This document shows, piece after piece, positions 1-64,000 of a stretch of 64,000 nucleotides of DNA. The DNA is from a virus, in the IMG/VR virus record IMGVR_UViG_3300043409_001462, positions 32,001-96,000 of that record; one strand, 5' to 3'. The notes under the pieces are model-generated. The model saw only the letters and a program-made list of their open reading frames with translations, had not been told where the DNA came from and did no database searches. The translations under genes were made by a program, and so were the position numbers. Positions within the stretch are counted from its first letter, which is position 1; the number at the start of each line of letters is the position of its first letter.

Positions 1-3000
1 ATAGGCAATCAAGCAGCAATATATAAATTATATCTTTTCAATATCAATATGAATGCTGGTCAAACATTCAGTAATGCTAGAAGTTTAATACGTTATAGCG
101 CTAGTGCTGTAAAGGCGGTTGCTGATATTGTTCTTACGTATAGCGCTGCTATCGCTAATAGTGTTGCATCTATCCAACAGCCAAAACTTGACACCTTAAT
201 TTTTCCATTAGGTCAACAAGCGATAACATCAAATGGGTTTAGTAGCACACAATATGTTTATAGAAATAAAAATAGTGCACAAATACAAACTACAGGTAGT
301 ATGGCTGTAGGATTACCTACTGTTGTTGGTTCTGGTACTGAAAGTTTTAACGTTTCTGGTGCTTTATCAACAAGCGAAATTAACAATTTTCTAGTTATAC
401 CAACAGCTAGTGTTTCTACAACTAACAAAGGTGGTACAGTAACTGTTATTTCTGGCAATTCAACTGTTAATAAAGGTAGTACTACGACCTATTTTAGTGA
501 TGATTACAGAAGTGGTGATTTTATAAAAATTGGCACTAACGTTTATCAAATCGCTTCTATTGCTAATAGTACACAACTTATTCTTACTACTAACTCAGTT
601 GCAAGTGCAACCAATTCTGTACATAGTAAATCCTTTGTAACTGGCGTCCCTATTGATTTTTCTCAACCGCATAGAAGCATTACAGTAGTCGCTAATTCTT
701 CTGCTACTTTTAGTTTAGGTGAAAATTTAGCAAGTACTCTACAAACAACTGTATACCACGATATTCTTAGAAAAAATACTGTTTCTATCGGTAAAAGTAT
801 TGTAAAAAATGCTCTGGTTAAAATCGATTGCTCGTCGCACTCAGCGAATAGTACTGGACCATGGTGTTTAGGTCTTCCAGATATTGCTGGAATCAATGGC
901 ATTTACATTGGAACTGATGGTGTATATTCGAATTCTACTACAGCTTCTGATTCTTCTAATCTATTTACTTTTATTGGTGGACAAACTGACAATAGCTATG
1001 ATTTAGGATTTATCAAATATAAAAACATTGACACATCATTAATAGACAATACTTCTACAATCCTTGTAGATTTAAATGTGTACACTCATAATCGTTCTCA
1101 GGGCGTTGGTTTCTTTACTGCTAACTCTTATCCTGTTAATGATACTCCTACTAGTCAACAAAGAACTACATCTATATACACTCAAGAAATTCCAACATAT
1201 ACTTCAACTTCTGGTTTAGTTTATGATCTTCGTGATTGCGTTGATTATCGTTATTTTGCTGCTAATACTGCAAACCCAACAACTACAGTAGGTTCTGCGA
1301 CAGTAAATCCAAGTAGTACTCAAACGTTTAATATTCTTCCTTCTGGTTCATATTTACCAAGTGTTAATAGTAACTGGCAGTCAGATGTAAAACATTACCT
1401 ACCAAGAAAAGACTTAGTTGTTGTAACTACCAAAGGTCGTTTGAAAATTATAGAAGGTGTTTCTAAAACTATTCCAAGAGCTCCAAATAATAAACCAGGT
1501 GGTATGCCTTTAGGTGTAGTAACAATACCACCATATCCATCTCTTACTTCTAAGAAAGCTAAAGAAGTTAACAGATATGATTATGCTATTTCTGCTTCTA
1601 TTACACAAAACAAACGTTTTACTATGGCGGAAATTGGCGCTCTGGCAACTAGAGTTGATAATCTAGAATACTACACTTCGCTCAATCTTCTTGAACAAGC
1701 AACTAGTAGTTTACTTGTTAAAAATAGCAGTACTGGTTTAAATAGATTTAAAAACGGTATTTTAGTTGATCCTTTTGCTGGTCATGATATAGGTGATACT
1801 ATAGATCCAAACTATAATATAGCTATAGATCCTATAAATAAAGAACTTAGACCAAAATTTAATCAGCGTCAAGAAGTATTTTTTATAGATCCTGAGTTAA
1901 GCACTGGTGTTGTTAAACGTGGTGATCTTGTAATGCTTGATTATCAAGAAAAGCAGTACATTGCTCAAAATTATGCAAGTAAATACAGAAACTGTGTTGA
2001 AGGTAATATATATGTATTTAAGGGATCAATTAACCTATTTCCAAATTACTCAGCTTCACCATCATTAAAAGAAAATCCAGACGTTGTTAATAATTTAGAC
2101 TTGTCTCAAAACTGGATTAATTTACAAAAAGCTTGGGGTACTCAGTGGGGTAATTGGACTACAGTAAGTTCATCAACTACTCCTTCTATTGGCGAAAAAA
2201 CTGAAACTGGTTCGAAAACCGACAGTGTTGGTAACGTATTAAAATCCTATACACAAAGAACTAAAACTACTACTACAACTAAAGAAGAAGCATTAGGAAC
2301 AAAATTAAATGTTTCTGGATTCAATGATACAAAAATGAATCTTGGAACTTTCGTTCAAGATATAACTATTCAGCCTTATATCAACAGTTTGAAAGTTCAA
2401 TTTAATTGTTTTTCATTAAAACCTGGTGCGAGAGTTTATGCTTATTTTAATAACATAGCAGTTTCTGACTGGTGTAAACCAACTTATAGAAATTTTCATG
2501 AAGCAGCAGAAGGTGGATTAGAATCTACTAATAGTGAATTACCTTTAAACTATTCAAAATACGGCGATCCTTTAATTGTTAATAGTGATGGTTCTATATT
2601 TGGTATATTCTTAATACCACCAAATAAATTCCAGTCGACTGAATTACAATTTATGCTTTGTGATATTGATAATTTAACATTAGGCTCTAGTGCAATTTCA
2701 ACACAAGCTAGTGCTACTTTTTATGCTACAAATCTTTCTATAGCAAAAGGTTCTTCTATTTTAAATACAAGAGATGTTGTAGTAAGTAGTGAAGAAGTAA
2801 AAAGCGAAAGAGATGTATTAAGCAGTCCTTCAATAACTGATAATACTACATATGAATTAACACCTGGTCCTAAAGTAAATCCACCTGGTTCTAAACTACC
2901 AGTGACTATAGGTCATCTAGATGATAATATTATTACTGTTGGAGATGGTTGGAATAATTGGGACGGTGGTGGTTATTATTCAGAAGGCGGCGGTGGTGAT

Positions 3001-3057
3001 GGTGGTGGCGCAGGTGGTTGTGGTTGTGACTCTGATGATTCTAGTTGCGACGAATAA
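1..3057 (+). CDS. VrlC/DUF4815-like baseplate/virion structural protein, N-terminal part (5'-truncated by the window edge)
   Basis: Frame is open from position 1 (IGNQAAIYKLYLFNINM...), so the ATG at 49 is internal. Motifs YDLRDCVDYR, YLPRKD, NKRFTMAEIG, RVDNLEYYTSLNLLE and RFKNGILVDPF match VrlC-like proteins of T4-like phages. Confidence 0.8.
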   Translation: MGNQAAIYKLYLFNINMNAGQTFSNARSLIRYSASAVKAVADIVLTYSAAIANSVASIQQPKLDTLIFPLGQQAITSNGFSSTQYVYRNKNSAQIQTTGSMAVGLPTVVGSGTESFNVSGALSTSEINNFLVIPTASVSTTNKGGTVTVISGNSTVNKGSTTTYFSDDYRSGDFIKIGTNVYQIASIANSTQLILTTNSVASATNSVHSKSFVTGVPIDFSQPHRSITVVANSSATFSLGENLASTLQTTVYHDILRKNTVSIGKSIVKNALVKIDCSSHSANSTGPWCLGLPDIAGINGIYIGTDGVYSNSTTASDSSNLFTFIGGQTDNSYDLGFIKYKNIDTSLIDNTSTILVDLNVYTHNRSQGVGFFTANSYPVNDTPTSQQRTTSIYTQEIPTYTSTSGLVYDLRDCVDYRYFAANTANPTTTVGSATVNPSSTQTFNILPSGSYLPSVNSNWQSDVKHYLPRKDLVVVTTKGRLKIIEGVSKTIPRAPNNKPGGMPLGVVTIPPYPSLTSKKAKEVNRYDYAISASITQNKRFTMAEIGALATRVDNLEYYTSLNLLEQATSSLLVKNSSTGLNRFKNGILVDPFAGHDIGDTIDPNYNIAIDPINKELRPKFNQRQEVFFIDPELSTGVVKRGDLVMLDYQEKQYIAQNYASKYRNCVEGNIYVFKGSINLFPNYSASPSLKENPDVVNNLDLSQNWINLQKAWGTQWGNWTTVSSSTTPSIGEKTETGSKTDSVGNVLKSYTQRTKTTTTTKEEALGTKLNVSGFNDTKMNLGTFVQDITIQPYINSLKVQFNCFSLKPGARVYAYFNNIAVSDWCKPTYRNFHEAAEGGLESTNSELPLNYSKYGDPLIVNSDGSIFGIFLIPPNKFQSTELQFMLCDIDNLTLGSSAISTQASATFYATNLSIAKGSSILNTRDVVVSSEEVKSERDVLSSPSITDNTTYELTPGPKVNPPGSKLPVTIGHLDDNIITVGDGWNNWDGGGYYSEGGGGDGGGAGGCGCDSDDSSCDE

Positions 3058-3060
3058 ATA
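3053..3060 (+). promoter_or_regulatory. T4-type late promoter variant (AATAAATA)
   Basis: 1 mismatch to TATAAATA, 26 nt upstream of the ATG at 3087. Confidence 0.5.
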
Positions 3061-3086
3061 AGATAGTAATCTAAAAAGGTAAAAAT

Positions 3087-5579
3087 ATGAAACCTATTGC
3101 ACAAACTTTTTATGTAAACGAACCAGAAAATGGTGTAGCTGGTGTTCATTTAACTAGCATCGAATTATTTTTTAAATCGAAAAGCCCAACTTTTGGCGTA
3201 CAAGTACAAATACGTACAACTGATAATGGTAATCCTACAAAAAATGCATTACCATTTGCCGACGTCCAATTACCTTCTTCTTCGGTAAACATAAGCGATG
3301 ATGCTAGTGTTTCTACTAAATTTATATTTAGATGTCCTATTTTTTTACAAGCAGCTACTTCGTATGCTATTGTAATTATACCACTTGGAAGCAATCCAGA
3401 TTATCAAATTTGGACTGCAGAATTAGCGCCTGGAACTGTCGATGTAACAACAAATACACCAATTAAAACAAATAATGACACTGGTACGCTGTTTCTTTCA
3501 TCAAATGATATTCAATTTACGTCAATACAAACAGAAGACATTAAGTTTGTATTGTATATTGCTGATTTTAAATCTACTTCAGGTCGTGCAGTATTTCATT
3601 CTGCAAATTCTGATTATGCTATTCTTAAAGAAAAAATTGGTAATTATATTCCTAGAGAAAAATTAGTTATTTCAAATAACTCTTATGATTTAGCTAGATT
3701 AACTGTGACTTCTAATACTGCTGCATTTATAAATGGAGAAGTTATTTTCCAAACTAATAGCACATCTGCTAATATTGCAACGGGTGTAGTGCATTCAGCT
3801 AACACAACTTCAATTAAAATTACTAACAGTGTCGGAACTTGGGTTACCAATCGTCAAGTTAAAGGATTATCTTCTAGTGCTAATGCTGTTATTTCAGCAG
3901 CATTTCAAAATGTAATAACAACCGAAGGTTCAAATAATATTACTGTTCCATTCAGTAACATTTTCTCTGCTGGACAAATGATTTATGTAGGTAATAATAA
4001 TAGATTAATAATGCAACCAGCTTTCGTAAATTCTGTTATCGATGTTGCAACTATAAAATTAAATAGTAACATAGTATTTTCAGAATCAGCTAGTTTATTT
4101 GGAAGAATTAGAGGTGATGGAAATCTTTATGCAGGGGCGCAAAGTGTATCTGATAATGATACTAATGATCGTTTTACTATTATTTTAGACAATATATCTG
4201 GTAATACTACAATGAATTTCGCTGATGCAAAAAATCAGTATTTAATTGGTACATCATCTGGAACTTCCGCTAGAGTTATTACAGTATATGATTCTGAATA
4301 TAATGCTATCGTTCCTCAATTCGCAGAGTCAATTCCAAACGATACTAATATTAATTGGTCTTTCAGTGGTGTAGCTGCTGATAATAGTAGAACTGTCGAT
4401 GCTTTTGAAACACCTTTGATAAACAATGTAGAAAAAGAATTGTATGATACTCCTAGAACATTGATGTCTAGAAGTAACGAATTAGCCAAGCTTTCTGGAA
4501 ATAGAAAAGGTAGTTTTTCTTCATCAGTATACGCTGATTTATTTACAGGCAATAATATGATTTCGCCAGTTATCGATGTTGGCGCTAAAGCAATGGTAAC
4601 TACTATTTCTAATGCTATTGTACCAGAAGAAAAATTAACTGGTTATCGTTTATTAATTGAAAATAATCCATTTAGTGTTGGTGATATCGTTAAACAACAA
4701 AATGCAAATTCTGTATTCAGTGGGGGAATCCCATACGTATATGGTGAAGGTAGAGTATTTAAAGCGGATGATACTCAAGTTCTTGTAACAAATGTTAATG
4801 GTTATTTTCAGAGCGCAAATAGTATTATGCTTTCTTCTGACACTAATACTAACGCTTTTGTTACAGATTCGAACTGGTTTAGAGAATCAGGCAATTTTAA
4901 TATTAGATATTCTTCTCGTTATATTTCTAAAAGCGTTATTCTTGCAGAAGGACAAGATGCAGAAGATATTAAAGTTTATCTTACTGCTTATCGTCCAGCT
5001 GGAACTGATTTCTTAGTTTATGGTAAATTTCAAAATGGAGAAGATCCAGATCCATTCAAGAATAAGAACTGGACGTTACTCAATCAAATATCTTCACCTT
5101 CATTACTAAGTAGTTTTGTAAATACTAACGATTTCGTAGAAATTGAATATGGTTTACCGAAGAGTTATCGCATAGCAAGAGATTCTTCGAATTGTAATAT
5201 CAACGATGAAACTATGAGAGTTAACGCTATAGCAGTTCAAAAAATTGATGTTGGTAGTTTTGTATATGTTGCAGATACTGCTTCTGATAAATTCTTCGTT
5301 GGAAAAGTTCGTAAAATCGTTAATACTAACTTAATTATGCTTACTGATTATCCTCCATTTTCTATTGCTAACGGTGAATTTGGAGTTATCAGAAACTTAG
5401 AAACAACTGCAGGAGCTTTTGTTTATACTGCGAATAATAACGTTATAAGATATGTTTCAGCTGATAAGGTTGTGTATGATACTTACAAAACTTTCGCTAT
5501 AAAAATTGTACCTATTTCTTCTTCAACAGCGATTGTTCCTAGAGCAAGAGATTTGAGAGCTATCGCGCTGCAGGTGTAA
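3087..5579 (+). CDS. VrlC-like structural protein, C-terminal part encoded as a separate gene
   Basis: Starts PIAQTF...LTSIELFFKSK and contains GTLFLSSN, EDIKF, SRYISKSVILAEGQDAEDIKVYLTAYRP; ends VPRARDLRAIALQ, as in VrlC C-terminal domains. Confidence 0.8.
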   Translation: MKPIAQTFYVNEPENGVAGVHLTSIELFFKSKSPTFGVQVQIRTTDNGNPTKNALPFADVQLPSSSVNISDDASVSTKFIFRCPIFLQAATSYAIVIIPLGSNPDYQIWTAELAPGTVDVTTNTPIKTNNDTGTLFLSSNDIQFTSIQTEDIKFVLYIADFKSTSGRAVFHSANSDYAILKEKIGNYIPREKLVISNNSYDLARLTVTSNTAAFINGEVIFQTNSTSANIATGVVHSANTTSIKITNSVGTWVTNRQVKGLSSSANAVISAAFQNVITTEGSNNITVPFSNIFSAGQMIYVGNNNRLIMQPAFVNSVIDVATIKLNSNIVFSESASLFGRIRGDGNLYAGAQSVSDNDTNDRFTIILDNISGNTTMNFADAKNQYLIGTSSGTSARVITVYDSEYNAIVPQFAESIPNDTNINWSFSGVAADNSRTVDAFETPLINNVEKELYDTPRTLMSRSNELAKLSGNRKGSFSSSVYADLFTGNNMISPVIDVGAKAMVTTISNAIVPEEKLTGYRLLIENNPFSVGDIVKQQNANSVFSGGIPYVYGEGRVFKADDTQVLVTNVNGYFQSANSIMLSSDTNTNAFVTDSNWFRESGNFNIRYSSRYISKSVILAEGQDAEDIKVYLTAYRPAGTDFLVYGKFQNGEDPDPFKNKNWTLLNQISSPSLLSSFVNTNDFVEIEYGLPKSYRIARDSSNCNINDETMRVNAIAVQKIDVGSFVYVADTASDKFFVGKVRKIVNTNLIMLTDYPPFSIANGEFGVIRNLETTAGAFVYTANNNVIRYVSADKVVYDTYKTFAIKIVPISSSTAIVPRARDLRAIALQV

Positions 5580-5583
5580 GAAA

Positions 5584-5799
5584 ATGGTTGAGTATATCAA
5601 AGTTCAAGATCATAAAAATTTACTGAGACAAAAAAACAGTAAAGGTATAATAAATTGCGACTTGGACGAACTTAATAAATACAAATTAGAACGTGAGTAT
5701 AAAACAAAAATAGCTAGGGTTGTTAAAGAGCATGACGAAATGAAAAACGACCTAAACGAGATTAAAGAAATGTTAAAAACTCTGTTAGGAAAAAGATAA
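5584..5799 (+). CDS. small conserved coiled-coil protein typically following VrlC in T4-like phages
   Basis: IKVQDHKNLLR...GIIN N-terminus plus heptad C-terminus LNEIKEMLKTLL; tight spacing. Confidence 0.65.
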   Translation: MVEYIKVQDHKNLLRQKNSKGIINCDLDELNKYKLEREYKTKIARVVKEHDEMKNDLNEIKEMLKTLLGKR

Positions 5800-5802
5800 T
5801 AA

Positions 5803-8800
5803 ATGGCCATTCAAATTTCGCAAATTGCAATTTCTCAATCTTTTGGTGTCGTTATTCAAAGAATAAACGACATGGCAGATTCTTTTACCGCTAACGTTGT
5901 TACGACTGGAGCATTAGCTGGTGGTGCTTACACTACTGGCAATGCATATGTCAATGGTATGTTCGGTTCAAATGTGCTCTATACAACTACTCTTGCTGGT
6001 GGTAATATTTCTACCAATACAGCGTTATTGATTGCATCAAATACATATGTAAACAACTATCTCAGTGTTGGTAATACTACTATCAATGCAGCTTTTGGAT
6101 ATGTAACAGCAACTCAGTCTATTGCTTCTTTTTACGCAAGTACCAATTCATATATTCAAACAACTACTACTAACGTAAACACAGGACCATCTGCTTCTGC
6201 GGATTGGACTGCGTATAATGACATAGAAAATGGATCTGTATTCATTGATATGGGTGTTTTGAGTAGTACTTGGTCTAATACACAATGGACTATCGGCGGA
6301 GCAAACGACGGTTATCTTTATACTGGTGGTGGAAATCTTTCTGTTGGTACTAACTCTGAAAACAAGTATATTAATTTCTTTACTGGTGGTGGATTTACCG
6401 AAAACGAAAGAATGAGAATTACTGGCAGTGGTAATGTTGGTATCAAAAATACTAATCCAGACGCTACTCTTGCTGTTACAGGTACAGCTAACGTTTCTGC
6501 TAACGTTAGAATCGGCGGTTATACTACTGTCGCTAACAGCTTCAGCGTCAGCACGATAGATTCAAATTTAACTCCTAACACAAACAATACTCGAAGCTTA
6601 GGCAACTCAACTAATCGTTGGGCTTCGCTTTATGTTTCTGGTTCTACAATATACCTAGGAACAGTATCGCTTTTTGATAGTTCTGGTAGCCTTCAAACTT
6701 CTGGCGGGGCTGTCGTTAATGGAGCTCTATCAGTAAACAGTTCTATTACTGGAGCAAATACTATTTCTGTAACAGGCAATGCTACTTTTAGTAATACAAT
6801 AATTGTGACAGGTAATTCTACATTTGGTAATACAATCGCTGTTACTGGTAATGCTACTTTTAGTAATTCTGTAGCGGTTACTGGAGCTGTCGCTCTTGCT
6901 AATACAATTACTGTTACTGGAGCTACTACACTTTCGAATACTATCGCAGTTACTGGTGCTACTACTTTAAGTAATACTATCACTGTAACAGGCGCTGCTA
7001 CATTCAGTAATTCTTCCGCTTACACTGGTCCAGCTTCTTTCAGTAATACTATCACAGCTGTAGGAAATGTTACTTTCGGTAATACTTTCTTTGTAAATGG
7101 AGCTGTTACAGTTAATAGTTCTATGAATGTAGTAAGTAATGTACAGTTTGCAAATACTCTTTCGGTTACAGGTAATGTTTCCTTTGCTAATTTAATTATT
7201 GTTACTGGTGCAGCAACTCTATCTAATACTATATCCGTTACTGGCGCTGCTACTCTAAGCAATAGTATAGCTATCACAGGCGCTGCTACACTTTCAAATA
7301 CTATCTCTGTAACTGGAGCAGCAACGTTCAGTAATTCTTCAGCTCATACTGGAGCTGCTACATTCGGTAACACAGTAGCAATTGAAGGAGCGGTAACAGT
7401 AAACAATAGTATTACTGCAAATAGTTCTCTTTCAGTTAATGGCGCTGTGATTGTTTCTAATAATAATTTAAGTATCGCAACAAGTAGCGGTTCTTCTATT
7501 AGCGTAGGAGATGGCGCTGTTAATACTGTAATTAATTCTTCTTCTATTACAGTAACAAACATAGTTGGAACTAACATCGCTGGTTTGATTACTACTATCA
7601 GTCAACCAAGAATTACTGCAAACAATGCATTGTTCTTGAATGGTAATAGTGCAGCAACTCTAAGATCTTATACTGATACAGCTTATACTAATGCTACTTC
7701 ATATGCTGATACAGCAGCTGCTACTGCATATGCTAATTCTCTTGTATACGCTGCATCTGCTTCTCAATCATCTTATCTTAATGCACAATCAGATCTCCAG
7801 GCTGCTGTTGCTGCTTTAAACGCAGGTATTACTTCTGGTTCTTCAAACGCCCATAATTTAATTACTGGTACAGTGCCTTCAGGAAGACTTACTGGTTCTT
7901 ATACTGGTGTTACAGCTGTTGGTACGCTACCAACATTATCTGCTAATGTTATTACTTCAAACAGTATAAATGTCGCAAACTCAGTTAGTATCGGTAACAG
8001 TGTTATTGTGACAGGTAATGCAAACGTTGGAGGAGACCTTCGCGTAATAGGTAACATGTTTATTAGTGGCACTCTTGCTGCTTCTCAATCAGCTGCTGGT
8101 GATATTATCCCAACAAGTAATGGTGTTAACCTTGGTAGCGTTACGAAAAGATTTAACGTATATGCTATGACTGGTAATTTCGCTGAACCAGTAACAGTTT
8201 CTAATAGTGTTACATTTGGTAATACTTACCCAGAATCAAATGGGCGTTTGTTCGGTAATAATACATTACGTTGGACTATTTCTGCTAATACTATCGATTG
8301 CGGTAATGGTACATTTACAAATGCTTCTTTCGCTAACGTTACTGTATCATCAAATTCATCACTAAACGTCGCTACAGTAAATACAGTATTCATTACTGGT
8401 GTTAGCTCTCATACTGGTAACAGTTCTTTCGCTTCAAATACTTCATTCGATGCAAATGCTACTTTCTCTGGTGTTGTTTCTGTAAGTAATAACGTTACTA
8501 TAACAGGTAATACTAGCGTTTCAAATTTCTTATCCGTGAATGGAATTTCTTACGGATATTCTACGAAATATAATGTAACAACGACAGCTCTGCAAACTGC
8601 AGATAATTTCAGTGCTACATCATATAGATCCGCTGAATATATCGTTCAAATGACTGATTCAACTAACTATCAGGTAAGTAAACTACTAGTTCTTCATGAC
8701 GGAACTACAGCTTACGTAACTGAATATGCTCAGTTGTATAATAATAGTCTTTTAGGTACATTCAGCGCTGATATTAACAGCGGTAACGTCAGACTGCGTG

Positions 8801-8859
8801 TAACCCCAACAACAGGTACAGTTGTTGTTACATTAACTAGAACTAGTTTGGTGGTATAA
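5803..8859 (+). CDS. long fibre/virion structural protein with 12-aa beta-helix repeats
   Basis: ERMRITGSGNVGI motif, many VTGAATLSNTIS repeats, C-terminal YRSAEYIVQ...HDGTTAYVTEYA beta-sandwich seen in T4-like fibre proteins. Confidence 0.75.
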   Translation: MAIQISQIAISQSFGVVIQRINDMADSFTANVVTTGALAGGAYTTGNAYVNGMFGSNVLYTTTLAGGNISTNTALLIASNTYVNNYLSVGNTTINAAFGYVTATQSIASFYASTNSYIQTTTTNVNTGPSASADWTAYNDIENGSVFIDMGVLSSTWSNTQWTIGGANDGYLYTGGGNLSVGTNSENKYINFFTGGGFTENERMRITGSGNVGIKNTNPDATLAVTGTANVSANVRIGGYTTVANSFSVSTIDSNLTPNTNNTRSLGNSTNRWASLYVSGSTIYLGTVSLFDSSGSLQTSGGAVVNGALSVNSSITGANTISVTGNATFSNTIIVTGNSTFGNTIAVTGNATFSNSVAVTGAVALANTITVTGATTLSNTIAVTGATTLSNTITVTGAATFSNSSAYTGPASFSNTITAVGNVTFGNTFFVNGAVTVNSSMNVVSNVQFANTLSVTGNVSFANLIIVTGAATLSNTISVTGAATLSNSIAITGAATLSNTISVTGAATFSNSSAHTGAATFGNTVAIEGAVTVNNSITANSSLSVNGAVIVSNNNLSIATSSGSSISVGDGAVNTVINSSSITVTNIVGTNIAGLITTISQPRITANNALFLNGNSAATLRSYTDTAYTNATSYADTAAATAYANSLVYAASASQSSYLNAQSDLQAAVAALNAGITSGSSNAHNLITGTVPSGRLTGSYTGVTAVGTLPTLSANVITSNSINVANSVSIGNSVIVTGNANVGGDLRVIGNMFISGTLAASQSAAGDIIPTSNGVNLGSVTKRFNVYAMTGNFAEPVTVSNSVTFGNTYPESNGRLFGNNTLRWTISANTIDCGNGTFTNASFANVTVSSNSSLNVATVNTVFITGVSSHTGNSSFASNTSFDANATFSGVVSVSNNVTITGNTSVSNFLSVNGISYGYSTKYNVTTTALQTADNFSATSYRSAEYIVQMTDSTNYQVSKLLVLHDGTTAYVTEYAQLYNNSLLGTFSADINSGNVRLRVTPTTGTVVVTLTRTSLVV
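6763..7410 (+). repeat. 36-nt/12-aa degenerate tandem repeat (VTGAATLSNTI[ST]), about 18 units
   Basis: Visible in the translation and as repeated actgg(a/t/c)gct...aatac in the DNA. Confidence 0.85.
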
Positions 8860-8860
8860 A

Positions 8861-9190
8861 ATGGCATCAAAAGCTAACTTAGTAATAGATCAAGGCGCTA
8901 CATTTTCTACTGATTTGTATTTGACAGATACAGATGGTGCACCATTATTATTGAATGGTTATACAGCAGATTCTCAGATGAGAAAATGGTATACTTCTTC
9001 TAATTCTTCGGCTGTTTTTACGACCTTTGTTAATGTAGAATCTTCGTTTATAACTCTAAGCTTGGCGGCTAATTCGACAGGCGCTTTGACTGCTGGTAGA
9101 TATGTTTATGATGTAGAAATATCTGATGGTAATACTGTGTCGAGAGTTGTGGAAGGAATTGTTACAGTAACACCTCAAGTAACGAGATAA
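8861..9190 (+). CDS. conserved small virion beta-sandwich protein (fibre anchor/adaptor-like)
   Basis: ANLVIDQGATF...AGRYVYDVEI...RVVEGIVTVTPQVTR, a recurrent T4-like phage protein. Confidence 0.75.
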   Translation: MASKANLVIDQGATFSTDLYLTDTDGAPLLLNGYTADSQMRKWYTSSNSSAVFTTFVNVESSFITLSLAANSTGALTAGRYVYDVEISDGNTVSRVVEGIVTVTPQVTR

Positions 9191-9193
9191 CAA

Positions 9194-9535
9194 ATGGTTA
9201 ACGTAGCAGTACTAAACAAAATTCAAAGTATTAGAGTAAACACTAGTATTGATAAAATGAAATCTACTAATGTAGTAGTTGCAAATAAAAGAAACGTTCA
9301 AGTTTCTGCAAATGCTACAATGGGCGTAATAGATTCTACTACTCCTGTAACCATAATAAATACTCCTACGTTAATTTCTATGGGTGCTACAAGATTAAGC
9401 CAGCTCGAAGATGTTAACACAAGTAACAAAGTACAAGGTGCTACACTTGTTTACGAATCTGGTAATAATACTTACGTTGTGACACAGCTTGATATGCAAT
9501 ATATTACAGGAGGATTACAGGGAGGTACTTTTTAG
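9194..9535 (+). CDS. small fibre adaptor ending in GGTF
   Basis: RLSQLEDV...GATLVY motif; C-terminus LQGGTF. Confidence 0.6.
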   Translation: MVNVAVLNKIQSIRVNTSIDKMKSTNVVVANKRNVQVSANATMGVIDSTTPVTIINTPTLISMGATRLSQLEDVNTSNKVQGATLVYESGNNTYVVTQLDMQYITGGLQGGTF

Positions 9536-9536
9536 A

Positions 9537-9544
9537 TATAAATA
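9537..9544 (+). promoter_or_regulatory. T4-type late promoter TATAAATA
   Basis: Perfect consensus, intergenic, 21 nt before the ATG at 9566; gp55 is in the window. Confidence 0.75.
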
Positions 9545-9565
9545 TTAGAAAAAGAGCTTTAAAAT

Positions 9566-10318
9566 ATGGCTTATAGACCAATTCAAATAAAGTATTCGGT
9601 ATCGAATGCGGTTGTACCTACCTTAATTCCTGGCGAACTTGCGTTCACACAAGCTGGGAATAATTTTTTTATTGGTGCACCTGATGGCGTTTCGGGTAAT
9701 ATACGTATTGGACATAAGTTTCATGATGGTGTGCTTACCGCCAACGAAGCTTTAGTTGCCAACTCTTCTGGTGGTATAGATAGATTATACGCCGCAGCTG
9801 GTGATATTTACTCTATTAATTCTTATTCTATTACTACTAATAGTCTTTCAACTGGAAGTCTTTCAGTAACTCAATTAAACAGTTCGAATATAAGCATTAC
9901 AACCATGTTGGCCAACAGTTCTTCTGGCGAACCTGGATATGTTCTTACTTCTGCTGGCGTTAATGGAAATGTATACTGGAAGCAAATAACCGAAGGAAGT
10001 GCGACGTCTAATACTTATTACGTAACCAGTAATATGTATGATTTTAGAGCGTATAACATGGGGTTTATGAATATAGCACCAAATCAAAATGCCGAAACTC
10101 TTGGATTTAGAACTGAAATAACAATACCATATGGTTCTATTTGGCTTCTTGCTAAAAACACAACAGACCAGCCACCTGTTTCAATATCTTCTCCTGGTAC
10201 TACTATAACACCGATGATGTGGATTTCAGTCGATAAAAGTGGAACTTATGATCCTGATACTAATCCAAACGGTAAAGATTATTGGTTTAACATAACACCA
10301 CCACCGTCGGGAGCATAG
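9566..10318 (+). CDS. short fibre protein with Mtd_N-like N-terminus
   Basis: IQIKYS...PGELAFT N-terminus; G-x-x-G-Y-V-L-T-S...VYW fibre motif; N-terminal region paralogous to ORF 11400. Confidence 0.65.
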   Translation: MAYRPIQIKYSVSNAVVPTLIPGELAFTQAGNNFFIGAPDGVSGNIRIGHKFHDGVLTANEALVANSSGGIDRLYAAAGDIYSINSYSITTNSLSTGSLSVTQLNSSNISITTMLANSSSGEPGYVLTSAGVNGNVYWKQITEGSATSNTYYVTSNMYDFRAYNMGFMNIAPNQNAETLGFRTEITIPYGSIWLLAKNTTDQPPVSISSPGTTITPMMWISVDKSGTYDPDTNPNGKDYWFNITPPPSGA

Positions 10319-10319
10319 A

Positions 10320-11369
10320 ATGGCATTACCCACACGTGGTACGTTAGGACAAATAGTTGTTAACAATGGTTACAACTATCAATGGACTGGTGTAGGCTGG
10401 AACAATATTGGTATAGCCACTATTACTGTTGGTGCGACCACAATCAATTCTACATCTTTATCAACTGGTACCACTACAGTAAACTCTACTGGAGTATCAG
10501 CTGGTACAACATCATTAACAACTACTGGTATTACAGCTGGTACTACTACAGTAAACTCTACTGGAGTTGCTGCAGGTACTACTACCTTAACGAGTTCAGG
10601 AGTAACAGCTGGATGTACTTCTATTACATCTACTGGTATTACAGCTACATCCGTAGTTTCAAATTCTGTATCTGTTGGCGCGACCACAATTAATTCTACT
10701 GGAGTTGCAGTAGGTTGTACTTCTATTTCCACGGTTGGTGTTTCAATAGGTTGTACTTCAATCACAACAACTGGTATTGTAGCAACTTCGTTAACAACTG
10801 GTACTACTACTATCAATTCTACTGGAGTTGCAGTAGGTTGTACTTCTATTACATCTGTCGGTATATCTGCAGGAGATACAGTTTTAACAACTGGTGGTAT
10901 GAGTTTTGGTACAGGTGCAAACAGTAGCGTAGTAAACTCTACTGTTGTTTCTGTTGGTACTACAGAAATACGTAACGATAGAATTACAGCTGGTAGTATC
11001 GTAATCGGTCAATCTAATAATATCGTTCTTGGTAATAGTACTGTTAACAGTGTTATTTCATCTACATTCATATCTGTTGGTGATGGTGTAATCAACTCTT
11101 CGTTCTTCACAGCAACGTCTAACAATGCGAATAACTTAGGTGGCGTTTCGTCTGATTACTACATAAACACTTATGGTAATTACGTAATAAGTGGAGTTCA
11201 TACATATAATGCTAATGTCGCAATAAATAGTCGTATTATAATTGGAGGTAGTGCAGGTAACACGTGGGATTTACTTACATCTAATGGTGTATCTAATAGC
11301 GTGTTTTGGGCTAATATTGCAACAGTAATTACTTCAACAGGCGCTAGTTTGGACGGTGGGGATTTCTAA
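10320..11369 (+). CDS. Thr-rich repeat fibre protein ending in DGGDF
   Basis: 12-aa repeats GTTTVNSTGVSA; ANNLGG motif; C-terminus LDGGDF. Confidence 0.7.
   Translation: MALPTRGTLGQIVVNNGYNYQWTGVGWNNIGIATITVGATTINSTSLSTGTTTVNSTGVSAGTTSLTTTGITAGTTTVNSTGVAAGTTTLTSSGVTAGCTSITSTGITATSVVSNSVSVGATTINSTGVAVGCTSISTVGVSIGCTSITTTGIVATSLTTGTTTINSTGVAVGCTSITSVGISAGDTVLTTGGMSFGTGANSSVVNSTVVSVGTTEIRNDRITAGSIVIGQSNNIVLGNSTVNSVISSTFISVGDGVINSSFFTATSNNANNLGGVSSDYYINTYGNYVISGVHTYNANVAINSRIIIGGSAGNTWDLLTSNGVSNSVFWANIATVITSTGASLDGGDF
10428..10900 (+). repeat. 12-aa Thr/Ser/Gly tandem repeat, several units with Cys (GCTSI)
   Basis: Visible in translation; DNA unit aattctactggagttgcagtaggttgtacttctatt occurs twice. 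Confidence 0.8.
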
Positions 11370-11372
11370 TTA

Positions 11373-11380
11373 AATAAATA
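11373..11380 (+). promoter_or_regulatory. late promoter variant AATAAATA
   Basis: Intergenic, upstream of the ATG at 11400. Confidence 0.5.
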
Positions 11381-11399
11381 ATAAAAAAAGGATTCCGTA

Positions 11400-13652
11400 A
11401 TGGCACGCAATACAATTCAAGTTAGACGTTCGGCGACAAATAGCATCACTAGCCTTCTTAGTGGTGGTTCGCTTGCGGCTGGTGAATTAGCATATACCAG
11501 TAATGGTGTTTTACTTTACATCGGTGATGCGAATAGCGTAGGTACACCTATCCGTATCGGCGGACAGATGAATCCTGGTGTTCTTACTGCTAATCAAGCT
11601 CTTGTTGCTAACTCTACACTTGGTATCGATAAAATTATAGTTGCAAATCTTGCAATTAGTAGAATTACTGCAAACGGCGAATTTGGAACTCCTGGTTATG
11701 TGTTGGCTACATCTGGTACGCTTGGTAATGCTTACTGGACTTCGTCTTCTGGTTTCGGTGTAGATCCTTTCGCTTCTTATGTTTGGACAAACACACATAC
11801 ATTTAGTAACTCAGTTACTTTTGAACAAACAATCATAGGTACATCATATAACTCTGCTAGACTTGGTGGTCTTGAGGCTGGTCAGTATGTTAATTCTACA
11901 TATCTAACTACCAATTTTCAATTAAGTGGTAGTGCGCTTTCTGATAATGTTGCTTCCCTTACAGCAAACAATGCTACTAATTTAGGTACGCAACCAGCTA
12001 CTTACTTTGCTGCTAATTCTGCTCTGAGTAATTACACAAATACTGCTAGTTTACCTGGATTTATGTCTACGAGAGCAGCTAACAGCGCCAGTTATCTTGG
12101 TGGTGAAGCAGCTACTTACTTTGCTGCTAATTCAGCTCTTGGTAATTATACAAATACTGCTAGTTTACCTGCATATATAGCTACAATATCTGCTAATAAT
12201 GCGAGTCATCTCGGCGGTCAGGTAGCGACTTACTTTGCTGCTAACTCTGCATTAGCAAACTATACAAATACTGCTAGTTTACCAGCATATATAGCTACAC
12301 AAACAGCATATAGCGCCGACAGACTTAATGGTCAGTTACCAACGTATTATACAACTAACTCAGCATTGTCTGGGTATGTTGCAACAATGACTGCAGGTAA
12401 TACTTCATTTGTCGGTGTAAGTCCAGCTTCTAGTATTGTTAATGCAACAACATTAACTGCAAATCTTAATAATTACGCTGCTCTTGCTGGTGCAAATTTT
12501 AGCGGTGTTGTTAATGCATACTCTTACAAAACTGGTACAGGATACGGTGGAGCTGGTGGCCCAACAACTACAGGCGCTATAGTTAATACAACTCATATCG
12601 CTATCGGTAACAGTAGTGTTAATGGTGCGATAACAGCTAACTCTACTAATGTATTTTTTACTGGTGTTGCATATAATGCTAACGTCGCTGCATATATCGG
12701 TACCGTAGCAGCTGCAGATGTTGCACCTCGTTCTGAAGTTGTAGCGTTAATTTATGATGCTTCTTATGGCGGTGCTACTCAATCATACGTTGATACAAAA
12801 GCTGCTCAAGCTTATACTAATGCGTTTAATTATGCGAGTATCAACCATAGCCTTGCTATAGCGAACTCTGTAACAGCATACACTAACGCTTTAGCTGTTA
12901 CGCTTACAAGAAATGCAACGTATACTGGTAATAATATATTCAATGGCACTATAGCAACATTTAATGCTAATATTGTTGCTTCTAATGCATCTTTTTGGAA
13001 TCTTAATGTTACTGGCAATTTAAATATTTCTGGTACACTAACTACTATCAATAGTACAGAACTTCAAATAAAAGACAACAGTATACTTCTATCTGATTCA
13101 CAAGCTAATTCGTCAACTTATACAGACGCTGTTGATATTATTGTATATGGTCAATTTGGTAATACTTCGAATACTTGGTATTCTGGTTTATATCGTGATT
13201 CTTCTGCTAGTCTAGGTCGAACTAATCCTAACTTAGGTGTTTGGAAATTATTTTCTGCAAAAAGTGGTACTGGTGATAATTCTATATCTAATTCTACTGT
13301 AGCTGCGATGACAGCTACTGAAGGAGATGTCAATTATAAACTAGGTATATTAACAGCTTACCTTGAACCATATGGCGAAACTGGCAGATTTGTTGCTAAT
13401 GCTACTTCTATTTCAATAACAGCTAACAGTACTGTTAATGTAAATATTTCTGCCAATTCATTAGTACTAAGTAGTCCGTTAGCAGCTGTAAGTGGTGGTA
13501 CTGGCATTAACACTTATAGCGTTGGTGATATGCTTTATGCTGCCAGTTCATCAACATTTACTAAAATATCTGTTGGTACTCCTGGTCAAATACTACAAAT
13601 ATCAGATCAAAACCTTCCACGTTATGCAGATTTGGATGGTGGCTCGTTTTAA
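11400..13652 (+). CDS. tail fibre protein, Mtd_N-like N-terminus, C-terminus DGGSF
   Basis: IQVRRS...AGELAYT; ANNAxxLGG repeats; GNLNISGTLTTINSTELQIKD shaft motif; SGGTG...GDMLYA motif; ends LDGGSF. Confidence 0.75.
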   Translation: MARNTIQVRRSATNSITSLLSGGSLAAGELAYTSNGVLLYIGDANSVGTPIRIGGQMNPGVLTANQALVANSTLGIDKIIVANLAISRITANGEFGTPGYVLATSGTLGNAYWTSSSGFGVDPFASYVWTNTHTFSNSVTFEQTIIGTSYNSARLGGLEAGQYVNSTYLTTNFQLSGSALSDNVASLTANNATNLGTQPATYFAANSALSNYTNTASLPGFMSTRAANSASYLGGEAATYFAANSALGNYTNTASLPAYIATISANNASHLGGQVATYFAANSALANYTNTASLPAYIATQTAYSADRLNGQLPTYYTTNSALSGYVATMTAGNTSFVGVSPASSIVNATTLTANLNNYAALAGANFSGVVNAYSYKTGTGYGGAGGPTTTGAIVNTTHIAIGNSSVNGAITANSTNVFFTGVAYNANVAAYIGTVAAADVAPRSEVVALIYDASYGGATQSYVDTKAAQAYTNAFNYASINHSLAIANSVTAYTNALAVTLTRNATYTGNNIFNGTIATFNANIVASNASFWNLNVTGNLNISGTLTTINSTELQIKDNSILLSDSQANSSTYTDAVDIIVYGQFGNTSNTWYSGLYRDSSASLGRTNPNLGVWKLFSAKSGTGDNSISNSTVAAMTATEGDVNYKLGILTAYLEPYGETGRFVANATSISITANSTVNVNISANSLVLSSPLAAVSGGTGINTYSVGDMLYAASSSTFTKISVGTPGQILQISDQNLPRYADLDGGSF
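11964..12370 (+). repeat. 114-nt/38-aa tandem repeat (ATYFAANSALxNYTNTASLP...), 3 clear copies plus a partial
   Basis: aaatactgctagtttacc recurs at 114-nt spacing (about 12038, 12152, 12266). Confidence 0.85.
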
Positions 13653-13668
13653 ATGATGGAGATATATT

Positions 13669-13995
13669 ATGAATGAAGAATTTATTAACACTTACATTGA
13701 AATGAACAACAAGAAAATTGAAGAACTAACTCGTTCTGAAATACTTCTTCAAACAAGGATAGTTATAGCCGAAAAGGCTGTTACTAAATTAAACGACGAG
13801 AAGAAAAGCTTTTCAGACGATTTTGAAAATTTCAAAGAAGTACAACTTAATGTTCAAAAAGAATACAGTGAGAAGAACAAAGAGTTGTTTAATGAAAATC
13901 AGGATTTAATTAATCAGAAAAAAATGTTATTGCAGGAAATTGAATCGTTGAAACAAGCAATCACTTTGGTTTCGGAGAATCAAAAAAAGAAGTAA
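13669..13995 (+). CDS. small coiled-coil protein, possible fibre chaperone
   Basis: Glu/Lys-rich heptads; GGAG RBS. Confidence 0.6.
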   Translation: MNEEFINTYIEMNNKKIEELTRSEILLQTRIVIAEKAVTKLNDEKKSFSDDFENFKEVQLNVQKEYSEKNKELFNENQDLINQKKMLLQEIESLKQAITLVSENQKKK

Positions 13996-13997
13996 TA

Positions 13998-14033
13998 CCT
14001 CGGTATATACCGATTATGAGGATGCCATATGGC
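13998..14033 (+). promoter_or_regulatory. palindromic element over the RBS and start codon of ORF 14029
   Basis: Perfect palindromes tcggtatataccga (14000-14013) and gccatatggc (14024-14033, contains the ATG); CCTC can pair with the SD GAGG. Confidence 0.5.
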
Positions 14034-16851
14034 TGATAATAAAATTTTAATTAAGCGCACGAACATCCCAGGTCGTGTCCCTAACACCACCAATTCATCT
14101 AATTCGATGTACATCGCAGCAGGTGAATTTGCGCTTAACATGGCGGACAAACAGCTATACACGTCAAATGGCTCCTCATTAATTACTATTGGATCTTCTC
14201 CTACAACATTAACGCTTGCTGATTCTTTACGTATTGGTTTAATTGAAACTAATTTACTGCTTATTAATTCAACAGCTGTATTTACTGGTAACGTTACTTC
14301 TAATACATTAGTAGGTACAGGTTCTATTTCAGTTCAAAATACTACTAGTAATTCAACAATAAGTCCAACAACGATTTATGTTGGTAACAATATAGCTAAT
14401 ATTTCATTGGACGTAACTGGTGGTGTGAAAACTATTCCAATTAGCTTTGCTAATATCAATTCTTCTGGTGTTGCAACAATACAAACTACTATCAATCACG
14501 GTATTACTCTTGTTACTCAGGCTAAACTATACGTAAATACTTCACAAATTTCTTTGAATACTGCGAACTACAGTTCTGATTATAACCCAGCTGGTTTTAA
14601 TATAGTCGCTATACCATCAGCAAATAGCGTAAAGGTTAACATACCTACAGCTGAATTTAAATATAGATGGGGTGATAGAACAATCACCTACATCAATAGA
14701 AATTTACAGGGTGTAGTTACCATCCTCACAAAAGGCGCTCATGGTTATCAAAATGGTGATAAAGCATACACTACTAATGTTAAGTACGACCCAAATAAAG
14801 CACCATTTACATTTCTAGATAATGTATTATTACCTGTACCGAGTACGCTTACTGTAGTAGATGATTTTACTGTAAATTACACTCAATCTGATTATTCTAG
14901 TGTTTCTAGATCAATTCAAGGAGCTAAGTTTACTTTAGCTGCTGTTGAACCTGTAATAGTAGGTATTCCTGAAAGAGGGCAGTATTTTGATAAAAAAATA
15001 GTTATTATTAGAGTTACTAGTTCAGTAGTATCTAGTTTTAAAGTAGGCGATCCTATAACACTTTCTGGTCTTCCATATCAACCAAATAGGGGCGATCATG
15101 ATAGAGTTGCTTCAGAAAGAGGAACTTATTTTAATAACGTAACTCAAATTTCTCCTTCTTATTTGAATAAAACTTGGTTCATTAAAGATATTGTTATTAA
15201 TAATGATAATACTACCTCTATTTCTATTTTTATAGTAGAAGAAGATCGATTGAAAAAGTGGTATTTTACTGGTGGTTTAAACGAAATAACTATAGGCGCT
15301 GGCGCATACATCTTAGTAAATTACACAGATACAGGCGTATTGACCAATACTTCTCAGCTTTGTCCATATTTTGCTAATAGTTCTATTGGCGGTGAAATTT
15401 ATGCAACAAACCCAACAGGTATTACTATCAAAAACGGATCAAAATTAATCTATGTTCTTGATAGCGCTGTATACGTTGGCAACAATACTATTGGTAATAT
15501 TATTGACGTTTCTGGTTCAAGAGTTTTTAAACCTACAGATGTAGAATCTATTATACCACCAACTTATATTGTTCAAGCAAGCACTGCTTCTTTAAACGAA
15601 GGCGGTACTGTAATTTACAGTATCACTACTTCTAATTTTGGTACAGGAACATTATACTGGACGAACTCTGGAACTACAATCGGTGCCGACTTTACAGATG
15701 GAACTAACTCAGGTACGATAAGTATAGTTAATAATTTCGGTACGATTAGTAAAACGTTAGTAAATGATTTTACTGCCGAAGGATTAGAAACTATTATATT
15801 AGAACTTCGCACTAACTCTACTTCTGGACCTATAGTTGCAACATCAAGTACAGTATCAGTTATCGATACTTCTTCTCAAACATACGCTATTGCCGCAAGT
15901 TCTTCTTTCAGAGACGAAGGTCAAACTATTACATTTACTGTGACAACACAGGGCGTTCCAAACGGAACTACTTTGTATTATAAAAACGTTGGTACGACAA
16001 TTGCAGCTGACTTTGATGATGGATTAAATTTTGGTAGCTTTAATATAAACGACAATAGTGGCACTGTCGTTAAAACAGTACGTAACGACTTTACTTCTGA
16101 AAATCAAGAAAATATTCGAATAGAAATTCATACTGTTTCTGTTGATGGACCTACAGTTGTTACTTCAAGTACGGTGCAAGTATTTGATACTTCTATTCCA
16201 ACATACTCTATTGCTGCTGATGTTAACCCAGTCGCAGAAGGTAATAAGGTTACATTTACTGTAACAACTCAAGGCGTTCCTGATGGAACTACTCTGTTTT
16301 GGACGAACTCAGGAACCACTACTGCAGCTGACTTCTACGAAAATACAAATTCAGGAAACTTTACTGTTTCAAATAACAGAGGAACAGTATCTAGAATTCT
16401 ATATTATGATTTACTCACAGAAGGATCCCAAAGTATTATATTCCAAGTTCGAACAGGTTCGACTTCTGGAACTATTGTCGCCTTCTCAGTACCAGTAACA
16501 GTAACCGATACTTCGATCGCAACTAGCCCATACTATGGAATAACACCAACAACTTATAGTACAAGCGAAGGAAACTCAGTTTCTTTTGACGTTTACGCCG
16601 AACAAACTCCAAACGGAACCACTCTTTATTGGACGAATGAAGGAACATCTACTGCGGCTGATTTTACAGACGATTTAAATTTTGGAACTGTTACTATTAA
16701 TAGTAGCCATGGTACTGTGGTCAGAAATATCAGACAGGATAGTTTGACAGAAGGGTCAGAAACATTTATATTTGCGTTAAGAACTGGTTCTATTACTGGA
16801 CCTATTGTTATTATGACAACTCCAATTACTATAGCCGCTAACGCTACTTAA
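14029..16851 (+). CDS. fibre/adhesin with Mtd_N-like N-terminus and four C-terminal Calx-beta/Ig-like repeats
   Basis: ILIKRT...AGEFALNMADKQLY; four ~105-aa units [ND]EG.T[VI].F.[VI]TT..GTTLYW...ADF...D.xxEG.E. Confidence 0.7.
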   Translation: MADNKILIKRTNIPGRVPNTTNSSNSMYIAAGEFALNMADKQLYTSNGSSLITIGSSPTTLTLADSLRIGLIETNLLLINSTAVFTGNVTSNTLVGTGSISVQNTTSNSTISPTTIYVGNNIANISLDVTGGVKTIPISFANINSSGVATIQTTINHGITLVTQAKLYVNTSQISLNTANYSSDYNPAGFNIVAIPSANSVKVNIPTAEFKYRWGDRTITYINRNLQGVVTILTKGAHGYQNGDKAYTTNVKYDPNKAPFTFLDNVLLPVPSTLTVVDDFTVNYTQSDYSSVSRSIQGAKFTLAAVEPVIVGIPERGQYFDKKIVIIRVTSSVVSSFKVGDPITLSGLPYQPNRGDHDRVASERGTYFNNVTQISPSYLNKTWFIKDIVINNDNTTSISIFIVEEDRLKKWYFTGGLNEITIGAGAYILVNYTDTGVLTNTSQLCPYFANSSIGGEIYATNPTGITIKNGSKLIYVLDSAVYVGNNTIGNIIDVSGSRVFKPTDVESIIPPTYIVQASTASLNEGGTVIYSITTSNFGTGTLYWTNSGTTIGADFTDGTNSGTISIVNNFGTISKTLVNDFTAEGLETIILELRTNSTSGPIVATSSTVSVIDTSSQTYAIAASSSFRDEGQTITFTVTTQGVPNGTTLYYKNVGTTIAADFDDGLNFGSFNINDNSGTVVKTVRNDFTSENQENIRIEIHTVSVDGPTVVTSSTVQVFDTSIPTYSIAADVNPVAEGNKVTFTVTTQGVPDGTTLFWTNSGTTTAADFYENTNSGNFTVSNNRGTVSRILYYDLLTEGSQSIIFQVRTGSTSGTIVAFSVPVTVTDTSIATSPYYGITPTTYSTSEGNSVSFDVYAEQTPNGTTLYWTNEGTSTAADFTDDLNFGTVTINSSHGTVVRNIRQDSLTEGSETFIFALRTGSITGPIVIMTTPITIAANAT
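15560..16848 (+). repeat. four tandem Calx-beta-like domains
   Basis: Repeated EG..V.F, GTTLYWTN.GT..AADF, SGPIV motifs. Confidence 0.75.
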
Positions 16852-16860
16852 GGATGATAA

Positions 16861-18222
16861 ATGGCTAACAATTTTTCTTCTATACTATCTTCTGATCACT
16901 TAGCAATTGAAACGCTCAGTGAACTACTGGATGGTCAGGTAGATCAAACTGCTAATAGTTTATACGCTAATGCTAGTATAATCAGCATTGGTAATTCTTC
17001 TGTATACACTTATATTACACCTTATGATTTTACTACTTCGAAAGTTACAATAGGCACCGCTTCTGCAAACGTAGTTATAGATCCATTAAGTATTAATTTA
17101 AGTTATGCTGGACGTAATACTTCTATTACTCCATTCAATTCTACTTTTGCTGGTTTATTAACAGCTGAAAGTGGTATTTTTGTAACAGGACAAACATATC
17201 TTGGTCAAGAATTATATGCTAATGGTATTGCTGGAAATAGCGGCGATGTACTTGTAGCTTCTGGCGCTGGTCAATACTGGTCAAATTCAGTAAACAATGC
17301 AATAAATCTTGCTGGCGTTCCTTCTACTTCTTATGTTAATTCTACTGGTACCTATACTATCAGCGGCGTTCATACACATATTGCAAACCTAGTATTTGGT
17401 AACTCTACCGTTAATTCTACTATGTTTGCTAACTCTACCAATGTATTCTTTACTGGAATTTCATATACAGCAAACAACTCTATAAATCTTGGTGGTGAAC
17501 CAAAATCTTATTACGCTGCGAATAGCTTATTAGATAACTATCTAACGCTTTCTGGAACAGCAGCTAACGTTGCTGAATTAACTGCTAACAATTCAAACTA
17601 CCTTGGTGGTATTGCAGCAAACGAATATATGTTGCTGACTACTCTTCCAGGTTTACAAACTAAAGCTGCTTTGGCAGATGACGTTCATAAATTAACAGCT
17701 AATAGTTCTGATTATCTTGGTTCTTATGCTGCAGATCAATACGCATTCGCTAACGTTATACCTACACTTCAAACTAAATCTGCATTACCATATGATGTTT
17801 CTCAATTATTAGCAAATAGCGCTAACTATCTTGGTGGTTTATATCATACTTTATACCCTACTAAATTTAATAATTCTATCATTACTGGTGTTTATACATA
17901 TAATGCAAATGTTCAGTTAAGAGCAGCTTTATGGGCTAACGGTAGTCCTGGAGCTCTTGGACAAGTACTGGCTGCAGATGCAAGCGGTAACGTGTTCTGG
18001 CAAACTACTAATGGTCAATCTATTTCTGTAAATAACTTTGTTGTTACTGGTAGAGTTGTAGCAAATTCTTTCGTTGGTGAAAAAGGATTAGTGTTAACGT
18101 CAAATGGTAATGGTGTTTATTGGTCTGATGTTAGCACTACAGGCGCAGGTACTTTCGATGGGGGTACACCTTTGTCTTCTTATATAAATAGTCCAAAACT
18201 AGACGCTGGCGGAGTGTATTAA
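16861..18222 (+). CDS. fibre protein ending in DGG...LDAGGVY
   Basis: AN[NS]SxYLGG repeats, three G-x-x-G-x-VL...W motifs, NGQSISVNNFVV; stop overlaps next start (taatg). Confidence 0.7.
   Translation: MANNFSSILSSDHLAIETLSELLDGQVDQTANSLYANASIISIGNSSVYTYITPYDFTTSKVTIGTASANVVIDPLSINLSYAGRNTSITPFNSTFAGLLTAESGIFVTGQTYLGQELYANGIAGNSGDVLVASGAGQYWSNSVNNAINLAGVPSTSYVNSTGTYTISGVHTHIANLVFGNSTVNSTMFANSTNVFFTGISYTANNSINLGGEPKSYYAANSLLDNYLTLSGTAANVAELTANNSNYLGGIAANEYMLLTTLPGLQTKAALADDVHKLTANSSDYLGSYAADQYAFANVIPTLQTKSALPYDVSQLLANSANYLGGLYHTLYPTKFNNSIITGVYTYNANVQLRAALWANGSPGALGQVLAADASGNVFWQTTNGQSISVNNFVVTGRVVANSFVGEKGLVLTSNGNGVYWSDVSTTGAGTFDGGTPLSSYINSPKLDAGGVY
18183..18190 (+). promoter_or_regulatory. 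T4-type late promoter TATAAATA
   Basis: Perfect consensus inside the 3' end of ORF 16861, 31 nt before the ATG at 18222. Confidence 0.6.
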
Positions 18223-21200
18223 TGGCAATTCAAATTCAATTTCGCAGAGGAACAGCCGCCCAGTGGGCTTCTGCGAACACTACACTTACGCAAGGTGAAC
18301 TTGGACTAGAAATAGACACAAGCTATTTTAAAATTGGTGATGGAAATACTGCTTGGACTAATTTAGGTTATGCTATATCACAGCTAGCAAATAATGCTAC
18401 ACATGCAAATAACTCTGCATATCTTGGTGGACTTATTGCTACTGGTTATCAAACCACTGCAGGACTAGCAGCTAACGTTGTTACTTTAGAAGCTAACTCT
18501 GCAACTTATCTTGGCGGTAACACAGCTGCTACGTTAAGAACATATACTGATGATAGAGCAGCTAATGCATACTCTAATTCTGTTTCGTATGTAGAAACAC
18601 AAATTAGTGGGAAAATTGCAAATTCTATTACAGCTAACTCTGCTACTGCTTACACTAACGCTGTAAACATAGCTGCAGCTGATGCATCAGCAAAAGTTGG
18701 TGGTGTTATATCTTATGTTGGTGTTGTAATTGGTACAGCTAATACTGCTATGGTTGCAAACGCTGAAGCTGCTTATACTAACTCTACAATATTCGCTTCG
18801 AACGCTACTAATATTAATACTGGTACGTTATCTGAAACTCGTTTACCATACCGTATGAACCAAAATGTTCGTACAACAGATAACGTTACATTCAATGATA
18901 TGGCGATTACTGGTAACTTGACTGTTACTGGAAATACTACAATCGTTGGCGCAAATAATCTAGTAGTTAAAGATTCTGTTATCAGTCTTCATACACAAGC
19001 TAACCTAGCTGCATGGACTTCGAATGATGGCAAGCTAGTTGGTGTTGCTTATCATTACTACGATACACAAGATCGTCAAGCTCTACTTGCGATGAATCCA
19101 TCGAATACATTTCTTACATATTACAAAACATCAACTGACGCTGCTATAGCTGATCCTACTGGTACTGATCTTGGTACTATTCAAGCTGATACTTTCTATG
19201 CTGGTAACTCTACTGTTTACTCAACAGTTAATGCTACTGTATACAGCGGAACAGCGAATAACGCATCATACTTAAATGGTAATTCAGCTGCAACGTTAAT
19301 ATCTCTTAGTAGCACATCGTATACGAATGCTGTTTCATATACAGATACCAAGATCGGTCTAGTTAACACAGCTATCACAGCTAACTCTTCTGCTGCTTAC
19401 TCTAATGCTGTACTTTATGTCGACAACAAATTATACGTCAACTCTGCTCAGTTGTCAAGCAATTTATCAAGCTATCAGACGACAGCAGGATTGAGCGCAA
19501 ATGTTGCTACTCTTACATCTAACAGTGCATCGTTTATAGGAACATTACCAGCTGTCAATGTTGTTTCTAATTCACAGTTATCTTCGAATCTAGCTAACTA
19601 CGTAACAACAACTAACCTTACAAACAACCTAGCTAACTATCAAACTACTGCTGGGTTAAGTTCAAATGTTGCTACTCTTACATCTAACAGTGCATCATTT
19701 GTTGGTGCTGTATCGGCTGCAAATGTCGTATCAAACGCCCAGCTTGTAGCAAACCTAGCTAACTACGCGACTACTACTGCAGCTACTGCATATGCAGCAA
19801 CAGCCTACTCGAATGCTGTATCTTATGTTGATGCTAAACCATACGTAAATACATCTCAGCTTTCATCTAACCTAGCTAACTACCAAACTACTGCTGGTTT
19901 GTCAGCAAATGTTGCAACACTAACTTCTAACAGTACATCGTTTGTTGGCGCTGTATCAGCTGCTAACGTTGTATCGAACACTCAGTTATCATCTAATCTA
20001 GCTAACTACCAAACTACTGCTGGTTTGGCAGCTAATGTCGCTACTCTTACAGCTAATAATAGTAGTTTTATTGGCGCAATATCTGCTGTTAACGTTGTAT
20101 CTAATTCTCAATTAAGTTCTAATCTTTCTGGGTATGCTTCATTAAGTGGTGCTACTTTTACTGGCGCTGTTCAAATTTCAAATAATTTAACAGTGTCTGG
20201 AAATATAACTTTTTCTGGTAATAGTGTTTCTGTTGGCGCAAATAGTTTAGTTATTCAAGACGCTGTTATCAGCCTTCATACTAATTCTAGTTTGGGTGCG
20301 TTATCTTCAAATGATGGTAAATTGATTGGTATAGAATATCATTACTATGATACTTCTGATAAACATGCATTACTAGCAATCAATCAATCAAACGCTTTTC
20401 TTTCATATTATAAAACTGCAACAGACGCAGCTATCGGAGATCCTACTGGTATATTACTTGGTACTATTCAGGCGGATACATTTTACGCTGGTAACTCTAC
20501 TGTATACACCACAACAAACTCTACAATTTATACTGGTACATCTAACAATACTTTATACGTAGGAACAGTATCAGCAGCCAACGTTGTATCTAATGCACAG
20601 CTAGCAGCTAACCTAGCAAACTTTGCTTCTTCTGGTTCTCTTTCAGGATACCAAACAACAGCGGGATTAGCAGCTAACGTAGCAACCTTAACATCTAACA
20701 GCACTAATTTTGTTGGTACTGTATCTGCCGCTAACGTTGTATCAAATAGTCAACTTAGCTCTAATCTTGCGAATTATCAAACTACTGCTGGCTTGTCAGC
20801 AAACGTAGCTACGCTTGCATCTAATAATGCATTGTATCTTGGAGGCGTAGCAGCTGCTTCATATGTTAATACTACTGGCTCTTATAGTATTACTGGCGTT
20901 CATACATATAACGCTAATATAGTTATTAGCACATTAGCTGGTATTTCTACTAATGGAACATTTGGTACATCTGGGCAGGTATTGACAACAAACGGTTCTG
21001 TTGTTTACTGGGCACCTACAGGCGCTGGTAGCTTTACTAATGGTCAATCTATTTCTGTTAATAATTTTGTAATTTCTGGAGTTATCACAGCTAATTCTTC
21101 TAATGGTACTGCAGGTCAGGTATTAACATCAAACAGTACTGGTGTTTATTGGGATGCGCCAGCTGTATCTATAACTGCTGCTAATGCTACTTCACAATCA

Positions 21201-21473
21201 TTTACTGGTGACAATACAACAGCAATATTTACGCTAACCAATTCAGTAGCAAATCAAAGGAACGTAATTGTTTCTATTAATGGTTTGCTGCAGGTTCCAG
21301 TAACTCATTATACTATTTCAGGAACAACATTAACATTCACTGATGCTCCTTATACTGGAGCTGTTATTGAAGCAAGAAGTATAGAAGGTGTTGCGCTTGT
21401 TAGTGGAGGTTCTGGTGGAACAATTTCTAGTGGTGATCTATTCATAGGTTCAATGCTCTTAGGCGGAATGTAA
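18222..21473 (+). CDS. long tail fibre with major-tropism-determinant N-terminal (Mtd_N/HylP-like) domain
   Basis: IQFRRGTAAQWASANTTLTQGELGLEIDTSYFKIGDG..AW..LGY is the classic Mtd_N signature; duplicated ~100-aa domain; C-terminal FTGD...SINGLLQVP..Y domain; ends MLLGGM. Confidence 0.8.
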   Translation: MAIQIQFRRGTAAQWASANTTLTQGELGLEIDTSYFKIGDGNTAWTNLGYAISQLANNATHANNSAYLGGLIATGYQTTAGLAANVVTLEANSATYLGGNTAATLRTYTDDRAANAYSNSVSYVETQISGKIANSITANSATAYTNAVNIAAADASAKVGGVISYVGVVIGTANTAMVANAEAAYTNSTIFASNATNINTGTLSETRLPYRMNQNVRTTDNVTFNDMAITGNLTVTGNTTIVGANNLVVKDSVISLHTQANLAAWTSNDGKLVGVAYHYYDTQDRQALLAMNPSNTFLTYYKTSTDAAIADPTGTDLGTIQADTFYAGNSTVYSTVNATVYSGTANNASYLNGNSAATLISLSSTSYTNAVSYTDTKIGLVNTAITANSSAAYSNAVLYVDNKLYVNSAQLSSNLSSYQTTAGLSANVATLTSNSASFIGTLPAVNVVSNSQLSSNLANYVTTTNLTNNLANYQTTAGLSSNVATLTSNSASFVGAVSAANVVSNAQLVANLANYATTTAATAYAATAYSNAVSYVDAKPYVNTSQLSSNLANYQTTAGLSANVATLTSNSTSFVGAVSAANVVSNTQLSSNLANYQTTAGLAANVATLTANNSSFIGAISAVNVVSNSQLSSNLSGYASLSGATFTGAVQISNNLTVSGNITFSGNSVSVGANSLVIQDAVISLHTNSSLGALSSNDGKLIGIEYHYYDTSDKHALLAINQSNAFLSYYKTATDAAIGDPTGILLGTIQADTFYAGNSTVYTTTNSTIYTGTSNNTLYVGTVSAANVVSNAQLAANLANFASSGSLSGYQTTAGLAANVATLTSNSTNFVGTVSAANVVSNSQLSSNLANYQTTAGLSANVATLASNNALYLGGVAAASYVNTTGSYSITGVHTYNANIVISTLAGISTNGTFGTSGQVLTTNGSVVYWAPTGAGSFTNGQSISVNNFVISGVITANSSNGTAGQVLTSNSTGVYWDAPAVSITAANATSQSFTGDNTTAIFTLTNSVANQRNVIVSINGLLQVPVTHYTISGTTLTFTDAPYTGAVIEARSIEGVALVSGGSGGTISSGDLFIGSMLLGGM
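19440..20830 (+). repeat. about 40-aa repeat QLSSNLANYQTTAGL[SA]ANVATLTSNS.SFVGAVSAANVVSN, about 6 copies in two blocks
   Basis: Visible in translation. Confidence 0.85.
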
Positions 21474-21482
21474 GAGGAAACA

Positions 21483-21809
21483 ATGGCAACAACATATAAA
21501 GTATTAGGTAATGTTAATCCAGCTTCAACAACAGCGACAACATTATATACAGTACCAGCAGCAACAAGTACAATTGTATCAACAATAAACGTTTGTAATC
21601 AAGGAGCAACTGGTTCTTTCAGAATAGCTATTAGACCAGCTGGAGCTACATTAGCAGCAAGTCATTACATTGCATATGATACACCAATCCCAGCTACTGA
21701 CTCAGTAGCATTAACAATGGGTATAACTCTAGCAACAACAGATGTTATAACTGTTTATGCTAGTTCAGCAACTATGTCATTTTTAGCATTTGGATCTGAG
21801 ATTACGTAA
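21483..21809 (+). CDS. small fibre adaptor protein
   Basis: YKVLG...TTLYTVPA...STINVCNQ...FRIAIRP...GITL...FGSEIT, a recurrent phage protein usually preceding Gly-rich tip proteins. Confidence 0.7.
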   Translation: MATTYKVLGNVNPASTTATTLYTVPAATSTIVSTINVCNQGATGSFRIAIRPAGATLAASHYIAYDTPIPATDSVALTMGITLATTDVITVYASSATMSFLAFGSEIT

Positions 21810-22891
21810 TGTCGATTAGAGTACTTTCACAAAGAAAACTCAGTAGTAATAGAATAAACACTACTAATGTTATTGCGCCTTACGCTGCAGAATACATAGT
21901 TGTAGCTGGTGGTGGAGGTGGTGGTGGAGCTGCTACGCCTGCTTGGTCTATAGGTAGTGGAGGCGGAGGCGCTGGTGGTTATCTTGCAAGCTCAGTTTTA
22001 CTAGTATCTGGAACAACATATAATTTTGTAATTGGTGGAGGAGGAGCTGGTCAAACTTATGTTCGTGGATCAAATGGGAGCAATACTACTGGATTTGGTG
22101 TAACTTCAATTGGTGGCGGTGGTGGTGGTACACAACAAATTTTTGCTGGTGCTGCAGGAGGCTCTGGTGGCGGTGGTGCAGCGGATCAAAATAATGTCGT
22201 TGGTTCTGGTGGCGCAGGAACAGCTGGTCAAGGCAGTAACGGTTCTGCAGGAGCTACTAACGCAGTTTACCAACAAGCCGCTGCATCTGGTGGTGGTGGT
22301 GGTGGAGCTGGTGCAGCCGCAACTAATCAAAATGGTGGCAATGGATTAGCCACTACTATAAGCGGTACAACAGCTTCTTTCACAGGATCAATATCAGGAA
22401 CATCATTGACTGTAAGTGCTGTTTCATACGGAACTATAAGAAGCGGCGCAGTTATAACAGGATCAAGTATACAATCTAATACAATTATAATGGGTCTTGT
22501 TGAAAATGGTGGCGTTGGAACTTACACTGTAAATGTTTCACAATTTACCTCATCAAATACTATCACAATATCACAACTTTATTATGCAGGTGGTGGCGGT
22601 GGTGGCAGTCGTGGTGGATATCCAGTTGGTACGGGTGGAGTAGGTGGAGCAGGAGACGGTAGATCTGGCGCAGCTGGTTACAGCGCTTTAGCCTACACAG
22701 GCGGTGGTGGAGGCGGATGTGGTGGAACGAATAATATAGCAGGTGGAAATGGAGGTTCTGGTGTAGTAATATTAGCAGTTCCAACAAGTTCATACACTGG
22801 AATAACTGGAGGTTCTCCAACAGCAAATAATACTGTCAGAGCTGGTTACACAATTTTAACATATACTGCATCTGGATCGTATACCGCATAA
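21809..22891 (+). CDS. glycine-rich (polyglycine-II sandwich) receptor-binding protein
   Basis: EYIVVAGGGGGG...GGGGAGG...GGSGGG...YAGGGGG...GGSGVVIL...YTASGSYTA. Confidence 0.75.
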   Translation: MSIRVLSQRKLSSNRINTTNVIAPYAAEYIVVAGGGGGGGAATPAWSIGSGGGGAGGYLASSVLLVSGTTYNFVIGGGGAGQTYVRGSNGSNTTGFGVTSIGGGGGGTQQIFAGAAGGSGGGGAADQNNVVGSGGAGTAGQGSNGSAGATNAVYQQAAASGGGGGGAGAAATNQNGGNGLATTISGTTASFTGSISGTSLTVSAVSYGTIRSGAVITGSSIQSNTIIMGLVENGGVGTYTVNVSQFTSSNTITISQLYYAGGGGGGSRGGYPVGTGGVGGAGDGRSGAAGYSALAYTGGGGGGCGGTNNIAGGNGGSGVVILAVPTSSYTGITGGSPTANNTVRAGYTILTYTASGSYTA

Positions 22892-22892
22892 C

Positions 22893-22900
22893 AATAAATA
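22893..22900 (+). promoter_or_regulatory. late promoter variant AATAAATA
   Basis: Intergenic, before the ATG at 22925. Confidence 0.5.
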
Positions 22901-22924
22901 AACAGTAACTAATTGGAATTTTAA

Positions 22925-25900
22925 ATGGCTGTTCAAAAGATACTTTCGCAACAAATAGCTAACACTGGTGGTACAGCAGGGCAGGTTCTTGTTGCCAACT
23001 CTACTGGTGTTACTTGGGGTGATGCTAATAACGCAACAAACCTCGGTGGTGTTGCGGCTGCTTCTTACGTTAACACAGCTGGCGCGTATACCAGAACAGG
23101 TGTTACTACATTTAATGCAAATGCAGTTATTGGGCCAACTGGCGAGTTAGTATTCGACGCTAATTCTGGTATCTATGCCAATGGATCACTTGGTACGGCT
23201 GGCCAGGTATTAACTTCTAATGCAACAACTATATATTGGGCTAACTCTTCTGGCGGTGGCGGTGGGTTTACCAATGGTCAGTCAATTTCAGTTAATAACT
23301 TTGTGGTGTCTGGTTCATTTACTGCTAACGGGTCAGTTGGTGCGTCTGGTCAAACATTATTATCAACTGGTACTGGTGTACAGTGGGGTACAAATTCGCC
23401 TGCGTATAATTATAGCACACAGCTTAACGGCGCTGCTCATTTTTTCACTTTTCCTTCTAATGCAGCATTTGGTTTCGGTACAGGTGATTTTACAATTGAA
23501 TGTTGGATATATCCAATAATACTGAGTGCTGGAAGTCAACCTCTTATAGATTTTCGAAATGCTAACTCAGGTGCTTATCCAACCCTATTCATAAACGGTT
23601 CAACTGTTAGTTATTACGTAAACAGCGCCACTAGAATATCTGCAGGAAGTACAATATCAAATAACAATTGGTATCACTTAGCACTTGTAAGAATAAGCGG
23701 TTCGACTAAATTATACATCAATGGTGTACAATCGGGAAGTACTTACGCTGATACTACGAATTACCTTACATCTCCCATAACCATTGGTAATTTTAATGAT
23801 GGTGTAGGTGGCTCATATACAAATGGATTAATTACAAATGCTCGTGTTGTAAAAGGAACTGGCGTTTATACAGGAGCATTTACAGTTCCAACAAGTCCAT
23901 TATCAGCAATATCTGGAACATCGCTTTTAACTTGTAATTCTATTACTCCGAGTGATTCATCATCATATAATTTTGCACCAATTAATAATGGTCTTGCTGT
24001 TGGTACAGCTACTCAATCACCATTCACCTCCACCACAGTATCAATACCAACCAGTTCACTTACTGCAGTAAACCAACAATTCACTGGCGACGGATCAACA
24101 ACTACATTCTCTGTTGCTGGTGGTTATACTCCAAATGCTATTGCTGTTTATTATAATGGTTTGAAACTTCGTAATGGTTCAGACGTTACTGTTACTAATG
24201 GTTCAACTGTTGTGTTTGCTATTGCGCCTCAAATTGGTGCAATGCTTGACGTGGTGGCATCTGTTCCAACAACTTATAGTTCGATTACTCCTGTTGGATA
24301 CAGCGTATTGTTTAACGGAACAAATCAGTATTTTACTATACCAAACAATACTGCATTTACTATGGGAACTAGTGATTTTACAATTGAATATTGGGCTTAT
24401 ATTACATCAGGTAGTAGAGATTCTAGTGTATATGCTAAAGGAGCTACTAGTGCAATATATAGATTAACTACTGGGTTTAACACATCTAATCAAGTTACGG
24501 CTGGTATACCAAATGCTGCTGGTAATGGATGGACACAACTACTTGTCGGTTCTGCTGTTTCAGTTAATAAATGGGTTCATGTAGCTTTAGTAAGGTCAGC
24601 TGGAACAGCAACTCTTTATTTAAATGGCATTGCTGTAGCTTCTGGTGCTGCTAGTAACTCTTTATATGATGATGGAACTGCTCTTGCTATAGGTACTACT
24701 GGTTCTGTAACTCCTGCTTCCTATTTTGCTGGCTATATTTCAAATTTACGTGTCGTTAAAGGCGTTGCAGTTTATACAGGATCATTCTTACCAACTGGCC
24801 CATTAGCTGCTGTTCAATTAGCAACATCAACTCAATCGGCAATCACTGGCACACAAACATCACTACTTACTTGTAACGGACCAACGATTATTGATGGTTC
24901 AACTAATGCGTTCACAATAACTAATAATGGAACTGCAACTGTATCAACTGCTATTGTTCCCACATTTACTAATGTGACGGTTACTAATACTAGTAACACA
25001 GCTGGAGGTTTTTCTTGGCAGTCTGTTCAATCAACTAATTTTACTGCTGTTGCTGGTTATGCTTATCCAGTCAATACTACAGCTGGTTCAATTACAGTAA
25101 CATTACCCGCAAGTCCATCCCCAGGTAACATTGTACAAATAACAGACTATGCTGGCACATTTGGAACATATCCAGTTACCGCTGTTAGAAATGGATCGCT
25201 TATAACTGGATTAACTATAAATGCCACTTTAGGATCATCTCGTGGAAGTTATTCTTTTGTTTATATAGATTCTACTCAAGGCTGGATAACTTATTCTGTT
25301 TCTGTAACAAATATATTTCAACCGTATGCGGCAACATATTTAATGGTCGCGGGCGGAGGTGGAGGTTCTGGTGGCTCAACAGGCGCATGGGAAGGCGGTG
25401 GTGGTGGTGCTGGTGGATTATTAACTGGAAGTACAAACCTATCGCCTGGAACAACTTACAGTTTTGTTGTTGGTGGTGGTGGACCAGGAGGTGCTGGCGG
25501 TTCGAGTGCTGGTACTTCTGGTTCAAACTCTACTGGATTTACATTATCAGCAATTGGTGGTGGAAATGGAAGAGGATCAGTAGGTGCTGGTGGAGCTGGC
25601 GGTTCTGGTGGCGGAACTTGGAATGGTGCGGGTGGCGCTGGAACAGTTGGTCAAGGTAATGCTGGAGCTTCAGGAAATGCAACTAATGCTGCTGGTGGTG
25701 GTGGTGGCGCTGGTGCTGTTGGTGGTCTATCAAATGGTGGTGTTGGTGCAGCATCATCAATTACTGGTTCAGCAGTAACATATGCTGGCGGTGGCGGTGG
25801 TAGTCAAGGCGGCGTTGGAGGAGCTGGTGGTGGTGGCAACGCCTTCAACCCTGGCACAGCTAATCTTGGTGGTGGTGGAGGAGGAGGTAGCTCTAGTATG

Positions 25901-26050
25901 GGCGCAGGTGGCACTGGTGGTTCTGGCGTTGTGATTATTTCTATACCGACAGCAAACTATACAGCAGCTACAACTGGTTCACCAATAGTAACAACAAATG
26001 GTTCAAACACCATCATTAAATTCACAGCATCTGGTTCTTATACGGCTTAA
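22925..26050 (+). CDS. receptor-binding fibre: 2 LamG/ConA-like domains, FTGDG beta-sandwich, gp34/gp10-like TLPASP domain, C-terminal Gly-rich domain
   Basis: GDFTIECWIY...WYHLALVR...LYING...GYISNLRVVKG motifs twice; VNTTAGSITVTLPASP..G..V.I.DYAG; Gly-rich tail. Confidence 0.8.
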   Translation: MAVQKILSQQIANTGGTAGQVLVANSTGVTWGDANNATNLGGVAAASYVNTAGAYTRTGVTTFNANAVIGPTGELVFDANSGIYANGSLGTAGQVLTSNATTIYWANSSGGGGGFTNGQSISVNNFVVSGSFTANGSVGASGQTLLSTGTGVQWGTNSPAYNYSTQLNGAAHFFTFPSNAAFGFGTGDFTIECWIYPIILSAGSQPLIDFRNANSGAYPTLFINGSTVSYYVNSATRISAGSTISNNNWYHLALVRISGSTKLYINGVQSGSTYADTTNYLTSPITIGNFNDGVGGSYTNGLITNARVVKGTGVYTGAFTVPTSPLSAISGTSLLTCNSITPSDSSSYNFAPINNGLAVGTATQSPFTSTTVSIPTSSLTAVNQQFTGDGSTTTFSVAGGYTPNAIAVYYNGLKLRNGSDVTVTNGSTVVFAIAPQIGAMLDVVASVPTTYSSITPVGYSVLFNGTNQYFTIPNNTAFTMGTSDFTIEYWAYITSGSRDSSVYAKGATSAIYRLTTGFNTSNQVTAGIPNAAGNGWTQLLVGSAVSVNKWVHVALVRSAGTATLYLNGIAVASGAASNSLYDDGTALAIGTTGSVTPASYFAGYISNLRVVKGVAVYTGSFLPTGPLAAVQLATSTQSAITGTQTSLLTCNGPTIIDGSTNAFTITNNGTATVSTAIVPTFTNVTVTNTSNTAGGFSWQSVQSTNFTAVAGYAYPVNTTAGSITVTLPASPSPGNIVQITDYAGTFGTYPVTAVRNGSLITGLTINATLGSSRGSYSFVYIDSTQGWITYSVSVTNIFQPYAATYLMVAGGGGGSGGSTGAWEGGGGGAGGLLTGSTNLSPGTTYSFVVGGGGPGGAGGSSAGTSGSNSTGFTLSAIGGGNGRGSVGAGGAGGSGGGTWNGAGGAGTVGQGNAGASGNATNAAGGGGGAGAVGGLSNGGVGAASSITGSAVTYAGGGGGSQGGVGGAGGGGNAFNPGTANLGGGGGGGSSSMGAGGTGGSGVVIISIPTANYTAATTGSPIVTTNGSNTIIKFTASGSYTA

Positions 26051-26059
26051 AGGTAAACA

Positions 26060-26536
26060 ATGACACAGATTCAACAATTAGGTTTTCTTGCTAATAATTT
26101 GACTGTAAATACAGCGGCCAATACAGCTACGATCACGAATGCATTGGTTGTTGGTAATAGTTCTGTTAATGTTGTTATTAATTCTTCTTCTGTTTATGTC
26201 AGTGGTGCTGCTCTTGGTGGTTCAACTAATGTCGCCGCTCAATATGCATGGACTAATACACATACATTTGGCGCCAATTTAACCATATCAAATACTTCTG
26301 AATTGATTTTAAGTACCAATGCTGGTATCTATGCTAATGGCTCGTTGGGCACAGCTGGTCAGTTATTAACATCCAATGGCACAACTGTTTATTGGTCTAC
26401 TGTTGCTGGTGGTGGGTTTACCAATGGTCAGTCTATTATGGTGTCTAATGTTGCTTTTTCAAATACATCAAACACAGCATCAGCTTATACATTCTATAAC
26501 ACATCAACAGCAAGTCTTGATACGGTATTTGTTTAA
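26060..26536 (+). CDS. short fibre linker/adaptor
   Basis: YAWTNTHTF and ANGSLGTAGQLLTSNG..VYW motifs shared with neighbours; ends YTFYNTSTASLDTVFV; coupled to the next gene. Confidence 0.65.
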   Translation: MTQIQQLGFLANNLTVNTAANTATITNALVVGNSSVNVVINSSSVYVSGAALGGSTNVAAQYAWTNTHTFGANLTISNTSELILSTNAGIYANGSLGTAGQLLTSNGTTVYWSTVAGGGFTNGQSIMVSNVAFSNTSNTASAYTFYNTSTASLDTVFV

Positions 26537-29421
26537 TGGCATTAACTTCTAGATTAACATCAGCTGGCGACTTTTTAGTTACAAACCAGTTTGACGAATA
26601 TACATTACCAAGTAGTTCATATGCTACAGTATTCAGTGGTAGCCAATATCTTTCAACGCCAAACAGTAATGCTTTTGCTTTAACTGGCAATTTTACTATT
26701 GAATGTTGGGCATATTTTAATAATTTTAGTGATTACAGAACAGTTATAGGTATGTATGCATATGGTGCCTATTCAGGAGAATGGATTTTTCAACATATAA
26801 CAGGTACTAGTAAGATGGGGTTTTACCTAACTACAATAGGTAGTATAACATCAGGTCCAACAACCCTTAGTACAAATACCTGGTATCATATTGCTATGGT
26901 AAGATCAGGCACTACAATTACAGCATATATTAATGGTGTTTCTCAAGGAACATTAACATCTTCTGCTACAATAGGATATAATAACGGACCTCTTTATATT
27001 GGAGCGCCTCAAAATATTGGTTCTGCTAGAATGAACGGATTTATATCTAATGTTCGTATAGTTAATGGTACAGCATTATATACTTCAGCTTTTACGCCTC
27101 CAATATCACCGTTAACTGCCATCACAAACACTTCATTTCTTACCTGTCAAAATCCAACAATCATTGATAATTCAACTAATGCATTAACTATAACAAACAA
27201 TGGTACAGCAACAACAACCAATGTTCCATCTACATTCTATAGTGGTTTGTTTAACGGTAGTTCTCAATACTTAACTGGGGGTGGAGGCAGCACATCTCTT
27301 TATCTTGATGGCGCTTTTACTATAGAATTTTGGATAAATGGAAGCGGTGGTGGTTTTTATAGATATATGTTTTCAAAGTTAGCTGCATATACAGCAACGA
27401 ACAATGTAAGTTTAGCTTTTAGAAACGGAAATGGTACTGCTTTCGCAATCTTTAGAGGCGGGGCTGGTGGAAGTGCGGTAGTATTTTCTGGAGGAACCGT
27501 AACAGATGGTGTTTGGTATCATATTGCTATTGTTCGTAATTCAGCCAGTAGTTTGTATAAAGTTTTCATTAATGGTGTAGGATATAATTGGGCGATAAAT
27601 GATAATGGCGTGTTTGATTACAGCACTTTTACTATAATGGGCAATCCAAACGATGGCGGTTCTTCTCTTGCTCAAACAGCAACTGGTGGATATCTATCCA
27701 ATCTTAGAGTTGTTAAAGGAACTGCATTATACACCACTAACTTTACTCCACCAACAAGACAACTAACAGCTGTGGCTGGTACATCATTATTAACGTTACA
27801 ATCGCCGACTATAATTGATAAATCTAATACACCATTAACTATAACTAATAATGGAACTGCAGTTGTAAAAAATCCAATATCATGGAATACAGTAAAAAGA
27901 GAATTTTCTGATGGAACATTCCAAACATTTAACGATATTGATGAGTATACATTACCAAATAGTGTATATGCCACACAATTTAATGGTAGCTCTCAGTACT
28001 TGAGTTTAGCATCTAATGCAGCATTTCAACCAGGTTCAGGCAGTTTTAGTATTGAAGCTTGGATATATCCATTAAATACGTCTCAAGGGTGTATAGCTTT
28101 TTTTGGCGGAACAACCTCTTATTGGGGCATACGTTTTGAAAGAAACTCTGGCGGCGGATTACAAGTTCTATTAACAACAGATGCTGCTTCTTGGCAAATT
28201 AATTATACTGCAGGAAGCGTAACAAATAATGTTTGGAGTCATGTAGCTCTAGTAAAAAATGGAACCTCTGTTTTAATATTTCTTAATGGTGTGCAAGTAG
28301 GTACAACTCAAACAATATCTGGTTCGGTTTACACAGGTGGAACTTTGAATCAAATTGGTGTTTGTTATAATGTTAATTATTTTAATGGTTATATTTCTAA
28401 TTTTAGATTTGTTAAAGGTACAGCATTATACACAGCAGCATTTACTCCATCAATAGCGCCATTAACTGCTATTACAAATACATCTTTATTAACTTGTCAA
28501 AATCCAACGATCATTGATAACTCAACAAATGCATTTACTATAACCAATAATGGTTCAGCAACAACCTCTAAAGTAACAACAGGTGCTAGTTTTATACAAA
28601 CAAAAAGTAGATTGTTTAGTGATGGAGTTTTGCAGGTTGCTAATAGTTTTGATGAATACTCAATATCAGTATTGAACGTTGATTACCTTGTTGCAGCTGG
28701 TGGCGGTGGTGGTGCTGGTTATGGGTTGAATGTTGGTGGTGCTGGTGGTGGTGCTGGTGGCTTACTAACAGGTTCCTCTGTACTAGCAAGATCAGTATTA
28801 TATACTGTTGTTATTGGTAGCGGTGGTGCTACTGGCGGAAATAATGCTAGTGGTGGAAATGGTTCGGATAGTTCGTTTACTGGAACTGGTATATCTGTCA
28901 CATCGAAGGGTGGTGGTAAGGGTGGATTCTGGAATAACGAAGCTGGTAACGGTGGTTCTGGTGGTGGTTCAACTGGCGGTGCAGGTACAGTTGCTGGTAA
29001 AGGTGTTTATCCTGGATCAACTTATCTTGATGCACCAAGACAAGGTTATGATGGTGCACTTGGTAGCGGCAACTTAGGTTATACAGCTAGTACTGGTGGT
29101 GGTGGCGGTGGTGCTGGAGGTGCAGGATCAGGATCAACAGGCGGTACAGGTGTTGCTAGTTCTATTACAGGAACCAGTGTCACATATTGCGCTGGTGGTT
29201 CTGGTGGATCGTATAGTTCAGCATCTCCTGGATCAGCCGCTCTTGGTTGTGGTGGTAGAGGTGCTTACAGTAATTTCAGTGAATTGGGTGGTTCTGGTGT
29301 TGTTATTATTCGTTTCCCAGAAGCATTCCCACCAACATCTACAACTGGCTCACCAACTGTTACTAATACTGGTGGATATAAGATTTACCAGTGGACTTCA
29401 TCTGGCTCTATTACTTTCTAA
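26536..29421 (+). CDS. receptor-binding protein: 3 LamG/ConA-like domains plus C-terminal Gly-rich domain
   Basis: Three F[TS]IE.W...W.H[IV]A.V[RK]...GY[IL]SN.R.V.GTALYT units; Gly-rich tail ending WTSSGSITF. Confidence 0.8.
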   Translation: MALTSRLTSAGDFLVTNQFDEYTLPSSSYATVFSGSQYLSTPNSNAFALTGNFTIECWAYFNNFSDYRTVIGMYAYGAYSGEWIFQHITGTSKMGFYLTTIGSITSGPTTLSTNTWYHIAMVRSGTTITAYINGVSQGTLTSSATIGYNNGPLYIGAPQNIGSARMNGFISNVRIVNGTALYTSAFTPPISPLTAITNTSFLTCQNPTIIDNSTNALTITNNGTATTTNVPSTFYSGLFNGSSQYLTGGGGSTSLYLDGAFTIEFWINGSGGGFYRYMFSKLAAYTATNNVSLAFRNGNGTAFAIFRGGAGGSAVVFSGGTVTDGVWYHIAIVRNSASSLYKVFINGVGYNWAINDNGVFDYSTFTIMGNPNDGGSSLAQTATGGYLSNLRVVKGTALYTTNFTPPTRQLTAVAGTSLLTLQSPTIIDKSNTPLTITNNGTAVVKNPISWNTVKREFSDGTFQTFNDIDEYTLPNSVYATQFNGSSQYLSLASNAAFQPGSGSFSIEAWIYPLNTSQGCIAFFGGTTSYWGIRFERNSGGGLQVLLTTDAASWQINYTAGSVTNNVWSHVALVKNGTSVLIFLNGVQVGTTQTISGSVYTGGTLNQIGVCYNVNYFNGYISNFRFVKGTALYTAAFTPSIAPLTAITNTSLLTCQNPTIIDNSTNAFTITNNGSATTSKVTTGASFIQTKSRLFSDGVLQVANSFDEYSISVLNVDYLVAAGGGGGAGYGLNVGGAGGGAGGLLTGSSVLARSVLYTVVIGSGGATGGNNASGGNGSDSSFTGTGISVTSKGGGKGGFWNNEAGNGGSGGGSTGGAGTVAGKGVYPGSTYLDAPRQGYDGALGSGNLGYTASTGGGGGGAGGAGSGSTGGTGVASSITGTSVTYCAGGSGGSYSSASPGSAALGCGGRGAYSNFSELGGSGVVIIRFPEAFPPTSTTGSPTVTNTGGYKIYQWTSSGSITF

Positions 29422-29427
29422 TAAATA
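29420..29427 (+). promoter_or_regulatory. late promoter variant AATAAATA
   Basis: Overlaps the stop of ORF 26536, before the ATG at 29451. Confidence 0.45.
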
Positions 29428-29450
29428 AGTAAAATAACAGGTAACAATCG

Positions 29451-32400
29451 ATGGCAAAACTCAATTCAGGCACAAGAATATACGGTACAGCTAACGTCGA
29501 TACCAGCATTGGCATCGGTGGTAACTTAGTTGTCAATAATACTACGTTAACAATTACTGGTAATACTACGACTGCTCCAACTGCTATTTTTCAAGGCGCT
29601 AACGTAATTATTGGTAACTCTTCTATTACTGGAGCTCCACAAGCAATATTTGCTAACTCTCTTGGTAATACCGTAATAAGCACTACATCCTTTGTATTAT
29701 CTAACTCTACAGCAGTACCATTTACTGCTAATCTTTCTGGACTGTATCACACAGGTGTTATTAATGCTGCATCCCATACAACAGGCGCACCTTTAACAGG
29801 TACAGGCGGTATTACTGCTAACGTAACAACTATAGTTGTTGGTAATAATACAATTAACACTACAATTACCTCTGCTGGTTTAACAGTTAATGGTACAGCT
29901 GTTATTGCAAACTCTATTGGTGTTTATAGCACAGGTACGATCAACGCTGCTTCACATACTGTTGGTACTAGCTTTATTGCAAACAGCACTCAGTTAACAA
30001 CAACATATCCAACAGTTCATACTGCAAACGTTACTGTTAATGGCGCTATTATTGCAAACGCTACATCAGGCACTGCTGGTCAAGTACTGACATCAGCTGG
30101 TACTGGTAACGTATACTGGTCAACTGCATCTGGCGGTGGCGGTGGGTTTACCAATGGTCAGTCAATTTCAGTCGCTAACCTTGCAGTTACTGGTTCGCTG
30201 ACTGCTGGCGCATCAGTTGGTACATCTGGACAAGCATTAGTATCAACTGGTACTGGTGTACAATGGGGTGCATTGTCACCTGGATATAATTATAGTTCGC
30301 AGTTCGGTGGTGGTAATCAATATCTTGGTATTACTGCTTCAAACGCAGCATTTGGTTTTGGTACTGGTGAATTTACAATAGAAGGTTGGTTTTATCCAAC
30401 TCTTAATCCTGCAAATGGTGTTGGCACTATTTTTGAATTTAGGGTGACGAATAACGCATCTGCTCTTACAATGCGAATCAACACTTCGCTTCAATTAGTG
30501 TTTTATGATGGTGGCGCGAACGTAGAAACTGCATTTACAACTAGAACAGTTTCTTTAAATGCATGGCAGCATGTAGCATTTGTTAGAATTGGTAATACAG
30601 TATATGGATATATCAATGGATTATTAGCAGGAAGTGTTGCAGTAACTTCTAACCTTGGTAGTTCTCAACCTTTTTATATAGGCACAAATCAAACTGCTGG
30701 TTATAATTATTACGGATTAATTTCTAATGTTCGTGTTATTAAAGGAACTGGAATTTATACAGGTGCATTTACGCCGCCAACTTCACCACTTTCAGCTATA
30801 TCAGGCACATCAGTATTAACTTGTAATGCTATAACACCAACATCTGATTCATCAACGAACGCATTTCAATTTACGAATGGTAATGGCGTCACCACAACAG
30901 CCACTCTATCCCCATTCACATCCACAACAGTATCAATACCAACAGCATCACTAACCGCTGTCAGACAACAGTTCACTGGTGATGGGTCAACTACAACATT
31001 TGCTGTTGCTGGTGGATATACACCTAATGCCATTTCTGTATTTGTTAACGGTGTATTACTTCGCAATGGTACTGAAGTAACAGTAACGAACGGTTCAACT
31101 GTTGTGTTTGCTATTGCTCCTTTGAGTGGAGCATTGATTGATGTTATTGGAACTGTTCCAACAACTTATAGTTCGATTACACCTGTTGGATATAGTGTTG
31201 GGTTTAATGGAAGTAGTCAGTATTTAAGTGCTACTAATAATCCAGCATACGTTTTTGGAACTGGTAATTTTACTGTTGAACTATGGTTATATCCAACATC
31301 TGTTACAGCTTCAACTACAACTAAAGTTATAATGTCTACCTATCAAGATGCGTCTAATGGTTGGACTATCGGATTAAACAACACAAACAATTCTCTCTAT
31401 GTATCAGTTGCTGGTGACAGTGCAACGATTACTGATGGTTCTGGCACAATTGCAATAAATCAATGGTATCACATTGCTTTGGTTCGTAACGGTACAACAT
31501 TAACTTTATATAAAAATGGCGTAAGCATTGGAACACCATTAACTAATTCAACAAATATATCATCAACTTCAATACTTTCAATTGGTGCGTCAACTGGAGG
31601 AACTTTATTTTTTCCTGGGTATATTTCCAATGCTCGTATTACAAAAGGTGTAGCAGTTTACACCAACAACTTTACAGTCCCTCCTTCTCCATTAGCAGCA
31701 GTACAATCAGCTTCTGGTGCTTATATCCAAGCAATTACTGGCACACAAACATCACTACTCACTTGCAACGGACCAACTATTATTGATGGTTCAACCAACG
31801 CATTTACGATAACTAATAATGGTTCTGCACCAGTATCAACTTCTATTGTGCCTACGTTTACTAATGTTACGATTACAAATCCTATTACCTCCTTTTTGGC
31901 ATCTTATCTTGTTGTTGCTGGTGGTGGTTCTGGTGGTGCAACCAGTTCTGGTACTAGTTCTGGTGGTGGTGGGGGTGGTGCAGGAGGGGCGCTTACAGGC
32001 TTAACAACATTTACTGTTGGATTAACATACTATATCACTGTTGGTGCTGGTGGTGCTTCCACAAATCTTCTCGGCAACAACGGTGCAAATTCTCAAGTAG
32101 TAAACTTTTCAACTTTTTCAATAGTAGCAATTGGTGGTGGTGGTGGCGGAGGATCAACCAATGCTGCTACTGTAAATGGTCAAAGTGGTGGATCTGGTGG
32201 TGGCGGCGGAAATAACAGCGGAGCAAATGCGCCTGGTGGTTCAGGTACATCTGGTCAGGGATATGCAGGAGGAACGCTTAGTGGCTATGCTGCTCCAAAC
32301 TATCCAGGTGCTGGTGGCGGGGGAGCAGGTGCAGTTGGTACATCAGTTACTAGTGCTACAGTAGGTGGTAATGGTGGTGCTGGAATATCATCATCTATCA

Positions 32401-32717
32401 CTGGAACATCAATAACATATGCAGGTGGCGGAGGTGGTTCAACATATAATGGAGGAACTCCTGGCACGGGTGGCTCTGGTGGTGGAGGTGCTGGCGCAAC
32501 TGGCGCTACTGCAGGAACTGCAGGAACAGTTAATACAGGTGGAGGTGGAGGAGGAGCTGCACAAGGATCCTATTCTGGTGCTGGTGGTTCAGGTGTTGTT
32601 ATACTCTCAATACCAACAGCAAACTATACTGGAACAACAACTGGATCACCAACTATAACGACAAACGGAATATACACCGTATTGAAATTCACAGCATCTG
32701 GCACATATACAGCTTAA
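29451..32717 (+). CDS. receptor-binding fibre, paralogue of ORF 22925: 2 LamG, FTGDG domain, Gly-rich C-terminus
   Basis: Same architecture and near-identical linkers to ORF 22925. Confidence 0.8.
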   Translation: MAKLNSGTRIYGTANVDTSIGIGGNLVVNNTTLTITGNTTTAPTAIFQGANVIIGNSSITGAPQAIFANSLGNTVISTTSFVLSNSTAVPFTANLSGLYHTGVINAASHTTGAPLTGTGGITANVTTIVVGNNTINTTITSAGLTVNGTAVIANSIGVYSTGTINAASHTVGTSFIANSTQLTTTYPTVHTANVTVNGAIIANATSGTAGQVLTSAGTGNVYWSTASGGGGGFTNGQSISVANLAVTGSLTAGASVGTSGQALVSTGTGVQWGALSPGYNYSSQFGGGNQYLGITASNAAFGFGTGEFTIEGWFYPTLNPANGVGTIFEFRVTNNASALTMRINTSLQLVFYDGGANVETAFTTRTVSLNAWQHVAFVRIGNTVYGYINGLLAGSVAVTSNLGSSQPFYIGTNQTAGYNYYGLISNVRVIKGTGIYTGAFTPPTSPLSAISGTSVLTCNAITPTSDSSTNAFQFTNGNGVTTTATLSPFTSTTVSIPTASLTAVRQQFTGDGSTTTFAVAGGYTPNAISVFVNGVLLRNGTEVTVTNGSTVVFAIAPLSGALIDVIGTVPTTYSSITPVGYSVGFNGSSQYLSATNNPAYVFGTGNFTVELWLYPTSVTASTTTKVIMSTYQDASNGWTIGLNNTNNSLYVSVAGDSATITDGSGTIAINQWYHIALVRNGTTLTLYKNGVSIGTPLTNSTNISSTSILSIGASTGGTLFFPGYISNARITKGVAVYTNNFTVPPSPLAAVQSASGAYIQAITGTQTSLLTCNGPTIIDGSTNAFTITNNGSAPVSTSIVPTFTNVTITNPITSFLASYLVVAGGGSGGATSSGTSSGGGGGGAGGALTGLTTFTVGLTYYITVGAGGASTNLLGNNGANSQVVNFSTFSIVAIGGGGGGGSTNAATVNGQSGGSGGGGGNNSGANAPGGSGTSGQGYAGGTLSGYAAPNYPGAGGGGAGAVGTSVTSATVGGNGGAGISSSITGTSITYAGGGGGSTYNGGTPGTGGSGGGGAGATGATAGTAGTVNTGGGGGGAAQGSYSGAGGSGVVILSIPTANYTGTTTGSPTITTNGIYTVLKFTASGTYTA

Positions 32718-32726
32718 GGGTAAATT

Positions 32727-34967
32727 ATGGCATACAATCAACAATTATCAGTATTAAGTCAGGTTGCTCCAGCTACCACAGGAACAGCTGGTCAGGTGTT
32801 AGTTTCAGCGGGTAGTAGCGCAAGTTCATATTGGGCAAGTGCAATACCAGTGAGTGCATATAGTGCTCAGTTTATTGCAAGCACAACAGGGTTAAGTGTC
32901 GCTTCAAATGCAGCTTTTGGGTTTGGTACTGGTAATTTTACTGTTGAATTCTGGATGCATATAACTGCAAACCCTGGCACTACTGCAAGTATAATGCACG
33001 GTACTGCTTCGAGTGCGTTCATTATAAATTTCAGTTCAGCTGGAAGAATAATTGTAAGATCGTATGGAATAATTGATTTATTAACTGCTTCTACTTCAGT
33101 CAACTTAAATGCTTGGAATCACATAGCTGTTACACGAAGCGGAACAACTTTAACTATATGGTTAAATGGAGTAAGCGCAGGAACAGTAACAGATTCTACT
33201 TCATTTGCAACTACTGGGCTTTATATTGGAAGAGAAGATTCTGGAGTAAGCTCATATTATTATAATGGATATATATCAAATTTTCGCATCGTAAAAGGTG
33301 TTGCAGTATACACAGGCGCATTCACGCCACCAACAAGCCCACTAGGAACAGCACAAGCTGCTGGAACTAATATAGCAGCCGTAACACCTTCGCAAGTTAG
33401 TTTATTAACTTGTAACGGACCTGGATTTAAAGACTCGTCATCAAATGCATTCGCTATAACTAATATTGGTAATGTCATAGCATCCCAATTTGCTCCATTC
33501 TCATCATTCTCTGCAATAGCAAGATCAGCAACACAAACACAAACAATACTAACATCTGGTTCTGGAACATATTATACACCATCAGGTGTTGCTTGGTTGC
33601 GTATTCGTATGGTTGGTGGTGGAGGTGGTGGCGCAGGTGGTGGTGGTTCTGGTACTGATGGTAGTGTTGGCGCTAATACAACCTTTGGTTCATCGTTTTT
33701 AGTTGCTGGTGGAGGCAGTAATGGTATAAAATCCAATGGCCCTGGTGGTGCTGGCGGTACATCTTCTATTGGTTCAGGAGCAACTGGTGCATCTATATCT
33801 GGCGGTTCAGGCGAAGGTGGTGGATATGGCGTTTACGCAAAAGGTGGGGATGGTGGTTCTTCAGCTTTTGGTGGAAGTGGTCTTGGTGGTCGGCATGGTG
33901 CGTCTATTAATAGCGGTGCTGCTGGAGCAACAAATAGCGGCGCTGGTGGTGGTGGTGGTAATATCAATAATGCTTCGAATGATAGTGCTGGCTCTGGTGG
34001 CGGCGCTGGCGGATATGTTGAAGCATATGTATCAAATCCTGCAGCATCTTATGCATATACTGTAGGAGCAGCTGGTGCTGGTGGTGCTGGTGCTGGACAG
34101 GGTGCTGCTGGTGGCGGTGGTGGTTCTGGCATCATTATTGTTGAAGAGAATTATGCTGTAAACGCATCAAGTACTGGCGTTTATCCTGCAACTTATTTAA
34201 TTGTTGCTGGTGGCGCTGGTGGTTATGGTAACTGGGGCGGTGGAGGAGGCGCAGGCGGAGTAATCACTGGTGACACTACATTTGTTGCAGGAACAACATA
34301 TACTATGACAGTTGGTGCTGGCGGTGCAGCAGCTACTGATGGCGTGAATTCATATATTAATAATCTTGGTGTTCAAGCATATGGTGGTGGAACAGGACGA
34401 GGTGCTTTAGGTGGTAATGGTTCAAATGGTGGTTCTGGCGGTGGAGCTGGTGGGAACCAATCCGGTGCTACTACAAACGGTGGTTCCGGAATATCAGGAC
34501 AAGGGTCGAATGGTGGAGGTGCTATTGCTAACGTAAATCCAGGTGCTGGTGGAGGCGGTGGTGCAGCATATCCTGGAGTTCAATCAACTGGTACGGTTGC
34601 AGGAAATGGTGGTTCTGGTATATTAAATACAATTACAGGCTCATCTGTAACTTATGCTGGTGGAGGTGGAGGTGGCAACGGCGCTGGTCAAACAGCTGGA
34701 ACAGGCGGCGCAGGTGGTGGAGGAAATGGTGCCACAGCAACAGGAGGTTCTGTAGTCAACGGAACAGCTGGCACCGCTAACTTAGGTGGTGGTGGTGGTG
34801 GTGGTTCAACTAATGGCGGGTTAGGTGGCGCTGGTGGTTCTGGCGTTATCATCATATCAATTCCTTCTGCTAACTATACAGGTATAACATCAGGTTCACC
34901 AACAGTAACAACTAACGGCAATTACAAAGTATTAACATTCACAGCATCAGGCTCTTATACAGCCTAA
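32727..34967 (+). CDS. receptor-binding protein: 1 LamG plus two tandem Gly-rich domains
   Basis: LamG motifs; SGSGTYYTPSGVAWLRIRMVGGGGGG...GSGIIIVEE followed by YLIVAGG...FTASGSYTA. Confidence 0.8.
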   Translation: MAYNQQLSVLSQVAPATTGTAGQVLVSAGSSASSYWASAIPVSAYSAQFIASTTGLSVASNAAFGFGTGNFTVEFWMHITANPGTTASIMHGTASSAFIINFSSAGRIIVRSYGIIDLLTASTSVNLNAWNHIAVTRSGTTLTIWLNGVSAGTVTDSTSFATTGLYIGREDSGVSSYYYNGYISNFRIVKGVAVYTGAFTPPTSPLGTAQAAGTNIAAVTPSQVSLLTCNGPGFKDSSSNAFAITNIGNVIASQFAPFSSFSAIARSATQTQTILTSGSGTYYTPSGVAWLRIRMVGGGGGGAGGGGSGTDGSVGANTTFGSSFLVAGGGSNGIKSNGPGGAGGTSSIGSGATGASISGGSGEGGGYGVYAKGGDGGSSAFGGSGLGGRHGASINSGAAGATNSGAGGGGGNINNASNDSAGSGGGAGGYVEAYVSNPAASYAYTVGAAGAGGAGAGQGAAGGGGGSGIIIVEENYAVNASSTGVYPATYLIVAGGAGGYGNWGGGGGAGGVITGDTTFVAGTTYTMTVGAGGAAATDGVNSYINNLGVQAYGGGTGRGALGGNGSNGGSGGGAGGNQSGATTNGGSGISGQGSNGGGAIANVNPGAGGGGGAAYPGVQSTGTVAGNGGSGILNTITGSSVTYAGGGGGGNGAGQTAGTGGAGGGGNGATATGGSVVNGTAGTANLGGGGGGGSTNGGLGGAGGSGVIIISIPSANYTGITSGSPTVTTNGNYKVLTFTASGSYTA

Positions 34968-34987
34968 TAACTAAGGAGAACTAAACA

Positions 34988-35368
34988 ATGGGGCATTTTG
35001 CAAAAGTAGTAGACGGAAAAGTATCACAGGTAATTGTTGCGGAGCCAGACTTCTTCGACACATTTGTTGATTCATCACCTGGTCAGTGGATTCAAACTTC
35101 ATATAATACAAGAGGTAATGTTCACTATGCACCAAACTCAAATGAGCCAGATGGTGAACCAGCACTAAGAGGCAACTATGCTGGTATTGGATACACATAC
35201 GATGCAGTCAATGATGTGTTTTACCCAGAAAAACCATACAACAGTTGGACGCTTTCAGAAACAACATGGTCTTGGGAAGCACCTGTTGCTTATCCAGACG
35301 ATGGTAAGTATTATACTTGGAACGAAGAAACTACAGCTTGGGTAGAAGTAACAGTTCCCGAAGCATAA
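34988..35368 (+). CDS. conserved small protein associated with Gly-rich receptor-binding proteins (putative assembly chaperone)
   Basis: MGHFAKV...WIQTSYNT...LRGNYAGIGYTYD...F..PKPY.SW.L......WEAPV.YP.D...Y.WNE; strong RBS aaggag. Confidence 0.7.
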   Translation: MGHFAKVVDGKVSQVIVAEPDFFDTFVDSSPGQWIQTSYNTRGNVHYAPNSNEPDGEPALRGNYAGIGYTYDAVNDVFYPEKPYNSWTLSETTWSWEAPVAYPDDGKYYTWNEETTAWVEVTVPEA

Positions 35369-35371
35369 ATA
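35364..35371 (+). promoter_or_regulatory. late promoter variant CATAAATA
   Basis: Upstream of the ATG at 35404. Confidence 0.45.
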
Positions 35372-35403
35372 TAATAAAAACAATAAACAGGGGATAGTGA
35401 ACC

Positions 35404-37647
35404 ATGGCAGATAAAGATTTCGTAGTTAAGAACGGTCTAGTAGTTAACACAAACTTTTCTACCAATGGTTCACAAATTACTCTCAGTACGATTAACTCTA
35501 CATCAAACGGTTTTCTTGCGACTTCAACAACTGTAACTGTTGGTAATTCTACAGTCAACAGCACAATTAATGCTAGTTCATTTACAGGCAAATCAGCTGA
35601 CTCTGATAAACTTGGTGGTGTTTTAGCTAGTGGATATCTTACTACATCAGGAGTTGCAGCCGATTCTACTAGACTTGGTGGTGTTATATCATCAGCTTAC
35701 GTCAACAGCACAGGTACTTACACTATTTCTGGCGTTCATACTCATAGCGCTAATATCGTAATTACAAATCCAGCTGGTATTTCTGCCAACAATTCATATG
35801 GCACCGCAGGTCAGTTTCTTACAACAAACGGAACAAGTACTTACTGGTCTTCTCAAAGATTATCAGCCAACAGTAATGGTGGTACTGGTGCTATTCAGTT
35901 AAATGATGCTGGTAATCTTGGATCTAATTCTAGTTTTCTTTATAACCAAACTACCAACACCATATCGATCGGTAATACTTCTGTAAGCGCCACTATCAAT
36001 TCTACTGTATATTCTGGTACATCTAACAACACTCTTTATCTTGGTGGAGTTACAGCTTCATCTTATACTAATTCTATTAATTTAACTGATAACCTTGCAA
36101 GATATACCACATCAAGTGCTTTGACAACAATATTAAGTGGTTATTTAACAACTACTGGAACAGCAGCAGATTCATCTAAACTTGGTAATGTTCTTGCAGC
36201 AAATTACGTTGCTAATAGCGGTAACTATACTATTGGTGGTGTATTAACTTTCATTAATTCATCTATTCATACTGGTAACGTAACAATCTCTAATAGTGTT
36301 ACTGCAAATGGTTCAGAAGGATCTGCAGGTCAGGTATTAACTTCTGGTGGTGCTAACAAAAACGTTTATTGGTCAGCTGCAATAAATGTTGCTTCTCAGT
36401 ACGCTTGGACTAACACTCATTCATTTTCAAACGTTGTTACGTTTAATGGTAATGCTGTATTTGCAAATGCTATCTCTGCTAATGGTGGATATGGTACGCT
36501 AGGACAGCAATTAATTTCTGGTGGTACTGGAGCTAACGCTTATTGGGGATTTGCTCCTGGCGCTAACACAGCTGGTGGTGGTGGAGCTGTTCAATTTTGG
36601 AATGGTGCAACGTTTGGTTCTGCATCAGGTCTAACATTTGCTTTGACAGGTAATAATTTATCTGTTGCTAATAGCATTAGTATTGGTGGCGTATCTATTA
36701 ACTCTACTTCTTATGGTGGTAAATCTGCTGACTCTGATAAACTGGGTGGTACATTAGCAGCTTCTTATGCGTTGAAAGCTGACGTTCATTTTATTGGTAC
36801 TACTTCTGTGGCACTCAATAGAGCTAGTGCTTCATTAAATTTAGCTGGTGTTAACATCGATGGTACAGCTGCTACTATAACTGGAGTGTATGCTGGTACA
36901 TTAACATCTTCTCAAATTACAACAGCTTTAACTTATACACCATATAATGCTACCAATCCAGCTGGTTATACTACCAATTTAGGAACTGTAACTGGTGTTA
37001 CTGCATCTGTACCTCTTTCATCAACAGGTGGAGCCACACCACAAATATCTATAACTCAAGCTGGTATCGCAACTAGTGGATTTTTATCTTCTACAGATTG
37101 GAATACTTTTAATAATAAACAAGCTGCATTACCAGCCGCTACTAGTTCTGTTTCTGGTTATCTTTCATCAACTGATTGGTCTACATTCAATAGTAAAGCT
37201 CCTACGACTACAGCTTCTGCTTCAGTTACAGGTTTACTTTCATCAACTGATTGGTCTACATTCAATAGTAAAGCTCCTTTAGCATCACCAACTTTTACTG
37301 GTACTGTAACTACTTCAAATGTAAAATTTAATAGTGCGTATTCAGCTAATGTTATATCTAGTAGTACTTCTATTAATTGTGGTTTAGGAAATTATTTCAC
37401 TGTTACTGGAGGCTCAGGAACATTTACATTCTCATTTAGTTCGGTTCCTTCTAGTGGTAATTTATATACTATGGCAATTAAAATGGTTAACAGTGGTGTA
37501 GCTCCTACAATTGTATGGCCGAACACTGTAAGATGGCCATCCGCATCTGCACCTGCAACTTCTTCTAATACTGATATTTGGGTATTTTTAACTGATGATG
37601 GTGGTTCAAATTGGCGTGGTAATTTAGCTATGAAGGATAGTAGATAA
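35404..37647 (+). CDS. tail fibre protein
   Basis: KDFVVKNGL N-terminus; ADSxKLGG repeats; GYLSSTDWxTFNxK repeats; KAPLASPTFTGT; C-terminal WP..V.W....AP....DI.VF.T.DGG..W.G domain. Confidence 0.75.
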   Translation: MADKDFVVKNGLVVNTNFSTNGSQITLSTINSTSNGFLATSTTVTVGNSTVNSTINASSFTGKSADSDKLGGVLASGYLTTSGVAADSTRLGGVISSAYVNSTGTYTISGVHTHSANIVITNPAGISANNSYGTAGQFLTTNGTSTYWSSQRLSANSNGGTGAIQLNDAGNLGSNSSFLYNQTTNTISIGNTSVSATINSTVYSGTSNNTLYLGGVTASSYTNSINLTDNLARYTTSSALTTILSGYLTTTGTAADSSKLGNVLAANYVANSGNYTIGGVLTFINSSIHTGNVTISNSVTANGSEGSAGQVLTSGGANKNVYWSAAINVASQYAWTNTHSFSNVVTFNGNAVFANAISANGGYGTLGQQLISGGTGANAYWGFAPGANTAGGGGAVQFWNGATFGSASGLTFALTGNNLSVANSISIGGVSINSTSYGGKSADSDKLGGTLAASYALKADVHFIGTTSVALNRASASLNLAGVNIDGTAATITGVYAGTLTSSQITTALTYTPYNATNPAGYTTNLGTVTGVTASVPLSSTGGATPQISITQAGIATSGFLSSTDWNTFNNKQAALPAATSSVSGYLSSTDWSTFNSKAPTTTASASVTGLLSSTDWSTFNSKAPLASPTFTGTVTTSNVKFNSAYSANVISSSTSINCGLGNYFTVTGGSGTFTFSFSSVPSSGNLYTMAIKMVNSGVAPTIVWPNTVRWPSASAPATSSNTDIWVFLTDDGGSNWRGNLAMKDSR
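37162..37278 (+). repeat. perfect 42-bp direct repeat, 75-nt spacing
   Basis: ctttcatcaactgattggtctacattcaatagtaaagctcct at 37162-37203 and 37237-37278. Confidence 0.9.
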
Positions 37648-39695
37648 TGGCATTATTAGATTTATTATTGATGGGTGGTGGTGGTGTTTCCGTTACTTAC
37701 CCAGCAACAGTAACCAATGGTACTCCTTTTACATGGAGAATTGTAAATGGTAAACCTAATGAAGGATGGTGGGGGACCACATCTGGAGCTTTCGTAACAA
37801 CTTTCGGTTCTCAAGCAGCTCCATTTGCATATCTTGATAGTTCTGGAAATGCTACTTACACCAATGGTGATTTTTCTCCGAATTTTGGAACTATAACATT
37901 AACAATTAATTTTCAATCTGGTTCAGTTATTACTAAAACTGTCACAATTTCGAAAGGGGCGACACCAACTGTTACTATGCCAACAGAACAAGACGTTGGA
38001 ACCCCTTTCGATTGGACAATATCTAATGGTAAACCAGATATGTCTTATATTGTAAGATCAACTAACACTTATGCTGGTACTGAAGGAAATTGGGGAACTC
38101 AATTAATTCCATCTACAGGTATTTCAAATATACAAATACTTGACGCTTATGGAAACGCTACAAATAGAATATATAGAACTCCTTCAACGGTTATAAATCC
38201 GTTTGGTTATGGGTGGGATTATGGTACACCAAATGTAGGTAGAACTATAACATTAACATTTACTTTTTCTAACGGCACTTCAGTTACAAAAAATATATAT
38301 GTTTCAGAACCAAGAGTAGCTTTCACATCAAATATATTTTCAGTTGCAGCCGCTACTTATTCTAAAGATTATTATTGGATAATTGCTGGATGTGGTTCTG
38401 GTAAATTATTAGTGTCTACAGATAGAGGTACAAAATTTTATCAAAAAATATTTGCTTATAGAGTTAATGGTGTTTTAACACAAAGAACCGATGTAAATAT
38501 TTTAAATATTAGATATTTTCCAAAATGGGGAACGAACGCAACTGGAATTTGGGTCGCTGCTACTTCTATCGGGTGTTTTTATGGATATACTACATTATGG
38601 TCCAATTCTAATGGGACAGGATTTAATGCTGATACATTTTCATGGATGGAATGGATTCCTTTAACTGATTTGAATAATATATTGACTAATTATTGTGCAG
38701 ATGCAATTTACTGGGATCAGGCTGGTGCAATTTATGCAATAAATGGTGGAATTTGTGCGAGATATGGTTTTTTTGGAGCTGAAATAGGCGTATCAAGAGC
38801 AGCTGCTTTTTCTAAAAGCACAATAACTTATTATAATAGCACAACTTCTACTGAAACAGTAACAAATAATTATATACCTGCAGGTAATTTTACAACAATT
38901 TACGCTCCACCTAATCCATCATCTGTTGCTAGAAGTGCACTTTTGATTGGTGCTAGTGATGGAGAAGTTTATCATTTAGTAGCGGATCCTTATTTAGGGT
39001 CTAATTATCCTTCGTATACAAATAAACCAACTACTAGTGGTTTAGAATTTAGAGGTTATGGAAAAGTTAATGCTTATGACGCACATGCGCAAGTAACTGG
39101 CCCTCGATTTATTAAGAAAATAACATCTACTTATACTGGTACTGGTTCAAGCAGCTTAGACTATAGTTATATGGCTTTGACGCAATACAATATAGCAATA
39201 CCATTTATTTTTTCGTCTACTATTACAAATCATTCTATTCCTAGAACTTGGCAGGATGATCCTTCTACTTTTTATAAATATTATTGGCAAGCTGGATTAA
39301 CTAATGTGCCAACTGTTGGTGTAGCAGGAACAGGTGCTTTCATCGTACAAAAAACATCAGATAGCACTCAAATAGAAACAGCAAGTGGATTTAAATTCAC
39401 ACCACTTATAGGTGGGGATGGATCTGGAAGAATATATAAATTTGGTACAATACCATTTTATAGTGCTACAAATGGCATTTCATCCTCCAAAGATGCAGCA
39501 CTAGCAAATTATGGAATTTTGGCTTGTTGTTCTGTTCCAATAACTGTTTCTGGATATACTGATGCATTTGCTAATATATATGTTGGGTCTATGGGTACAA
39601 TTCAAAAAGAAATTGTATATAATAATAACAGTCAACTGAGTAATGCAATAATAAATAATGGTGGAACAATAAAAAACGTTTACACTCAAGTATAA
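37647..39695 (+). CDS. putative fibre-tip receptor-binding protein (Ig-like repeats plus possible beta-propeller)
   Basis: Coupled to the preceding fibre gene; two P.....GTPF.W.I.NGKP repeats; STD.G Asp-box-like motif; aromatic-rich. Confidence 0.5.
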   Translation: MALLDLLLMGGGGVSVTYPATVTNGTPFTWRIVNGKPNEGWWGTTSGAFVTTFGSQAAPFAYLDSSGNATYTNGDFSPNFGTITLTINFQSGSVITKTVTISKGATPTVTMPTEQDVGTPFDWTISNGKPDMSYIVRSTNTYAGTEGNWGTQLIPSTGISNIQILDAYGNATNRIYRTPSTVINPFGYGWDYGTPNVGRTITLTFTFSNGTSVTKNIYVSEPRVAFTSNIFSVAAATYSKDYYWIIAGCGSGKLLVSTDRGTKFYQKIFAYRVNGVLTQRTDVNILNIRYFPKWGTNATGIWVAATSIGCFYGYTTLWSNSNGTGFNADTFSWMEWIPLTDLNNILTNYCADAIYWDQAGAIYAINGGICARYGFFGAEIGVSRAAAFSKSTITYYNSTTSTETVTNNYIPAGNFTTIYAPPNPSSVARSALLIGASDGEVYHLVADPYLGSNYPSYTNKPTTSGLEFRGYGKVNAYDAHAQVTGPRFIKKITSTYTGTGSSSLDYSYMALTQYNIAIPFIFSSTITNHSIPRTWQDDPSTFYKYYWQAGLTNVPTVGVAGTGAFIVQKTSDSTQIETASGFKFTPLIGGDGSGRIYKFGTIPFYSATNGISSSKDAALANYGILACCSVPITVSGYTDAFANIYVGSMGTIQKEIVYNNNSQLSNAIINNGGTIKNVYTQV

Positions 39696-39707
39696 TTAGG
39701 ATTTGAA

Positions 39708-40301
39708 ATGTCAGAAACAATGAAAAATCTTTTTGCAATCGTTGTAAAAAACGAAATAGTAGAATATCCTGTAAATCCTATGTTCAAATTACCTAATGTA
39801 TCTTTTGATACAAACTGGGAAGGTGGAATTATTCAAGATTTAAATTTTGTTAAGATTAACAGAGTTGATAAGCCATCTTGTAATTTAGGTTGGGATGCTT
39901 TTGAACAACTACCAACATATATCTCAACTACTAGATCATGGAGCCAAAATTGGAAAATCGAATACATTGGTAAATATGCTTTAAAATCTTGGATTTCAAA
40001 TATTAGATATTTAAAAGAAACAAATGGTGTGTTGATTGATAATGTTGCATATAGTACAGATCGTAATTCTCAAAATAAATATTCTACTTTAGCATTAAAC
40101 AATACGAAAACATATTGGAAAATAAATGCTACGGATTTCGTTTATACAGATATGAAAATAATTGACGAAAAAGTTAGAAATTATGTCCATGAATGTTTCG
40201 AAATTGAACGTAAATTTTTTGAAATAATTGATAGCGAAGATATGGATCTTATAGAAAATACAGATTTTGAATCTGGATGGCCAGATAATAATATCGGTTA
40301 G
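39708..40301 (+). CDS. tail fibre assembly chaperone, DUF4376-like
   Basis: VEYP N-terminus, W.Q.W, RY.KETNGV, STDRNSQ, YWK, V.ECFEIE, GWP C-terminus. Confidence 0.65.
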   Translation: MSETMKNLFAIVVKNEIVEYPVNPMFKLPNVSFDTNWEGGIIQDLNFVKINRVDKPSCNLGWDAFEQLPTYISTTRSWSQNWKIEYIGKYALKSWISNIRYLKETNGVLIDNVAYSTDRNSQNKYSTLALNNTKTYWKINATDFVYTDMKIIDEKVRNYVHECFEIERKFFEIIDSEDMDLIENTDFESGWPDNNIG

Positions 40302-40309
40302 GAATAAAA

Positions 40310-41050
40310 ATGGCAGTTCCAGCATCAAGAGAAAATTTCAAAGAGTACTGCCTACGTAAGCTAGGTAAACCTGTCATTGAAATCAACGTAGACGACGATC
40401 AGGTCGACGATCGTATCGATGAAGCTTTGCTCTATTACGCTGATTATCATTTCGATGGAACTGAAAAACAGTATTACAAATATCAGGTAAATCAAACTGA
40501 TATAGACAACAAGTATATTACTCTACCAGAAAATATCATTGGCGCTGTAAATATTTTCCCAGTAGGGCAGGGATTAAATACTAATAACCTTTTCAACATC
40601 CGTTATCAAATCGCATTAAACGATCTTTATACTCTTACATCGGTATCGATGGTGCCATACTACATGGCTCTTACCCATGTTCAATTTCTTGAACAGATGC
40701 TTGTTGGTCAGCAGCAGTTAAGATACAATCGTCATACGAACAAATTTCATGTCGATATGGATTGGAATATTATTAACGTTGGCGAACATCTAATTATCGA
40801 AGCATATCAAGTTGTTGATCCTAATACGTACACTAACGTATGGGGCGATCGTTGGTTAGCTCGTTATACTACTGCTATAATTAAACAGCAGTGGGGAACA
40901 AACATGAAGAAATTTCAAGGTATGCAGTTACCAGGCGGATTAACATTTAACGGTCAGCAAATTTATAATGAAGCTACTGAAGAACGTAAAGAGTTAGAAA
41001 ATGAAATGATCACAAGTTATAGCCTACCAGTTACAGATATGATAGGATAA
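40310..41050 (+). CDS. gp13: neck protein gp13
   Basis: YCLRKLGKPVIEINVDDDQVDDRIDEAL...YHFDG; KQQWGTNMKKF.GMQLPGG. Confidence 0.95.
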   Translation: MAVPASRENFKEYCLRKLGKPVIEINVDDDQVDDRIDEALLYYADYHFDGTEKQYYKYQVNQTDIDNKYITLPENIIGAVNIFPVGQGLNTNNLFNIRYQIALNDLYTLTSVSMVPYYMALTHVQFLEQMLVGQQQLRYNRHTNKFHVDMDWNIINVGEHLIIEAYQVVDPNTYTNVWGDRWLARYTTAIIKQQWGTNMKKFQGMQLPGGLTFNGQQIYNEATEERKELENEMITSYSLPVTDMIG

Positions 41051-41053
41051 GCT

Positions 41054-41611
41054 ATGTTATCATTTAATTTATTTAATCGTTTAGACGAAGATATAAAAAA
41101 AGCATTAGGGTTTGCACGTAGAGCTCATGCTGGACAAACAAGATCAGACAACACACCTTATATTCGTCATCCTGAAAGAGTTGCTGCTACTGTTAAAAAA
41201 TTTAAAAAGTCTCATAATATTGATGCTATCATAAGCGCTGCATATCTTCATGACACTATTGAAGACACTAATACTACTAAAAAAGATTTAGAAAAAATGT
41301 TTGGCGCTCTTGTTGCATCTTTAGTTCAGGATCTTACTTCTGATAAAGAAAAAATATCAAAAGTTGGTAAAACAGAATATCTATCTCAAAAAATGAAAAA
41401 AATGTCTAGTTATGGATTGGTTGTGAAGCTAGCAGATAGATTAGATAACGTACAAGATATCAAGTCAGCAAAAAATGCTGCATGGCGTAATAAATATAAA
41501 AAAGAAACTCTTGATATTTTAAATTTCATAGAAAAAGAAAGACTATTGTCAAATACTCATATGAAAATAATCACAGAAATACGCCGTAAGTTGGCTGAAC
41601 TGGACCACTAA
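41054..41611 (+). CDS. RelA/SpoT-family HD hydrolase (small alarmone hydrolase, Mesh1-like)
   Basis: AHAGQTR, PYIRHP, AAYLHDTIEDT, LVQDLT, VKLADRLDN; no synthetase domain. Confidence 0.9.
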   Translation: MLSFNLFNRLDEDIKKALGFARRAHAGQTRSDNTPYIRHPERVAATVKKFKKSHNIDAIISAAYLHDTIEDTNTTKKDLEKMFGALVASLVQDLTSDKEKISKVGKTEYLSQKMKKMSSYGLVVKLADRLDNVQDIKSAKNAAWRNKYKKETLDILNFIEKERLLSNTHMKIITEIRRKLAELDH

Positions 41612-42354
41612 TGGCAACCAATTTTTTCTTCAATAATTTTCAATCATCTCAAGAGCAGCTGCTACTCGAGAACCTAATTATTGAAGCTATCAAAATATAT
41701 GGCGAAGACATGCTTTATCTCCCACGTAAGCTGGGAAATTTTGATCAGCTATACACTGCTGACGATCAAACCATTTATGATAAAGCTTATCCAGTAGAAA
41801 TGTATATCAAGTCAGTAAATGGGTTTACAGGCGATGGTAACTTTATGTCTAAGTTTGGTCTTGAAATTAGAGACCAGGTTACATTTTCTGTTGCTCAAAG
41901 AGTTTGGCTTGAGGAAATTGGCACAATTACCAATTATACTCGCCCAAATGAAGGCGACGTAATTTACTTTCCATTAAACAAGAAATGCTTTCAAATTAAA
42001 TCAGTAAGCAAGCTTGAAATGTTCTATCAGTTAGGTGCTCTTCAAACTTGGGAATTAACTTGTGAGTTATTCGAATATAGTAACGAACAGTTTAATACTG
42101 GTATACCAGAAATAGATATTATTCAAACTAAATTTTCAACTAACATTCTTGACTATTCAATAACAGATGAAGACGGAATGTATCTAATGGATGAAAATAG
42201 TGATTTTATTACTAGCGAAAAGTATGATTTAGAAACTATCGTCCCAGGCGCGCAAAATAATACTTTAGAGGATGGTACTGTTAATTTCCCAATAGGATCG
42301 AACGACTTTATTGATTTTAGTGTTATTGATCCATTTAGTGAGGGACATATCTAA
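41611..42354 (+). CDS. gp14: neck protein gp14
   Basis: EQLLLENLIIEAIKIYGED..YLPR; FMSKFGLEIRDQ; RPNEGD.IYFP; FYQLG; LTCELFEYS. Confidence 0.95.
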   Translation: MATNFFFNNFQSSQEQLLLENLIIEAIKIYGEDMLYLPRKLGNFDQLYTADDQTIYDKAYPVEMYIKSVNGFTGDGNFMSKFGLEIRDQVTFSVAQRVWLEEIGTITNYTRPNEGDVIYFPLNKKCFQIKSVSKLEMFYQLGALQTWELTCELFEYSNEQFNTGIPEIDIIQTKFSTNILDYSITDEDGMYLMDENSDFITSEKYDLETIVPGAQNNTLEDGTVNFPIGSNDFIDFSVIDPFSEGHI

Positions 42355-43196
42355 TGTTCAATCAAGGTTTTTATTTCGCGTCAATACGTAAATACGTTAC
42401 ACTATTCGGTACGCTTTTCGACGATATTAGTATTACTAGAACAGACAGCGCTGGTAATTTAAACGCTTTTATTAAAGTGCCAATTACATACAGTCCAAAA
42501 GAAAAGATGCTAGCACGTATTGGCAGCGATCCAGATCTCGATCGTCAAACAGCTGTTCCTACTCTGCCAATCATGGCGTTTGAAATGACAGACATTCGAT
42601 ATGATGGTACTAGAAAACTTAGCACTGTTAAAAAAATTGCAGTAGCTAAACCAGAAGACCCAGAAGTTTTAAAGTATCAGTTTGTACCAGTACCATATAA
42701 CATTGGTTTTAGACTTTATGTTATGGTAAAGAACGCTGAAGATGGCACTAAAATTATAGAACAAATTCTTCCATATTTTACTCCTGACTGGACAACTACT
42801 GTTCAGCTTATTCCAGAAATGGAAGTAACTATGGAAATACCATTAATTTTAAACGGTATTTCGCAGGATGATGTTTACGAAGGTAATTTTAAAGAACGTA
42901 GATCTTTAACATGGACTCTTGATTTTAATATGAAAGGGTATATTTTTGGACCAGTTAAAACAGGTAAAATTATCAAGTTTGCTAATAGTGTATTTTATAC
43001 ACCTCAAGGAGCTGATTATGGCGAACTTAGTAAATATGTTGGTAACTCTAGTCCTGTTGCGTTCTTACAAACTCAACCAGGATTGACTGTAGCTAATACG
43101 CCAACATCAAATGCTGCGCTATCAATCGATCCTCGTCTAATAACTGCTACTTCTGATTTTGGATATGTACAATTTAACACAAATGTGGAACCATGA
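42354..43196 (+). CDS. gp15: tail sheath stabilizer/completion protein gp15
   Basis: IRKYVTLFGTLF, KVPITYSPKEK, PVPYNI.F.L, IEQILPYFTP. Confidence 0.95.
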   Translation: MFNQGFYFASIRKYVTLFGTLFDDISITRTDSAGNLNAFIKVPITYSPKEKMLARIGSDPDLDRQTAVPTLPIMAFEMTDIRYDGTRKLSTVKKIAVAKPEDPEVLKYQFVPVPYNIGFRLYVMVKNAEDGTKIIEQILPYFTPDWTTTVQLIPEMEVTMEIPLILNGISQDDVYEGNFKERRSLTWTLDFNMKGYIFGPVKTGKIIKFANSVFYTPQGADYGELSKYVGNSSPVAFLQTQPGLTVANTPTSNAALSIDPRLITATSDFGYVQFNTNVEP

Positions 43197-43612
43197 CAAC
43201 TGGAAACAACAACCCAATATATAATGCTTTAAATTTATCTCCTATGTCCGACCCTGTAAAAGCTATAGTAGCTAAGGCGCATGATGATAGTGCTAGAAAC
43301 GATTTCGAAATGGCTCGTGGTAATATACACGAAGTTATTCAAAATGGCACATACGCAATAGAAAAGCTAGCACAGATAGCTGACTCTTCTCAACATCCAA
43401 GAGCTTTTGAAGTGCTTGCAAAATTAATGGATACTATGCTTCAGGCAAACAAAGATCTTATGGAGCTACAAAAACAAATTCGATCTATTAATGCAGCTGA
43501 CGCTCCTACTAATGAACAAGCACAACAAGTAACAAATAACCTTTTCGTTGGTTCTACAGCAGATCTTCAGAAAGTTATTGAGGAAATGAAAAATGGCGGA
43601 CCAAAGACGTAG
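43193..43612 (+). CDS. gp16: terminase small subunit gp16
   Basis: DFEMAR.NI, HPRAFEV, NNLFVGSTADLQK. Confidence 0.92.
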   Translation: MTTGNNNPIYNALNLSPMSDPVKAIVAKAHDDSARNDFEMARGNIHEVIQNGTYAIEKLAQIADSSQHPRAFEVLAKLMDTMLQANKDLMELQKQIRSINAADAPTNEQAQQVTNNLFVGSTADLQKVIEEMKNGGPKT

Positions 43613-45233
43613 TGGTTATAATGGTAATTCGCTTTTAAAACGCACTAACCAATCAATTGAATGGACACCAGAATTAGTTTCTGAATACGTAAAGTGTTCG
43701 CAAGATCCAATTTACTTTACTGAAACATATATGAAAATTATCAACATCGATCGTGGTTTGGTAAGTTTCAAACTGTATGATTATCAGAGAGAAATGATTA
43801 AATCTTTTGCTGATAATCGATTCAACATTGTTGCCACCGCACGTCAGGCTGGTAAGTCGACTGTTACTTGCGCCTTTATCCTTTGGTATACTATATTCCA
43901 TCCAGAAAAAACTGTTGCTCTACTAGCTAACAAAGGCGAAACGGCTCGCGAAATTCTTCAGCGTATTCAGTTAGCATATCAGTATCTTCCAGCATGGCTT
44001 CAGCAAGGTGTCAAAGAGTTTAGAGCTGGTGCTATCGTTTTCGAAAATAACTCTCGTGTTATCGCAGCTGCTACAAGCTCTGACGCTATCCGTGGTTATT
44101 CTATCAACTTATTGTTTATCGACGAAGCAGCTTTCATCGAAAACTGGGATACGTTCTTTACTTCGGTTTATCCTACTATTTCATCTGGTAAAGAATCTAA
44201 AATTATTCTCGTTTCTACACCAAATGGTTTGAATCACTTCTATGCTATTTGGCAAAATGCTATCGAGAAAAGAAATAACTACCAACCTATAAAAGTATCG
44301 TATGAACGTGTTCCTGGTAGAGATGAAAAATGGAAAACAGACACTCTTTCATCTATGAACTTTAATGTTGAAAAATTCGAGCAAGAATACTGTGTTGAAT
44401 TTATGGGTAGCTCTGGCACGCTTATCGCTGGTTGGAAACTTAAAGAGTTAGTCCATCAAACACCGTTGAATAGCAAAGATGGTTTGTCTGTTTATTGTAA
44501 TCCAATTAAAGATCACAAATATGCAATTGTTGTTGACGTTTCTGAAGGTAGATCTTTAGACTATTCGGCGTTTCAGGTTATTGATGTCACACAAATGCCA
44601 TATCAACAAGCTTGTGTGTATAGAAACAATATGATTACGCCTTTAGATTATGGTGAAATCGTACATAAAGTAGCTATCAATTATAACAAAGCTCCTGTGT
44701 TAGTAGAAGTTAATAATATGGGCGCTCAGGTTAGCCATTCTCTTCATTATGATTTTGAATATGACAATATTCTATTCACAGAAAACAACGGTAGAAACGG
44801 TAAGAAAGTTAGTTCTGGTTATGGAACTGGAATTGATATGGGTGTAAGAACTACCGTTCCTGTTAAAGCAAATGGTTGCTCTCTGCTTAAACTATTGATC
44901 GAACAAAATCAGCTTATCATCAACGACTTCCATACTATCGAAGAACTTTCACGTTTCTCTCGTAAAGGGAAAAGTTATGAAGCTGAAGAGGGAGCTCATG
45001 ACGACCTTGTTATGGGCTTGGTGTTGTTTGGATGGCTATCTGAACAGCAATATTTTAAGGATTACACCGATATAAATACGCTTATGAGATTAAGAGATAA
45101 AACTGACGAAGAGATTATGAGTGATTTATCTCCCTTTGGATTTGTAGATGATGGTAGGGATGATTTTCAAGAAATTATAGACATGACGCCTCGTGGAAAT
45201 TGGATGTCAGAATTAAAAGATGAATATTTATAA
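43593..45233 (+). CDS. gp17: terminase large subunit gp17
   Basis: ARQAGKST Walker A, LFIDEAAF Walker B, STPNG, VDVSEG..DYS, HDDLVM nuclease motifs. Confidence 0.97.
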   Translation: MADQRRSGYNGNSLLKRTNQSIEWTPELVSEYVKCSQDPIYFTETYMKIINIDRGLVSFKLYDYQREMIKSFADNRFNIVATARQAGKSTVTCAFILWYTIFHPEKTVALLANKGETAREILQRIQLAYQYLPAWLQQGVKEFRAGAIVFENNSRVIAAATSSDAIRGYSINLLFIDEAAFIENWDTFFTSVYPTISSGKESKIILVSTPNGLNHFYAIWQNAIEKRNNYQPIKVSYERVPGRDEKWKTDTLSSMNFNVEKFEQEYCVEFMGSSGTLIAGWKLKELVHQTPLNSKDGLSVYCNPIKDHKYAIVVDVSEGRSLDYSAFQVIDVTQMPYQQACVYRNNMITPLDYGEIVHKVAINYNKAPVLVEVNNMGAQVSHSLHYDFEYDNILFTENNGRNGKKVSSGYGTGIDMGVRTTVPVKANGCSLLKLLIEQNQLIINDFHTIEELSRFSRKGKSYEAEEGAHDDLVMGLVLFGWLSEQQYFKDYTDINTLMRLRDKTDEEIMSDLSPFGFVDDGRDDFQEIIDMTPRGNWMSELKDEYL

Positions 45234-45236
45234 ATA
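45229..45236 (+). promoter_or_regulatory. T4-type late promoter TATAAATA for gp18
   Basis: Perfect consensus; AGGAGG RBS follows. Confidence 0.8.
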
Positions 45237-45284
45237 ATTCAAGAAAAAGAACACCTTATCTTTTTTCCACAGGAGGAGAATATC

Positions 45285-47357
45285 ATGCCATTTCAACTAA
45301 GTCCAGGCGTTAATGTTACCGAAATCGACCTAACAGGTATCGTTCCTGCAGTTGCCACTACTGATGGTGCAATTGCTGGCGTTTTTAATTGGGGTCCAGT
45401 CGGTACTAGACAATTAATTGATACAGAAACAAAGTTGGTAGATACGTTTGGTAAACCAAACTCAAACAACTATGAAACTTGGTTCACCAGTTCTAATTTC
45501 CTTTCTTATGGAAATCGCCTTTATGTAACTCGTGTTGCAAACACAACAAATAATGACACTGGTACAATTTCAGCTATCGCTAATTCAGCTTCAGTTTCAA
45601 ACGTAGCTGCTCAAACAGTTAAGAACGTAGCTGATTTCGAAGGTAAAACTTTTGATCCTAACGTATTGTATGTTGCAAGATATCCAGGCGCTCTTGGTAA
45701 CTCATTGAAGATTAGTGTTTGCGATAGCTCTTCGTCTTTCTCTTCATCACTTAAGATGTCTGGGTTAGCTGCAACAGAAGCTTTAGACGTTTCAGCTAAT
45801 CTTGCTGTTGGTATTGGTCAAAGTTATGCAAATCTTAATGTTACACCAGGTTCTGGTGGTAGTGCTATCAACTGTAACACTTACATTACTAATTTGCTTG
45901 CTAACGTTTCTATCGGCGATTACCTTTCAGTAGGTAATACAACTATCGGCAATCAGAATCTTCGTGTTACTAGCATTGGCGCTATTGTTGCAAATTCTAC
46001 TGGCGCATTCGCTACTATTGGTTTAGATACAAACTATCGTCTTGCAACAGCATTCACTACAAATACTACTGTAAATAGCACCGTTACTCGTTCTTGGGAA
46101 GGTAGTATCGCTGTTGGTAATGCTCCTGTAGTTTCTGATTATCAGGCTCAGTTCGGTAACACAGCAGCTGTAGACAGTATTCACGTTATTATCACTGACG
46201 AAAATGGCGCTTTCACTGGAATTCCAGGAACTATTCTAGAAACATTCAATGGTCTTTCACGTTCATCAGATGCTAAGACAGTTGGTGGTCAGGCAAATTT
46301 TTACAAGACAGTTATTAACCAGACATCAAAGTATATTTGGGCTGTTAATGATCGTTCTGGCGCTGTTTCAAATACAGCTACTTCGCTAGTTACATCTACA
46401 AACAAAACACCAGGTTCTTATACATTCACTGGTGGTAAAGATGGCGCCAGCGAACAGGCTATCCCACTAGGTATTTTAGCTAACGGTTATGATCTTTATA
46501 AGTCAGCTGAAGATGTTGATATTTCTCTTATCCTTCAGGGTAAAGCAAGAGGAACTATCGGTACTCACGAACTAGCAAATTATCTAATCGACAACATTTG
46601 CGAACCTCGTAAGGATTGTATCGCTCTTATTTCACCAGATGACAGCGTAGTAACTGGTAATGCTGGAAACGAAGCAGTTAAGCTTGTTGAATGGAGAAAT
46701 TCAGTTCATGACAGTTCTTATGCTGTAATGGATTCTGGTTACAAGTATCAGTACGATCGTTATAACGACGTGTATCGTTGGATTCCATGTAATGGTGACA
46801 TTGCTGGTCTATGCGTACGCACTGACAATAGCCGCGATCCATGGTGGTCACCAGCTGGTTTCAATCGTGGTCAGATCAAGAACCTTGTTAAGCTTCGTTG
46901 GAATCCAAGACAGGCTGATCGCGATATCCTTTATAAGAGCGGAATCAACCCACTAGTATCATTCCCAGGTCAGGGCACAGTACTTTATGGTGATAAAACG
47001 CTTCAGTCTAAGCCATCAGCATTCGATAGAATCAACGTTCGTCGTTTGTTTATTGTTCTTGAGAAGGCAATTGCTACTGCTTCTAAGTTCTTCTTGTTTG
47101 AGTTCAATGATGAATTTACTCGCGCACAGTTTAAGAGCTTGATCACACCATATCTTCGTGACGTACAGGGTCGTCGTGGTATCACTGACTTCTTGGTAGT
47201 TTGCGACGGAACAAACAATACTGGTGAAAGAATTGATCGCAATGAGTTCTGGGGTGATATCTATATTAAGCCAGCACGTTCTATCAACTTCATTCAGTTG
47301 AACTTCGTTGCTGTAAGAACTGGTGTTCAATTCTCCGAAATCGTCGGCAAGTTTTAA
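45285..47357 (+). CDS. gp18: tail sheath protein gp18
   Basis: SPGVNVTEIDLT, F.WGP, SPAG.NRG, SAFDRINVRRLF, PARSINFI.LNF. Confidence 0.97.
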   Translation: MPFQLSPGVNVTEIDLTGIVPAVATTDGAIAGVFNWGPVGTRQLIDTETKLVDTFGKPNSNNYETWFTSSNFLSYGNRLYVTRVANTTNNDTGTISAIANSASVSNVAAQTVKNVADFEGKTFDPNVLYVARYPGALGNSLKISVCDSSSSFSSSLKMSGLAATEALDVSANLAVGIGQSYANLNVTPGSGGSAINCNTYITNLLANVSIGDYLSVGNTTIGNQNLRVTSIGAIVANSTGAFATIGLDTNYRLATAFTTNTTVNSTVTRSWEGSIAVGNAPVVSDYQAQFGNTAAVDSIHVIITDENGAFTGIPGTILETFNGLSRSSDAKTVGGQANFYKTVINQTSKYIWAVNDRSGAVSNTATSLVTSTNKTPGSYTFTGGKDGASEQAIPLGILANGYDLYKSAEDVDISLILQGKARGTIGTHELANYLIDNICEPRKDCIALISPDDSVVTGNAGNEAVKLVEWRNSVHDSSYAVMDSGYKYQYDRYNDVYRWIPCNGDIAGLCVRTDNSRDPWWSPAGFNRGQIKNLVKLRWNPRQADRDILYKSGINPLVSFPGQGTVLYGDKTLQSKPSAFDRINVRRLFIVLEKAIATASKFFLFEFNDEFTRAQFKSLITPYLRDVQGRRGITDFLVVCDGTNNTGERIDRNEFWGDIYIKPARSINFIQLNFVAVRTGVQFSEIVGKF

Positions 47358-47363
47358 TAAATA
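47356..47363 (+). promoter_or_regulatory. late promoter variant AATAAATA for gp19
   Basis: Between gp18 and gp19; aaggag RBS follows. Confidence 0.55.
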
Positions 47364-47390
47364 CATTAAAATCCATTAAGGAGAAAAACA

Positions 47391-47987
47391 ATGGCATCAG
47401 GATTTAATATCAGTACCTTCAAGACAAGAGGTCTTACAATGGGCGGTGCTCGTCCTACACTTTTCGAAGTGTATTTGACACCGCCTCCAGGCATCGGAGT
47501 TGACCAGAATTCTCAGGACAAATTCCGTTTCACTTGTCGTGGAGCATCACTACCAGCTTCTACAATTCAGTCTATCGATGTTGGATACTTTGGTCGTAAG
47601 ATCAAGGTTCAGGGAGATAGAACATTCCAGGATTGGTCAGTAACAGTAATGAACGACGAGGATTTCCTTGTTCGTTCAATGTTTGAAAAGTGGTCAAACG
47701 CTCTTAACAGAATGGAATCAAACATTCGTGATCCTCAATTTGCTGAAGAAGAAAATTCTTACAAGGTTGACATGGATGTTATCCAGTACGGTAAGGACGG
47801 TTCGTTGATTCGTCAGTATACTATTATTGGCGGTTTCCCAACCGATATCTCTGAAATTCAGTTAGATTGGGATACAACTAACCAGATCGAAACATTCACT
47901 GTTAGATTTGCTTATGACTACTGGCTACCAACAGTTGAAGACGTTAACTCATACCTTAGCGATGCTGTTAGCCCTGTTTCAACTTAA
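47391..47987 (+). CDS. gp19: tail tube protein gp19
   Basis: GGARPTLFEV, LPAS, GR.IK..GDRTF.DW.VTV.NDEDF, FPT.IS. Confidence 0.95.
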   Translation: MASGFNISTFKTRGLTMGGARPTLFEVYLTPPPGIGVDQNSQDKFRFTCRGASLPASTIQSIDVGYFGRKIKVQGDRTFQDWSVTVMNDEDFLVRSMFEKWSNALNRMESNIRDPQFAEEENSYKVDMDVIQYGKDGSLIRQYTIIGGFPTDISEIQLDWDTTNQIETFTVRFAYDYWLPTVEDVNSYLSDAVSPVST

Positions 47988-48029
47988 TCTATATAGTTAA
48001 TAGCCTCTTGGAATAGTTTTGTTATTTGG

Positions 48030-48060
48030 AGAGGGGCTGGACCTTAGCCCCTCTTTTATT
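48030..48060 (+). terminator. intrinsic terminator after gp19
   Basis: agaggggctg-gacct-tagcccctct followed by tttattt. Confidence 0.75.
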
Positions 48061-48073
48061 TGAAGGAAAAGAA

Positions 48074-49810
48074 ATGCAATTATTCGGTTTTGAATTTAAA
48101 CGTAAAATAGATTTAGATGTTTCGCCGTCTTTCACTCCAAAAGAGCAAGAAGACGGTGCAATAGTTATTGCAGCAGGTGGTAGTTTTGGCACTTACGTTG
48201 ATTTAGATGGTACAGTAAGAACAGAAGCAGAGTTAGTTACCAAGTACAGAGAAATGTCATTACATCCTGAAATTGATTCAGCTGTTGATGAAATAGTCAA
48301 TGAAATGGTAAGCTTAGATGAAAAAGATCTAGTAGAAATTAAACTAGATAACTTGCCTGCAGTACCTGAAACAATCAAAAAGAAAATTCGCGAAGAGTTC
48401 GAAAACTGTCTAACAATTCTTGATTTTCGTAAACACGCTTATGAAATTATGCGTCGTTGGTATATTGATGGTCGTTTATATTATCATGTTGTTATCGATG
48501 ATAAAGATACTAAAGCTGGTATTAAAGAAATTCGTTACGTTGATCCCCGTAAAATTCGTAAGATCCGTGAAATCGCCAAGCGTAGAGCTAAAGGTGGTGA
48601 TAATGGCGAAACAATAATTCCAAAAACACAAAATGAATATTTTATCTTTAACGATAAAGGTTTTAATTACGGTAACAAAATTACTGGACCTTCTACGACT
48701 GGTCTTCGTATAGCCAAAGATTCTATTCTTCATATTACTTCAGGATTGACAGACAATCAGGGAACTATGGTTCTCTCATATATGCACAAAGCAATCAAAT
48801 CATTGAACCAGTTGCGTACACTTGAAGACGCATTGGTTATCTATCGTCTAGCAAGAGCGCCAGAACGTCGTATTTGGTATATCGACGTTGGTAATCTTCC
48901 TAAGATGAAAGCAGAACAATATGTTCGCGATATCATGGTTAAGCATAAAAATCGTTTGATTTATGATGCTGACTCTGGTGCTATTCGCGACGACCGCAAA
49001 TTTATGACGATGCTAGAAGATTACTGGCTACCACGTCGTGAAGGTGGTAAAGGTACGGAGGTTACTACCTTACCTGGCGGTCAAACACTTGGACAAATGG
49101 ACGACGTTCTTTATTTCCAAAAGAAGTTGCTTCAAACTCTTAACGTACCAGTAAACAGACTTAACTCAGATGCATTGTTTTCTCTTGGACGTGCAACAGA
49201 AGTTAGTCGTGATGAATTGAAGTTCAGTCGTTTTATTAGTAGACTACGTGGTCGTTTTTCTCAGTTGTTCCTAAACATGCTAGAAAAACAAATTGTACTT
49301 AAACAAATTATGACTATTGAAGATTGGCATAATATTGCTGGCGAAATTCAGTTCGACTTTGCAAAGGATAACTATTTTAGTGAACTCAAGGATGGTGAAA
49401 TCCTTGACAACCGTATCAATCTTGCGCGTAACTTACAGGATATGCTTGGTAGATATTACTCGCATGAATGGCTACGTAAAAATATTCTTCAGCAGTCAGA
49501 TGATGACATTGAAGAAATGGATAAAGAGATCGAAGAAGAAAATAATTCAGAAGACCCACGTTGGATTAATCCATTAATTCAACAGAATGAAATGGGCGAA
49601 CAACAGATGGATATGCAGCAGCAAGAAATGGGTCAAAATGCAGCTGCAGGAGATGAAGATGTAGCTGTTGATCCTGAGCATGATAAAGAAGTTAAAAAAC
49701 AGCAAACAGCTCAGTCTCAACATTCTCTACTCAGCAAAAAGAAAAATAGAACACTCAGTGACGAAGCTAAATTGAAGTCAGCTTCTTTAATTATGTCTAA
49801 AAATAAATAG
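48074..49810 (+). CDS. gp20: portal protein gp20 (start at MQLFGF)
   Basis: WYIDGR, DPRKIRKIRE, LEDALVIYRLARAPERRIWYIDVGNLPK.KAEQY, EDYWLPRREGG; aagga RBS before 48074. Confidence 0.97.
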   Translation: MQLFGFEFKRKIDLDVSPSFTPKEQEDGAIVIAAGGSFGTYVDLDGTVRTEAELVTKYREMSLHPEIDSAVDEIVNEMVSLDEKDLVEIKLDNLPAVPETIKKKIREEFENCLTILDFRKHAYEIMRRWYIDGRLYYHVVIDDKDTKAGIKEIRYVDPRKIRKIREIAKRRAKGGDNGETIIPKTQNEYFIFNDKGFNYGNKITGPSTTGLRIAKDSILHITSGLTDNQGTMVLSYMHKAIKSLNQLRTLEDALVIYRLARAPERRIWYIDVGNLPKMKAEQYVRDIMVKHKNRLIYDADSGAIRDDRKFMTMLEDYWLPRREGGKGTEVTTLPGGQTLGQMDDVLYFQKKLLQTLNVPVNRLNSDALFSLGRATEVSRDELKFSRFISRLRGRFSQLFLNMLEKQIVLKQIMTIEDWHNIAGEIQFDFAKDNYFSELKDGEILDNRINLARNLQDMLGRYYSHEWLRKNILQQSDDDIEEMDKEIEEENNSEDPRWINPLIQQNEMGEQQMDMQQQEMGQNAAAGDEDVAVDPEHDKEVKKQQTAQSQHSLLSKKKNRTLSDEAKLKSASLIMSKNK

Positions 49811-49820
49811 GAGATAAGTA

Positions 49821-50009
49821 ATGGAACAAGATAATAAATACACATTGAAAGATTTAGTAATGTTCGGCGCTCAACAAAAGCCAGTAGATTTTAGTCAAAC
49901 ATTTGACGAATTAATGATAGATAAACTTCAAGCTGCTGTTGATGCTAGAAAATTAGAAATTGCGCAAACAATGTTTAATAGTGCGCCAGCAGATCAAGAA
50001 CAAGGGTAA
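49821..50009 (+). CDS. small prohead core protein (gp67-like position)
   Basis: Directly after the portal; F...M..K....D.RK.EIA..MF pattern; aggag RBS and AATAAATA at 49802. Confidence 0.55.
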   Translation: MEQDNKYTLKDLVMFGAQQKPVDFSQTFDELMIDKLQAAVDARKLEIAQTMFNSAPADQEQG

Positions 50010-50013
50010 TTAA

Positions 50014-51171
50014 ATGGCAAAGTATCTCAAGGAAGTTTTAAAAGGTGTTAAGTCAAGCACTAAGGTTACAAACGACCTTGGTGGATATAAGCCAAAGGCT
50101 GGTGACGAAGAAGATTTCGCAAAGAAGCATGAAATCGAAAAACATGCCGATCGTGTAGGCAACGGCGATGATGTATATAAGGGTACAACTAAGCATGTTC
50201 TTGCAAACACAAAAGAAAAGAACCATGGCTATAAGAAGCCAGAAGATGCTAAGGTAAACGAAGAACAAATTGACGAAGCTGGTATGCCTGCATCTGTTAT
50301 CAAAAGTAAGCAACATCGTGCTAATATGACTGATAAACAATTTGCTGATTCACATAAAGATAAATCTGATGCAGATCTAAGATCAATGGCTTGGCGTCAT
50401 GGTCATGGCAAACCAGGTACACCTGGTCATAACCATTATGTCAATAGACGCAATAAAGGTTTAAAAGAAGAAGTTCAAATCGACGAATTGTCAACTGATC
50501 TTTTGCATCGTGCAGCAAATAAAGCTGCTAAAAAAGCTATGACTGATGTTCAGGGTCGTTCTGGTCCTATTTTTAAAAAGCGAGCAGCACAGGCTAATAA
50601 GTTTCGCGATAAAGGTATGGCACAGGAAAAGAAAGAAAAAGCTGTTAAAGAAGAAACTATTGACGAAGCATCAATGAAACAAAAACAGCACACTAACAGA
50701 GTAAAAACAATGCCTGGTAAAAAAGGCGCTGTGATGGGTGCAACTTCTAATTTCGAAGCTCCATTCCATAAGGTCCATGCTACAATTTCAAAAAGTGGTG
50801 GATCTAAAGAAGTAGTAAAGCACGAAATTAAAGCTAAAGACAAGCATGATGCAATTTTTAATGTTCAAATGATGCACCACAAGGCTGGTCATAAAGTACA
50901 CGATACAAAGTATAAAGGTACTGTCAAGGAAGAAGCAGAACAAATCGATGAGCTTTCAAAAAAAACTCTTGGTAATTACGCTCATGCAGGAGTAAGAGAT
51001 ATCGCTTCTCGTCAGTACGCTCTCGGTAAGGGTGACAAATCTAATACAGGCAAACTTATGAATCGTCGTAAGGGCGTTGATAAAGCAATCAGTAAGCTTA
51101 CTAAAGAATCTGAAACACCAATTACGTTTCCAAATAAGCAATCAAATAACGCAGTAGGACAAAACGTATGA
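50014..51171 (+). CDS. Lys/His-rich internal head/prohead core protein with repeated (Q/T)IDE protease-type sites
   Basis: Between portal and protease; EEQIDE, EEVQIDE, EETIDE and EEAEQIDE separate basic modules. Confidence 0.65.
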   Translation: MAKYLKEVLKGVKSSTKVTNDLGGYKPKAGDEEDFAKKHEIEKHADRVGNGDDVYKGTTKHVLANTKEKNHGYKKPEDAKVNEEQIDEAGMPASVIKSKQHRANMTDKQFADSHKDKSDADLRSMAWRHGHGKPGTPGHNHYVNRRNKGLKEEVQIDELSTDLLHRAANKAAKKAMTDVQGRSGPIFKKRAAQANKFRDKGMAQEKKEKAVKEETIDEASMKQKQHTNRVKTMPGKKGAVMGATSNFEAPFHKVHATISKSGGSKEVVKHEIKAKDKHDAIFNVQMMHHKAGHKVHDTKYKGTVKEEAEQIDELSKKTLGNYAHAGVRDIASRQYALGKGDKSNTGKLMNRRKGVDKAISKLTKESETPITFPNKQSNNAVGQNV

Positions 51172-51446
51172 GCGCGATCGTTAAACCACTCGGAACAGAA
51201 TCTGTTTGTAATACAACAACTTTTAGTTCTTATAGCAACAGTACATTAGTAAAAATATCACACGCTTCTGCTATTACAACTTTAGCTTTAATTACTTGTA
51301 AAGATTCTACAAACACTACTACTAAATGGACAACTTCTGTTATTGGTGGTGAAACAATAATTTTAGAAAAAGGCGCAACAGATATTTTAACTTCGAATAA
51401 CACAGCTGCTACGTTAGTAGCTGTTCCTGTTGCGTATAAAAATTAA
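51168..51446 (+). CDS. small beta-rich hypothetical protein in the head module
   Basis: 92-aa ORF overlapping the upstream stop; agga RBS. Confidence 0.6.
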   Translation: MSAIVKPLGTESVCNTTTFSSYSNSTLVKISHASAITTLALITCKDSTNTTTKWTTSVIGGETIILEKGATDILTSNNTAATLVAVPVAYKN

Positions 51447-51455
51447 GGTAATCAA

Positions 51456-52133
51456 ATGAAGCTAATTACAGAACTAGTAGAACAAGTAGAATATATTACT
51501 GAAGCCAAAGAATCTGGTGAAAAGCAGCATTATATTCATGGCATTTTTCTACAGGCTGATAGAAAAAATAGAAATGGTCGTATCTATGAAATGAATATTC
51601 TAGAGCCAGAAGTTAATCGTTATATTGCTGAAACTATTAAACATAACAGAGCTTATGGTGAACTAGGTCATCCTGATGGCCCAGCTATCAATCTAGATAG
51701 AGTATCACATATTATTACAGAATTAACTCGTGATGGAAGTAATTTTATTGGTAAAGCTAAACTTACTAATACACCAATGGGTAATATTGCAAGAGGTCTT
51801 TTAGAATCTGGAGCTAATCTTGGTGTATCTTCTCGTGCTTTAGGATCTCTTCAGCCAGATAATAAAACTGGCGCTATGATGGTCCAATCTGATCTTCGAC
51901 TTGCTACTGCAGCTGATATCGTTGCAGATCCTTCTGCGCCAGATGCTTTTGTTAAAGGTATCATGGAAAACGTAGAATGGATTTATGATTCTGTTAAGGA
52001 CACTTGGCGCGAAGAGAAGCTTGATAATATCAAGAAACAAATTCATACTATGTCTAAAAGAGAAATAGAAGAGCAGAGACTTGCTATTTTCGAGAACTAC
52101 GTTAGCTCTTTAGCTTTTAAAATCAATAAATAA
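51456..52133 (+). CDS. gp21: prohead core protease gp21
   Basis: MKLITE, GIFLQ...NRNGRIY, GELGHP, GVSSR.LGSL, DIVADPSAPDAFV.GIME. Confidence 0.97.
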   Translation: MKLITELVEQVEYITEAKESGEKQHYIHGIFLQADRKNRNGRIYEMNILEPEVNRYIAETIKHNRAYGELGHPDGPAINLDRVSHIITELTRDGSNFIGKAKLTNTPMGNIARGLLESGANLGVSSRALGSLQPDNKTGAMMVQSDLRLATAADIVADPSAPDAFVKGIMENVEWIYDSVKDTWREEKLDNIKKQIHTMSKREIEEQRLAIFENYVSSLAFKINK

Positions 52134-52167
52134 TAAATAATTCTAAATTCCACAGGGAGACCTTACG

Positions 52168-53373
52168 ATGTCAATTAAAAAGTTTCAAATGAAAGACCTT
52201 CTAGAGCAGGTTGCTACCAACGAAGCTAAGAAGAATGCAGTCAACGAAGAAGAAATCGTTGAGGAAGAAGTTGAAGAAGAAGTAGTTCTAGAAGCTGAAG
52301 ATGCTGAAGAAGATGAATCAGAAACTGATTACGAAGAAGATCAGGAAGATGAAATTGAAGAAGAAACTACTGCAGCTGCTTCTCTTAAGCCAGGTGCTAA
52401 TTCAGTTGACGATCCTAAGTCCAAAATTGGTATGATTGCTAATATGATTGGTGCTATGCAGTCAATGGGTAAAGAAGATCTTGTTAAGTGGTTCGATCAG
52501 ACCATGTCTCTTTACGGTCCAGGTAAGGATTGGGGCGTAGGCGATAAGTCTGGTTCTAATCAGTCTTCAATTGACATGAGTCCTTCAGCAGCTTCATCTG
52601 CAACTGGTCCAAAAACTAGAGACGGTATGCCAAAGCTTTCTGTCAAGGAAGACGTTGAAGAAATGTTTGCTGGCTCTGATCTTTCAGAAGAATTTAAATC
52701 AAATGCAGCAACACTATTTGAAGCAGCTGTACATGCTCGTACAATTGTTGAAATTGCTCGTCTTGAAGAAGAATACGAAGCAGCTTTTGCTGAATCTGTA
52801 GAAGAAATTACAGAAGAACTTACATCTAAGCTCGACTCGTATCTTGAATATGTAACTGAGCAGTGGATGGAAGATAACGAAGTTGCTATTGAGTCAACAC
52901 TTCGTAACGAATTAATGGAAGAATTTATTGGTGGTCTAAAGGGTCTATTTGCTGAACATTATATCGACGTTCCACAGGAAAAAATCGATGTAATCGAAGC
53001 TCTTGCTGAAAAGGTAGAAACACTTGAAGCAGCTCTTGACGAATCCATCAATGAAAATGTAGAGCTTAAGAGAAATATTGCAGAAGTAGAAAAGGATGAT
53101 ATCCTTGAAAGCCTATGCGATGGTCTTGCTCTTTCACAAGTAGAAAAGTTCAAGGCGCTTGCAGAAGGCATTGAATTTGACGGCGACCTAGAAACTTATG
53201 GCAATAAGCTAGTTTTTGTTAAAGAAAACTATTTCGGAGCTAAAAAGTCAGTAGTTTCTACTAATATCGAAGAAGAAACTTTTGAAGGCGAAACATCTTC
53301 AACTAACACAGTTTCTATCGATCCATCCGTTAATCGTTACGTTCAAGCAATTAACAGAAACATAAAGAAGTAA
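52168..53373 (+). CDS. gp22: prohead scaffolding protein gp22
   Basis: LSEEFK..A.T.FEAAV, DSYL.YV.EQWM..N..AIE, F..GLK.LF.EHYID.P; long acidic N-terminal extension. Confidence 0.93.
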   Translation: MSIKKFQMKDLLEQVATNEAKKNAVNEEEIVEEEVEEEVVLEAEDAEEDESETDYEEDQEDEIEEETTAAASLKPGANSVDDPKSKIGMIANMIGAMQSMGKEDLVKWFDQTMSLYGPGKDWGVGDKSGSNQSSIDMSPSAASSATGPKTRDGMPKLSVKEDVEEMFAGSDLSEEFKSNAATLFEAAVHARTIVEIARLEEEYEAAFAESVEEITEELTSKLDSYLEYVTEQWMEDNEVAIESTLRNELMEEFIGGLKGLFAEHYIDVPQEKIDVIEALAEKVETLEAALDESINENVELKRNIAEVEKDDILESLCDGLALSQVEKFKALAEGIEFDGDLETYGNKLVFVKENYFGAKKSVVSTNIEEETFEGETSSTNTVSIDPSVNRYVQAINRNIKK

Positions 53374-53377
53374 TTTT

Positions 53378-53385
53378 TATAAATA
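53378..53385 (+). promoter_or_regulatory. T4-type late promoter TATAAATA for gp23
   Basis: Perfect consensus in the gp22-gp23 intergenic region. Confidence 0.85.
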
Positions 53386-53418
53386 CAAAATACAACACCT
53401 TAAGAAAGGGAGACAAAA

Positions 53419-54843
53419 ATGTATCTAGCTGAGGCAATTCAAAACAAGTGGGCACCTGTTCTCGATCATGACGCTCTTGGCGTTATCAAGGATCAGCACC
53501 GTCGCTCCGTAACAGCAGTAATGCTCGAAAACACAGAAAACGCCCTTCGTGAAGCTCATGCTCACACTGGCTATCAGACTCTTACTGAAGCAGGTATCGC
53601 ACCTTCTGCAGTTAACGCAATGGGTGGTTCTTCATCTACTGCTGGTACTGGTGGTATCGACACTTTCGATCCAGTACTTATTTCTCTAGTACGTCGTGCA
53701 ATGCCTAACCTTATTGCTTATGATATCTGCGGCGTTCAGCCAATGACTGGTCCAACTGGACTTATCTTCGCAATGCGTTCAATGTATGCTAACCAGCAGA
53801 CTAACTCAACAGGCTATGCTCTTAATCAGGGCGATGCTGTAACTCAGGAAACTTTCTATCAGGAAGTTAATACTGCGTTCTCTTCTGTTGTTGGTGGTGG
53901 TAACCAGCTTGGTAACAATAACGTTGGTAAGTTCCCAGGCGCAACTAACACTACACCACTTAGTGCACTAAGCCAGTATAACACTGCTGGTGGTATGGCT
54001 ACTACTGTTGCAGAAACTCTTGGTTCTAACAGTTCTGGCGCTTCTGACTTCGCTCAGATGGCATTCACAATTGAAAAGGTTACTGTAACTGCTAAGTCAC
54101 GTGCTCTTAAGGCAGAATACACTATGGAACTTGCTCAGGATCTTAAGGCAATCCATGGTCTAGACGCAGAAACTGAACTTTCAAACATCCTTTCAGCTGA
54201 AATTCTTGCTGAAATCAACCGTGAAGTTGTTCGTACTATCAACATCTCTGCTGTTGCTGGCGCTCAGGACAATACAACTACTGCTGGCGTATTCGATCTT
54301 GACACCGACTCAAACGGTCGTTGGTCAGTAGAAAAGTTCAAGGGTCTTATGTTCCAGCTTGAAAGAGAAGCTAACGCTATCGCCCGTCAGACTCGTCGTG
54401 GTAAGGGTAATATCGTACTTTGCTCTTCTGACGTCGCTTCTGCACTTCAGATGGCTGGTGTACTTGACTACACTCCAGCTCTTAACTCAAACAATCTTCA
54501 GGTAGATGACACTGGTAACACTTTCGCTGGTGTTCTTAACGGTCGTCTAAAGGTTTACATCGATCCATACGCAATCGGTGGTAACTACCTAACTGTTGGC
54601 TATAAGGGTTCGTCAGCATTCGACGCTGGTCTATTCTATTGCCCATACGTTCCTCTACAGATGGTTCGTGCAGTTGATCAGTCAAGCTTCCAGCCTAAGA
54701 TCGGCTTTAAGACTCGTTACGGCATGGTAGCAAATCCATTCGCTGAAATGAATACTTCTTATCAGGCTGTTAAGGGTCAGGGTCGTCTTGATATTTCCAA
54801 GAACATCTACTATCGTCGTATGATTGTTAACAACCTAATGTAA
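53419..54843 (+). CDS. gp23: major capsid protein gp23
   Basis: KWAPVLDH, FDPVLISLVRRAMPNLIAYDICGVQPMTGPTGLIFAMR, SRALKAEYT.ELAQDLKAIHGLDAE, FQPKIGFKTRYG. Confidence 0.99.
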   Translation: MYLAEAIQNKWAPVLDHDALGVIKDQHRRSVTAVMLENTENALREAHAHTGYQTLTEAGIAPSAVNAMGGSSSTAGTGGIDTFDPVLISLVRRAMPNLIAYDICGVQPMTGPTGLIFAMRSMYANQQTNSTGYALNQGDAVTQETFYQEVNTAFSSVVGGGNQLGNNNVGKFPGATNTTPLSALSQYNTAGGMATTVAETLGSNSSGASDFAQMAFTIEKVTVTAKSRALKAEYTMELAQDLKAIHGLDAETELSNILSAEILAEINREVVRTINISAVAGAQDNTTTAGVFDLDTDSNGRWSVEKFKGLMFQLEREANAIARQTRRGKGNIVLCSSDVASALQMAGVLDYTPALNSNNLQVDDTGNTFAGVLNGRLKVYIDPYAIGGNYLTVGYKGSSAFDAGLFYCPYVPLQMVRAVDQSSFQPKIGFKTRYGMVANPFAEMNTSYQAVKGQGRLDISKNIYYRRMIVNNLM

Positions 54844-54901
54844 TTGAAACCTCGCTGATTCAAAGGCGAGGCAATACAAGACGGTTTCAAGCCGCAAACT
54901 T

Positions 54902-54927
54902 AAGGGGATCTTCGGGTCCCCTTTTTT
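54902..54927 (+). terminator. intrinsic terminator after gp23
   Basis: aaggggatc-TTCG-ggtcccctt followed by a T run. Confidence 0.9.
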
Positions 54928-54928
54928 A

Positions 54929-54957
54929 TTGACTTTTTTTCATTTTACCAGTATAAT
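54929..54957 (+). promoter_or_regulatory. sigma70-type promoter TTGACT-N17-TATAAT
   Basis: -35 at 54929-54934, -10 at 54952-54957, 17-nt spacer. Confidence 0.75.
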
Positions 54958-55007
54958 CATATATGACAGGATGATATGATAAATAGTATTAGCTCTAGGA
55001 GGTACTG

Positions 55008-55529
55008 ATGACAGCTGTTGATAATACACCATCGAATAAGAATTTTCTAAGTCCGCTCAATTTTGTATTCCAAATCAAGCGTTCTCCTCATTTAAACTTC
55101 TTTGTTCAAGAAGCAAATTTACCTGGTATATCTGTAAATTTTCCAACACAACAAAATCCATTCGTACGTATTCCTATCTCTGGCGACCATGTTGATTTTG
55201 GTAATCTTAGAGTTACATTTAAAGTAGATGAAGAATTACAGAACTGGTTCGAAATACATAACTGGATTAGAGCTCTTGGATTTCCATTTGAATTCGAAGA
55301 ATACAGAACTCTTAAAACTGCACCAACTCAAACTGGCGACGGAATAACTTCTGATATAACACTAGTATTATTAAATCAAATTAAAAAACCTATTTTCGAA
55401 ATTTCATTTCGAGATGCATTTCCTATCTCTTTATCTGAAATGTCATTTAATACTACAGATGAATCAGTAGATTACATAAGCGCTACTGCAGAATTTAGAT
55501 ATGTACTTTACGATGTTGTAAAATTATAG
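55008..55529 (+). CDS. gp3: tail completion/tube terminator protein gp3
   Basis: NFLSPLNF.F.I.R.P, FF.Q.ANLPG, GD...F..L.V.F.VDE.L.N..EI..W, F.DAFP.SLS. Confidence 0.88.
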   Translation: MTAVDNTPSNKNFLSPLNFVFQIKRSPHLNFFVQEANLPGISVNFPTQQNPFVRIPISGDHVDFGNLRVTFKVDEELQNWFEIHNWIRALGFPFEFEEYRTLKTAPTQTGDGITSDITLVLLNQIKKPIFEISFRDAFPISLSEMSFNTTDESVDYISATAEFRYVLYDVVKL

Positions 55530-55577
55530 TATACTTTTGATCCTAACTACGCTATAATATGTTTAAAGTGAGGGATT

Positions 55578-56012
55578 ATGAAGTTAGAAGAAATTTACAC
55601 ACAGTGGGACGTAGATAGTGATATCGATACTACAGATCTCGGTAACGAGAGTATCAAGATACCTAAATTACATAACAAATATTATAGGCTATATACTAGT
55701 GAAAAGCTACTGCTACGTAAATATGAAGCAGAAATGAAATCACTTAAGCTTGCTAAGTATGAATTTTATACGCAGGGACCATCGAGCGAAACGAAAGAGC
55801 TTGGTTGGGAAATGCCAGCTAGAGGTATGATTTTAAAGCAAGAAATGCCTATGTATATGGAAGGAGACAAGGAAATTATTGCTTTGTCTTTAAAAATTGG
55901 ATTACAGCAAGAAAAAGTAGAGCTATTAGAGTCTATTATTAAAAGTCTGGTCAACAGAGGATTTCAAATTAAATCGGCAATTGATTGGCATAAATTTACT
56001 ATGGGAGCATAA
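55578..56012 (+). CDS. uvsY: recombination mediator UvsY
   Basis: W..DS.ID, ES.KIPKLH.KY, K.EFY, RGFQIK.AI.W.KF..G. Confidence 0.92.
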   Translation: MKLEEIYTQWDVDSDIDTTDLGNESIKIPKLHNKYYRLYTSEKLLLRKYEAEMKSLKLAKYEFYTQGPSSETKELGWEMPARGMILKQEMPMYMEGDKEIIALSLKIGLQQEKVELLESIIKSLVNRGFQIKSAIDWHKFTMGA

Positions 56013-57463
56013 TGGATATAATTGAGATCGAGCGTTTCGACGAGACGTATAATAAAATAACATGTGATCCTGGTATTGGTTTTGAACTGAGTGAATATTT
56101 CACCTTCGAAGTACCAGGCGCTAAGTTTATGCCATCTGTACGTAACAAAGTATGGGATGGTAAAATACGTCTCTATAATGTCATGTCTTGTCTACTATAC
56201 GCTGGTCTCAATAAATATGTAGAAGAGTTTGCTAGTAAACGAAACTACCAAGTAATATACAAGTCGGATTTCTCAGCCGATGAATTTTCAGTTAAAGAAG
56301 CATTCGAGTTTTTAGAAACTATTAAACTACCATCAAAATATCAACCCAGAGACTATCAAATAAAGGCTTTTGTTCATGCTATACGTAATCGTAGATCTTT
56401 ACTTCTCTCGCCCACTGCCTCAGGTAAATCGTTTATCATCTACCTAATAACGAGGTACTATCATGCACGCACTCTTATTATTGTTCCAACTACTTCTTTG
56501 GTTAGTCAACTTGCCTCTGACTTTGATGACTATGGCTTTGTATCCGATAGGTTCGTTCATAGAATCTTTGCTGGACAAGATAAACAAACAGATAAACCAG
56601 TTACCATCTCAACCTGGCAGTCTATATACAAGATGCCTAAAAAATATTTCGAACAATTTGATGTGGTCATAGGTGACGAAGCACACTTATTTAAAGCGAA
56701 GAGTCTTACTAGCATTATGTCTAAGCTTAGTAATTGTCGATATCGCTTTGGATTCACAGGTACTCTCGACGGCACTCAAACTAATCAGCTTGTTCTCGAA
56801 GGTTTGTTTGGTCCTGTTAGAAAAGTTACAACCACTGCTGAATTAATTGATCAAAAACACTTGACTAAATTTGAAATTAAAGCTATAATACTTAAGTATC
56901 CTGATGAAATACGTAAACAAGTATCCAAGTTTGATTATCAAGCAGAGCTAGATTATCTAGTACGTAACGATGCAAGAAATAAATTTATTATGAACCTGAC
57001 GCTATCGCTGTCGGGTAATACTCTATTGTTATTCCAGTTCGTTGAGAAGCATGGCAAAGTATTGTATGATATGATAAAGGATTGTGGACGTGAAGTATAT
57101 TTTGTTCATGGCGGTGTTGATGGCGAGGATCGAGAACAGATTCGTAAATTTTTGGAAACGCAACAAAACGCTATTATCATCGCTAGCGTGGGAACTTTCT
57201 CCACAGGTGTCAACATTCCTAGTTTGCGTAACATTATATCTGCTAGTCCTTCAAAATCCAAGATTCGAAATTTACAATCAATTGGTCGTGTATTACGCAA
57301 ATCAAGTGGTAAAGATGGCGCAACTCTTTATGACATCGCTGATGACTTAACTTGGAAAGATAGAAAAAACTTTACGATACTTCATTTTATGACACGTGTT
57401 GCGATATATAACGAGGAAAAGTTTGATTATAAAATTTATCCTGTAAATTTAAAGGGCGCATAA
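56012..57463 (+). CDS. uvsW: DNA helicase UvsW
   Basis: WDGKIRL, RDYQ, SPTASGKS, GDEAHLFKAKSL, GFTGTL, LQSIGRVLR. Confidence 0.96.
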   Translation: MDIIEIERFDETYNKITCDPGIGFELSEYFTFEVPGAKFMPSVRNKVWDGKIRLYNVMSCLLYAGLNKYVEEFASKRNYQVIYKSDFSADEFSVKEAFEFLETIKLPSKYQPRDYQIKAFVHAIRNRRSLLLSPTASGKSFIIYLITRYYHARTLIIVPTTSLVSQLASDFDDYGFVSDRFVHRIFAGQDKQTDKPVTISTWQSIYKMPKKYFEQFDVVIGDEAHLFKAKSLTSIMSKLSNCRYRFGFTGTLDGTQTNQLVLEGLFGPVRKVTTTAELIDQKHLTKFEIKAIILKYPDEIRKQVSKFDYQAELDYLVRNDARNKFIMNLTLSLSGNTLLLFQFVEKHGKVLYDMIKDCGREVYFVHGGVDGEDREQIRKFLETQQNAIIIASVGTFSTGVNIPSLRNIISASPSKSKIRNLQSIGRVLRKSSGKDGATLYDIADDLTWKDRKNFTILHFMTRVAIYNEEKFDYKIYPVNLKGA

Positions 57464-58026
57464 TGGTAAAAGTCAAAAGAAATTATGTTAATAATAAAAC
57501 ATTATACGAAGAAATGATTAAGTATAAAGACAAGCTTAAATTTGCCGAAGAAATGGGTAAAGTTCCCCCTTCTGTTCCTAATTATGTTGGGCAATGTTTC
57601 CTTCAAATATGTAATAGGCTTTCTACCAAGCCTAATTTTATGAATTATTCATATAGAGATGAGATGGTCGCCGACGCAATTGAAAACTGTGTATCGGCTG
57701 CTCATAGTTTTGATCCTGAGAAATCATCTAACCCATTTGCATATTTTACTCAAATAGCCTGGAATGCTTTTATACGTAGGATAAATAAAGAAAAAAAACA
57801 AGCGTATATCAAACATAAAAATTTCGAAAACTCTGGTATTATGGATGAGCTATATGATCAATCAGAAGGTGGGTTTAGCGTTCAAGTAAAACATAATGAA
57901 TACTCTGATGATATCATTAGAAATTTCGAAAGCAAGTTGATTAAAACCACAAAAAAGGCTAAAATAGGATTAGAGAAATTTGTAGAGGAAGAAAAAAATG
58001 AAGAACTTACACCTAGTACCAGTTAA
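57463..58026 (+). CDS. gp55: late transcription sigma factor gp55
   Basis: YVNNK, LS.KPNF.NYSYRDEMV.DAIENC, FDPEKSSNPFAYFTQI...AF.RRI.KEKKQ. Confidence 0.96.
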   Translation: MVKVKRNYVNNKTLYEEMIKYKDKLKFAEEMGKVPPSVPNYVGQCFLQICNRLSTKPNFMNYSYRDEMVADAIENCVSAAHSFDPEKSSNPFAYFTQIAWNAFIRRINKEKKQAYIKHKNFENSGIMDELYDQSEGGFSVQVKHNEYSDDIIRNFESKLIKTTKKAKIGLEKFVEEEKNEELTPSTS

Positions 58027-58180
58027 TATTTTAGATCTGGTCGAAAAGATTAATGATAAAACTATCAGAGAAAACGAAAAGAACAATTATGTTCTTCGCC
58101 TAGAAGCAACTTCGGCTTATATCTCAGAAGCTTTGAATAAGAACACTATGAATTTTTCAAGGAAGAAAATTGCTAGATGA
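57998..58180 (+). CDS. hypothetical protein
   Basis: 60-aa ORF overlapping gp55 and gp47 ends; gagga RBS. Confidence 0.55.
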   Translation: MKNLHLVPVNILDLVEKINDKTIRENEKNNYVLRLEATSAYISEALNKNTMNFSRKKIAR

Positions 58181-59241
58181 AGATAGCACTGATCACTGAT
58201 ACTCATTGGGGTGTACGCAATGATAATATTGCTTTCATGGATAACAGTAAAAAGTTTCTTGATGAAGTATTTTTTCCATATTTGGACAATAACAATGTCC
58301 TTACTGTTTGTCATCTTGGTGATCTTGTAGACCGTCGCAAATATATTAATATGCAAACTGCTACGCGACTTCGAATTGACTTCCTCGATAAGCTTGCAAA
58401 TCGTGGATTGGATGTTCATATGATTGCTGGTAATCATGATACATATTTTAAAAACACCAATCGTATTAATGCGCTTCATGAACTTGTTGTTGGAAAATAT
58501 AATTTTACTATTCACGATCAGCTTCCTCGCGAAGTAGAATTCGACAACACGATTGTTTTAATGCTACCTTGGATATGTGATGAAAATAGAGAAGTTTGCC
58601 TACACAAAATCAAAACTACGCCAGCTCAAATCGTTATGGGACACCTCGAACTTGCGGGATTTGAGATGCACAGGGGATCTATCGTCTCTCATGGAGATGA
58701 TCGTTCTATCTTTGATCGCTTTGATATGGTTCTTAGTGGTCATTATCATCATCGTTCCTCTGATGGCACTATACATTATTTGGGTAGTCACGCTGAGTTT
58801 ACTTGGAGCGATTATGATGATCGTAAGGGCTTTCACATCCTGGATACAGAAACCAGGGACTTGACTTTTATCGAAAATACATATACAATGTTTGATAAGT
58901 TCTGGTATGATGATACATCTATCCTTACTCCATCAGAGGGTTGGGACATGAGACATTATGCAGGTAAAATAGTTAAAGTTATTGTCAAGAATAAAACTGA
59001 TCCATATATGTTTGATAGATGCATTGAAGCTTTCGAAAAAGCTGGAGTGTTAGAAATGCAAATCGTAGAAGATCATCTTAACCTTTCAACAGAGGTTGAT
59101 GAAGATATTGTGAACGAAGCTGAGTCTACCATCGATATTTTTAAGAAATATATAGATCAGGTTAACTCTGCTAACCTCGACAAGAACAAACTTGAAAAAA
59201 CAATTGTTGAACTTTATAATGAGGCTCTTGCTATAGAATGA
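58177..59241 (+). CDS. gp47: recombination endonuclease subunit gp47 (Mre11/SbcD-like)
   Basis: TDTHWG.R, HLGDLVDRRK, GNHD.YFKNTN, GHLEL.GF, SGHYH. Confidence 0.96.
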   Translation: MKIALITDTHWGVRNDNIAFMDNSKKFLDEVFFPYLDNNNVLTVCHLGDLVDRRKYINMQTATRLRIDFLDKLANRGLDVHMIAGNHDTYFKNTNRINALHELVVGKYNFTIHDQLPREVEFDNTIVLMLPWICDENREVCLHKIKTTPAQIVMGHLELAGFEMHRGSIVSHGDDRSIFDRFDMVLSGHYHHRSSDGTIHYLGSHAEFTWSDYDDRKGFHILDTETRDLTFIENTYTMFDKFWYDDTSILTPSEGWDMRHYAGKIVKVIVKNKTDPYMFDRCIEAFEKAGVLEMQIVEDHLNLSTEVDEDIVNEAESTIDIFKKYIDQVNSANLDKNKLEKTIVELYNEALAIE

Positions 59242-60944
59242 TATTTTTCAAAACATTGCGATGGAAAAATCTACTCTCAACAGGTAATATTTTTACTGAG
59301 ATCGATCTATCTAAATCAAACAATACATTGATTGTCGGTGAGAATGGGGCTGGGAAGTCTACTATTCTCGATGCATTATCATTTGCATTGTTTGGTAAAT
59401 CATTCCGTAAGATCAACAAACCACAGCTGGTTAACACTATCACGAAGAAAGAACTAATTGTTGAAATTGAGTTTAGTATCTCAAGCAATCAGTATAAGAT
59501 TGTCCGTGGTATAAAGCCAACGGTGTTTGAAGTATATCAGAACGGTATTCTATTAAATCAGTCTGCTGAGATGAAAGATTATCAAGAAATTCTTGAGAAG
59601 CAAATTCTTAAGCTGAATATGAAATCTTTCTGTCAGGTTGTTGTTCTTGGTTCGGCTACGTTTCAACCTTTTATGCAACTTCCTGGCGGTCAGCGTAGGG
59701 AAATTATCGAAGACCTACTTGATCTTCAAATATTTACTACGATGAACTCTTTGCTTAAAGATAAAGTTCAAACGAACAACGAAGTACTTACTGATATTAA
59801 TGCTGATCAAAAAGTTGTTATGGAAAAAATTAAGATCATTAAGGAACACCTATCAGAAAAACAGAACAATAATGAAAAGCTTGTTGCTGAAAAAGTGTCG
59901 GTTATTGATGATACTAATAATAAGATAGAAAAGCTAAACCAACAATATTGGGGATGTGTTTCTGACGTTCAATGTATGAAAGAAAGTATGTCAGAAGAGA
60001 AGTCGATAGCTAAACACCTACAGAAAGTAAATGAATTTAAGCATAAGATAGAAGCTTCCGTTGCTATCCTCAGAAAAGATATTAAATTTTTTGACAATCA
60101 TAAAGATTGCCCTACTTGTAAACAAACAATCGACGAAGAATTTCGTACCAATATTATTTCTGAAAAAAAAGTAGAGCTCGATAGTTCTAGTTCAAAACTT
60201 GATCTACTAGCAAAAGAGTATGACAAAGCTAATGCTAAGATAAATGAGTTGATTGAAATTCAGGCTAACATTAACACAAAGCAAATGGAACAGTTTAAAA
60301 TCAAGAGCAATATTGATTCTTTGATTAAGTATCGTGACCAACTTGAAAAAGAAATTAATCAGATCAATCAGGTTTATGAAGCTGATGAAGAAGACAAAAT
60401 GTCAGAGTTAGAAACTGAATTAAATAATGTTGCAGTTCGATATAATAATGCAATGGATCAAAAACAGATATACACAGCAGCTGCTATGTTATTGAAAGAC
60501 GGTGGTATTAAAGCAAGGATTATTAAGCAGTATGTTCCTGTTATTAATAAGTTTATCAATAAGTATCTTTCAGCTATGGATTTCTTTGTGCAGTTCGAGC
60601 TTGACGAAGAATTTAATGAGACAATCAAGTCGCGCAACAGAGACGAGTTCTCTTACGCCTCATTTTCTGAGGGTGAAAAGATGAGAATTAATCTTGCTGT
60701 GTTGTTTACATGGCGTGCTGTGGCTAAGTTGCGTAATTCTGTCTCTACTAACCTTCTTATTATGGATGAAGTTTTCGATAGCTCTCTAGACTCTAATGGT
60801 ACGGAAGAGTTCCTAAAGATACTAAATAATCTGACATCTGACACTAATACATTTATTATTAGTCATAAGACAGATCAGCTCTATGATAAATTTACTAACG
60901 TAATCAAATTTGAGAAGTATAAAAACTTCAGTAAGGTTGCATAA
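59238..60944 (+). CDS. gp46: recombination ATPase subunit gp46 (Rad50/SbcC-like)
   Basis: GENGAGKST, CPTC zinc hook, FSEGEK signature, LIMDEVFDSSLD, IISH. Confidence 0.97.
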   Translation: MIFFKTLRWKNLLSTGNIFTEIDLSKSNNTLIVGENGAGKSTILDALSFALFGKSFRKINKPQLVNTITKKELIVEIEFSISSNQYKIVRGIKPTVFEVYQNGILLNQSAEMKDYQEILEKQILKLNMKSFCQVVVLGSATFQPFMQLPGGQRREIIEDLLDLQIFTTMNSLLKDKVQTNNEVLTDINADQKVVMEKIKIIKEHLSEKQNNNEKLVAEKVSVIDDTNNKIEKLNQQYWGCVSDVQCMKESMSEEKSIAKHLQKVNEFKHKIEASVAILRKDIKFFDNHKDCPTCKQTIDEEFRTNIISEKKVELDSSSSKLDLLAKEYDKANAKINELIEIQANINTKQMEQFKIKSNIDSLIKYRDQLEKEINQINQVYEADEEDKMSELETELNNVAVRYNNAMDQKQIYTAAAMLLKDGGIKARIIKQYVPVINKFINKYLSAMDFFVQFELDEEFNETIKSRNRDEFSYASFSEGEKMRINLAVLFTWRAVAKLRNSVSTNLLIMDEVFDSSLDSNGTEEFLKILNNLTSDTNTFIISHKTDQLYDKFTNVIKFEKYKNFSKVA

Positions 60945-61978
60945 TGGGATTACTACTGTACACTAAGCCATTTGATAATGAAACTTTAGATCTGATGCCA
61001 TGGTGTCCTAGGAAGTACCCTTATACACAGTCAGTAAATAGAGTTATGCAAGGTATTGATCCTTTCAATGTTACTCTTGGTTGTGAAACTATATATGAGA
61101 TAACCCAGCTACCATCAACTAATAAAACATACGAAGATATGGCAGTGGCAAGAGCTGAACAATTAAAGCAACTAGAAGGCGATATTTACCTCATGTACTC
61201 TGGTGGTGTTGATAGTACAACAGCTCTAGTTGCATTTTTAATTTCTTGGTCTAAAGAAGAATTACAACGTGTTCATATTTTAGCTTCTTCTCAAAGCGTT
61301 TCAGAGTTCCCAGAAATGTGGGATTTAGTTGTTGAAAATTTCAAAGGTAGAATAACTACATCTTATACTCATATGGAAAAAGCTTGTGAAAAAGGATATG
61401 TAATTACTGGGGAGCATGGAGATCAAATATTCGGTAGTGATGTTATTAAAAAAATAGTAAAGTACCGAAATGAAGATGCTCTTCATTCTAGCTGGGAAGA
61501 AAATATGCCTTTGGTTTACCAAAATTTATTTGGAAAAACTGTAAGTAAGAAATTTATTGATGTACATAGAGAAACTTTAGTAGCTTGTCCATTTCCTATA
61601 AAAACTTGTTTCGATTGGGTGTGGTGGTTTAATTTTACCAATAAATGGCAGCATGTTAAATATAGGCTTTTATCTTATAAAGATTGGAAAGATCCAAAAA
61701 ATAATTTTCCAAAAATACATCATTTTTTCGATACACCAGATTGGCAACGTTGGAGTTTAGATAATCATGACAAGAAAATCGAAAAATCTTTAACTTCGTA
61801 TAAATTTACAGCCAAAGAATTTATTGTCAAACATACTAATTTTACTGATTATTTGTCTAAAGAAAAAAAAGGAAGTTTGAGAATCCTTTGGTCTAATAAA
61901 GGATTTTATGAAGCTATCGACGACAATTTAAATTATATTGATAGTGTGAAAGCTATGGAGTTTATAAATGGAAAATGA
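60944..61978 (+). CDS. asparagine-synthetase-like PP-loop (adenine nucleotide alpha-hydrolase) enzyme, synthetase domain only
   Basis: YSGGVDST PP-loop; ITGEHGDQIFG resembling SGEGADE.F.G; no N-terminal glutaminase. Confidence 0.7.
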   Translation: MGLLLYTKPFDNETLDLMPWCPRKYPYTQSVNRVMQGIDPFNVTLGCETIYEITQLPSTNKTYEDMAVARAEQLKQLEGDIYLMYSGGVDSTTALVAFLISWSKEELQRVHILASSQSVSEFPEMWDLVVENFKGRITTSYTHMEKACEKGYVITGEHGDQIFGSDVIKKIVKYRNEDALHSSWEENMPLVYQNLFGKTVSKKFIDVHRETLVACPFPIKTCFDWVWWFNFTNKWQHVKYRLLSYKDWKDPKNNFPKIHHFFDTPDWQRWSLDNHDKKIEKSLTSYKFTAKEFIVKHTNFTDYLSKEKKGSLRILWSNKGFYEAIDDNLNYIDSVKAMEFINGK

Positions 61979-62585
61979 TAATATATTTGATGCTGATTAT
62001 TACATCTATGTGTTTCACAATAGAATTGTAAGAGTAGTGAAATCAAGAACTGCATATTACACCGTTAGATTATCAAACGTTAGTTCTTATGTAACTAGTA
62101 CTATTCCAGCTGGTGTTACAATTAAAGAACTTTTGTATAAGTATAATTTTTCTATCGGAGATAAAAAAGGATTTCATATACCAGATGAATCTGAGTTGAA
62201 CGATGTACAGTTAAATAGAATGAAACGTGTGACAGAAAAAATTATTCTACTGGAAAAATTTGAAAAAACTTCAGATATGTTAAAAAAAACTGTTATTAAA
62301 AAAACAGCAGATGAAGACATTTTCAATAGAATATTGATGAGAGAAATTGAAGATTATGAAAATGAAAAGATAGTTGGATCATTACTAGAAGCAGAATATA
62401 AATGTTCTAAATTTAGCACATACAATTCATTGATTGAATCTATACATTTAAAATATAGTGATGCTTCAGAATTGTTCGCGTTTCTAAGATATAAAGCTTT
62501 TGAATTTAGAAAATTGTTAGAAGAAAATAAATTACAAGAAGCTTATGAAATTAACATTTTGATGAACCAAAAACTTGGGATGTAA
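61968..62585 (+). CDS. hypothetical protein
   Basis: 205-aa ORF with ggag RBS, overlapping the previous gene. Confidence 0.65.
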   Translation: MENDNIFDADYYIYVFHNRIVRVVKSRTAYYTVRLSNVSSYVTSTIPAGVTIKELLYKYNFSIGDKKGFHIPDESELNDVQLNRMKRVTEKIILLEKFEKTSDMLKKTVIKKTADEDIFNRILMREIEDYENEKIVGSLLEAEYKCSKFSTYNSLIESIHLKYSDASELFAFLRYKAFEFRKLLEENKLQEAYEINILMNQKLGM

Positions 62586-62587
62586 AT

Positions 62588-63259
62588 ATGATTGTTTTTC
62601 CTGGAACAAATAGAAGCGTCGATATTATCGACATGCGCGATACGATGTATCCAACATATGCTGTGATGGCAAGAACTACGCATTATGTTGATGCACTTGA
62701 AATTGGATGGGCGACGATGTTCGGCTTTTCATTTGGAAATAGTACTTTACTTATTGGTAAAAAAGAGTATAATATAAAGAGTAACCAATATTTTTCTATT
62801 CCAGTTAGAAATGAAGATGTAACAATCAATCCAACAGACGATTTGTTTGCTGTATTTCGTTTAGGTTTTATTGGTCATGATTTGGTAGGAACACAAGATG
62901 TAACGAAAACTGGTAAGCTTTCTTATATCGACGGTTGTTCTGATTCATTAATGGTTTATCCTCCACGTCTTGGCGACCCAACGTTGAATTATTTGTTTTT
63001 CCCAACAAATATCAATCAATCGTTCCATACACATCCTAGCCTCAGAATTGGTTGTGTTATTGCTGGTGAGGGTATTTCTGAAACAGATCATGAAGTTCCA
63101 TTAACGACTGGTACTTTCTTTTGTCTTGAGGAACACGAGCTGCATCGTTTTAAAACTAAAGATAAAAGTATGAGAGTTATTGCTTATCACCCAGATGGTG
63201 ACTGGGGTCCAACTGATGAAAATCACACTATGTTGAACAGGACTTATATCAAGAAATGA
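62588..63259 (+). CDS. cupin-domain protein
   Basis: LSYIDGCSDSL...PPRLGDP, HTHPS.R.G.V..GEG (cupin motif 1), HELHRF.T (motif 2). Confidence 0.75.
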   Translation: MIVFPGTNRSVDIIDMRDTMYPTYAVMARTTHYVDALEIGWATMFGFSFGNSTLLIGKKEYNIKSNQYFSIPVRNEDVTINPTDDLFAVFRLGFIGHDLVGTQDVTKTGKLSYIDGCSDSLMVYPPRLGDPTLNYLFFPTNINQSFHTHPSLRIGCVIAGEGISETDHEVPLTTGTFFCLEEHELHRFKTKDKSMRVIAYHPDGDWGPTDENHTMLNRTYIKK

Positions 63260-63492
63260 TAGTACAACTAGAACTTAATCCTGAAACGAATGAATTAATT
63301 CTACCGCTCCCAGATGATATCTGCGCTCAACTTGGATGGATTGTTGGAACAGAATTAAACTGGATTGATAATGAAGATGGCACGTATAGCCTAAAGGAAA
63401 AGAAAAATGGAACTAGTGAAGAGCAACGATCCGATACTGACGACTCCGTGTCAACAGTTCAACTTTCAGGAACCACCGTTCGACCCGATTGA
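63256..63492 (+). CDS. AbrB/MazE/SpoVT-like small DNA-binding protein
   Basis: LILPLPDDI..QLGW..G..L.W.DN.DG...L.K pattern; the last ~28 codons overlap def. Confidence 0.6.
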   Translation: MIVQLELNPETNELILPLPDDICAQLGWIVGTELNWIDNEDGTYSLKEKKNGTSEEQRSDTDDSVSTVQLSGTTVRPD

Positions 63493-63949
63493 ATTTTCTA
63501 AAGAACTTATTAAGTTTATGTATGAAAAAAATGGTATTGGTTTGGCTGCGAATCAGGTTGGCGTTCCGTATCGTATTTTTGCTATGCGTGGCCAGCCTCA
63601 AAATTTTGTTTGCTTCAACCCTAAAATCGTACAACCTTCAGAAGAAGAGATAACTCTTGAAGAAGGATGCTTGACTTTTCCTGGATTGGTCGTTAAGGTA
63701 AAAAGACATCGTCATATCCGTGTACGTTTTACTACTCCAAACGGAGACACCAGAACAGAAACGTTTACAGGTATGTCAGCAAGAGTTTTTCAACATGAAC
63801 TAGATCATCTTGAAGGAAAGCTTTACTTTAATCGCGCTTCAAGGTATCATAAAGAATTGGCAATGAAGAAGTGGAAACGAGGAGAGTTTTCCACAATAAA
63901 TGTTAATCCTCTTGGAGAATATTATGAACATCTTTTACCTAGATCATAA
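63407..63949 (+). CDS. def: peptide deformylase
   Basis: GIGLAANQVG, EEGCLTFPG, QHELDHLEG: all three PDF motifs. Confidence 0.95.
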   Translation: MELVKSNDPILTTPCQQFNFQEPPFDPIEFSKELIKFMYEKNGIGLAANQVGVPYRIFAMRGQPQNFVCFNPKIVQPSEEEITLEEGCLTFPGLVVKVKRHRHIRVRFTTPNGDTRTETFTGMSARVFQHELDHLEGKLYFNRASRYHKELAMKKWKRGEFSTINVNPLGEYYEHLLPRS

Positions 63950-64000
63950 CCCTACTCAAGCTGCTGAATGGATGGTAGACAAGCACGTTGTAAAAATGAT
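63924..64000 (+). CDS. pyrimidine-dimer glycosylase (DenV)-like family protein, 3'-truncated by the window
   Basis: Not in the ORF track; ggag RBS then MNIFYLDHNPTQAAEWMVDKHVVKM, matching the MNIF.LD....AA....DKHVVKM family. Confidence 0.7.
   Translation, partial: MNIFYLDHNPTQAAEWMVDKHVVKM

What the first reader, a model, noticed from the sequence alone, without database searches (positions are those of the whole stretch)
9194..18400. Plug-and-socket code 1: C-terminal (D)GG-x-F/Y peptides always precede genes with an Mtd_N-like N-terminus
Seen: four ORFs end in the same short motif (9194 LQGGTF; 10320 LDGGDF; 11400 LDGGSF; 16861 FDGG...LDAGGVY). Four ORFs begin with an Mtd_N-like I-x-[IVF]-[KR]-[RY]...GE[LF] domain (9566, 11400, 14029, 18222). 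Every Mtd_N gene is the next fibre gene after a GG-x-F/Y gene (4/4, once with a small coiled-coil gene between), and no other fibre gene here has either element. ORF 11400 carries both, like a chain link. Inference: the GGxF tail is a docking peptide captured by the Mtd_N trimer of the next protein, so fibres are daisy-chained and gene order encodes assembly order. I do not know of this being described as a general docking system.
Basis: partly seen in the sequence, partly recalled or inferred. Interest (0 to 1): 0.85.

Follow-up and report, generated by a model that had tools for sequence, protein, structure and literature searches.

The report
Peptide plug joins phage fibre proteins
Many unrelated bacteriophages end one fibre or anchor protein in a short "D-G-G" peptide and begin the next protein with a small three-chain cap that probably grips it; this looks like a widespread, so far undescribed, snap-on joint for building multi-protein host-binding fibres.

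Summary
Four genes in a T4-like phage fibre array end in a hydrophobic-D/Q-G/A-G peptide, and four start with an Mtd_N/HylP-type cap. A motif scan finds no others in the 173-kb genome.

The pairing is general. In viral contigs, 115/158 cap genes directly follow such an end, against 45/1762 other genes. In loci chosen only for an IDGGTF-stop, the next gene carries the cap in 39/62. Thirteen of 17 cultured phages examined show it, on unrelated carrier proteins. Three cap subtypes go with three peptide subtypes.

A 3+3 complex model supports binding (0.69, best control 0.33; mark reached by 58/80 solved complexes, 2/110 mismatched pairs). Binding is predicted, not shown.

- The core is φ-D-G-G, not GG-x-F/Y.
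- The model docks the inner FDGGTP of 16861.
- Plugs can be internal and non-adjacent, so gene order is a tendency, not a code.
- The four junctions alone are not one chain.

The cap was already presumed to attach Mtd to its fibre. I found no paper naming its peptide ligand. This scan noted the pairing before in at least 12 other genomes, including giant viruses.

The parts
8861..9190 (+). 109-aa Ig-like protein, fold of T5 p132 / DT57C LtfC fibre-anchoring collar; probable root of the chain
   Evidence: AF2 model pLDDT 89; Foldseek top hits 8hqz and 7qg9, E 5e-8, TM 0.76-0.78; PHROG 3304 E 6e-20; precedes a DGG adaptor in 28 of 28 relatives
9194..9535 (+). 113-aa adaptor ending in plug LQGGTF (9515-9532); orthologues end LDGG[ST]F
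   Evidence: cultured phage Melnitz has the same gene
9537..9544 (+). TATAAATA, T4-type late promoter consensus before 9566
   Evidence: the motif is not above chance in the window as a whole, function inferred from position only
9566..10318 (+). 250-aa fibre segment with subtype-B cap (about 9566-9751); no plug
   Evidence: HMM E 6e-10; N-half 56% identical to a single cap-plus-plug gene in relative L159
10320..11369 (+). 349-aa fibre segment ending in plug LDGGDF (11349-11366); no cap
   Evidence: C-half 66% identical to the same L159 gene
11400..13652 (+). 750-aa link fibre: subtype-B cap (about 11400-11594) and plug LDGGSF (13632-13649)
   Evidence: profile match to canonical cap 95% probability; model's best PDB hit HylP N-terminus, weak
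13669..13995 (+). 108-aa predicted coiled-coil gene between link and next cap gene; position conserved, role unknown
14029..16851 (+). 940-aa terminal protein: subtype-B cap (about 14029-14223), then repeated Ig-like domains; no plug
   Evidence: HMM E 7e-9; Pfam Ig_3 E 1e-9
16861..18222 (+). 453-aa fibre segment ending in a double plug: FDGGTP (18154-18171) and LDAGGVY (18199-18219); no cap
   Evidence: inner motif is the one docked in the complex model
18222..21473 (+). 1083-aa fibre with canonical subtype-A Mtd_N/HylP cap (18222-18401), stop-start overlap with 16861
   Evidence: Pfam Mtd_N E 9e-14; HylP PDB chains E 3e-9

Best explanation
The φ-D-G-G peptide is a portable docking ligand ('plug'), and the Mtd_N/HylP-type N-terminal trimer is its receptor ('socket'). 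A trimeric fibre or anchor presents three plugs. Each lies along the first strand of the cap (residues 6-10 of 18222, Q-F-R-R-G), and the residue after D-G-G-x packs by the conserved Trp15 (predicted; strand addition is my inference from the contact ladder). This joins separately encoded fibre segments, enzymes or adhesins end to end. Proteins with cap and plug, such as 11400, extend a chain; proteins with several plugs can branch. Plug and socket genes usually sit next to each other, often translationally coupled, and come in matched subtypes: A caps with DGG-x-P/A, often doubled; B caps with terminal DGG-x-F; BPP-1-type caps with D-[LHF]-G-x-φ. Here the likely path is collar 8861 > adaptor 9194 > 9566 ... 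10320 > 11400 > 14029, and separately 16861 > 18222. Shown: motifs, gene order, co-occurrence, subtype pairing. Predicted: the interface. Inferred: binding in the virion, selectivity, chain order, the 9566-10320 link.
For: Cap-selected IMG/VR loci: 115/158 cap genes follow a plug, against 45/1762 other genes. Plug-selected loci: next gene has a cap in 39/62, against 23/478 for other gene ends in those loci. 13 of 17 cultured phages show it, on non-homologous carriers: a streptococcal tail endopeptidase before HylP, central tail proteins of Salvo and Epa43, small genes beside major capsid genes, 65-69-aa adaptors. 16 of 21 genome-collection loci also show it. Subtype pairing: 0 of 104 plugs before A caps end DGG-x-F; 143 of 152 before B caps do; double motifs precede 80/104 A caps and 7/152 B caps. 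Complex model of 3 x 18222(1-60) with 3 x 16861(422-453): score 0.69, best control 0.33; mark reached by 58 of 80 solved complexes and 2 of 110 mismatched pairs (counts hold only roughly here); runs agree in >=89% of contacts; partner pLDDT >=53; contacts fall on D-G-G-T-P and on near-invariant cap residues Q6, R8, R9, W15, W45. The Mtd beta-prism is already presumed to attach to the tail fibre (PMC10743442).
Against: No experiment. Only one of four pairs and no non-cognate pair was modelled. One unrelated 32-mer scored 0.33 on the cap, so the strand edge may be sticky in the model. The terminal LDAGGVY made no confident contact. Counts are not phylogenetically independent, and the B set was partly selected on IDGGTF. 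RSP15 and ScarletRaider have caps with no plug found. Many BPP-1-type caps follow genes without a plug. The fold match of the B cap is weak (Foldseek E 0.16).
Confidence: 0.8

Rival explanations
1. Docking is real but unselective or hub-based: any plug takes any cap, so virions carry mixtures or branches and gene order only reflects co-inheritance and coupled translation.
For: Internal tandem plugs four genes away in S-RIM12 and P-RSM3; loci with more caps than plugs; the three B plugs here are near identical; subtype pairing could be shared ancestry; 5 or more of 13 mixed loci include a cross-subtype adjacency.
Against: A and B pairings show almost no cross-over (0/104 and 9/152, most of the 9 still ending in F), and hold where both types share a genome, as here and in L159. 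This rival shares the binding step with the best explanation and differs only on order and selectivity.
Confidence: 0.4
2. The junction (peptide, stop, ribosome site, cap start) travels as one DNA module by recombination; the peptide caps or folds its own protein and does not touch the cap domain.
For: Fibre genes are mosaic (own knowledge); many junctions share a stop-start overlap.
Against: Gaps run from -17 to about 175 nt, sometimes with an inserted gene. Codons vary while D-G-G is kept. Plugs occur on unrelated folds and as internal repeats. The model places the peptide on the cap.
Confidence: 0.1
3. Gly-Gly is a by-product of a Shine-Dalgarno site (GGAGG) for the next gene lying in the last codons.
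For: In coupled pairs 20 of 45 D-G-G codon triplets contain GGAGG.
Against: Where the gap is >=15 nt, the motif still precedes 29/59 cap genes against 24/611 other genes, and 0/14 contain GGAGG. Other coupled genes rarely have it (26/903). The Asp and the inner and internal motifs are unexplained.
Confidence: 0.03

Closest known systems
Bordetella phage BPP-1 Mtd on its tail fibre (PDB 1YU0; Pfam PF18454)
   Same: Same N-terminal domain family. Mtd trimers sit at fibre ends, two per fibre (PMC2408619), presumably held by the beta-prism (PMC10743442). The upstream fibre gene bbp9 ends DLGGIA.
   Different: The partner peptide was not identified in the papers read. Here caps head long fibres, three of four are a divergent subtype below Pfam's cut-off, and cap-plus-plug links can chain.
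Streptococcal prophage hyaluronidase HylP N-terminal domain (PDB 2C3F, 6X3M)
   Same: 18222 residues 3-56 match at E 3e-9. The gene before hylP in Javan472 ends ILDGGKK.
   Different: The deposited chains found are HylP alone; no PDB chain matches the plug profile.
T5 p132 / DT57C LtfC collar with LtfA-LtfB branched fibre
   Same: 8861 has the LtfC fold. LtfA joins LtfC by beta-sheet augmentation and LtfB hangs on LtfA (PMC10713586).
   Different: In T5-like phages the fibre's own N-terminus enters the collar. Here a small adaptor with a plug follows the collar gene, in a T4-like myophage.
Branched or chained receptor-binding systems: T4 gp34-35-36-37-38, CBA120 TSP4 hub, G7C gp66/gp63.1, KP32 gp37/38 (own knowledge); A1002 rope with fibre dimers (PMC13730344)
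   Same: Several separately encoded proteins build one fibre. A1002 dimers dock by an augmented beta-sheet.
   Different: Those joints use folded hub domains or an N-terminal peptide and are lineage-specific. This is a 5-6-residue, mostly C-terminal motif shared by myo-, sipho- and podophages of many hosts.

Membership tests
Mtd_N (PF18454) / HylP N-terminal cap | Pfam gathering score, 18222 | tested here: met
   51.5 bits, cut-off 26.3
Mtd_N (PF18454) / HylP N-terminal cap | Pfam gathering score, 9566, 11400, 14029 | tested here: not met
   11400 17 bits; 9566 and 14029 no hit. They are divergent homologues, not formal Pfam members
Mtd_N (PF18454) / HylP N-terminal cap | Remote homology of subtype B to the canonical cap | tested here: met
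   hhalign probability 95%, E 2e-8; one HMM hits all four; 11/46 B members hit PF18454 weakly
Mtd_N (PF18454) / HylP N-terminal cap | Same fold for subtype B | tested here: inconclusive
   Monomer model pLDDT 76; best Foldseek hits HylP 6X3M, E 0.16, probability 0.82; VIA Z 3.0 to 2C3F and 2.7 to 1YU0
Mtd_N (PF18454) / HylP N-terminal cap | Homotrimer at the extreme N-terminus | tested here: inconclusive
   Position met; modelled as three copies at pLDDT 83-85, but the copy number was imposed
T5 p132 / LtfC fibre collar (8861) | Single Ig-like domain with LtfC fold | tested here: met
   Foldseek E 5e-8, TM 0.76-0.78
T5 p132 / LtfC fibre collar (8861) | Dodecameric ring on the tail that holds fibre N-termini | not testable with these tools
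   needs a virion structure
T4gp10-like / XD-domain branching hubs (CBA120, G7C, KP32) | Folded hub domains that capture N-terminal peptides of spikes | not tested
   No Pfam or PHROG hit of that kind; no direct comparison made
DGR-diversified Mtd receptor-binding protein | C-terminal C-type lectin with variable repeat, plus reverse transcriptase cassette | tested here: inconclusive
   No C-lectin hit in the four cap proteins; the genome was not searched for a DGR

The most novel reading that the evidence does not exclude
φ-D-G-G / Mtd_N is a general, subtype-selective connector used across tailed phages (and, by this scan's other unchecked notes, giant viruses) on tails, baseplates and heads. 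With it, neighbouring genes specify the order of segments in a multi-protein fibre, and any enzyme or adhesin can be hung on a virion by a 6-residue tag.
Probability: 0.4. Interest if true: 0.85.

Novelty: new variant of a known kind. Interest (0 to 1): 0.7.

Why it matters
It would name the missing partner of a domain known since the Mtd and HylP structures and explain how those proteins are held on their virions. It gives a simple rule for reading long unannotated fibre arrays of aquatic T4-like phages, and for Arthrobacter, Gordonia, Microbacterium, Xylella and Cellulophaga phages: which protein hangs on which. It shows how receptor-binding modules can be exchanged as whole genes. A short peptide with a 60-residue trimeric receptor, in several subtypes, would also be a compact protein-assembly tool. 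It can be tested directly with peptides and small domains.

Tried and rejected
Literature: ten searches. 'DGG motif'+phage, PF18454 and 'daisy chain'+tail fibre+trimer each gave 0 papers. The others gave none describing this joint. The library lacks most subscription papers, so absence is not proof. The A1002 chain-like fibre is a different system, dimers on a rope protein.

No PDB chain matches the plug profile. The subtype-B cap found no GenBank phage by tblastn, though Melnitz has it by inspection. The Shine-Dalgarno explanation was tested and rejected as the cause.

A recurrent pairing of the 9566-type C-terminus with the 10320-type N-terminus was looked for and not found as a rule, so that link is open. 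The sigma-70 promoter scan was at chance level. The Atlas gave no family for 13669. A plug search in RSP15, ScarletRaider and S-RIM12 by the double-plug profile found nothing, but missed motifs seen directly in S-RIM12, so it is insensitive.
Full report
Setting. The window is part of a 173-kb T4-like phage genome. Its capsid protein is 60-67% identical to those of DLP6, phiM12, Mosig and Melnitz. The finding lies in a 35-kb array of fibre-like genes between the baseplate genes and neck gene 13.

Observation. All motifs are as reported. A motif scan of the genome's 346 ATG-started ORFs finds four plug-type ends and four cap-type starts, all here. About 0.4 ends are expected by chance. Only 18222 is a formal Pfam Mtd_N member, and it matches the HylP N-terminus in the PDB at E 3e-9. 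The other three are divergent. One HMM iterated on independent loci hits all four, and the two profiles align at 95% probability. A model of the 11400 cap has HylP as its best, though weak, fold match. The conserved core of the peptide is hydrophobic-D-G-G; 16861 has two copies 15 residues apart.

Generality. In IMG/VR loci fetched by the cap alone, 115 of 158 non-redundant cap genes directly follow a plug-type end, against 45 of 1762 other genes. Most exceptions have a plug two or three genes back, often behind a small coiled-coil gene. The reverse test used loci fetched only by DNA for IDGGTF-stop. The next gene starts with a cap in 39 of 62, against 23 of 478 for other gene ends in those loci. 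Sixteen of 21 loci from the genome collection agree (many are probably phage contigs in bins). These counts are not phylogenetically independent.

Cultured phages. Ten of 17 have a clear adjacent plug (Qui, Pureglobe5, Cole, Roman, Schmidt, Javan472, Salvo, Epa43, phiST, Melnitz). Three have a degenerate one (BPP-1, phi14:2, Zeph) and four have none (RSP15, ScarletRaider, S-RIM12, P-RSM3). The carriers are unrelated proteins, which is the strongest sequence argument that the peptide itself is the functional unit. S-RIM12 and P-RSM3 carry tandem motifs inside a baseplate-region protein four genes upstream. RSP15 and ScarletRaider remain unexplained.

Subtypes. HylP-like A caps follow DGG-x-P/A-type ends, doubled in 80 of 104, and never a terminal DGG-x-F. 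B caps follow terminal DGG-x-F in 143 of 152. BPP-1-like caps follow D-[LHF]-G-x-hydrophobic ends in 16 cases but have no adjacent plug in 49 of 71. The window obeys this: three single F-ending plugs before B caps, the double plug before the A cap. Part of the B set was selected on its plug, and shared ancestry can produce such tables, so selectivity is inferred.

Structure. Three copies of 18222(1-60) with three of 16861(422-453) scored 0.69, best control 0.33. The mark was reached by 58 of 80 solved complexes and 2 of 110 mismatched pairs; those counts hold only roughly for this job. Runs agree in at least 89% of contacts and partner pLDDT is at least 53. Confident contacts join F-D-G-G-T-P to cap residues 6-10, 14-15, 18, 20 and 45, which include near-invariant Q6, R8, R9, W15 and W45. 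The terminal LDAGGVY was not placed. It may bind a second trimer, which would fit the two Mtd trimers per BPP-1 fibre (PMC2408619), but that is speculation. I found no solved complex of this kind, so the pass is unlikely to be recalled, though the cap trimer itself is in the PDB. The model supports binding; it does not show it.

Chain. Gene 8861 folds like the T5 p132 / DT57C LtfC collar, which holds fibres by beta-sheet augmentation (PMC10713586). It is followed by a 74-132-aa plug adaptor in all 28 relatives examined. The order collar, adaptor, cap-plus-plug link, (coiled coil), terminal cap protein recurs in many of them and in Melnitz. I could not establish that joint. 16861 has no cap and 14029 no plug, so 16861-18222 is a separate branch or needs another link. 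Gene order thus probably mirrors assembly in this cassette, but it is not a strict code.

Rivals. A Shine-Dalgarno by-product is rejected: the motif persists where the gap is 15 nt or more (29/59 against 24/611) without GGAGG, although coupled pairs often use the codons that way. Hitchhiking of a DNA junction fits poorly with variable gaps, variable codons, internal copies and unrelated carriers. Unselective or hub-type docking remains open.

Known and new. Fibres built from several proteins are well known, and the Mtd beta-prism is presumed to attach to the tail fibre (PMC10743442). One paper reads Mtd_N as a receptor-specificity domain (PMC9206674). Ten searches found no description of the peptide ligand or of a general joint; the library is incomplete. 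This scan has noted the pairing in at least 12 other genomes, including giant viruses. Those notes are leads, read after my own tests, and not support.

Verdict. A real, widespread, probably undescribed peptide-domain joint; a new variant of a known kind. Binding about 0.8 likely; the full selective, order-encoding reading about 0.4; interest 0.7.

Noticed in passing
L003:1-2687 (S-RIM12) and L431:1557-5888 (P-RSM3): A baseplate-region protein just before gp8 carries three internal hydrophobic-D-G/A-G motifs, two of them 14 residues apart like the double plug; probable hub for the large Mtd_N fibre four genes downstream.
   Followed up: partly
L159:9329-9970 versus window 9566-11369: A close relative has one 213-aa cap-plus-plug gene where this phage has two genes (9566, 10320), suggesting a second kind of joint was inserted into a link.
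   Followed up: partly
window 13669-13995: Small coiled-coil gene kept between link and terminal cap gene in many relatives; cyanophages have a small gene of like character before their cap gene. Possibly a fibre chaperone like T4 gp57A (own knowledge, untested).
   Followed up: partly
window 11400-11609 model: Subtype-B cap model weakly resembles collagen XV/XVIII trimerisation domains (Foldseek E 0.57; VIA Z 4.0), ranking next to HylP.
   Followed up: no
IMG/VR loci L009-L197: In coupled plug-cap pairs the Gly-Gly codons often read GGAGG (20/45) but never in uncoupled pairs (0/14): the plug seems to double as the next gene's ribosome site.
   Followed up: yes
L062:10001-10198, L098, L136, L171: Minimal 65-120-aa proteins that are only cap plus plug, i.e. 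pure spacers or adaptors.
   Followed up: no
window 18222-21809; L318-L397: Other recurrent end-start pairs (ends such as LLGGM, LMGA, AIALG, IIFGF before fixed N-termini) suggest further joint types in these arrays.
   Followed up: no
L424:3483-4330 (Roman), L422:4502-8747 (phiST), L006:9401-13807 (phi14:2): Plug-cap pairs lie among head genes; in Roman directly after the major capsid gene. The joint may also hang proteins on capsids.
   Followed up: no
window 53419-54843: Major capsid protein closest to Stenotrophomonas phage DLP6 (67%), Sinorhizobium phiM12 group (63%) and Mosig/Melnitz (60-62%): an uncultured T4-like phage.
   Followed up: yes

Follow-up and report, generated by a model that had tools for sequence, protein, structure and literature searches.

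The long tail fibre of phage T4 is made of segments, gp34, gp35, gp36 and gp37, which are encoded by consecutive genes and joined end to end, with small connectors between shaft and tip. In T4 gp10, CBA120 TSP4 and G7C gp66, domains of one fold family provide the sites at which trimers dock on trimers or fibres branch (PMC8825819). XD2 and XD3 of TSP4 superpose with a Z score of 8.7 and XD2 and gp10 XD2 with 5.9, and partner trimers are bound by these domains (Chao et al. 2022, PMC8825819). In KP32/KP34/K11-type Klebsiella podophages with dual receptor-binding proteins (RBPs), RBP1 has a branching domain and RBP2 a conserved N-terminal peptide, which has been experimentally validated (PMC6872550; PMC13352976).

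Here we analysed a 64,000-nt window from the genome of an uncultured freshwater T4-like myovirus. Eight genes at 18222-34967 probably (about 60% in our estimate) encode one branched receptor-binding assembly with at least four kinds of joint. We infer the branched tree, including all physical contacts, the trimeric state and the final shape, from the fold of a recurrent domain, FTGD, and from the covariation of its classes with the termini of neighbouring fibres. Both lines support the tree with docking pairs that a sequence-only reading had proposed, except that the "other junctions" named there run without FTGD.

FTGD domains and their fold class

FTGD domains had been noticed in the genes starting at 18222, 22925 and 29451. 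Searching the complete 173,384-bp genome with a profile gave exactly these three copies, with the Q-x-FTGD...NG...AP..GA motif at nt 21201, 24080 and 30972 in a six-frame motif scan, each about 72 residues long and beyond chance (E 1e-24 to 1e-35 against the family profile). A fourth FTGD string at nt 41824 lies in a neck protein without similarity to the domain and was not counted as a copy. The copies of 22925 and 29451 are 78% identical, and the copy of 18222 shares 28% and 31% identity with them, respectively. Typing by class-specific profiles assigned the copy in the hub fibre P0001 (aa 985-1056 of 1083; 21174..21389, + strand) to type II (profile E 1.9e-24; type II score 148 vs type I 26) and the copy in P0004 (aa 376-449 of 1041; 24050..24271, +) to type I (profile E 2.6e-32; type I score 136 vs type II 0), to which the copy in P0007 (aa 498-571 of 1088; 30942..31163, +) also belongs. 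All three copies are internal or C-terminal and never N-terminal.

The P0007 copy was used for modelling (AF2 mean pLDDT 84.5). Judged by this model, FTGD is no new fold and matches the T4 gp10-like XD2/XD3 "branching" domains and the T7 gp17 N-terminal anchor. The Z scores were 8.7 for CBA120 TSP4 XD2 (7rfv 178-250; rmsd 1.7 Å, 67 residues), 7.2 for TSP4 XD3, 7.1 for T4 gp10 (5iv5 155-252; rmsd 2.5 Å, 78 residues) and 8.6-9.1 for the T7 gp17 N-terminal domain (rmsd about 5 Å), the best Z of 7-9 being only moderately over the values reached by unrelated small sandwiches. The model is a β-jellyroll in the range of ~60-80 residues, superposable on XD2/XD3, and its first (4-14) and last (67-77) strands are long according to DSSP. 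Its best solved matches are nearly all phage attachment or branching modules, and its structural neighbours also include spore-appendage (F-Ena) and pilin domains.

At the profile level, PF03906 (Phage_T7_tail) matched 46/63 FTGD family members (E<=0.01). Its curated cut-off of 25.2 bits is passed by the relatives P0015 and P0017 (56-66 bits) and is not reached by the copies in the window (P0001, 24.3 bits; P0007, 20.6-20.9 bits; P0004, unlisted), none of which has the N-terminal anchoring position of PF03906. The module is very widespread, with 8909 cluster representatives at E<=1e-3, and also occurs in arrays of 2-21 tandem copies, many of them alongside collagen repeats; FTGD therefore has other roles too, as a plain structural bead or as a binding site of other partners.

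The hub, the fibres and their proposed end joints

The hub fibre P0001 (1083 aa; 18222..21473, +) comprises an Mtd_N-type cap (PF18454, aa 5-43, 51.5 bits vs cut-off 26.3), a long repetitive shaft, a distal shaft module, the type II FTGD domain and a greasy C-terminal tail. The distal shaft module (845-1001) is common to P0001 and P0004 (7-181), with 50% identity by BLASTP. The tail, ...LFIGSMLLGGM (21438..21470, +), is a candidate plug for P0002, and no other ORF in the genome has this C-terminal motif. The adaptor P0002 (108 aa; 21483..21809, +), whose ATG follows the P0001 stop after a 9-nt gap with GAGGA inside, is predicted to be an eight-stranded jelly roll (AF2 mean pLDDT 94.2), and among solved structures it resembles the trimeric cement protein of KHP40 most closely (Z 10.1). 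It overlaps through TAATG with the gene of the Gly_rich_2 tip P0003 (360 aa; 21809..22891, +; PF21722, 49.2 bits), whose N-terminus, MSIRVLSQRKLS, fits M-[AS]-[IV]-[SKR]-[TRK]-[LN]-[SN], the consensus of 59 unique adaptor-following tips.

The pairing of MLLGGM with adaptor 21483 and then Gly-rich 21809, suggested earlier from the distinctive ends, is a conserved, putative end-to-end joint (joint A). Of the unique proteins encoded ahead of P0002-like genes, 44/46 carry the tail motif, as against 18/962 other genes (Fisher p 9e-60). Only 7/45 tail-bearing proteins contain FTGD, indicating that joint A works without it. Relatives of P0002 number more than 555 in IMG/VR, and its PHROG matches are phrog_1276, 693 and 11338, not the gp35/gp36 families. 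This greasy-tail, jelly-roll-adaptor and tip joint is seen in hundreds of environmental phages and may be a docking system, of which we found no description. The P0002 jelly roll would hold the ...MLLGGM tail of P0001 and would in turn carry the Gly-rich tip P0003 via the conserved N-terminus of the tip.

Downstream, P0004 (1041 aa; 22925..26050, +) has an MV-class plug (MAVQKILSQQIAN, aa 1-13; 22925..22963, +), the shaft module, LamG, the type I FTGD, a further LamG and a Gly-rich head (Pfam Laminin_G_3, Gly_rich_2). The adaptor P0005 (158 aa; 26060..26536, +) consists of a QQ plug (aa 1-45; QQ-cap profile E 5.5e-22), a shaft module and the C-terminal joint ...AYTFYNTSTASLDTVFV. P0006 (961 aa; 26536..29421, +) starts with the joint peptide M-A-L-T-SRLTSAGDFLVTNQFDEY, which recurs internally at aa 454 and 689 (motif scan), and has three LamG domains and a Gly-rich head by Pfam. 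P0007 (1088 aa; 29451..32717, +) has the N-terminus MAKLNSGTRIYG, followed by LamG, the type I FTGD, LamG and a Gly-rich head (Pfam). P0008 (746 aa; 32727..34967, +) carries the QQ plug MAYNQQLSVLSQ (nt 32727-32765; plug regex and position), LamG, two Gly-rich domains (Pfam) and no socket, and is a chain end with similar socketless homologues in loci L004 and L007. The heads of P0003, P0004 and P0006-P0008 pass the cut-offs for PF21722 Gly_rich_2 (43.8-57.4 bits vs 24.3), as do the PF13385 Laminin_G_3 heads (72-175 bits vs 27.6). P0004, P0006, P0007 and P0008 are clear paralogues, with 46% identity between P0004 and P0007 over 1054 aa.

Each having a Gly-rich head and an internal type I FTGD, 22925 and 29451 agree with their earlier description as tipped fibres with a side socket. 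The termini quoted in that description, MAVQKILSQQI (22925), MTQIQQLGFLA (26060), that of the 32727 plug, ...SMLLGGM (18222), ...SLDTVFV (26060) and M-A-L-T-SRLTSAGDF...FDEY (26536 start), are all present as written, and they are conserved in other phages on otherwise differing proteins.

Genes 26060 and 26536 overlap through TAATG, and the pairing claimed between the SLDTVFV end of the former and the SRLTSAG...FDEY start of the latter is a conserved, putative end-to-end joint independent of FTGD (joint B). It comprises a ...LDTVF(V/G) end and then an M..RL.S.GD..FDE start, with both termini conserved across about six further contig lineages, among them L117, an unrelated 216-kb contig, and L121, in which the adaptor bears a different N-terminal cap. 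The C-terminal joint of P0005 is conserved in L004/L127, L005, L117, L121, L125, L137 and L142. Moreover, a MAKLNSGTRIYG-type start follows P0006-like genes in the window, L004, L005, L121, L137 and L142. The partner set of 22925 runs on end to end via 26536 to 29451, an adjacency that the sequence-only reading had overlooked. At joint B, the ...LDTVFV end of P0005 would join the SRLTSAGDF..FDEY start of P0006, and a possible joint C between P0006 and the start of P0007 may extend the chain.

Covariation of socket and plug classes, and rival explanations

Gene-neighbour statistics in related phages had been named as a check on the tree, and we scored the nearest FTGD upstream of each plug in related metagenomic phages. 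The socket class predicts the plug class of the next capped fibre without exception: all MV (MAVQKIL-like) plugs, at 6 loci (window, L005, L007, L030, L032, L137), are preceded most closely by a type II FTGD and all QQ (M-x-Q-x-QQL) plugs by a type I copy, in about 18 transitions (window, L127/L133, L005, L007, L009, L017, L109, L115, L137, L138, L141/142), the loci counted being related by phylogeny and not independent. The carriers differ widely, with hubs of about 225 to more than 1655 aa, MV-plug proteins of 175, 479, 832, 854 and 1041 aa and QQ-plug proteins of 158 to 2715 aa. As in the KP32 type, a short N-terminal peptide is conserved across otherwise differing downstream proteins. A natural swap is seen in L133, where a P0001 homologue with the same N-terminus has a type I socket, followed by a QQ plug. 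Proteins preceding QQ plugs show no conservation at their C-termini, indicating that these plugs use no end joint. Sockets and plugs are equal in number in the window (3:3), L007 (3:3) and L127+L133 (4:4), and plug proteins that end chains lack a socket.

In a set of 160 loci chosen without regard to either feature, 52 contain FTGD and just 2 of those contain MV or QQ plugs. Hubs with 3-6 FTGD domains are not accompanied by equal numbers of QQ plugs (L109, 5 vs 2-3; L138, 3 vs 1; L118/L119, none). Orthogonal docking pairs, as envisaged earlier, are backed by the class covariation and by the L133 swap, which went as predicted, but FTGD is no socket reserved for these peptides, since it occurs in arrays of up to 21 copies and at about 50 loci without either plug.

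These wider occurrences would also suit an arrangement in which FTGD is only a spacer bead, the gene order reflects tandem duplication of paralogues and each fibre sits on the baseplate independently. The tandem arrays with their collagen repeats, the F-Ena and pilin neighbours, the plugless loci and the paralogy of P0004, P0006, P0007 and P0008 all point this way, and alternation alone is expected from duplication because plug and socket often lie on one paralogous protein. We nevertheless consider this arrangement unlikely, given the exceptionless covariation on very different carriers, the joint change of socket and plug in L133, the 175-aa protein of L137, which is an MV plug, a type I FTGD and a greasy tail and nothing else, the absence of FTGD from chain-ending proteins and the predominance of phage attachment and branching modules among the top solved matches. 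It is very improbable that FTGD is instead a T7 gp17-like anchor of its own carrier to the baseplate or another fibre, with the downstream N-termini docking elsewhere. In favour of this, FTGD has profile similarity to PF03906, whose founding member fixes the T7 fibre on the tail, one of the top structural matches is the T7 gp17 N-terminal domain, and FTGD is N-terminal in the podovirus loci L013/L014 and in Pelagibacter podophages. In this phage, however, FTGD is never N-terminal, P0001 already has its Mtd_N cap and P0004 its own conserved plug, the rmsd to T7 gp17 is far worse than that to TSP4 XD2, and the covariation would be left unexplained.

For joint A only, P0002 could be a tail-fibre assembly chaperone that reads the greasy tail during folding and stays outside the virion, as its small gene right after a fibre gene occupies the usual chaperone place and its fold is a generic jelly roll. 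This is highly unlikely in view of its translational coupling to a hypervariable tip gene (the tip gene overlaps the adaptor stop in 43/62 cases), of naturally occurring fusions in which the adaptor domain forms the N-terminus of Gly-rich, RCC1 and TIG tip proteins, and of structural relatives in MaMV-DC, S-TIM5 and S-SCSM1 that the source labels 'virion structural protein'.

In the branched assembly that we favour, a trimeric FTGD of the XD2/XD3 type would present a face on which the following fibre could dock by its N-terminal peptide. Near the end of P0001, the type II socket would receive the MAVQKIL-type plug of P0004, and P0005 and P0008 would dock with their M-x-Q-x-QQL-type plugs at the type I sockets within P0004 and P0007. 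The hub with two outputs proposed for 18222 holds up in this scheme, with the C-terminal tail leading to 21483 and 21809 and the type II socket to 22925. The gene order would be a depth-first walk, the partners of a protein's own C-terminus coming first and the socket-plugging protein second. More tentatively, freshwater T4-like phages may use a few orthogonal joints as a combinatorial assembly code, in which gene order spells out a multi-level branched fibre depth first. Such a code would consist of two FTGD socket classes with their own plugs and of end-to-end joints, three or more in number, whose termini are conserved, and the branched fibre would bear five or more different adhesin heads.

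Comparison with described fibre systems

The XD2/XD3 domains of T4 gp10, which bind gp12 and gp11 (5IV5; PMC8825819, PMC6872550), are of the same fold class as FTGD, and the phage described here is likewise a T4-like myovirus. However, gp10 belongs to the baseplate wedge and has fixed partners, whereas FTGD is distributed among exchangeable fibres; the window yielded no gp10 homologue. The T7 gp17 N-terminal domain (PF03906) also shares the fold class and profile similarity, but it lies at the N-terminus and attaches the fibre to the adaptor/nozzle, while the copies in the window are internal or C-terminal and under the curated cut-off. Consecutive genes for fibre segments, with end-to-end joints and a small connector between shaft and tip as proposed here, are a likeness to the T4 long tail fibre, to which no sequence relation was detected by the PHROG matches of P0002; unlike in T4, the joint here would be a conserved C-terminal hexapeptide with a jelly-roll adaptor.

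The branched TSP1-4 complex of CBA120 (Kuttervirus), with XD2-XD3 in TSP4 and TSP2, likewise rests on a β-jellyroll of about 70 residues (PMC8825819; PDB 7REJ, 7RFV). Both systems have the domain on a hub fibre, adjacent genes for docking proteins (putative here) and a multi-level branched complex, which is our proposal for this locus. In contrast to the N-terminal AD-XD1-XD2-XD3 block of CBA120, the sockets here lie mid-fibre or near the C-terminus of long fibres, and each socket-bearing protein has a single one, not two in tandem; LamG and Gly-rich domains take the place of β-helix tailspikes as heads, and the plug peptides differ too. The KP32-type systems share with this locus a short conserved N-terminal peptide, a gene just downstream of the RBP with the branching domain and exchangeable bodies. 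The locus differs from them in host and head types and in having two socket and two plug classes in one phage, with serial docking that may reach up to four levels.

Source phage and its fibre genes

The source IMG/VR record spans 173,384 bp, is rated complete and contributes its bases 32001-96000 to the window, in which every large ORF lies on the + strand. The stretch from 9.2 to 40.3 kb is occupied by fibre-like genes, and eight of these, P0001 to P0008 (starting at window positions 18222, 21483, 21809, 22925, 26060, 26536, 29451 and 32727), are treated here. PHROG matches placed terminase, sheath-stabiliser and T4-type neck genes directly after the fibre genes, at 40.3-45.2 kb, and the top nucleotide matches (~66-75% identity), which cover portions of the terminase and sheath genes, came from cyanophages and from Pelagibacter, Methylophilales, Sinorhizobium and Stenotrophomonas myophages. 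Together, these matches indicate that the source is an uncultured T4-like myovirus. Most of the related contigs originated from lake metagenomes.

P0004, P0006, P0007 and P0008 are paralogues in which Laminin_G_3 domains are combined with a Gly_rich_2 domain at the C-terminus. P0003 consists solely of a Gly_rich_2 domain, and an Mtd_N cap forms the N-terminus of P0001. P0001 and P0004 share a shaft module (aa 845-1001 versus aa 7-181, 50% identity; window 20754-21224 versus 22943-23467) marked by repeated G-x-x-GQVLTS...W motifs and GGFTNGQSI(S/M)V, which is also carried by P0005 and P0007. The last Gly-rich fibre gene of the chain is always followed by a gene for a conserved protein of 122-126 aa that opens with MGHFAKV (phrog_7759, a family of unknown function; window 34988-35368, L004:11644-12024, L005:8479-8847, L007:15357-15734 and L125:369-740, L-numbers denoting related loci), which could act as a chaperone or terminate the fibre module. 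At window 41054-41611, the gp13-like and gp14-like neck genes flank a gene for an HD-domain phosphohydrolase (phrog_990).

The FTGD domain and its predicted fold

The FTGD domain is a candidate socket of ~72 aa with the pattern Q-x-FTGD...NG...AP..GA. Both a motif scan and a whole-genome profile search located it in P0001, P0004 and P0007 and nowhere else in the genome, in agreement with the sequence-only reading, whose quoted N- and C-terminal strings were likewise all recovered in the ORFs. The window copies matched positions 9-93 (of 157) of Pfam PF03906, the N-terminal domain of the T7 tail fibre, as well as DUF4183, both just below the curated cut-offs; among 63 FTGD copies from the profile-search family, 46 matched PF03906 and 30 matched DUF4183. 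Searching 1.84 billion cluster representatives with the FTGD profile yielded 8909 proteins at E<=1e-3, many of which contain 2-21 tandem copies and some of which also contain collagen repeats. On a 216-kb contig, a protein of 1244 aa (L117:10001-13735) carries nine copies (six type II and three type I by score) from residue 3 onwards, with collagen repeats interspersed; it may be a hub with several sockets or an array whose role is purely structural.

The AlphaFold2 model of the domain (mean pLDDT 84.5) superposed best on phage attachment modules, including XD2 of the CBA120 tailspike TSP4 (Z 8.7, rmsd 1.7 A over 67 residues), XD3 of TSP4 (Z 7.2), residues 155-252 of T4 gp10 (Z 7.1, rmsd 2.5 A), the N-terminal domain of T7 gp17 (Z 8.6-9.1, rmsd about 5 A) and the fibre N-termini of several podophages. 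XD2 and XD3, which superpose on each other with Z 8.7, are beta-jellyrolls whose trimers bind partner trimers, namely gp11/gp12 on T4 gp10 and TSP1-3 on TSP4 (Chao et al. 2022, PMC8825819). Superposition on modules of this type places the FTGD domain, as modelled, in the known branching/anchoring class at fold level; it does not represent a new beta-sandwich. The structural matches came from the VIA aligner, and Foldseek returned nothing for the model at E<=0.001. The sole specific PDB sequence match of the FTGD alignment was to a K1 capsule depolymerase (9k4a), which has two tandem copies in its N-terminal region; the remaining matches, antibody light chains, were discarded as chance similarity.

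Correspondence between socket and plug classes

The sequence-only reading had proposed that FTGD sockets dock short N-terminal helices of downstream proteins. We compared the window with loci retrieved via the FTGD profile, P0005, the N-terminal cap alone and unrelated queries. Class-specific profiles separated type II (P0001; 148 versus 26) cleanly from type I (P0004 and P0007; 136 versus 0-20). Candidate plugs were defined as MA[VK]Q[KR][IL][LF][SP][QI]Q (MV plug, P0004) and M-x-Q-x-Q-Q-L-x-x-L-x-Q/N (QQ plug, P0005 and P0008). FTGD copies in related loci were counted with HMMER --max on stop-to-stop frames, because under default filters the domain goes undetected in long fibres of biased composition, such as the L007 hub, and ATG-only ORF calling misses the L030 mini-hub.

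The nearest socket upstream of every MV plug was type II (window, L005, L007, L030, L032 and L137), and that upstream of every QQ plug was type I, over ~18 transitions in 11 contig lineages, with no exception among these loci. The 6/0/0/18 table has a Fisher probability of ~7e-6 if the loci are independent, but they are related and the true figure is weaker. Simple adjacency, with a socket gene 1-2 genes upstream of a plug gene in 14/20 cases, was set aside as evidence, being not clearly above the expectation for a dense fibre cluster. The class pairing holds across varied carriers, with hubs spanning ~225 to >1655 aa and MV-plug proteins spanning 175 to 1041 aa; the 175-aa protein, from L137, consists of an MV plug, a type I FTGD domain and a greasy tail and nothing else. 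In L133, the P0001 homologue shares the N-terminus of P0001 but carries a type I socket, and a QQ plug comes next. The plug proteins that end chains (P0008, L007_14223 and L004_9531) have no socket, so that sockets equal plugs in the window (3:3), in L007 (3:3) and in L127 plus L133 (4:4). The carrier diversity, the L133 swap and the socketless chain ends are not accounted for by duplication alone. Genes preceding QQ plugs show no conservation of their C-termini, indicating that QQ plugs operate without an end joint.

The matched classes were borne out by covariation across the loci, but an exclusive link between FTGD and plugs was not: in a blind sample of 160 LamG loci chosen without regard to either element, FTGD occurred in 52 and plugs in 2. 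In multi-socket hubs, the numbers of sockets and QQ plugs disagree, and small fibres with other N-termini come next. These data indicate that FTGD has further partners or roles.

Putative end-to-end joints, proposed assembly and known systems

The distinctive ends noticed at two further junctions also recur elsewhere. At the first, the greasy tail of P0001 (...MLLGGM) precedes the adaptor P0002 and the tip P0003. Across 80 loci, the tail [FLM]-[LM]-L-[MIGA]-G-[AGM] ends 44/46 unique proteins just upstream of the adaptor versus 18/962 other genes (p 9e-60), the downstream tips (bodies of 108 to 2142 aa) start M-[AS]-[IV]-[SKR]-[TRK]-[LN]-[SN], and 43/62 unique downstream genes overlap the adaptor stop by one base. 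FTGD is present in only 7/45 upstream tail proteins, each time <=390 nt from the tail, so this joint is independent of the socket. The genome holds exactly one greasy tail and one adaptor, adjacent to each other, and P0002 has >555 IMG/VR relatives (60-83% identity), with BFVD relatives including proteins named 'virion structural protein'. P0002 is predicted as an eight-stranded jelly roll (pLDDT 94.2) with trimeric or pentameric jelly rolls as structural neighbours (KHP40 cement, Z 10.1; nucleoplasmin; TNF/C1q-like domains); PDB sequence searches found no solved relatives for the P0002 alignment or for P0005. In natural fusions, the P0002 domain is N-terminal on Gly-rich, RCC1 and TIG tips and on the 484-aa S-CAM22 'tail fiber protein'; upstream-plus-adaptor 'fusions' (P0193-P0196) were left out as apparent frame errors. 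Complex prediction of three P0002 copies with three copies of the last 45 residues of P0001, both as alignments, gave a score of 0.02 and a mark of 0.32, values that count neither for nor against the joint. A second adaptor class of 118-120 aa starting MANPNI, absent from the window, lies between fibres ending ...A(I/L)(I/V)FGG and tips that start MTRVR (L133:6098-6454, L137:7791-8147, L141:18154-18516 and L142:16681-17043); it is a putative parallel tail-adaptor-tip joint with its own code.

At the second junction, the end of the adaptor P0005 (...Y-x-Y-Y-N...[LI]-D-[TF]-V-[FW]-[VG]) and the start of P0006 (M..[TA]RL.S.GD...[FL]D[ED]) recur together in L004/L127, L005, L125, L137, L142, L121 and the unrelated 216-kb contig L117. 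In the L121 adaptor an Mtd_N cap replaces the QQ plug, indicating that the two adaptor ends are independent modules. Within P0006 (window 26536-28665), the start motif SRLTSAGDF..FDEY reappears at aa 454 and 689, each time before a new module, and is confined to the N-terminus in the L004 and L005 relatives, which suggests that P0006 arose by fusion of three once separately starting units. In six lineages (window 29421-29486, L004, L005, L121, L137 and L142), the P0006-like giant LamG gene is always followed by a P0007-type gene starting MAKL(N/Q)xG(T/S)RxYG. The C-termini upstream all end in F and are otherwise weakly conserved, and this adjacency may be a fourth joint.

In the proposed assembly, all contacts of which we infer, P0001 would be the hub, reached via its Mtd_N cap, with P0002 and P0003 on its tail and P0004 on its type II socket. 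P0005 would be carried on the type I socket of P0004 and would itself carry P0006, perhaps leading on to P0007, whose type I socket would carry P0008. P0003, P0004, P0006, P0007 and P0008 each end in a Gly-rich head.

Among cultured cyanophages, Prochlorococcus phage P-RSM4 (L123, 26471-30433) and Synechococcus phage S-CAM22 (L124, 23446-27408) encode a 1320-aa annotated tail fibre with an FTGD domain 2-5 residues from its C-terminus, followed by small proteins starting MA(I/T)TR(I/V)SxNQI. In both phages, the fibre that precedes the 1320-aa one is 483-484 aa long, starts MA(N/K)QGLLAQ and comes after a protein ending QQFFY(A/S)GF. It opens with a P0002-like domain in S-CAM22; the P-RSM4 copy gave no profile match. 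These two phages could serve as experimental models, and the very widespread tail-adaptor-tip joint offers structural studies a concrete target.

Phages including CBA120, G7C and Klebsiella jumbo phages owe their broad host range to branched receptor-binding complexes, on which plug-and-play phage engineering also rests. If true, our model would add uncultured aquatic T4-like phages, whose fibre heads are lectin-like and glycine-rich, to those using this socket fold. Our results suggest that socket and plug fall into matched classes readable from sequence, and the conserved termini of the two end-to-end joints would allow fibre architecture to be predicted from metagenome gene order. For freshwater T4-like phages, a literature search on LamG/glycine-rich fibres yielded no reports. 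The same design, a branching domain plus a conserved N-terminal peptide on the next receptor-binding protein, is known from Klebsiella podophages, where it has been validated (PMC6872550, PMC13352976), and from the structural characterisation of CBA120 (PMC8825819). What appears to be new is the presence of two matched socket/plug classes within a single phage, the depth of serial docking, the LamG/Gly-rich heads and the two end joints.

Follow-up and report, generated by a model that had tools for sequence, protein, structure and literature searches.

The genome of an uncultured T4-like phage, whose source record of 173,384 bp is rated complete, carries a gene for a small alarmone hydrolase (SAH) amongst its neck and terminase genes, and the question raised by this locus is whether the enzyme is meant for the cell in which it is made or, as the initial annotation proposed, for the head of the phage and from there for the next host. 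The window, i.e. the whole stretch of 64,000 nucleotides that was analysed, comprises bases 32001-96000 of that record. Within it, the SAH gene (41054-41611, +) is an intact open reading frame of 185 amino acids plus stop, flanked upstream by a gp13-like neck/adaptor gene (40310-41050, +; phrog_211 at 9.9e-44) and downstream by the neck gene gp14 (41611-42354, +; PF11649 at 1.2e-29, phrog_460 at 1.5e-61). The gp13-like gene stops at 41050 and the SAH ATG follows at 41054 after a gap of 3 nt, with an AGGA ribosome-binding box (41044-41047, +) that can be read directly within the end of the gp13-like gene, 6 nt 5' of this ATG. At the other end, also by direct reading, the SAH stop codon (41609-41611) and the gp14 ATG (41611-41613) overlap in TAATG (41609-41613, +), and both junctions are thus as first described. 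Further 3' of gp14 the order is gp15, TerS, TerL, sheath, tube, portal, a 385-aa basic protein, a 92-aa ORF, gp21, gp22 and gp23.

The location between neck genes, to which the initial annotation had drawn attention, is correct for this genome (gp13-like/gp14) but not special. By a profile scan of a viral contig collection, 80 related loci were found whose SAHs are 52-81% identical, and in these relatives the gene is mobile, occurring in at least five genomic contexts: in the gp13/gp14 gap, at times with extra flanking genes; in the gap between TerS and TerL; beside a DUF6267 gene; beside homologues of other genes from the 135-145 kb cluster of the present genome; and two genes away from a homologue of the 385-aa core-like protein (L081-L085).

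With respect to the enzyme itself, residues 17-155 match the Pfam family HD_4 (PF13328) with 70.6 bits (1.6e-19; cut-off 27.2), the other Pfam match being to the general HD model only, with no synthetase or regulatory domain. The motifs A24-H25..Q28.R30, P35-Y36..H39-P40, H66-D67..E70-D71 and K125-LADRLDN132 can all be found in the protein. Amongst solved structures its sequence is closest to human and fly MESH1 (3nr1, 5e-18), with Rel/SpoT hydrolase domains and bacterial SAHs ranking next. Residues R30, H39, H66-D67, E70-D71, D128 and N132 correspond in alignment to the catalytic residues of MESH1 and do not vary amongst 72 homologues; they supply the metal-binding H...HD...D set, the ED pair, the Arg that binds phosphate and the LADRL.N Asn. 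An AF2 model based on 72 homologues (pLDDT 91, pTM 0.87) has the all-helical SAH fold and is placed by Foldseek at a TM of 0.80 to MESH1 and of 0.79 to the SAH of P. aeruginosa. Because of the HD_4 and MESH1 matches, the predicted fold and the aligned and invariant catalytic residues, the window protein is, as judged from sequence and model, a single-domain SAH with an intact active site, and the intact RelA/SpoT HD domain without a synthetase that had been seen at first is borne out. The protein had also been called very basic, in line with a pI of 9.70 and a net charge of about +11 where the proteome median pI is 6.0; in this high pI it resembles the T4 internal proteins. Its identity to the SAHs of the phage reference collection does not exceed 43%, so that the cultured phages of that collection have no closer homologue, and a megablast search of the locus DNA against the phage collection returned no near-identical DNA.

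In front of this domain lies a leader of 12 codons (41054-41089, +), whose residues precede the start of both the Pfam and the MESH1 alignments and which is predicted to be a combined capsid-targeting and gp21-processing module, with F4, F7 and L10-D11-E12 matching the determinants of the T4 capsid targeting sequence (CTS). The predicted mature enzyme, D13-H185 (41090-41608, +), would have a pI of 9.76 and retain the whole HD domain, and the start Met of the closest leaderless homologue (L106) aligns exactly to D13, i.e. to the predicted new N-terminus. The CTS of the T4 internal proteins was reportedly described by Mullaney and Black in 1996. As read from the T4 genome (NC_000866), IPII and IPIII both start M-K-T-Y-Q-E-F-I-A-E, then Ala, and IPI has F4, F7, a nine-residue spacer and I-T-E at 17-19. 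In the T4 CTS, residues 4 and 7 are the main determinants of targeting, and those of processing are residues 8 and 10; an Asp at position 10 stops cleavage but leaves targeting intact (PMC9026906). The SAH leader has this architecture with two residues between F7 and L10-D11-E12, a spacer that lies within T4's own range since that of IPI is nine residues long; the cleavage motif accordingly falls at residues 10-12, as compared to 8-10 in IPII/III and 17-19 in IPI. At P1 the leader has a Glu (E12) instead of an Asp, and no fewer than 90% of the 72 homologues keep this residue; amongst close relatives the leader codons differ by synonymous changes (CCA/CCT, TTA/CTA, TTT/TTC, GAC/GAT) with the amino acids unchanged. 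The likeness to the IPIII leader and the terminal L-x-E pointed out in the initial annotation thus hold when compared with the T4 determinants, and the SAH leader is probably, if by a narrow margin, a head-targeting signal, an idea which the comparison with other leaders described below strengthens well beyond what one resemblance could do.

Two more [LI]-x-E motifs, I-T-E and L-A-E, lie in the last helix of the protein at residues 173-182 (window 41570-41599), where L180 and E182 are shared by 90% or more of the homologues. T4 Alt is reported to be trimmed at its C-terminus by gp21, and by analogy such trimming of the SAH C-terminus is conceivable.

The same window encodes a gp21-type prohead protease (51456-52133, +; phrog_207 at 1.6e-74), presumed to be the processing enzyme, and a gp22-type scaffold (52168-53373, +; phrog_237 at 4e-70), presumed to form the docking core. 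In gp23, L55-T56-E57 (53581-53589, +) aligns to the known L-T-E/A maturation site of T4 gp23, which is conserved in this phage. Moreover, the interval between the portal and gp21 genes contains the gene for the 385-aa basic protein (50014-51171, +; pI 9.73 from its translation), in which four I-D-E repeats each precede Ala or Leu; it has no Pfam or PHROG match and is, from the look of these repeats, probably a gp21-processed prohead core or internal (poly)protein. The IDE and LTE sites that had been assigned to the head module are therefore both in place, and because of the four I-D-E repeats an Asp at P2, as in L-D-E, can be said to occur in likely sites of this phage.

The leader format is not confined to the SAH. 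A strict pattern taken from IPII and IPIII (Met, an aromatic residue at 4 and 7, an aliphatic residue at 8, Glu at 10) heads two other genes of the 173-kb genome, where 0.028 would be expected from the rate at internal positions. One of them (genome 142125-142700; L009:12125-12700) codes for a low-complexity protein of 191 aa with a pI of 10.4 and no family match, which shares 7 identities with T4 IPII in its first 12 residues, including the Ala-Arg after the Glu, and which is on this account a candidate internal protein. The other (genome 136470-138530; L009:6470-8530) codes for a protein of 686 aa in which the strict leader is followed by DUF6267 (PF19782, 1e-90) and then by a cytidylyltransferase-like domain (phrog_3041, phrog_395); its gene adjoins that of the SAH in many relatives, and the product is a candidate packaged enzyme. 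Both genes belong to a cluster headed by T4-type late-promoter boxes. At genome positions 135097-142128 (L009:5097-12128), this late-promoter-headed cluster also encodes lysine-rich proteins of 452, 392, 148 and 479 aa without family match as well as a Dps/ferritin-like protein (PF00210, 1e-24), and it may be an internal-protein cassette. As a control, the strict pattern applied as DNA finds ipII, ipIII and gene 61.1 in T4, three matches in total, and the reversed pattern has zero matches both in T4 and in the genome of the window phage. Gene 61.1 (NC_000866 18966-19130; L104:667-831) is a hypothetical gene of 54 aa with a strict CTS-format decapeptide at its start. No ADP-ribosyltransferase was matched in the genome of the window phage by a search that stayed blank on the control genomes, too.

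Amongst the 1255 distinct ORFs of the 80 related loci, 34 bear the strict leader, compared to 0.21 expected, which is an enrichment of about 160-fold. These 34 ORFs fall into 18 clusters with unrelated bodies, the SAH being just one of these clusters. In one locus (L087:10001-14718), five consecutive genes with the strict leader and without any Pfam match lie directly 3' of the SAH gene in an array that looks like the hyperplastic internal-protein locus of T-even phages, and in three others (L008, L015 and L018) the SAH gene is immediately followed by an ORF for a HEAT-repeat protein with the leader. T4 Alt is the textbook case of a packaged and injected enzyme. For this reason the most telling neighbour is a gene just past the portal gene of a further contig (L020:6727-7599), which codes for an Alt-like ADP-ribosyltransferase of 290 aa with the strict leader (PF03496 5.7e-23; phrog_802); the same contig also has a leader-bearing SAH, here between TerS and TerL. 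In addition, leaders resemble each other within a locus. At the four positions left free by the pattern, there are on average 1.26 identities within a locus as against 0.85 between loci (permutation p = 0.006), and for SAH versus non-SAH leaders the respective values are 1.44 and 0.77.

What can be observed, namely the enzyme family and its intact active site, the leader format, the recurrence of that leader on unrelated proteins and the presence of both protease and scaffold, might be brought together in the following chain of events. The SAH gene would be transcribed late, along with the neck and terminase genes, and the 12-residue leader, by its aromatic residues 4 and 7, would let the protein dock into the scaffolding core while the prohead is being assembled, in the manner of the T4 CTS. 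A gp21-type protease would then cleave past E12 (L-D-E/D), and the basic enzyme of 173 residues would be retained with the packaged DNA and enter the next host alongside it. There, ahead of any phage gene expression, it would strip the 3'-diphosphates from (p)ppGpp or (p)ppApp or, alternatively, act on tRNA ends that have been pyrophosphorylated by toxic alarmone synthetases. Docking, cleavage, ejection, the substrate and the benefit are what we infer here, and the chain as a whole, from late synthesis through docking, cleavage, packaging and ejection to the hydrolysis of alarmones or tRNA ends, has in our estimate about an even chance of being right. On this view the protein is a predicted Mn-dependent 3'-pyrophosphohydrolase of the RelA/SpoT family that is made as a pre-protein. 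The initial interpretation is supported in part, its identification of the enzyme being right.

As to the timing, the SAH gene is embedded in the string of neck and terminase genes, which is presumably an operon of the late type. A TATAAATA box is found 25-35 nt 5' of the start in three SAH homologues (L014, L037 and L078); directly 5' of the window SAH there is none, the nearest one being at genome position 71273. Late-promoter boxes precede 6 of 46 leader genes compared to 56 of 1126 others, which is a modest enrichment (p = 0.03). A promoter of its own for the SAH gene was considered and rejected: the best sigma-70 match of the region, with 11 of 12 consensus positions, is at 40940-40969 (+), inside the gp13-like gene and 85 nt 5' of the SAH gene, but the match is probably due to chance since it is not conserved in relatives (L013 and L015; L014 is not alignable across it).

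Late expression would be odd for a counter-measure that is required at the start of an infection, and this speaks against the most serious alternative, which is that of an ordinary cytoplasmic SAH, expressed late, that lowers (p)ppGpp or (p)ppApp or reverses the action of toxSAS in the producing cell. On this account, which we consider rather unlikely but worth weighing, the N-terminal extension would be nothing but helix, uncleaved and serving, e.g., oligomerisation or stability instead of sorting. It has in its favour that the phage SAHs tested to date, from PVP-SE1 and SSU5, act inside the cell without a leader, and that the AF2 model runs helix 1 through the leader, which is placed as an extension of that helix. 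Furthermore, T4 gene 61.1 has the strict format on a protein that, to our knowledge, has not been described as packaged.

The variation within the SAH family bears on this alternative as well. Leaderless SAHs are found in Vibrio phage pv27, Burkholderia phage BcepSaruman and the T4-like Stenotrophomonas phage DLP6, in each case amongst small genes annotated only as hypothetical, which in DLP6 are of an early type and thus fit a cytoplasmic enzyme. The notion that leaderless SAHs occur only outside the T4-like phages had to be given up, as DLP6 is T4-like, with a capsid protein 74% identical to that of the window phage, and pv27 has a distant gp23 homologue. A match in Campylobacter phage A11a was discarded, being a full-length SpoT in an unverified record. 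The pI values of the leaderless SAHs, three sequences only, are 5.4, 6.0 and 9.3. In 185,579 prokaryotic species genomes, the closest relatives of the SAH are at most 52% identical, and most of their alignments begin at query residue 11-14, those listed as starting at residue 1 being full-length proteins of the Rel/SpoT type with long N-terminal regions. From these comparisons, together with the start of L106 at D13, the varying spacer, the synonymous changes in the leader codons and the mean pLDDT of 50 over the first 10 residues of the AF2 model, the leader of the SAH is a detachable add-on. A 174-aa SAH on a contig of a Cyclobacteriaceae MAG (L108:3001-3525) has a leader-like decapeptide that is shifted by one residue and ends in I-T-E; this contig may be a prophage or mis-binned phage.

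Conservation of the leader, put forward initially as a point to be checked in the homologues, turns out to be partial. The format of aromatic residues at 4 and 7 plus L-x-E is kept by 91 of 185 distinct family members, but not by the 26 members that have a short form nor by 68 with other extensions, some of which end in D and not in E. Across the family, the aromatic pair and the L-x-E are separated by anything from 0 to about 12 residues. Since only about half of the family fits the format, the N-terminal helix extension may have some other role, and the third of the family with non-conforming N-termini agrees with the cytoplasmic account. However, this account leaves unexplained why the same leader is found, about 160-fold enriched, on unrelated neighbouring proteins, why SAH leaders and other leaders co-vary within genomes, why an Alt homologue carries the leader, and why the predicted cut falls exactly where the nearest leaderless homologue begins.

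It is also possible, though improbable, that the protein is packaged into the head by means of its leader but has a substrate or role unrelated to alarmones, acting on NADPH or PAPS-type compounds or else serving as a structural, DNA-associated internal protein. Substrates of the NADPH and PAPS types have been reported for MESH1, and the MESH1-NADPH and MESH1-PAPS complexes are amongst the top structural matches of the SAH model; the high pI, too, is as in the DNA-associated internal proteins of T4. Yet the full set of (p)ppGpp-hydrolase residues is invariant in the 72 homologues, which argues for a conserved catalytic role, and alarmones or pyrophosphorylated tRNA are the substrates of those bacterial and phage SAHs that have been assayed to date. 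That the leader is a tag for an altogether different system, be it modification by an enzyme like a radical-SAM maturase, secretion or membrane targeting, or a recombination scar of mobile cassettes, is very improbable in spite of the mobility of the SAH gene amongst at least five genomic contexts, as the complete genome has no radical-SAM gene, by which a modification tag of that kind was rejected, the leader is conserved as a peptide while its codons differ, and it matches the mapped T4 determinants position for position in phages with gp21 and gp22.

Compared to known systems, the packaged hydrolase proposed here would combine features that have so far been encountered separately. Phage-encoded SAHs as such are already known (PMC7229694; PMC9712102), and PaSpo and PbcSpo, from Salmonella phage SSU5 and from PVP-SE1, respectively, are stand-alone SAHs that neutralise every tested toxSAS toxin (Jimmy et al. 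2020, PMC7229694). The window protein is likewise a phage-encoded single-domain RelA/SpoT HD hydrolase with a plausible role in anti-defence; however, the published pair has no described head-targeting leader and was assayed by expression in cells. MESH1 and the SAH of P. aeruginosa (5vxa, 3nr1, 6yvc) have its fold (TM 0.79-0.80) and the same catalytic residues, but they are cellular housekeeping enzymes without the 7-10 extra N-terminal residues and the strong basic charge. With IPI, IPII and IPIII of T4 it has in common an [LI]-x-E behind aromatic residues at 4 and 7, the basic character, a leader common to unrelated proteins of one phage, and the presence of gp21 and gp22, whereas the putative cargo here is an enzyme whose catalytic family is known, encoded by a phage which is only a distant relative of the T-even phages. 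With T4 Alt, finally, it would share the concept of a pre-made host-takeover enzyme that travels in the head and undergoes processing by gp21, as is predicted for the SAH, but the enzyme family is another one, and the short propeptide of T4 Alt differs from the leader. A literature search returned no paper on a packaged or ejected, i.e. virion-borne, alarmone hydrolase, nor one on the CTS in connection with ppGpp; thus the SAH and the T4 CTS are each known, and their combination was not found in the literature. Since the leader is short and portable, the prediction is directly testable in the T4 expression-packaging-processing system.

If the proposed chain is true, a counter-defence against alarmone-based immunity or starvation signalling would arrive as a finished enzyme with the entry of the DNA, and would thereby leave toxSAS-type systems or a stringent host no interval during which to stop the phage. 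The T4 principle of capsid targeting would then extend beyond the T-even phages to distant uncultured relatives, and the injected proteome of such phages would become readable from their sequence. In its widest form, which we put forward tentatively and at somewhat less than even chances, this would mean that environmental T4-like phages have a head-delivery system that can be predicted from sequence, in which the leader addresses at least 18 unrelated families to the head, its cargo ranging from Alt-like ADP-ribosyltransferases, DUF6267-cytidylyltransferases and basic internal proteins to an alarmone or tRNA-pyrophosphate hydrolase, and in which the injected SAH may disarm the stringent response or abortive infection of the toxSAS/CapRel type.
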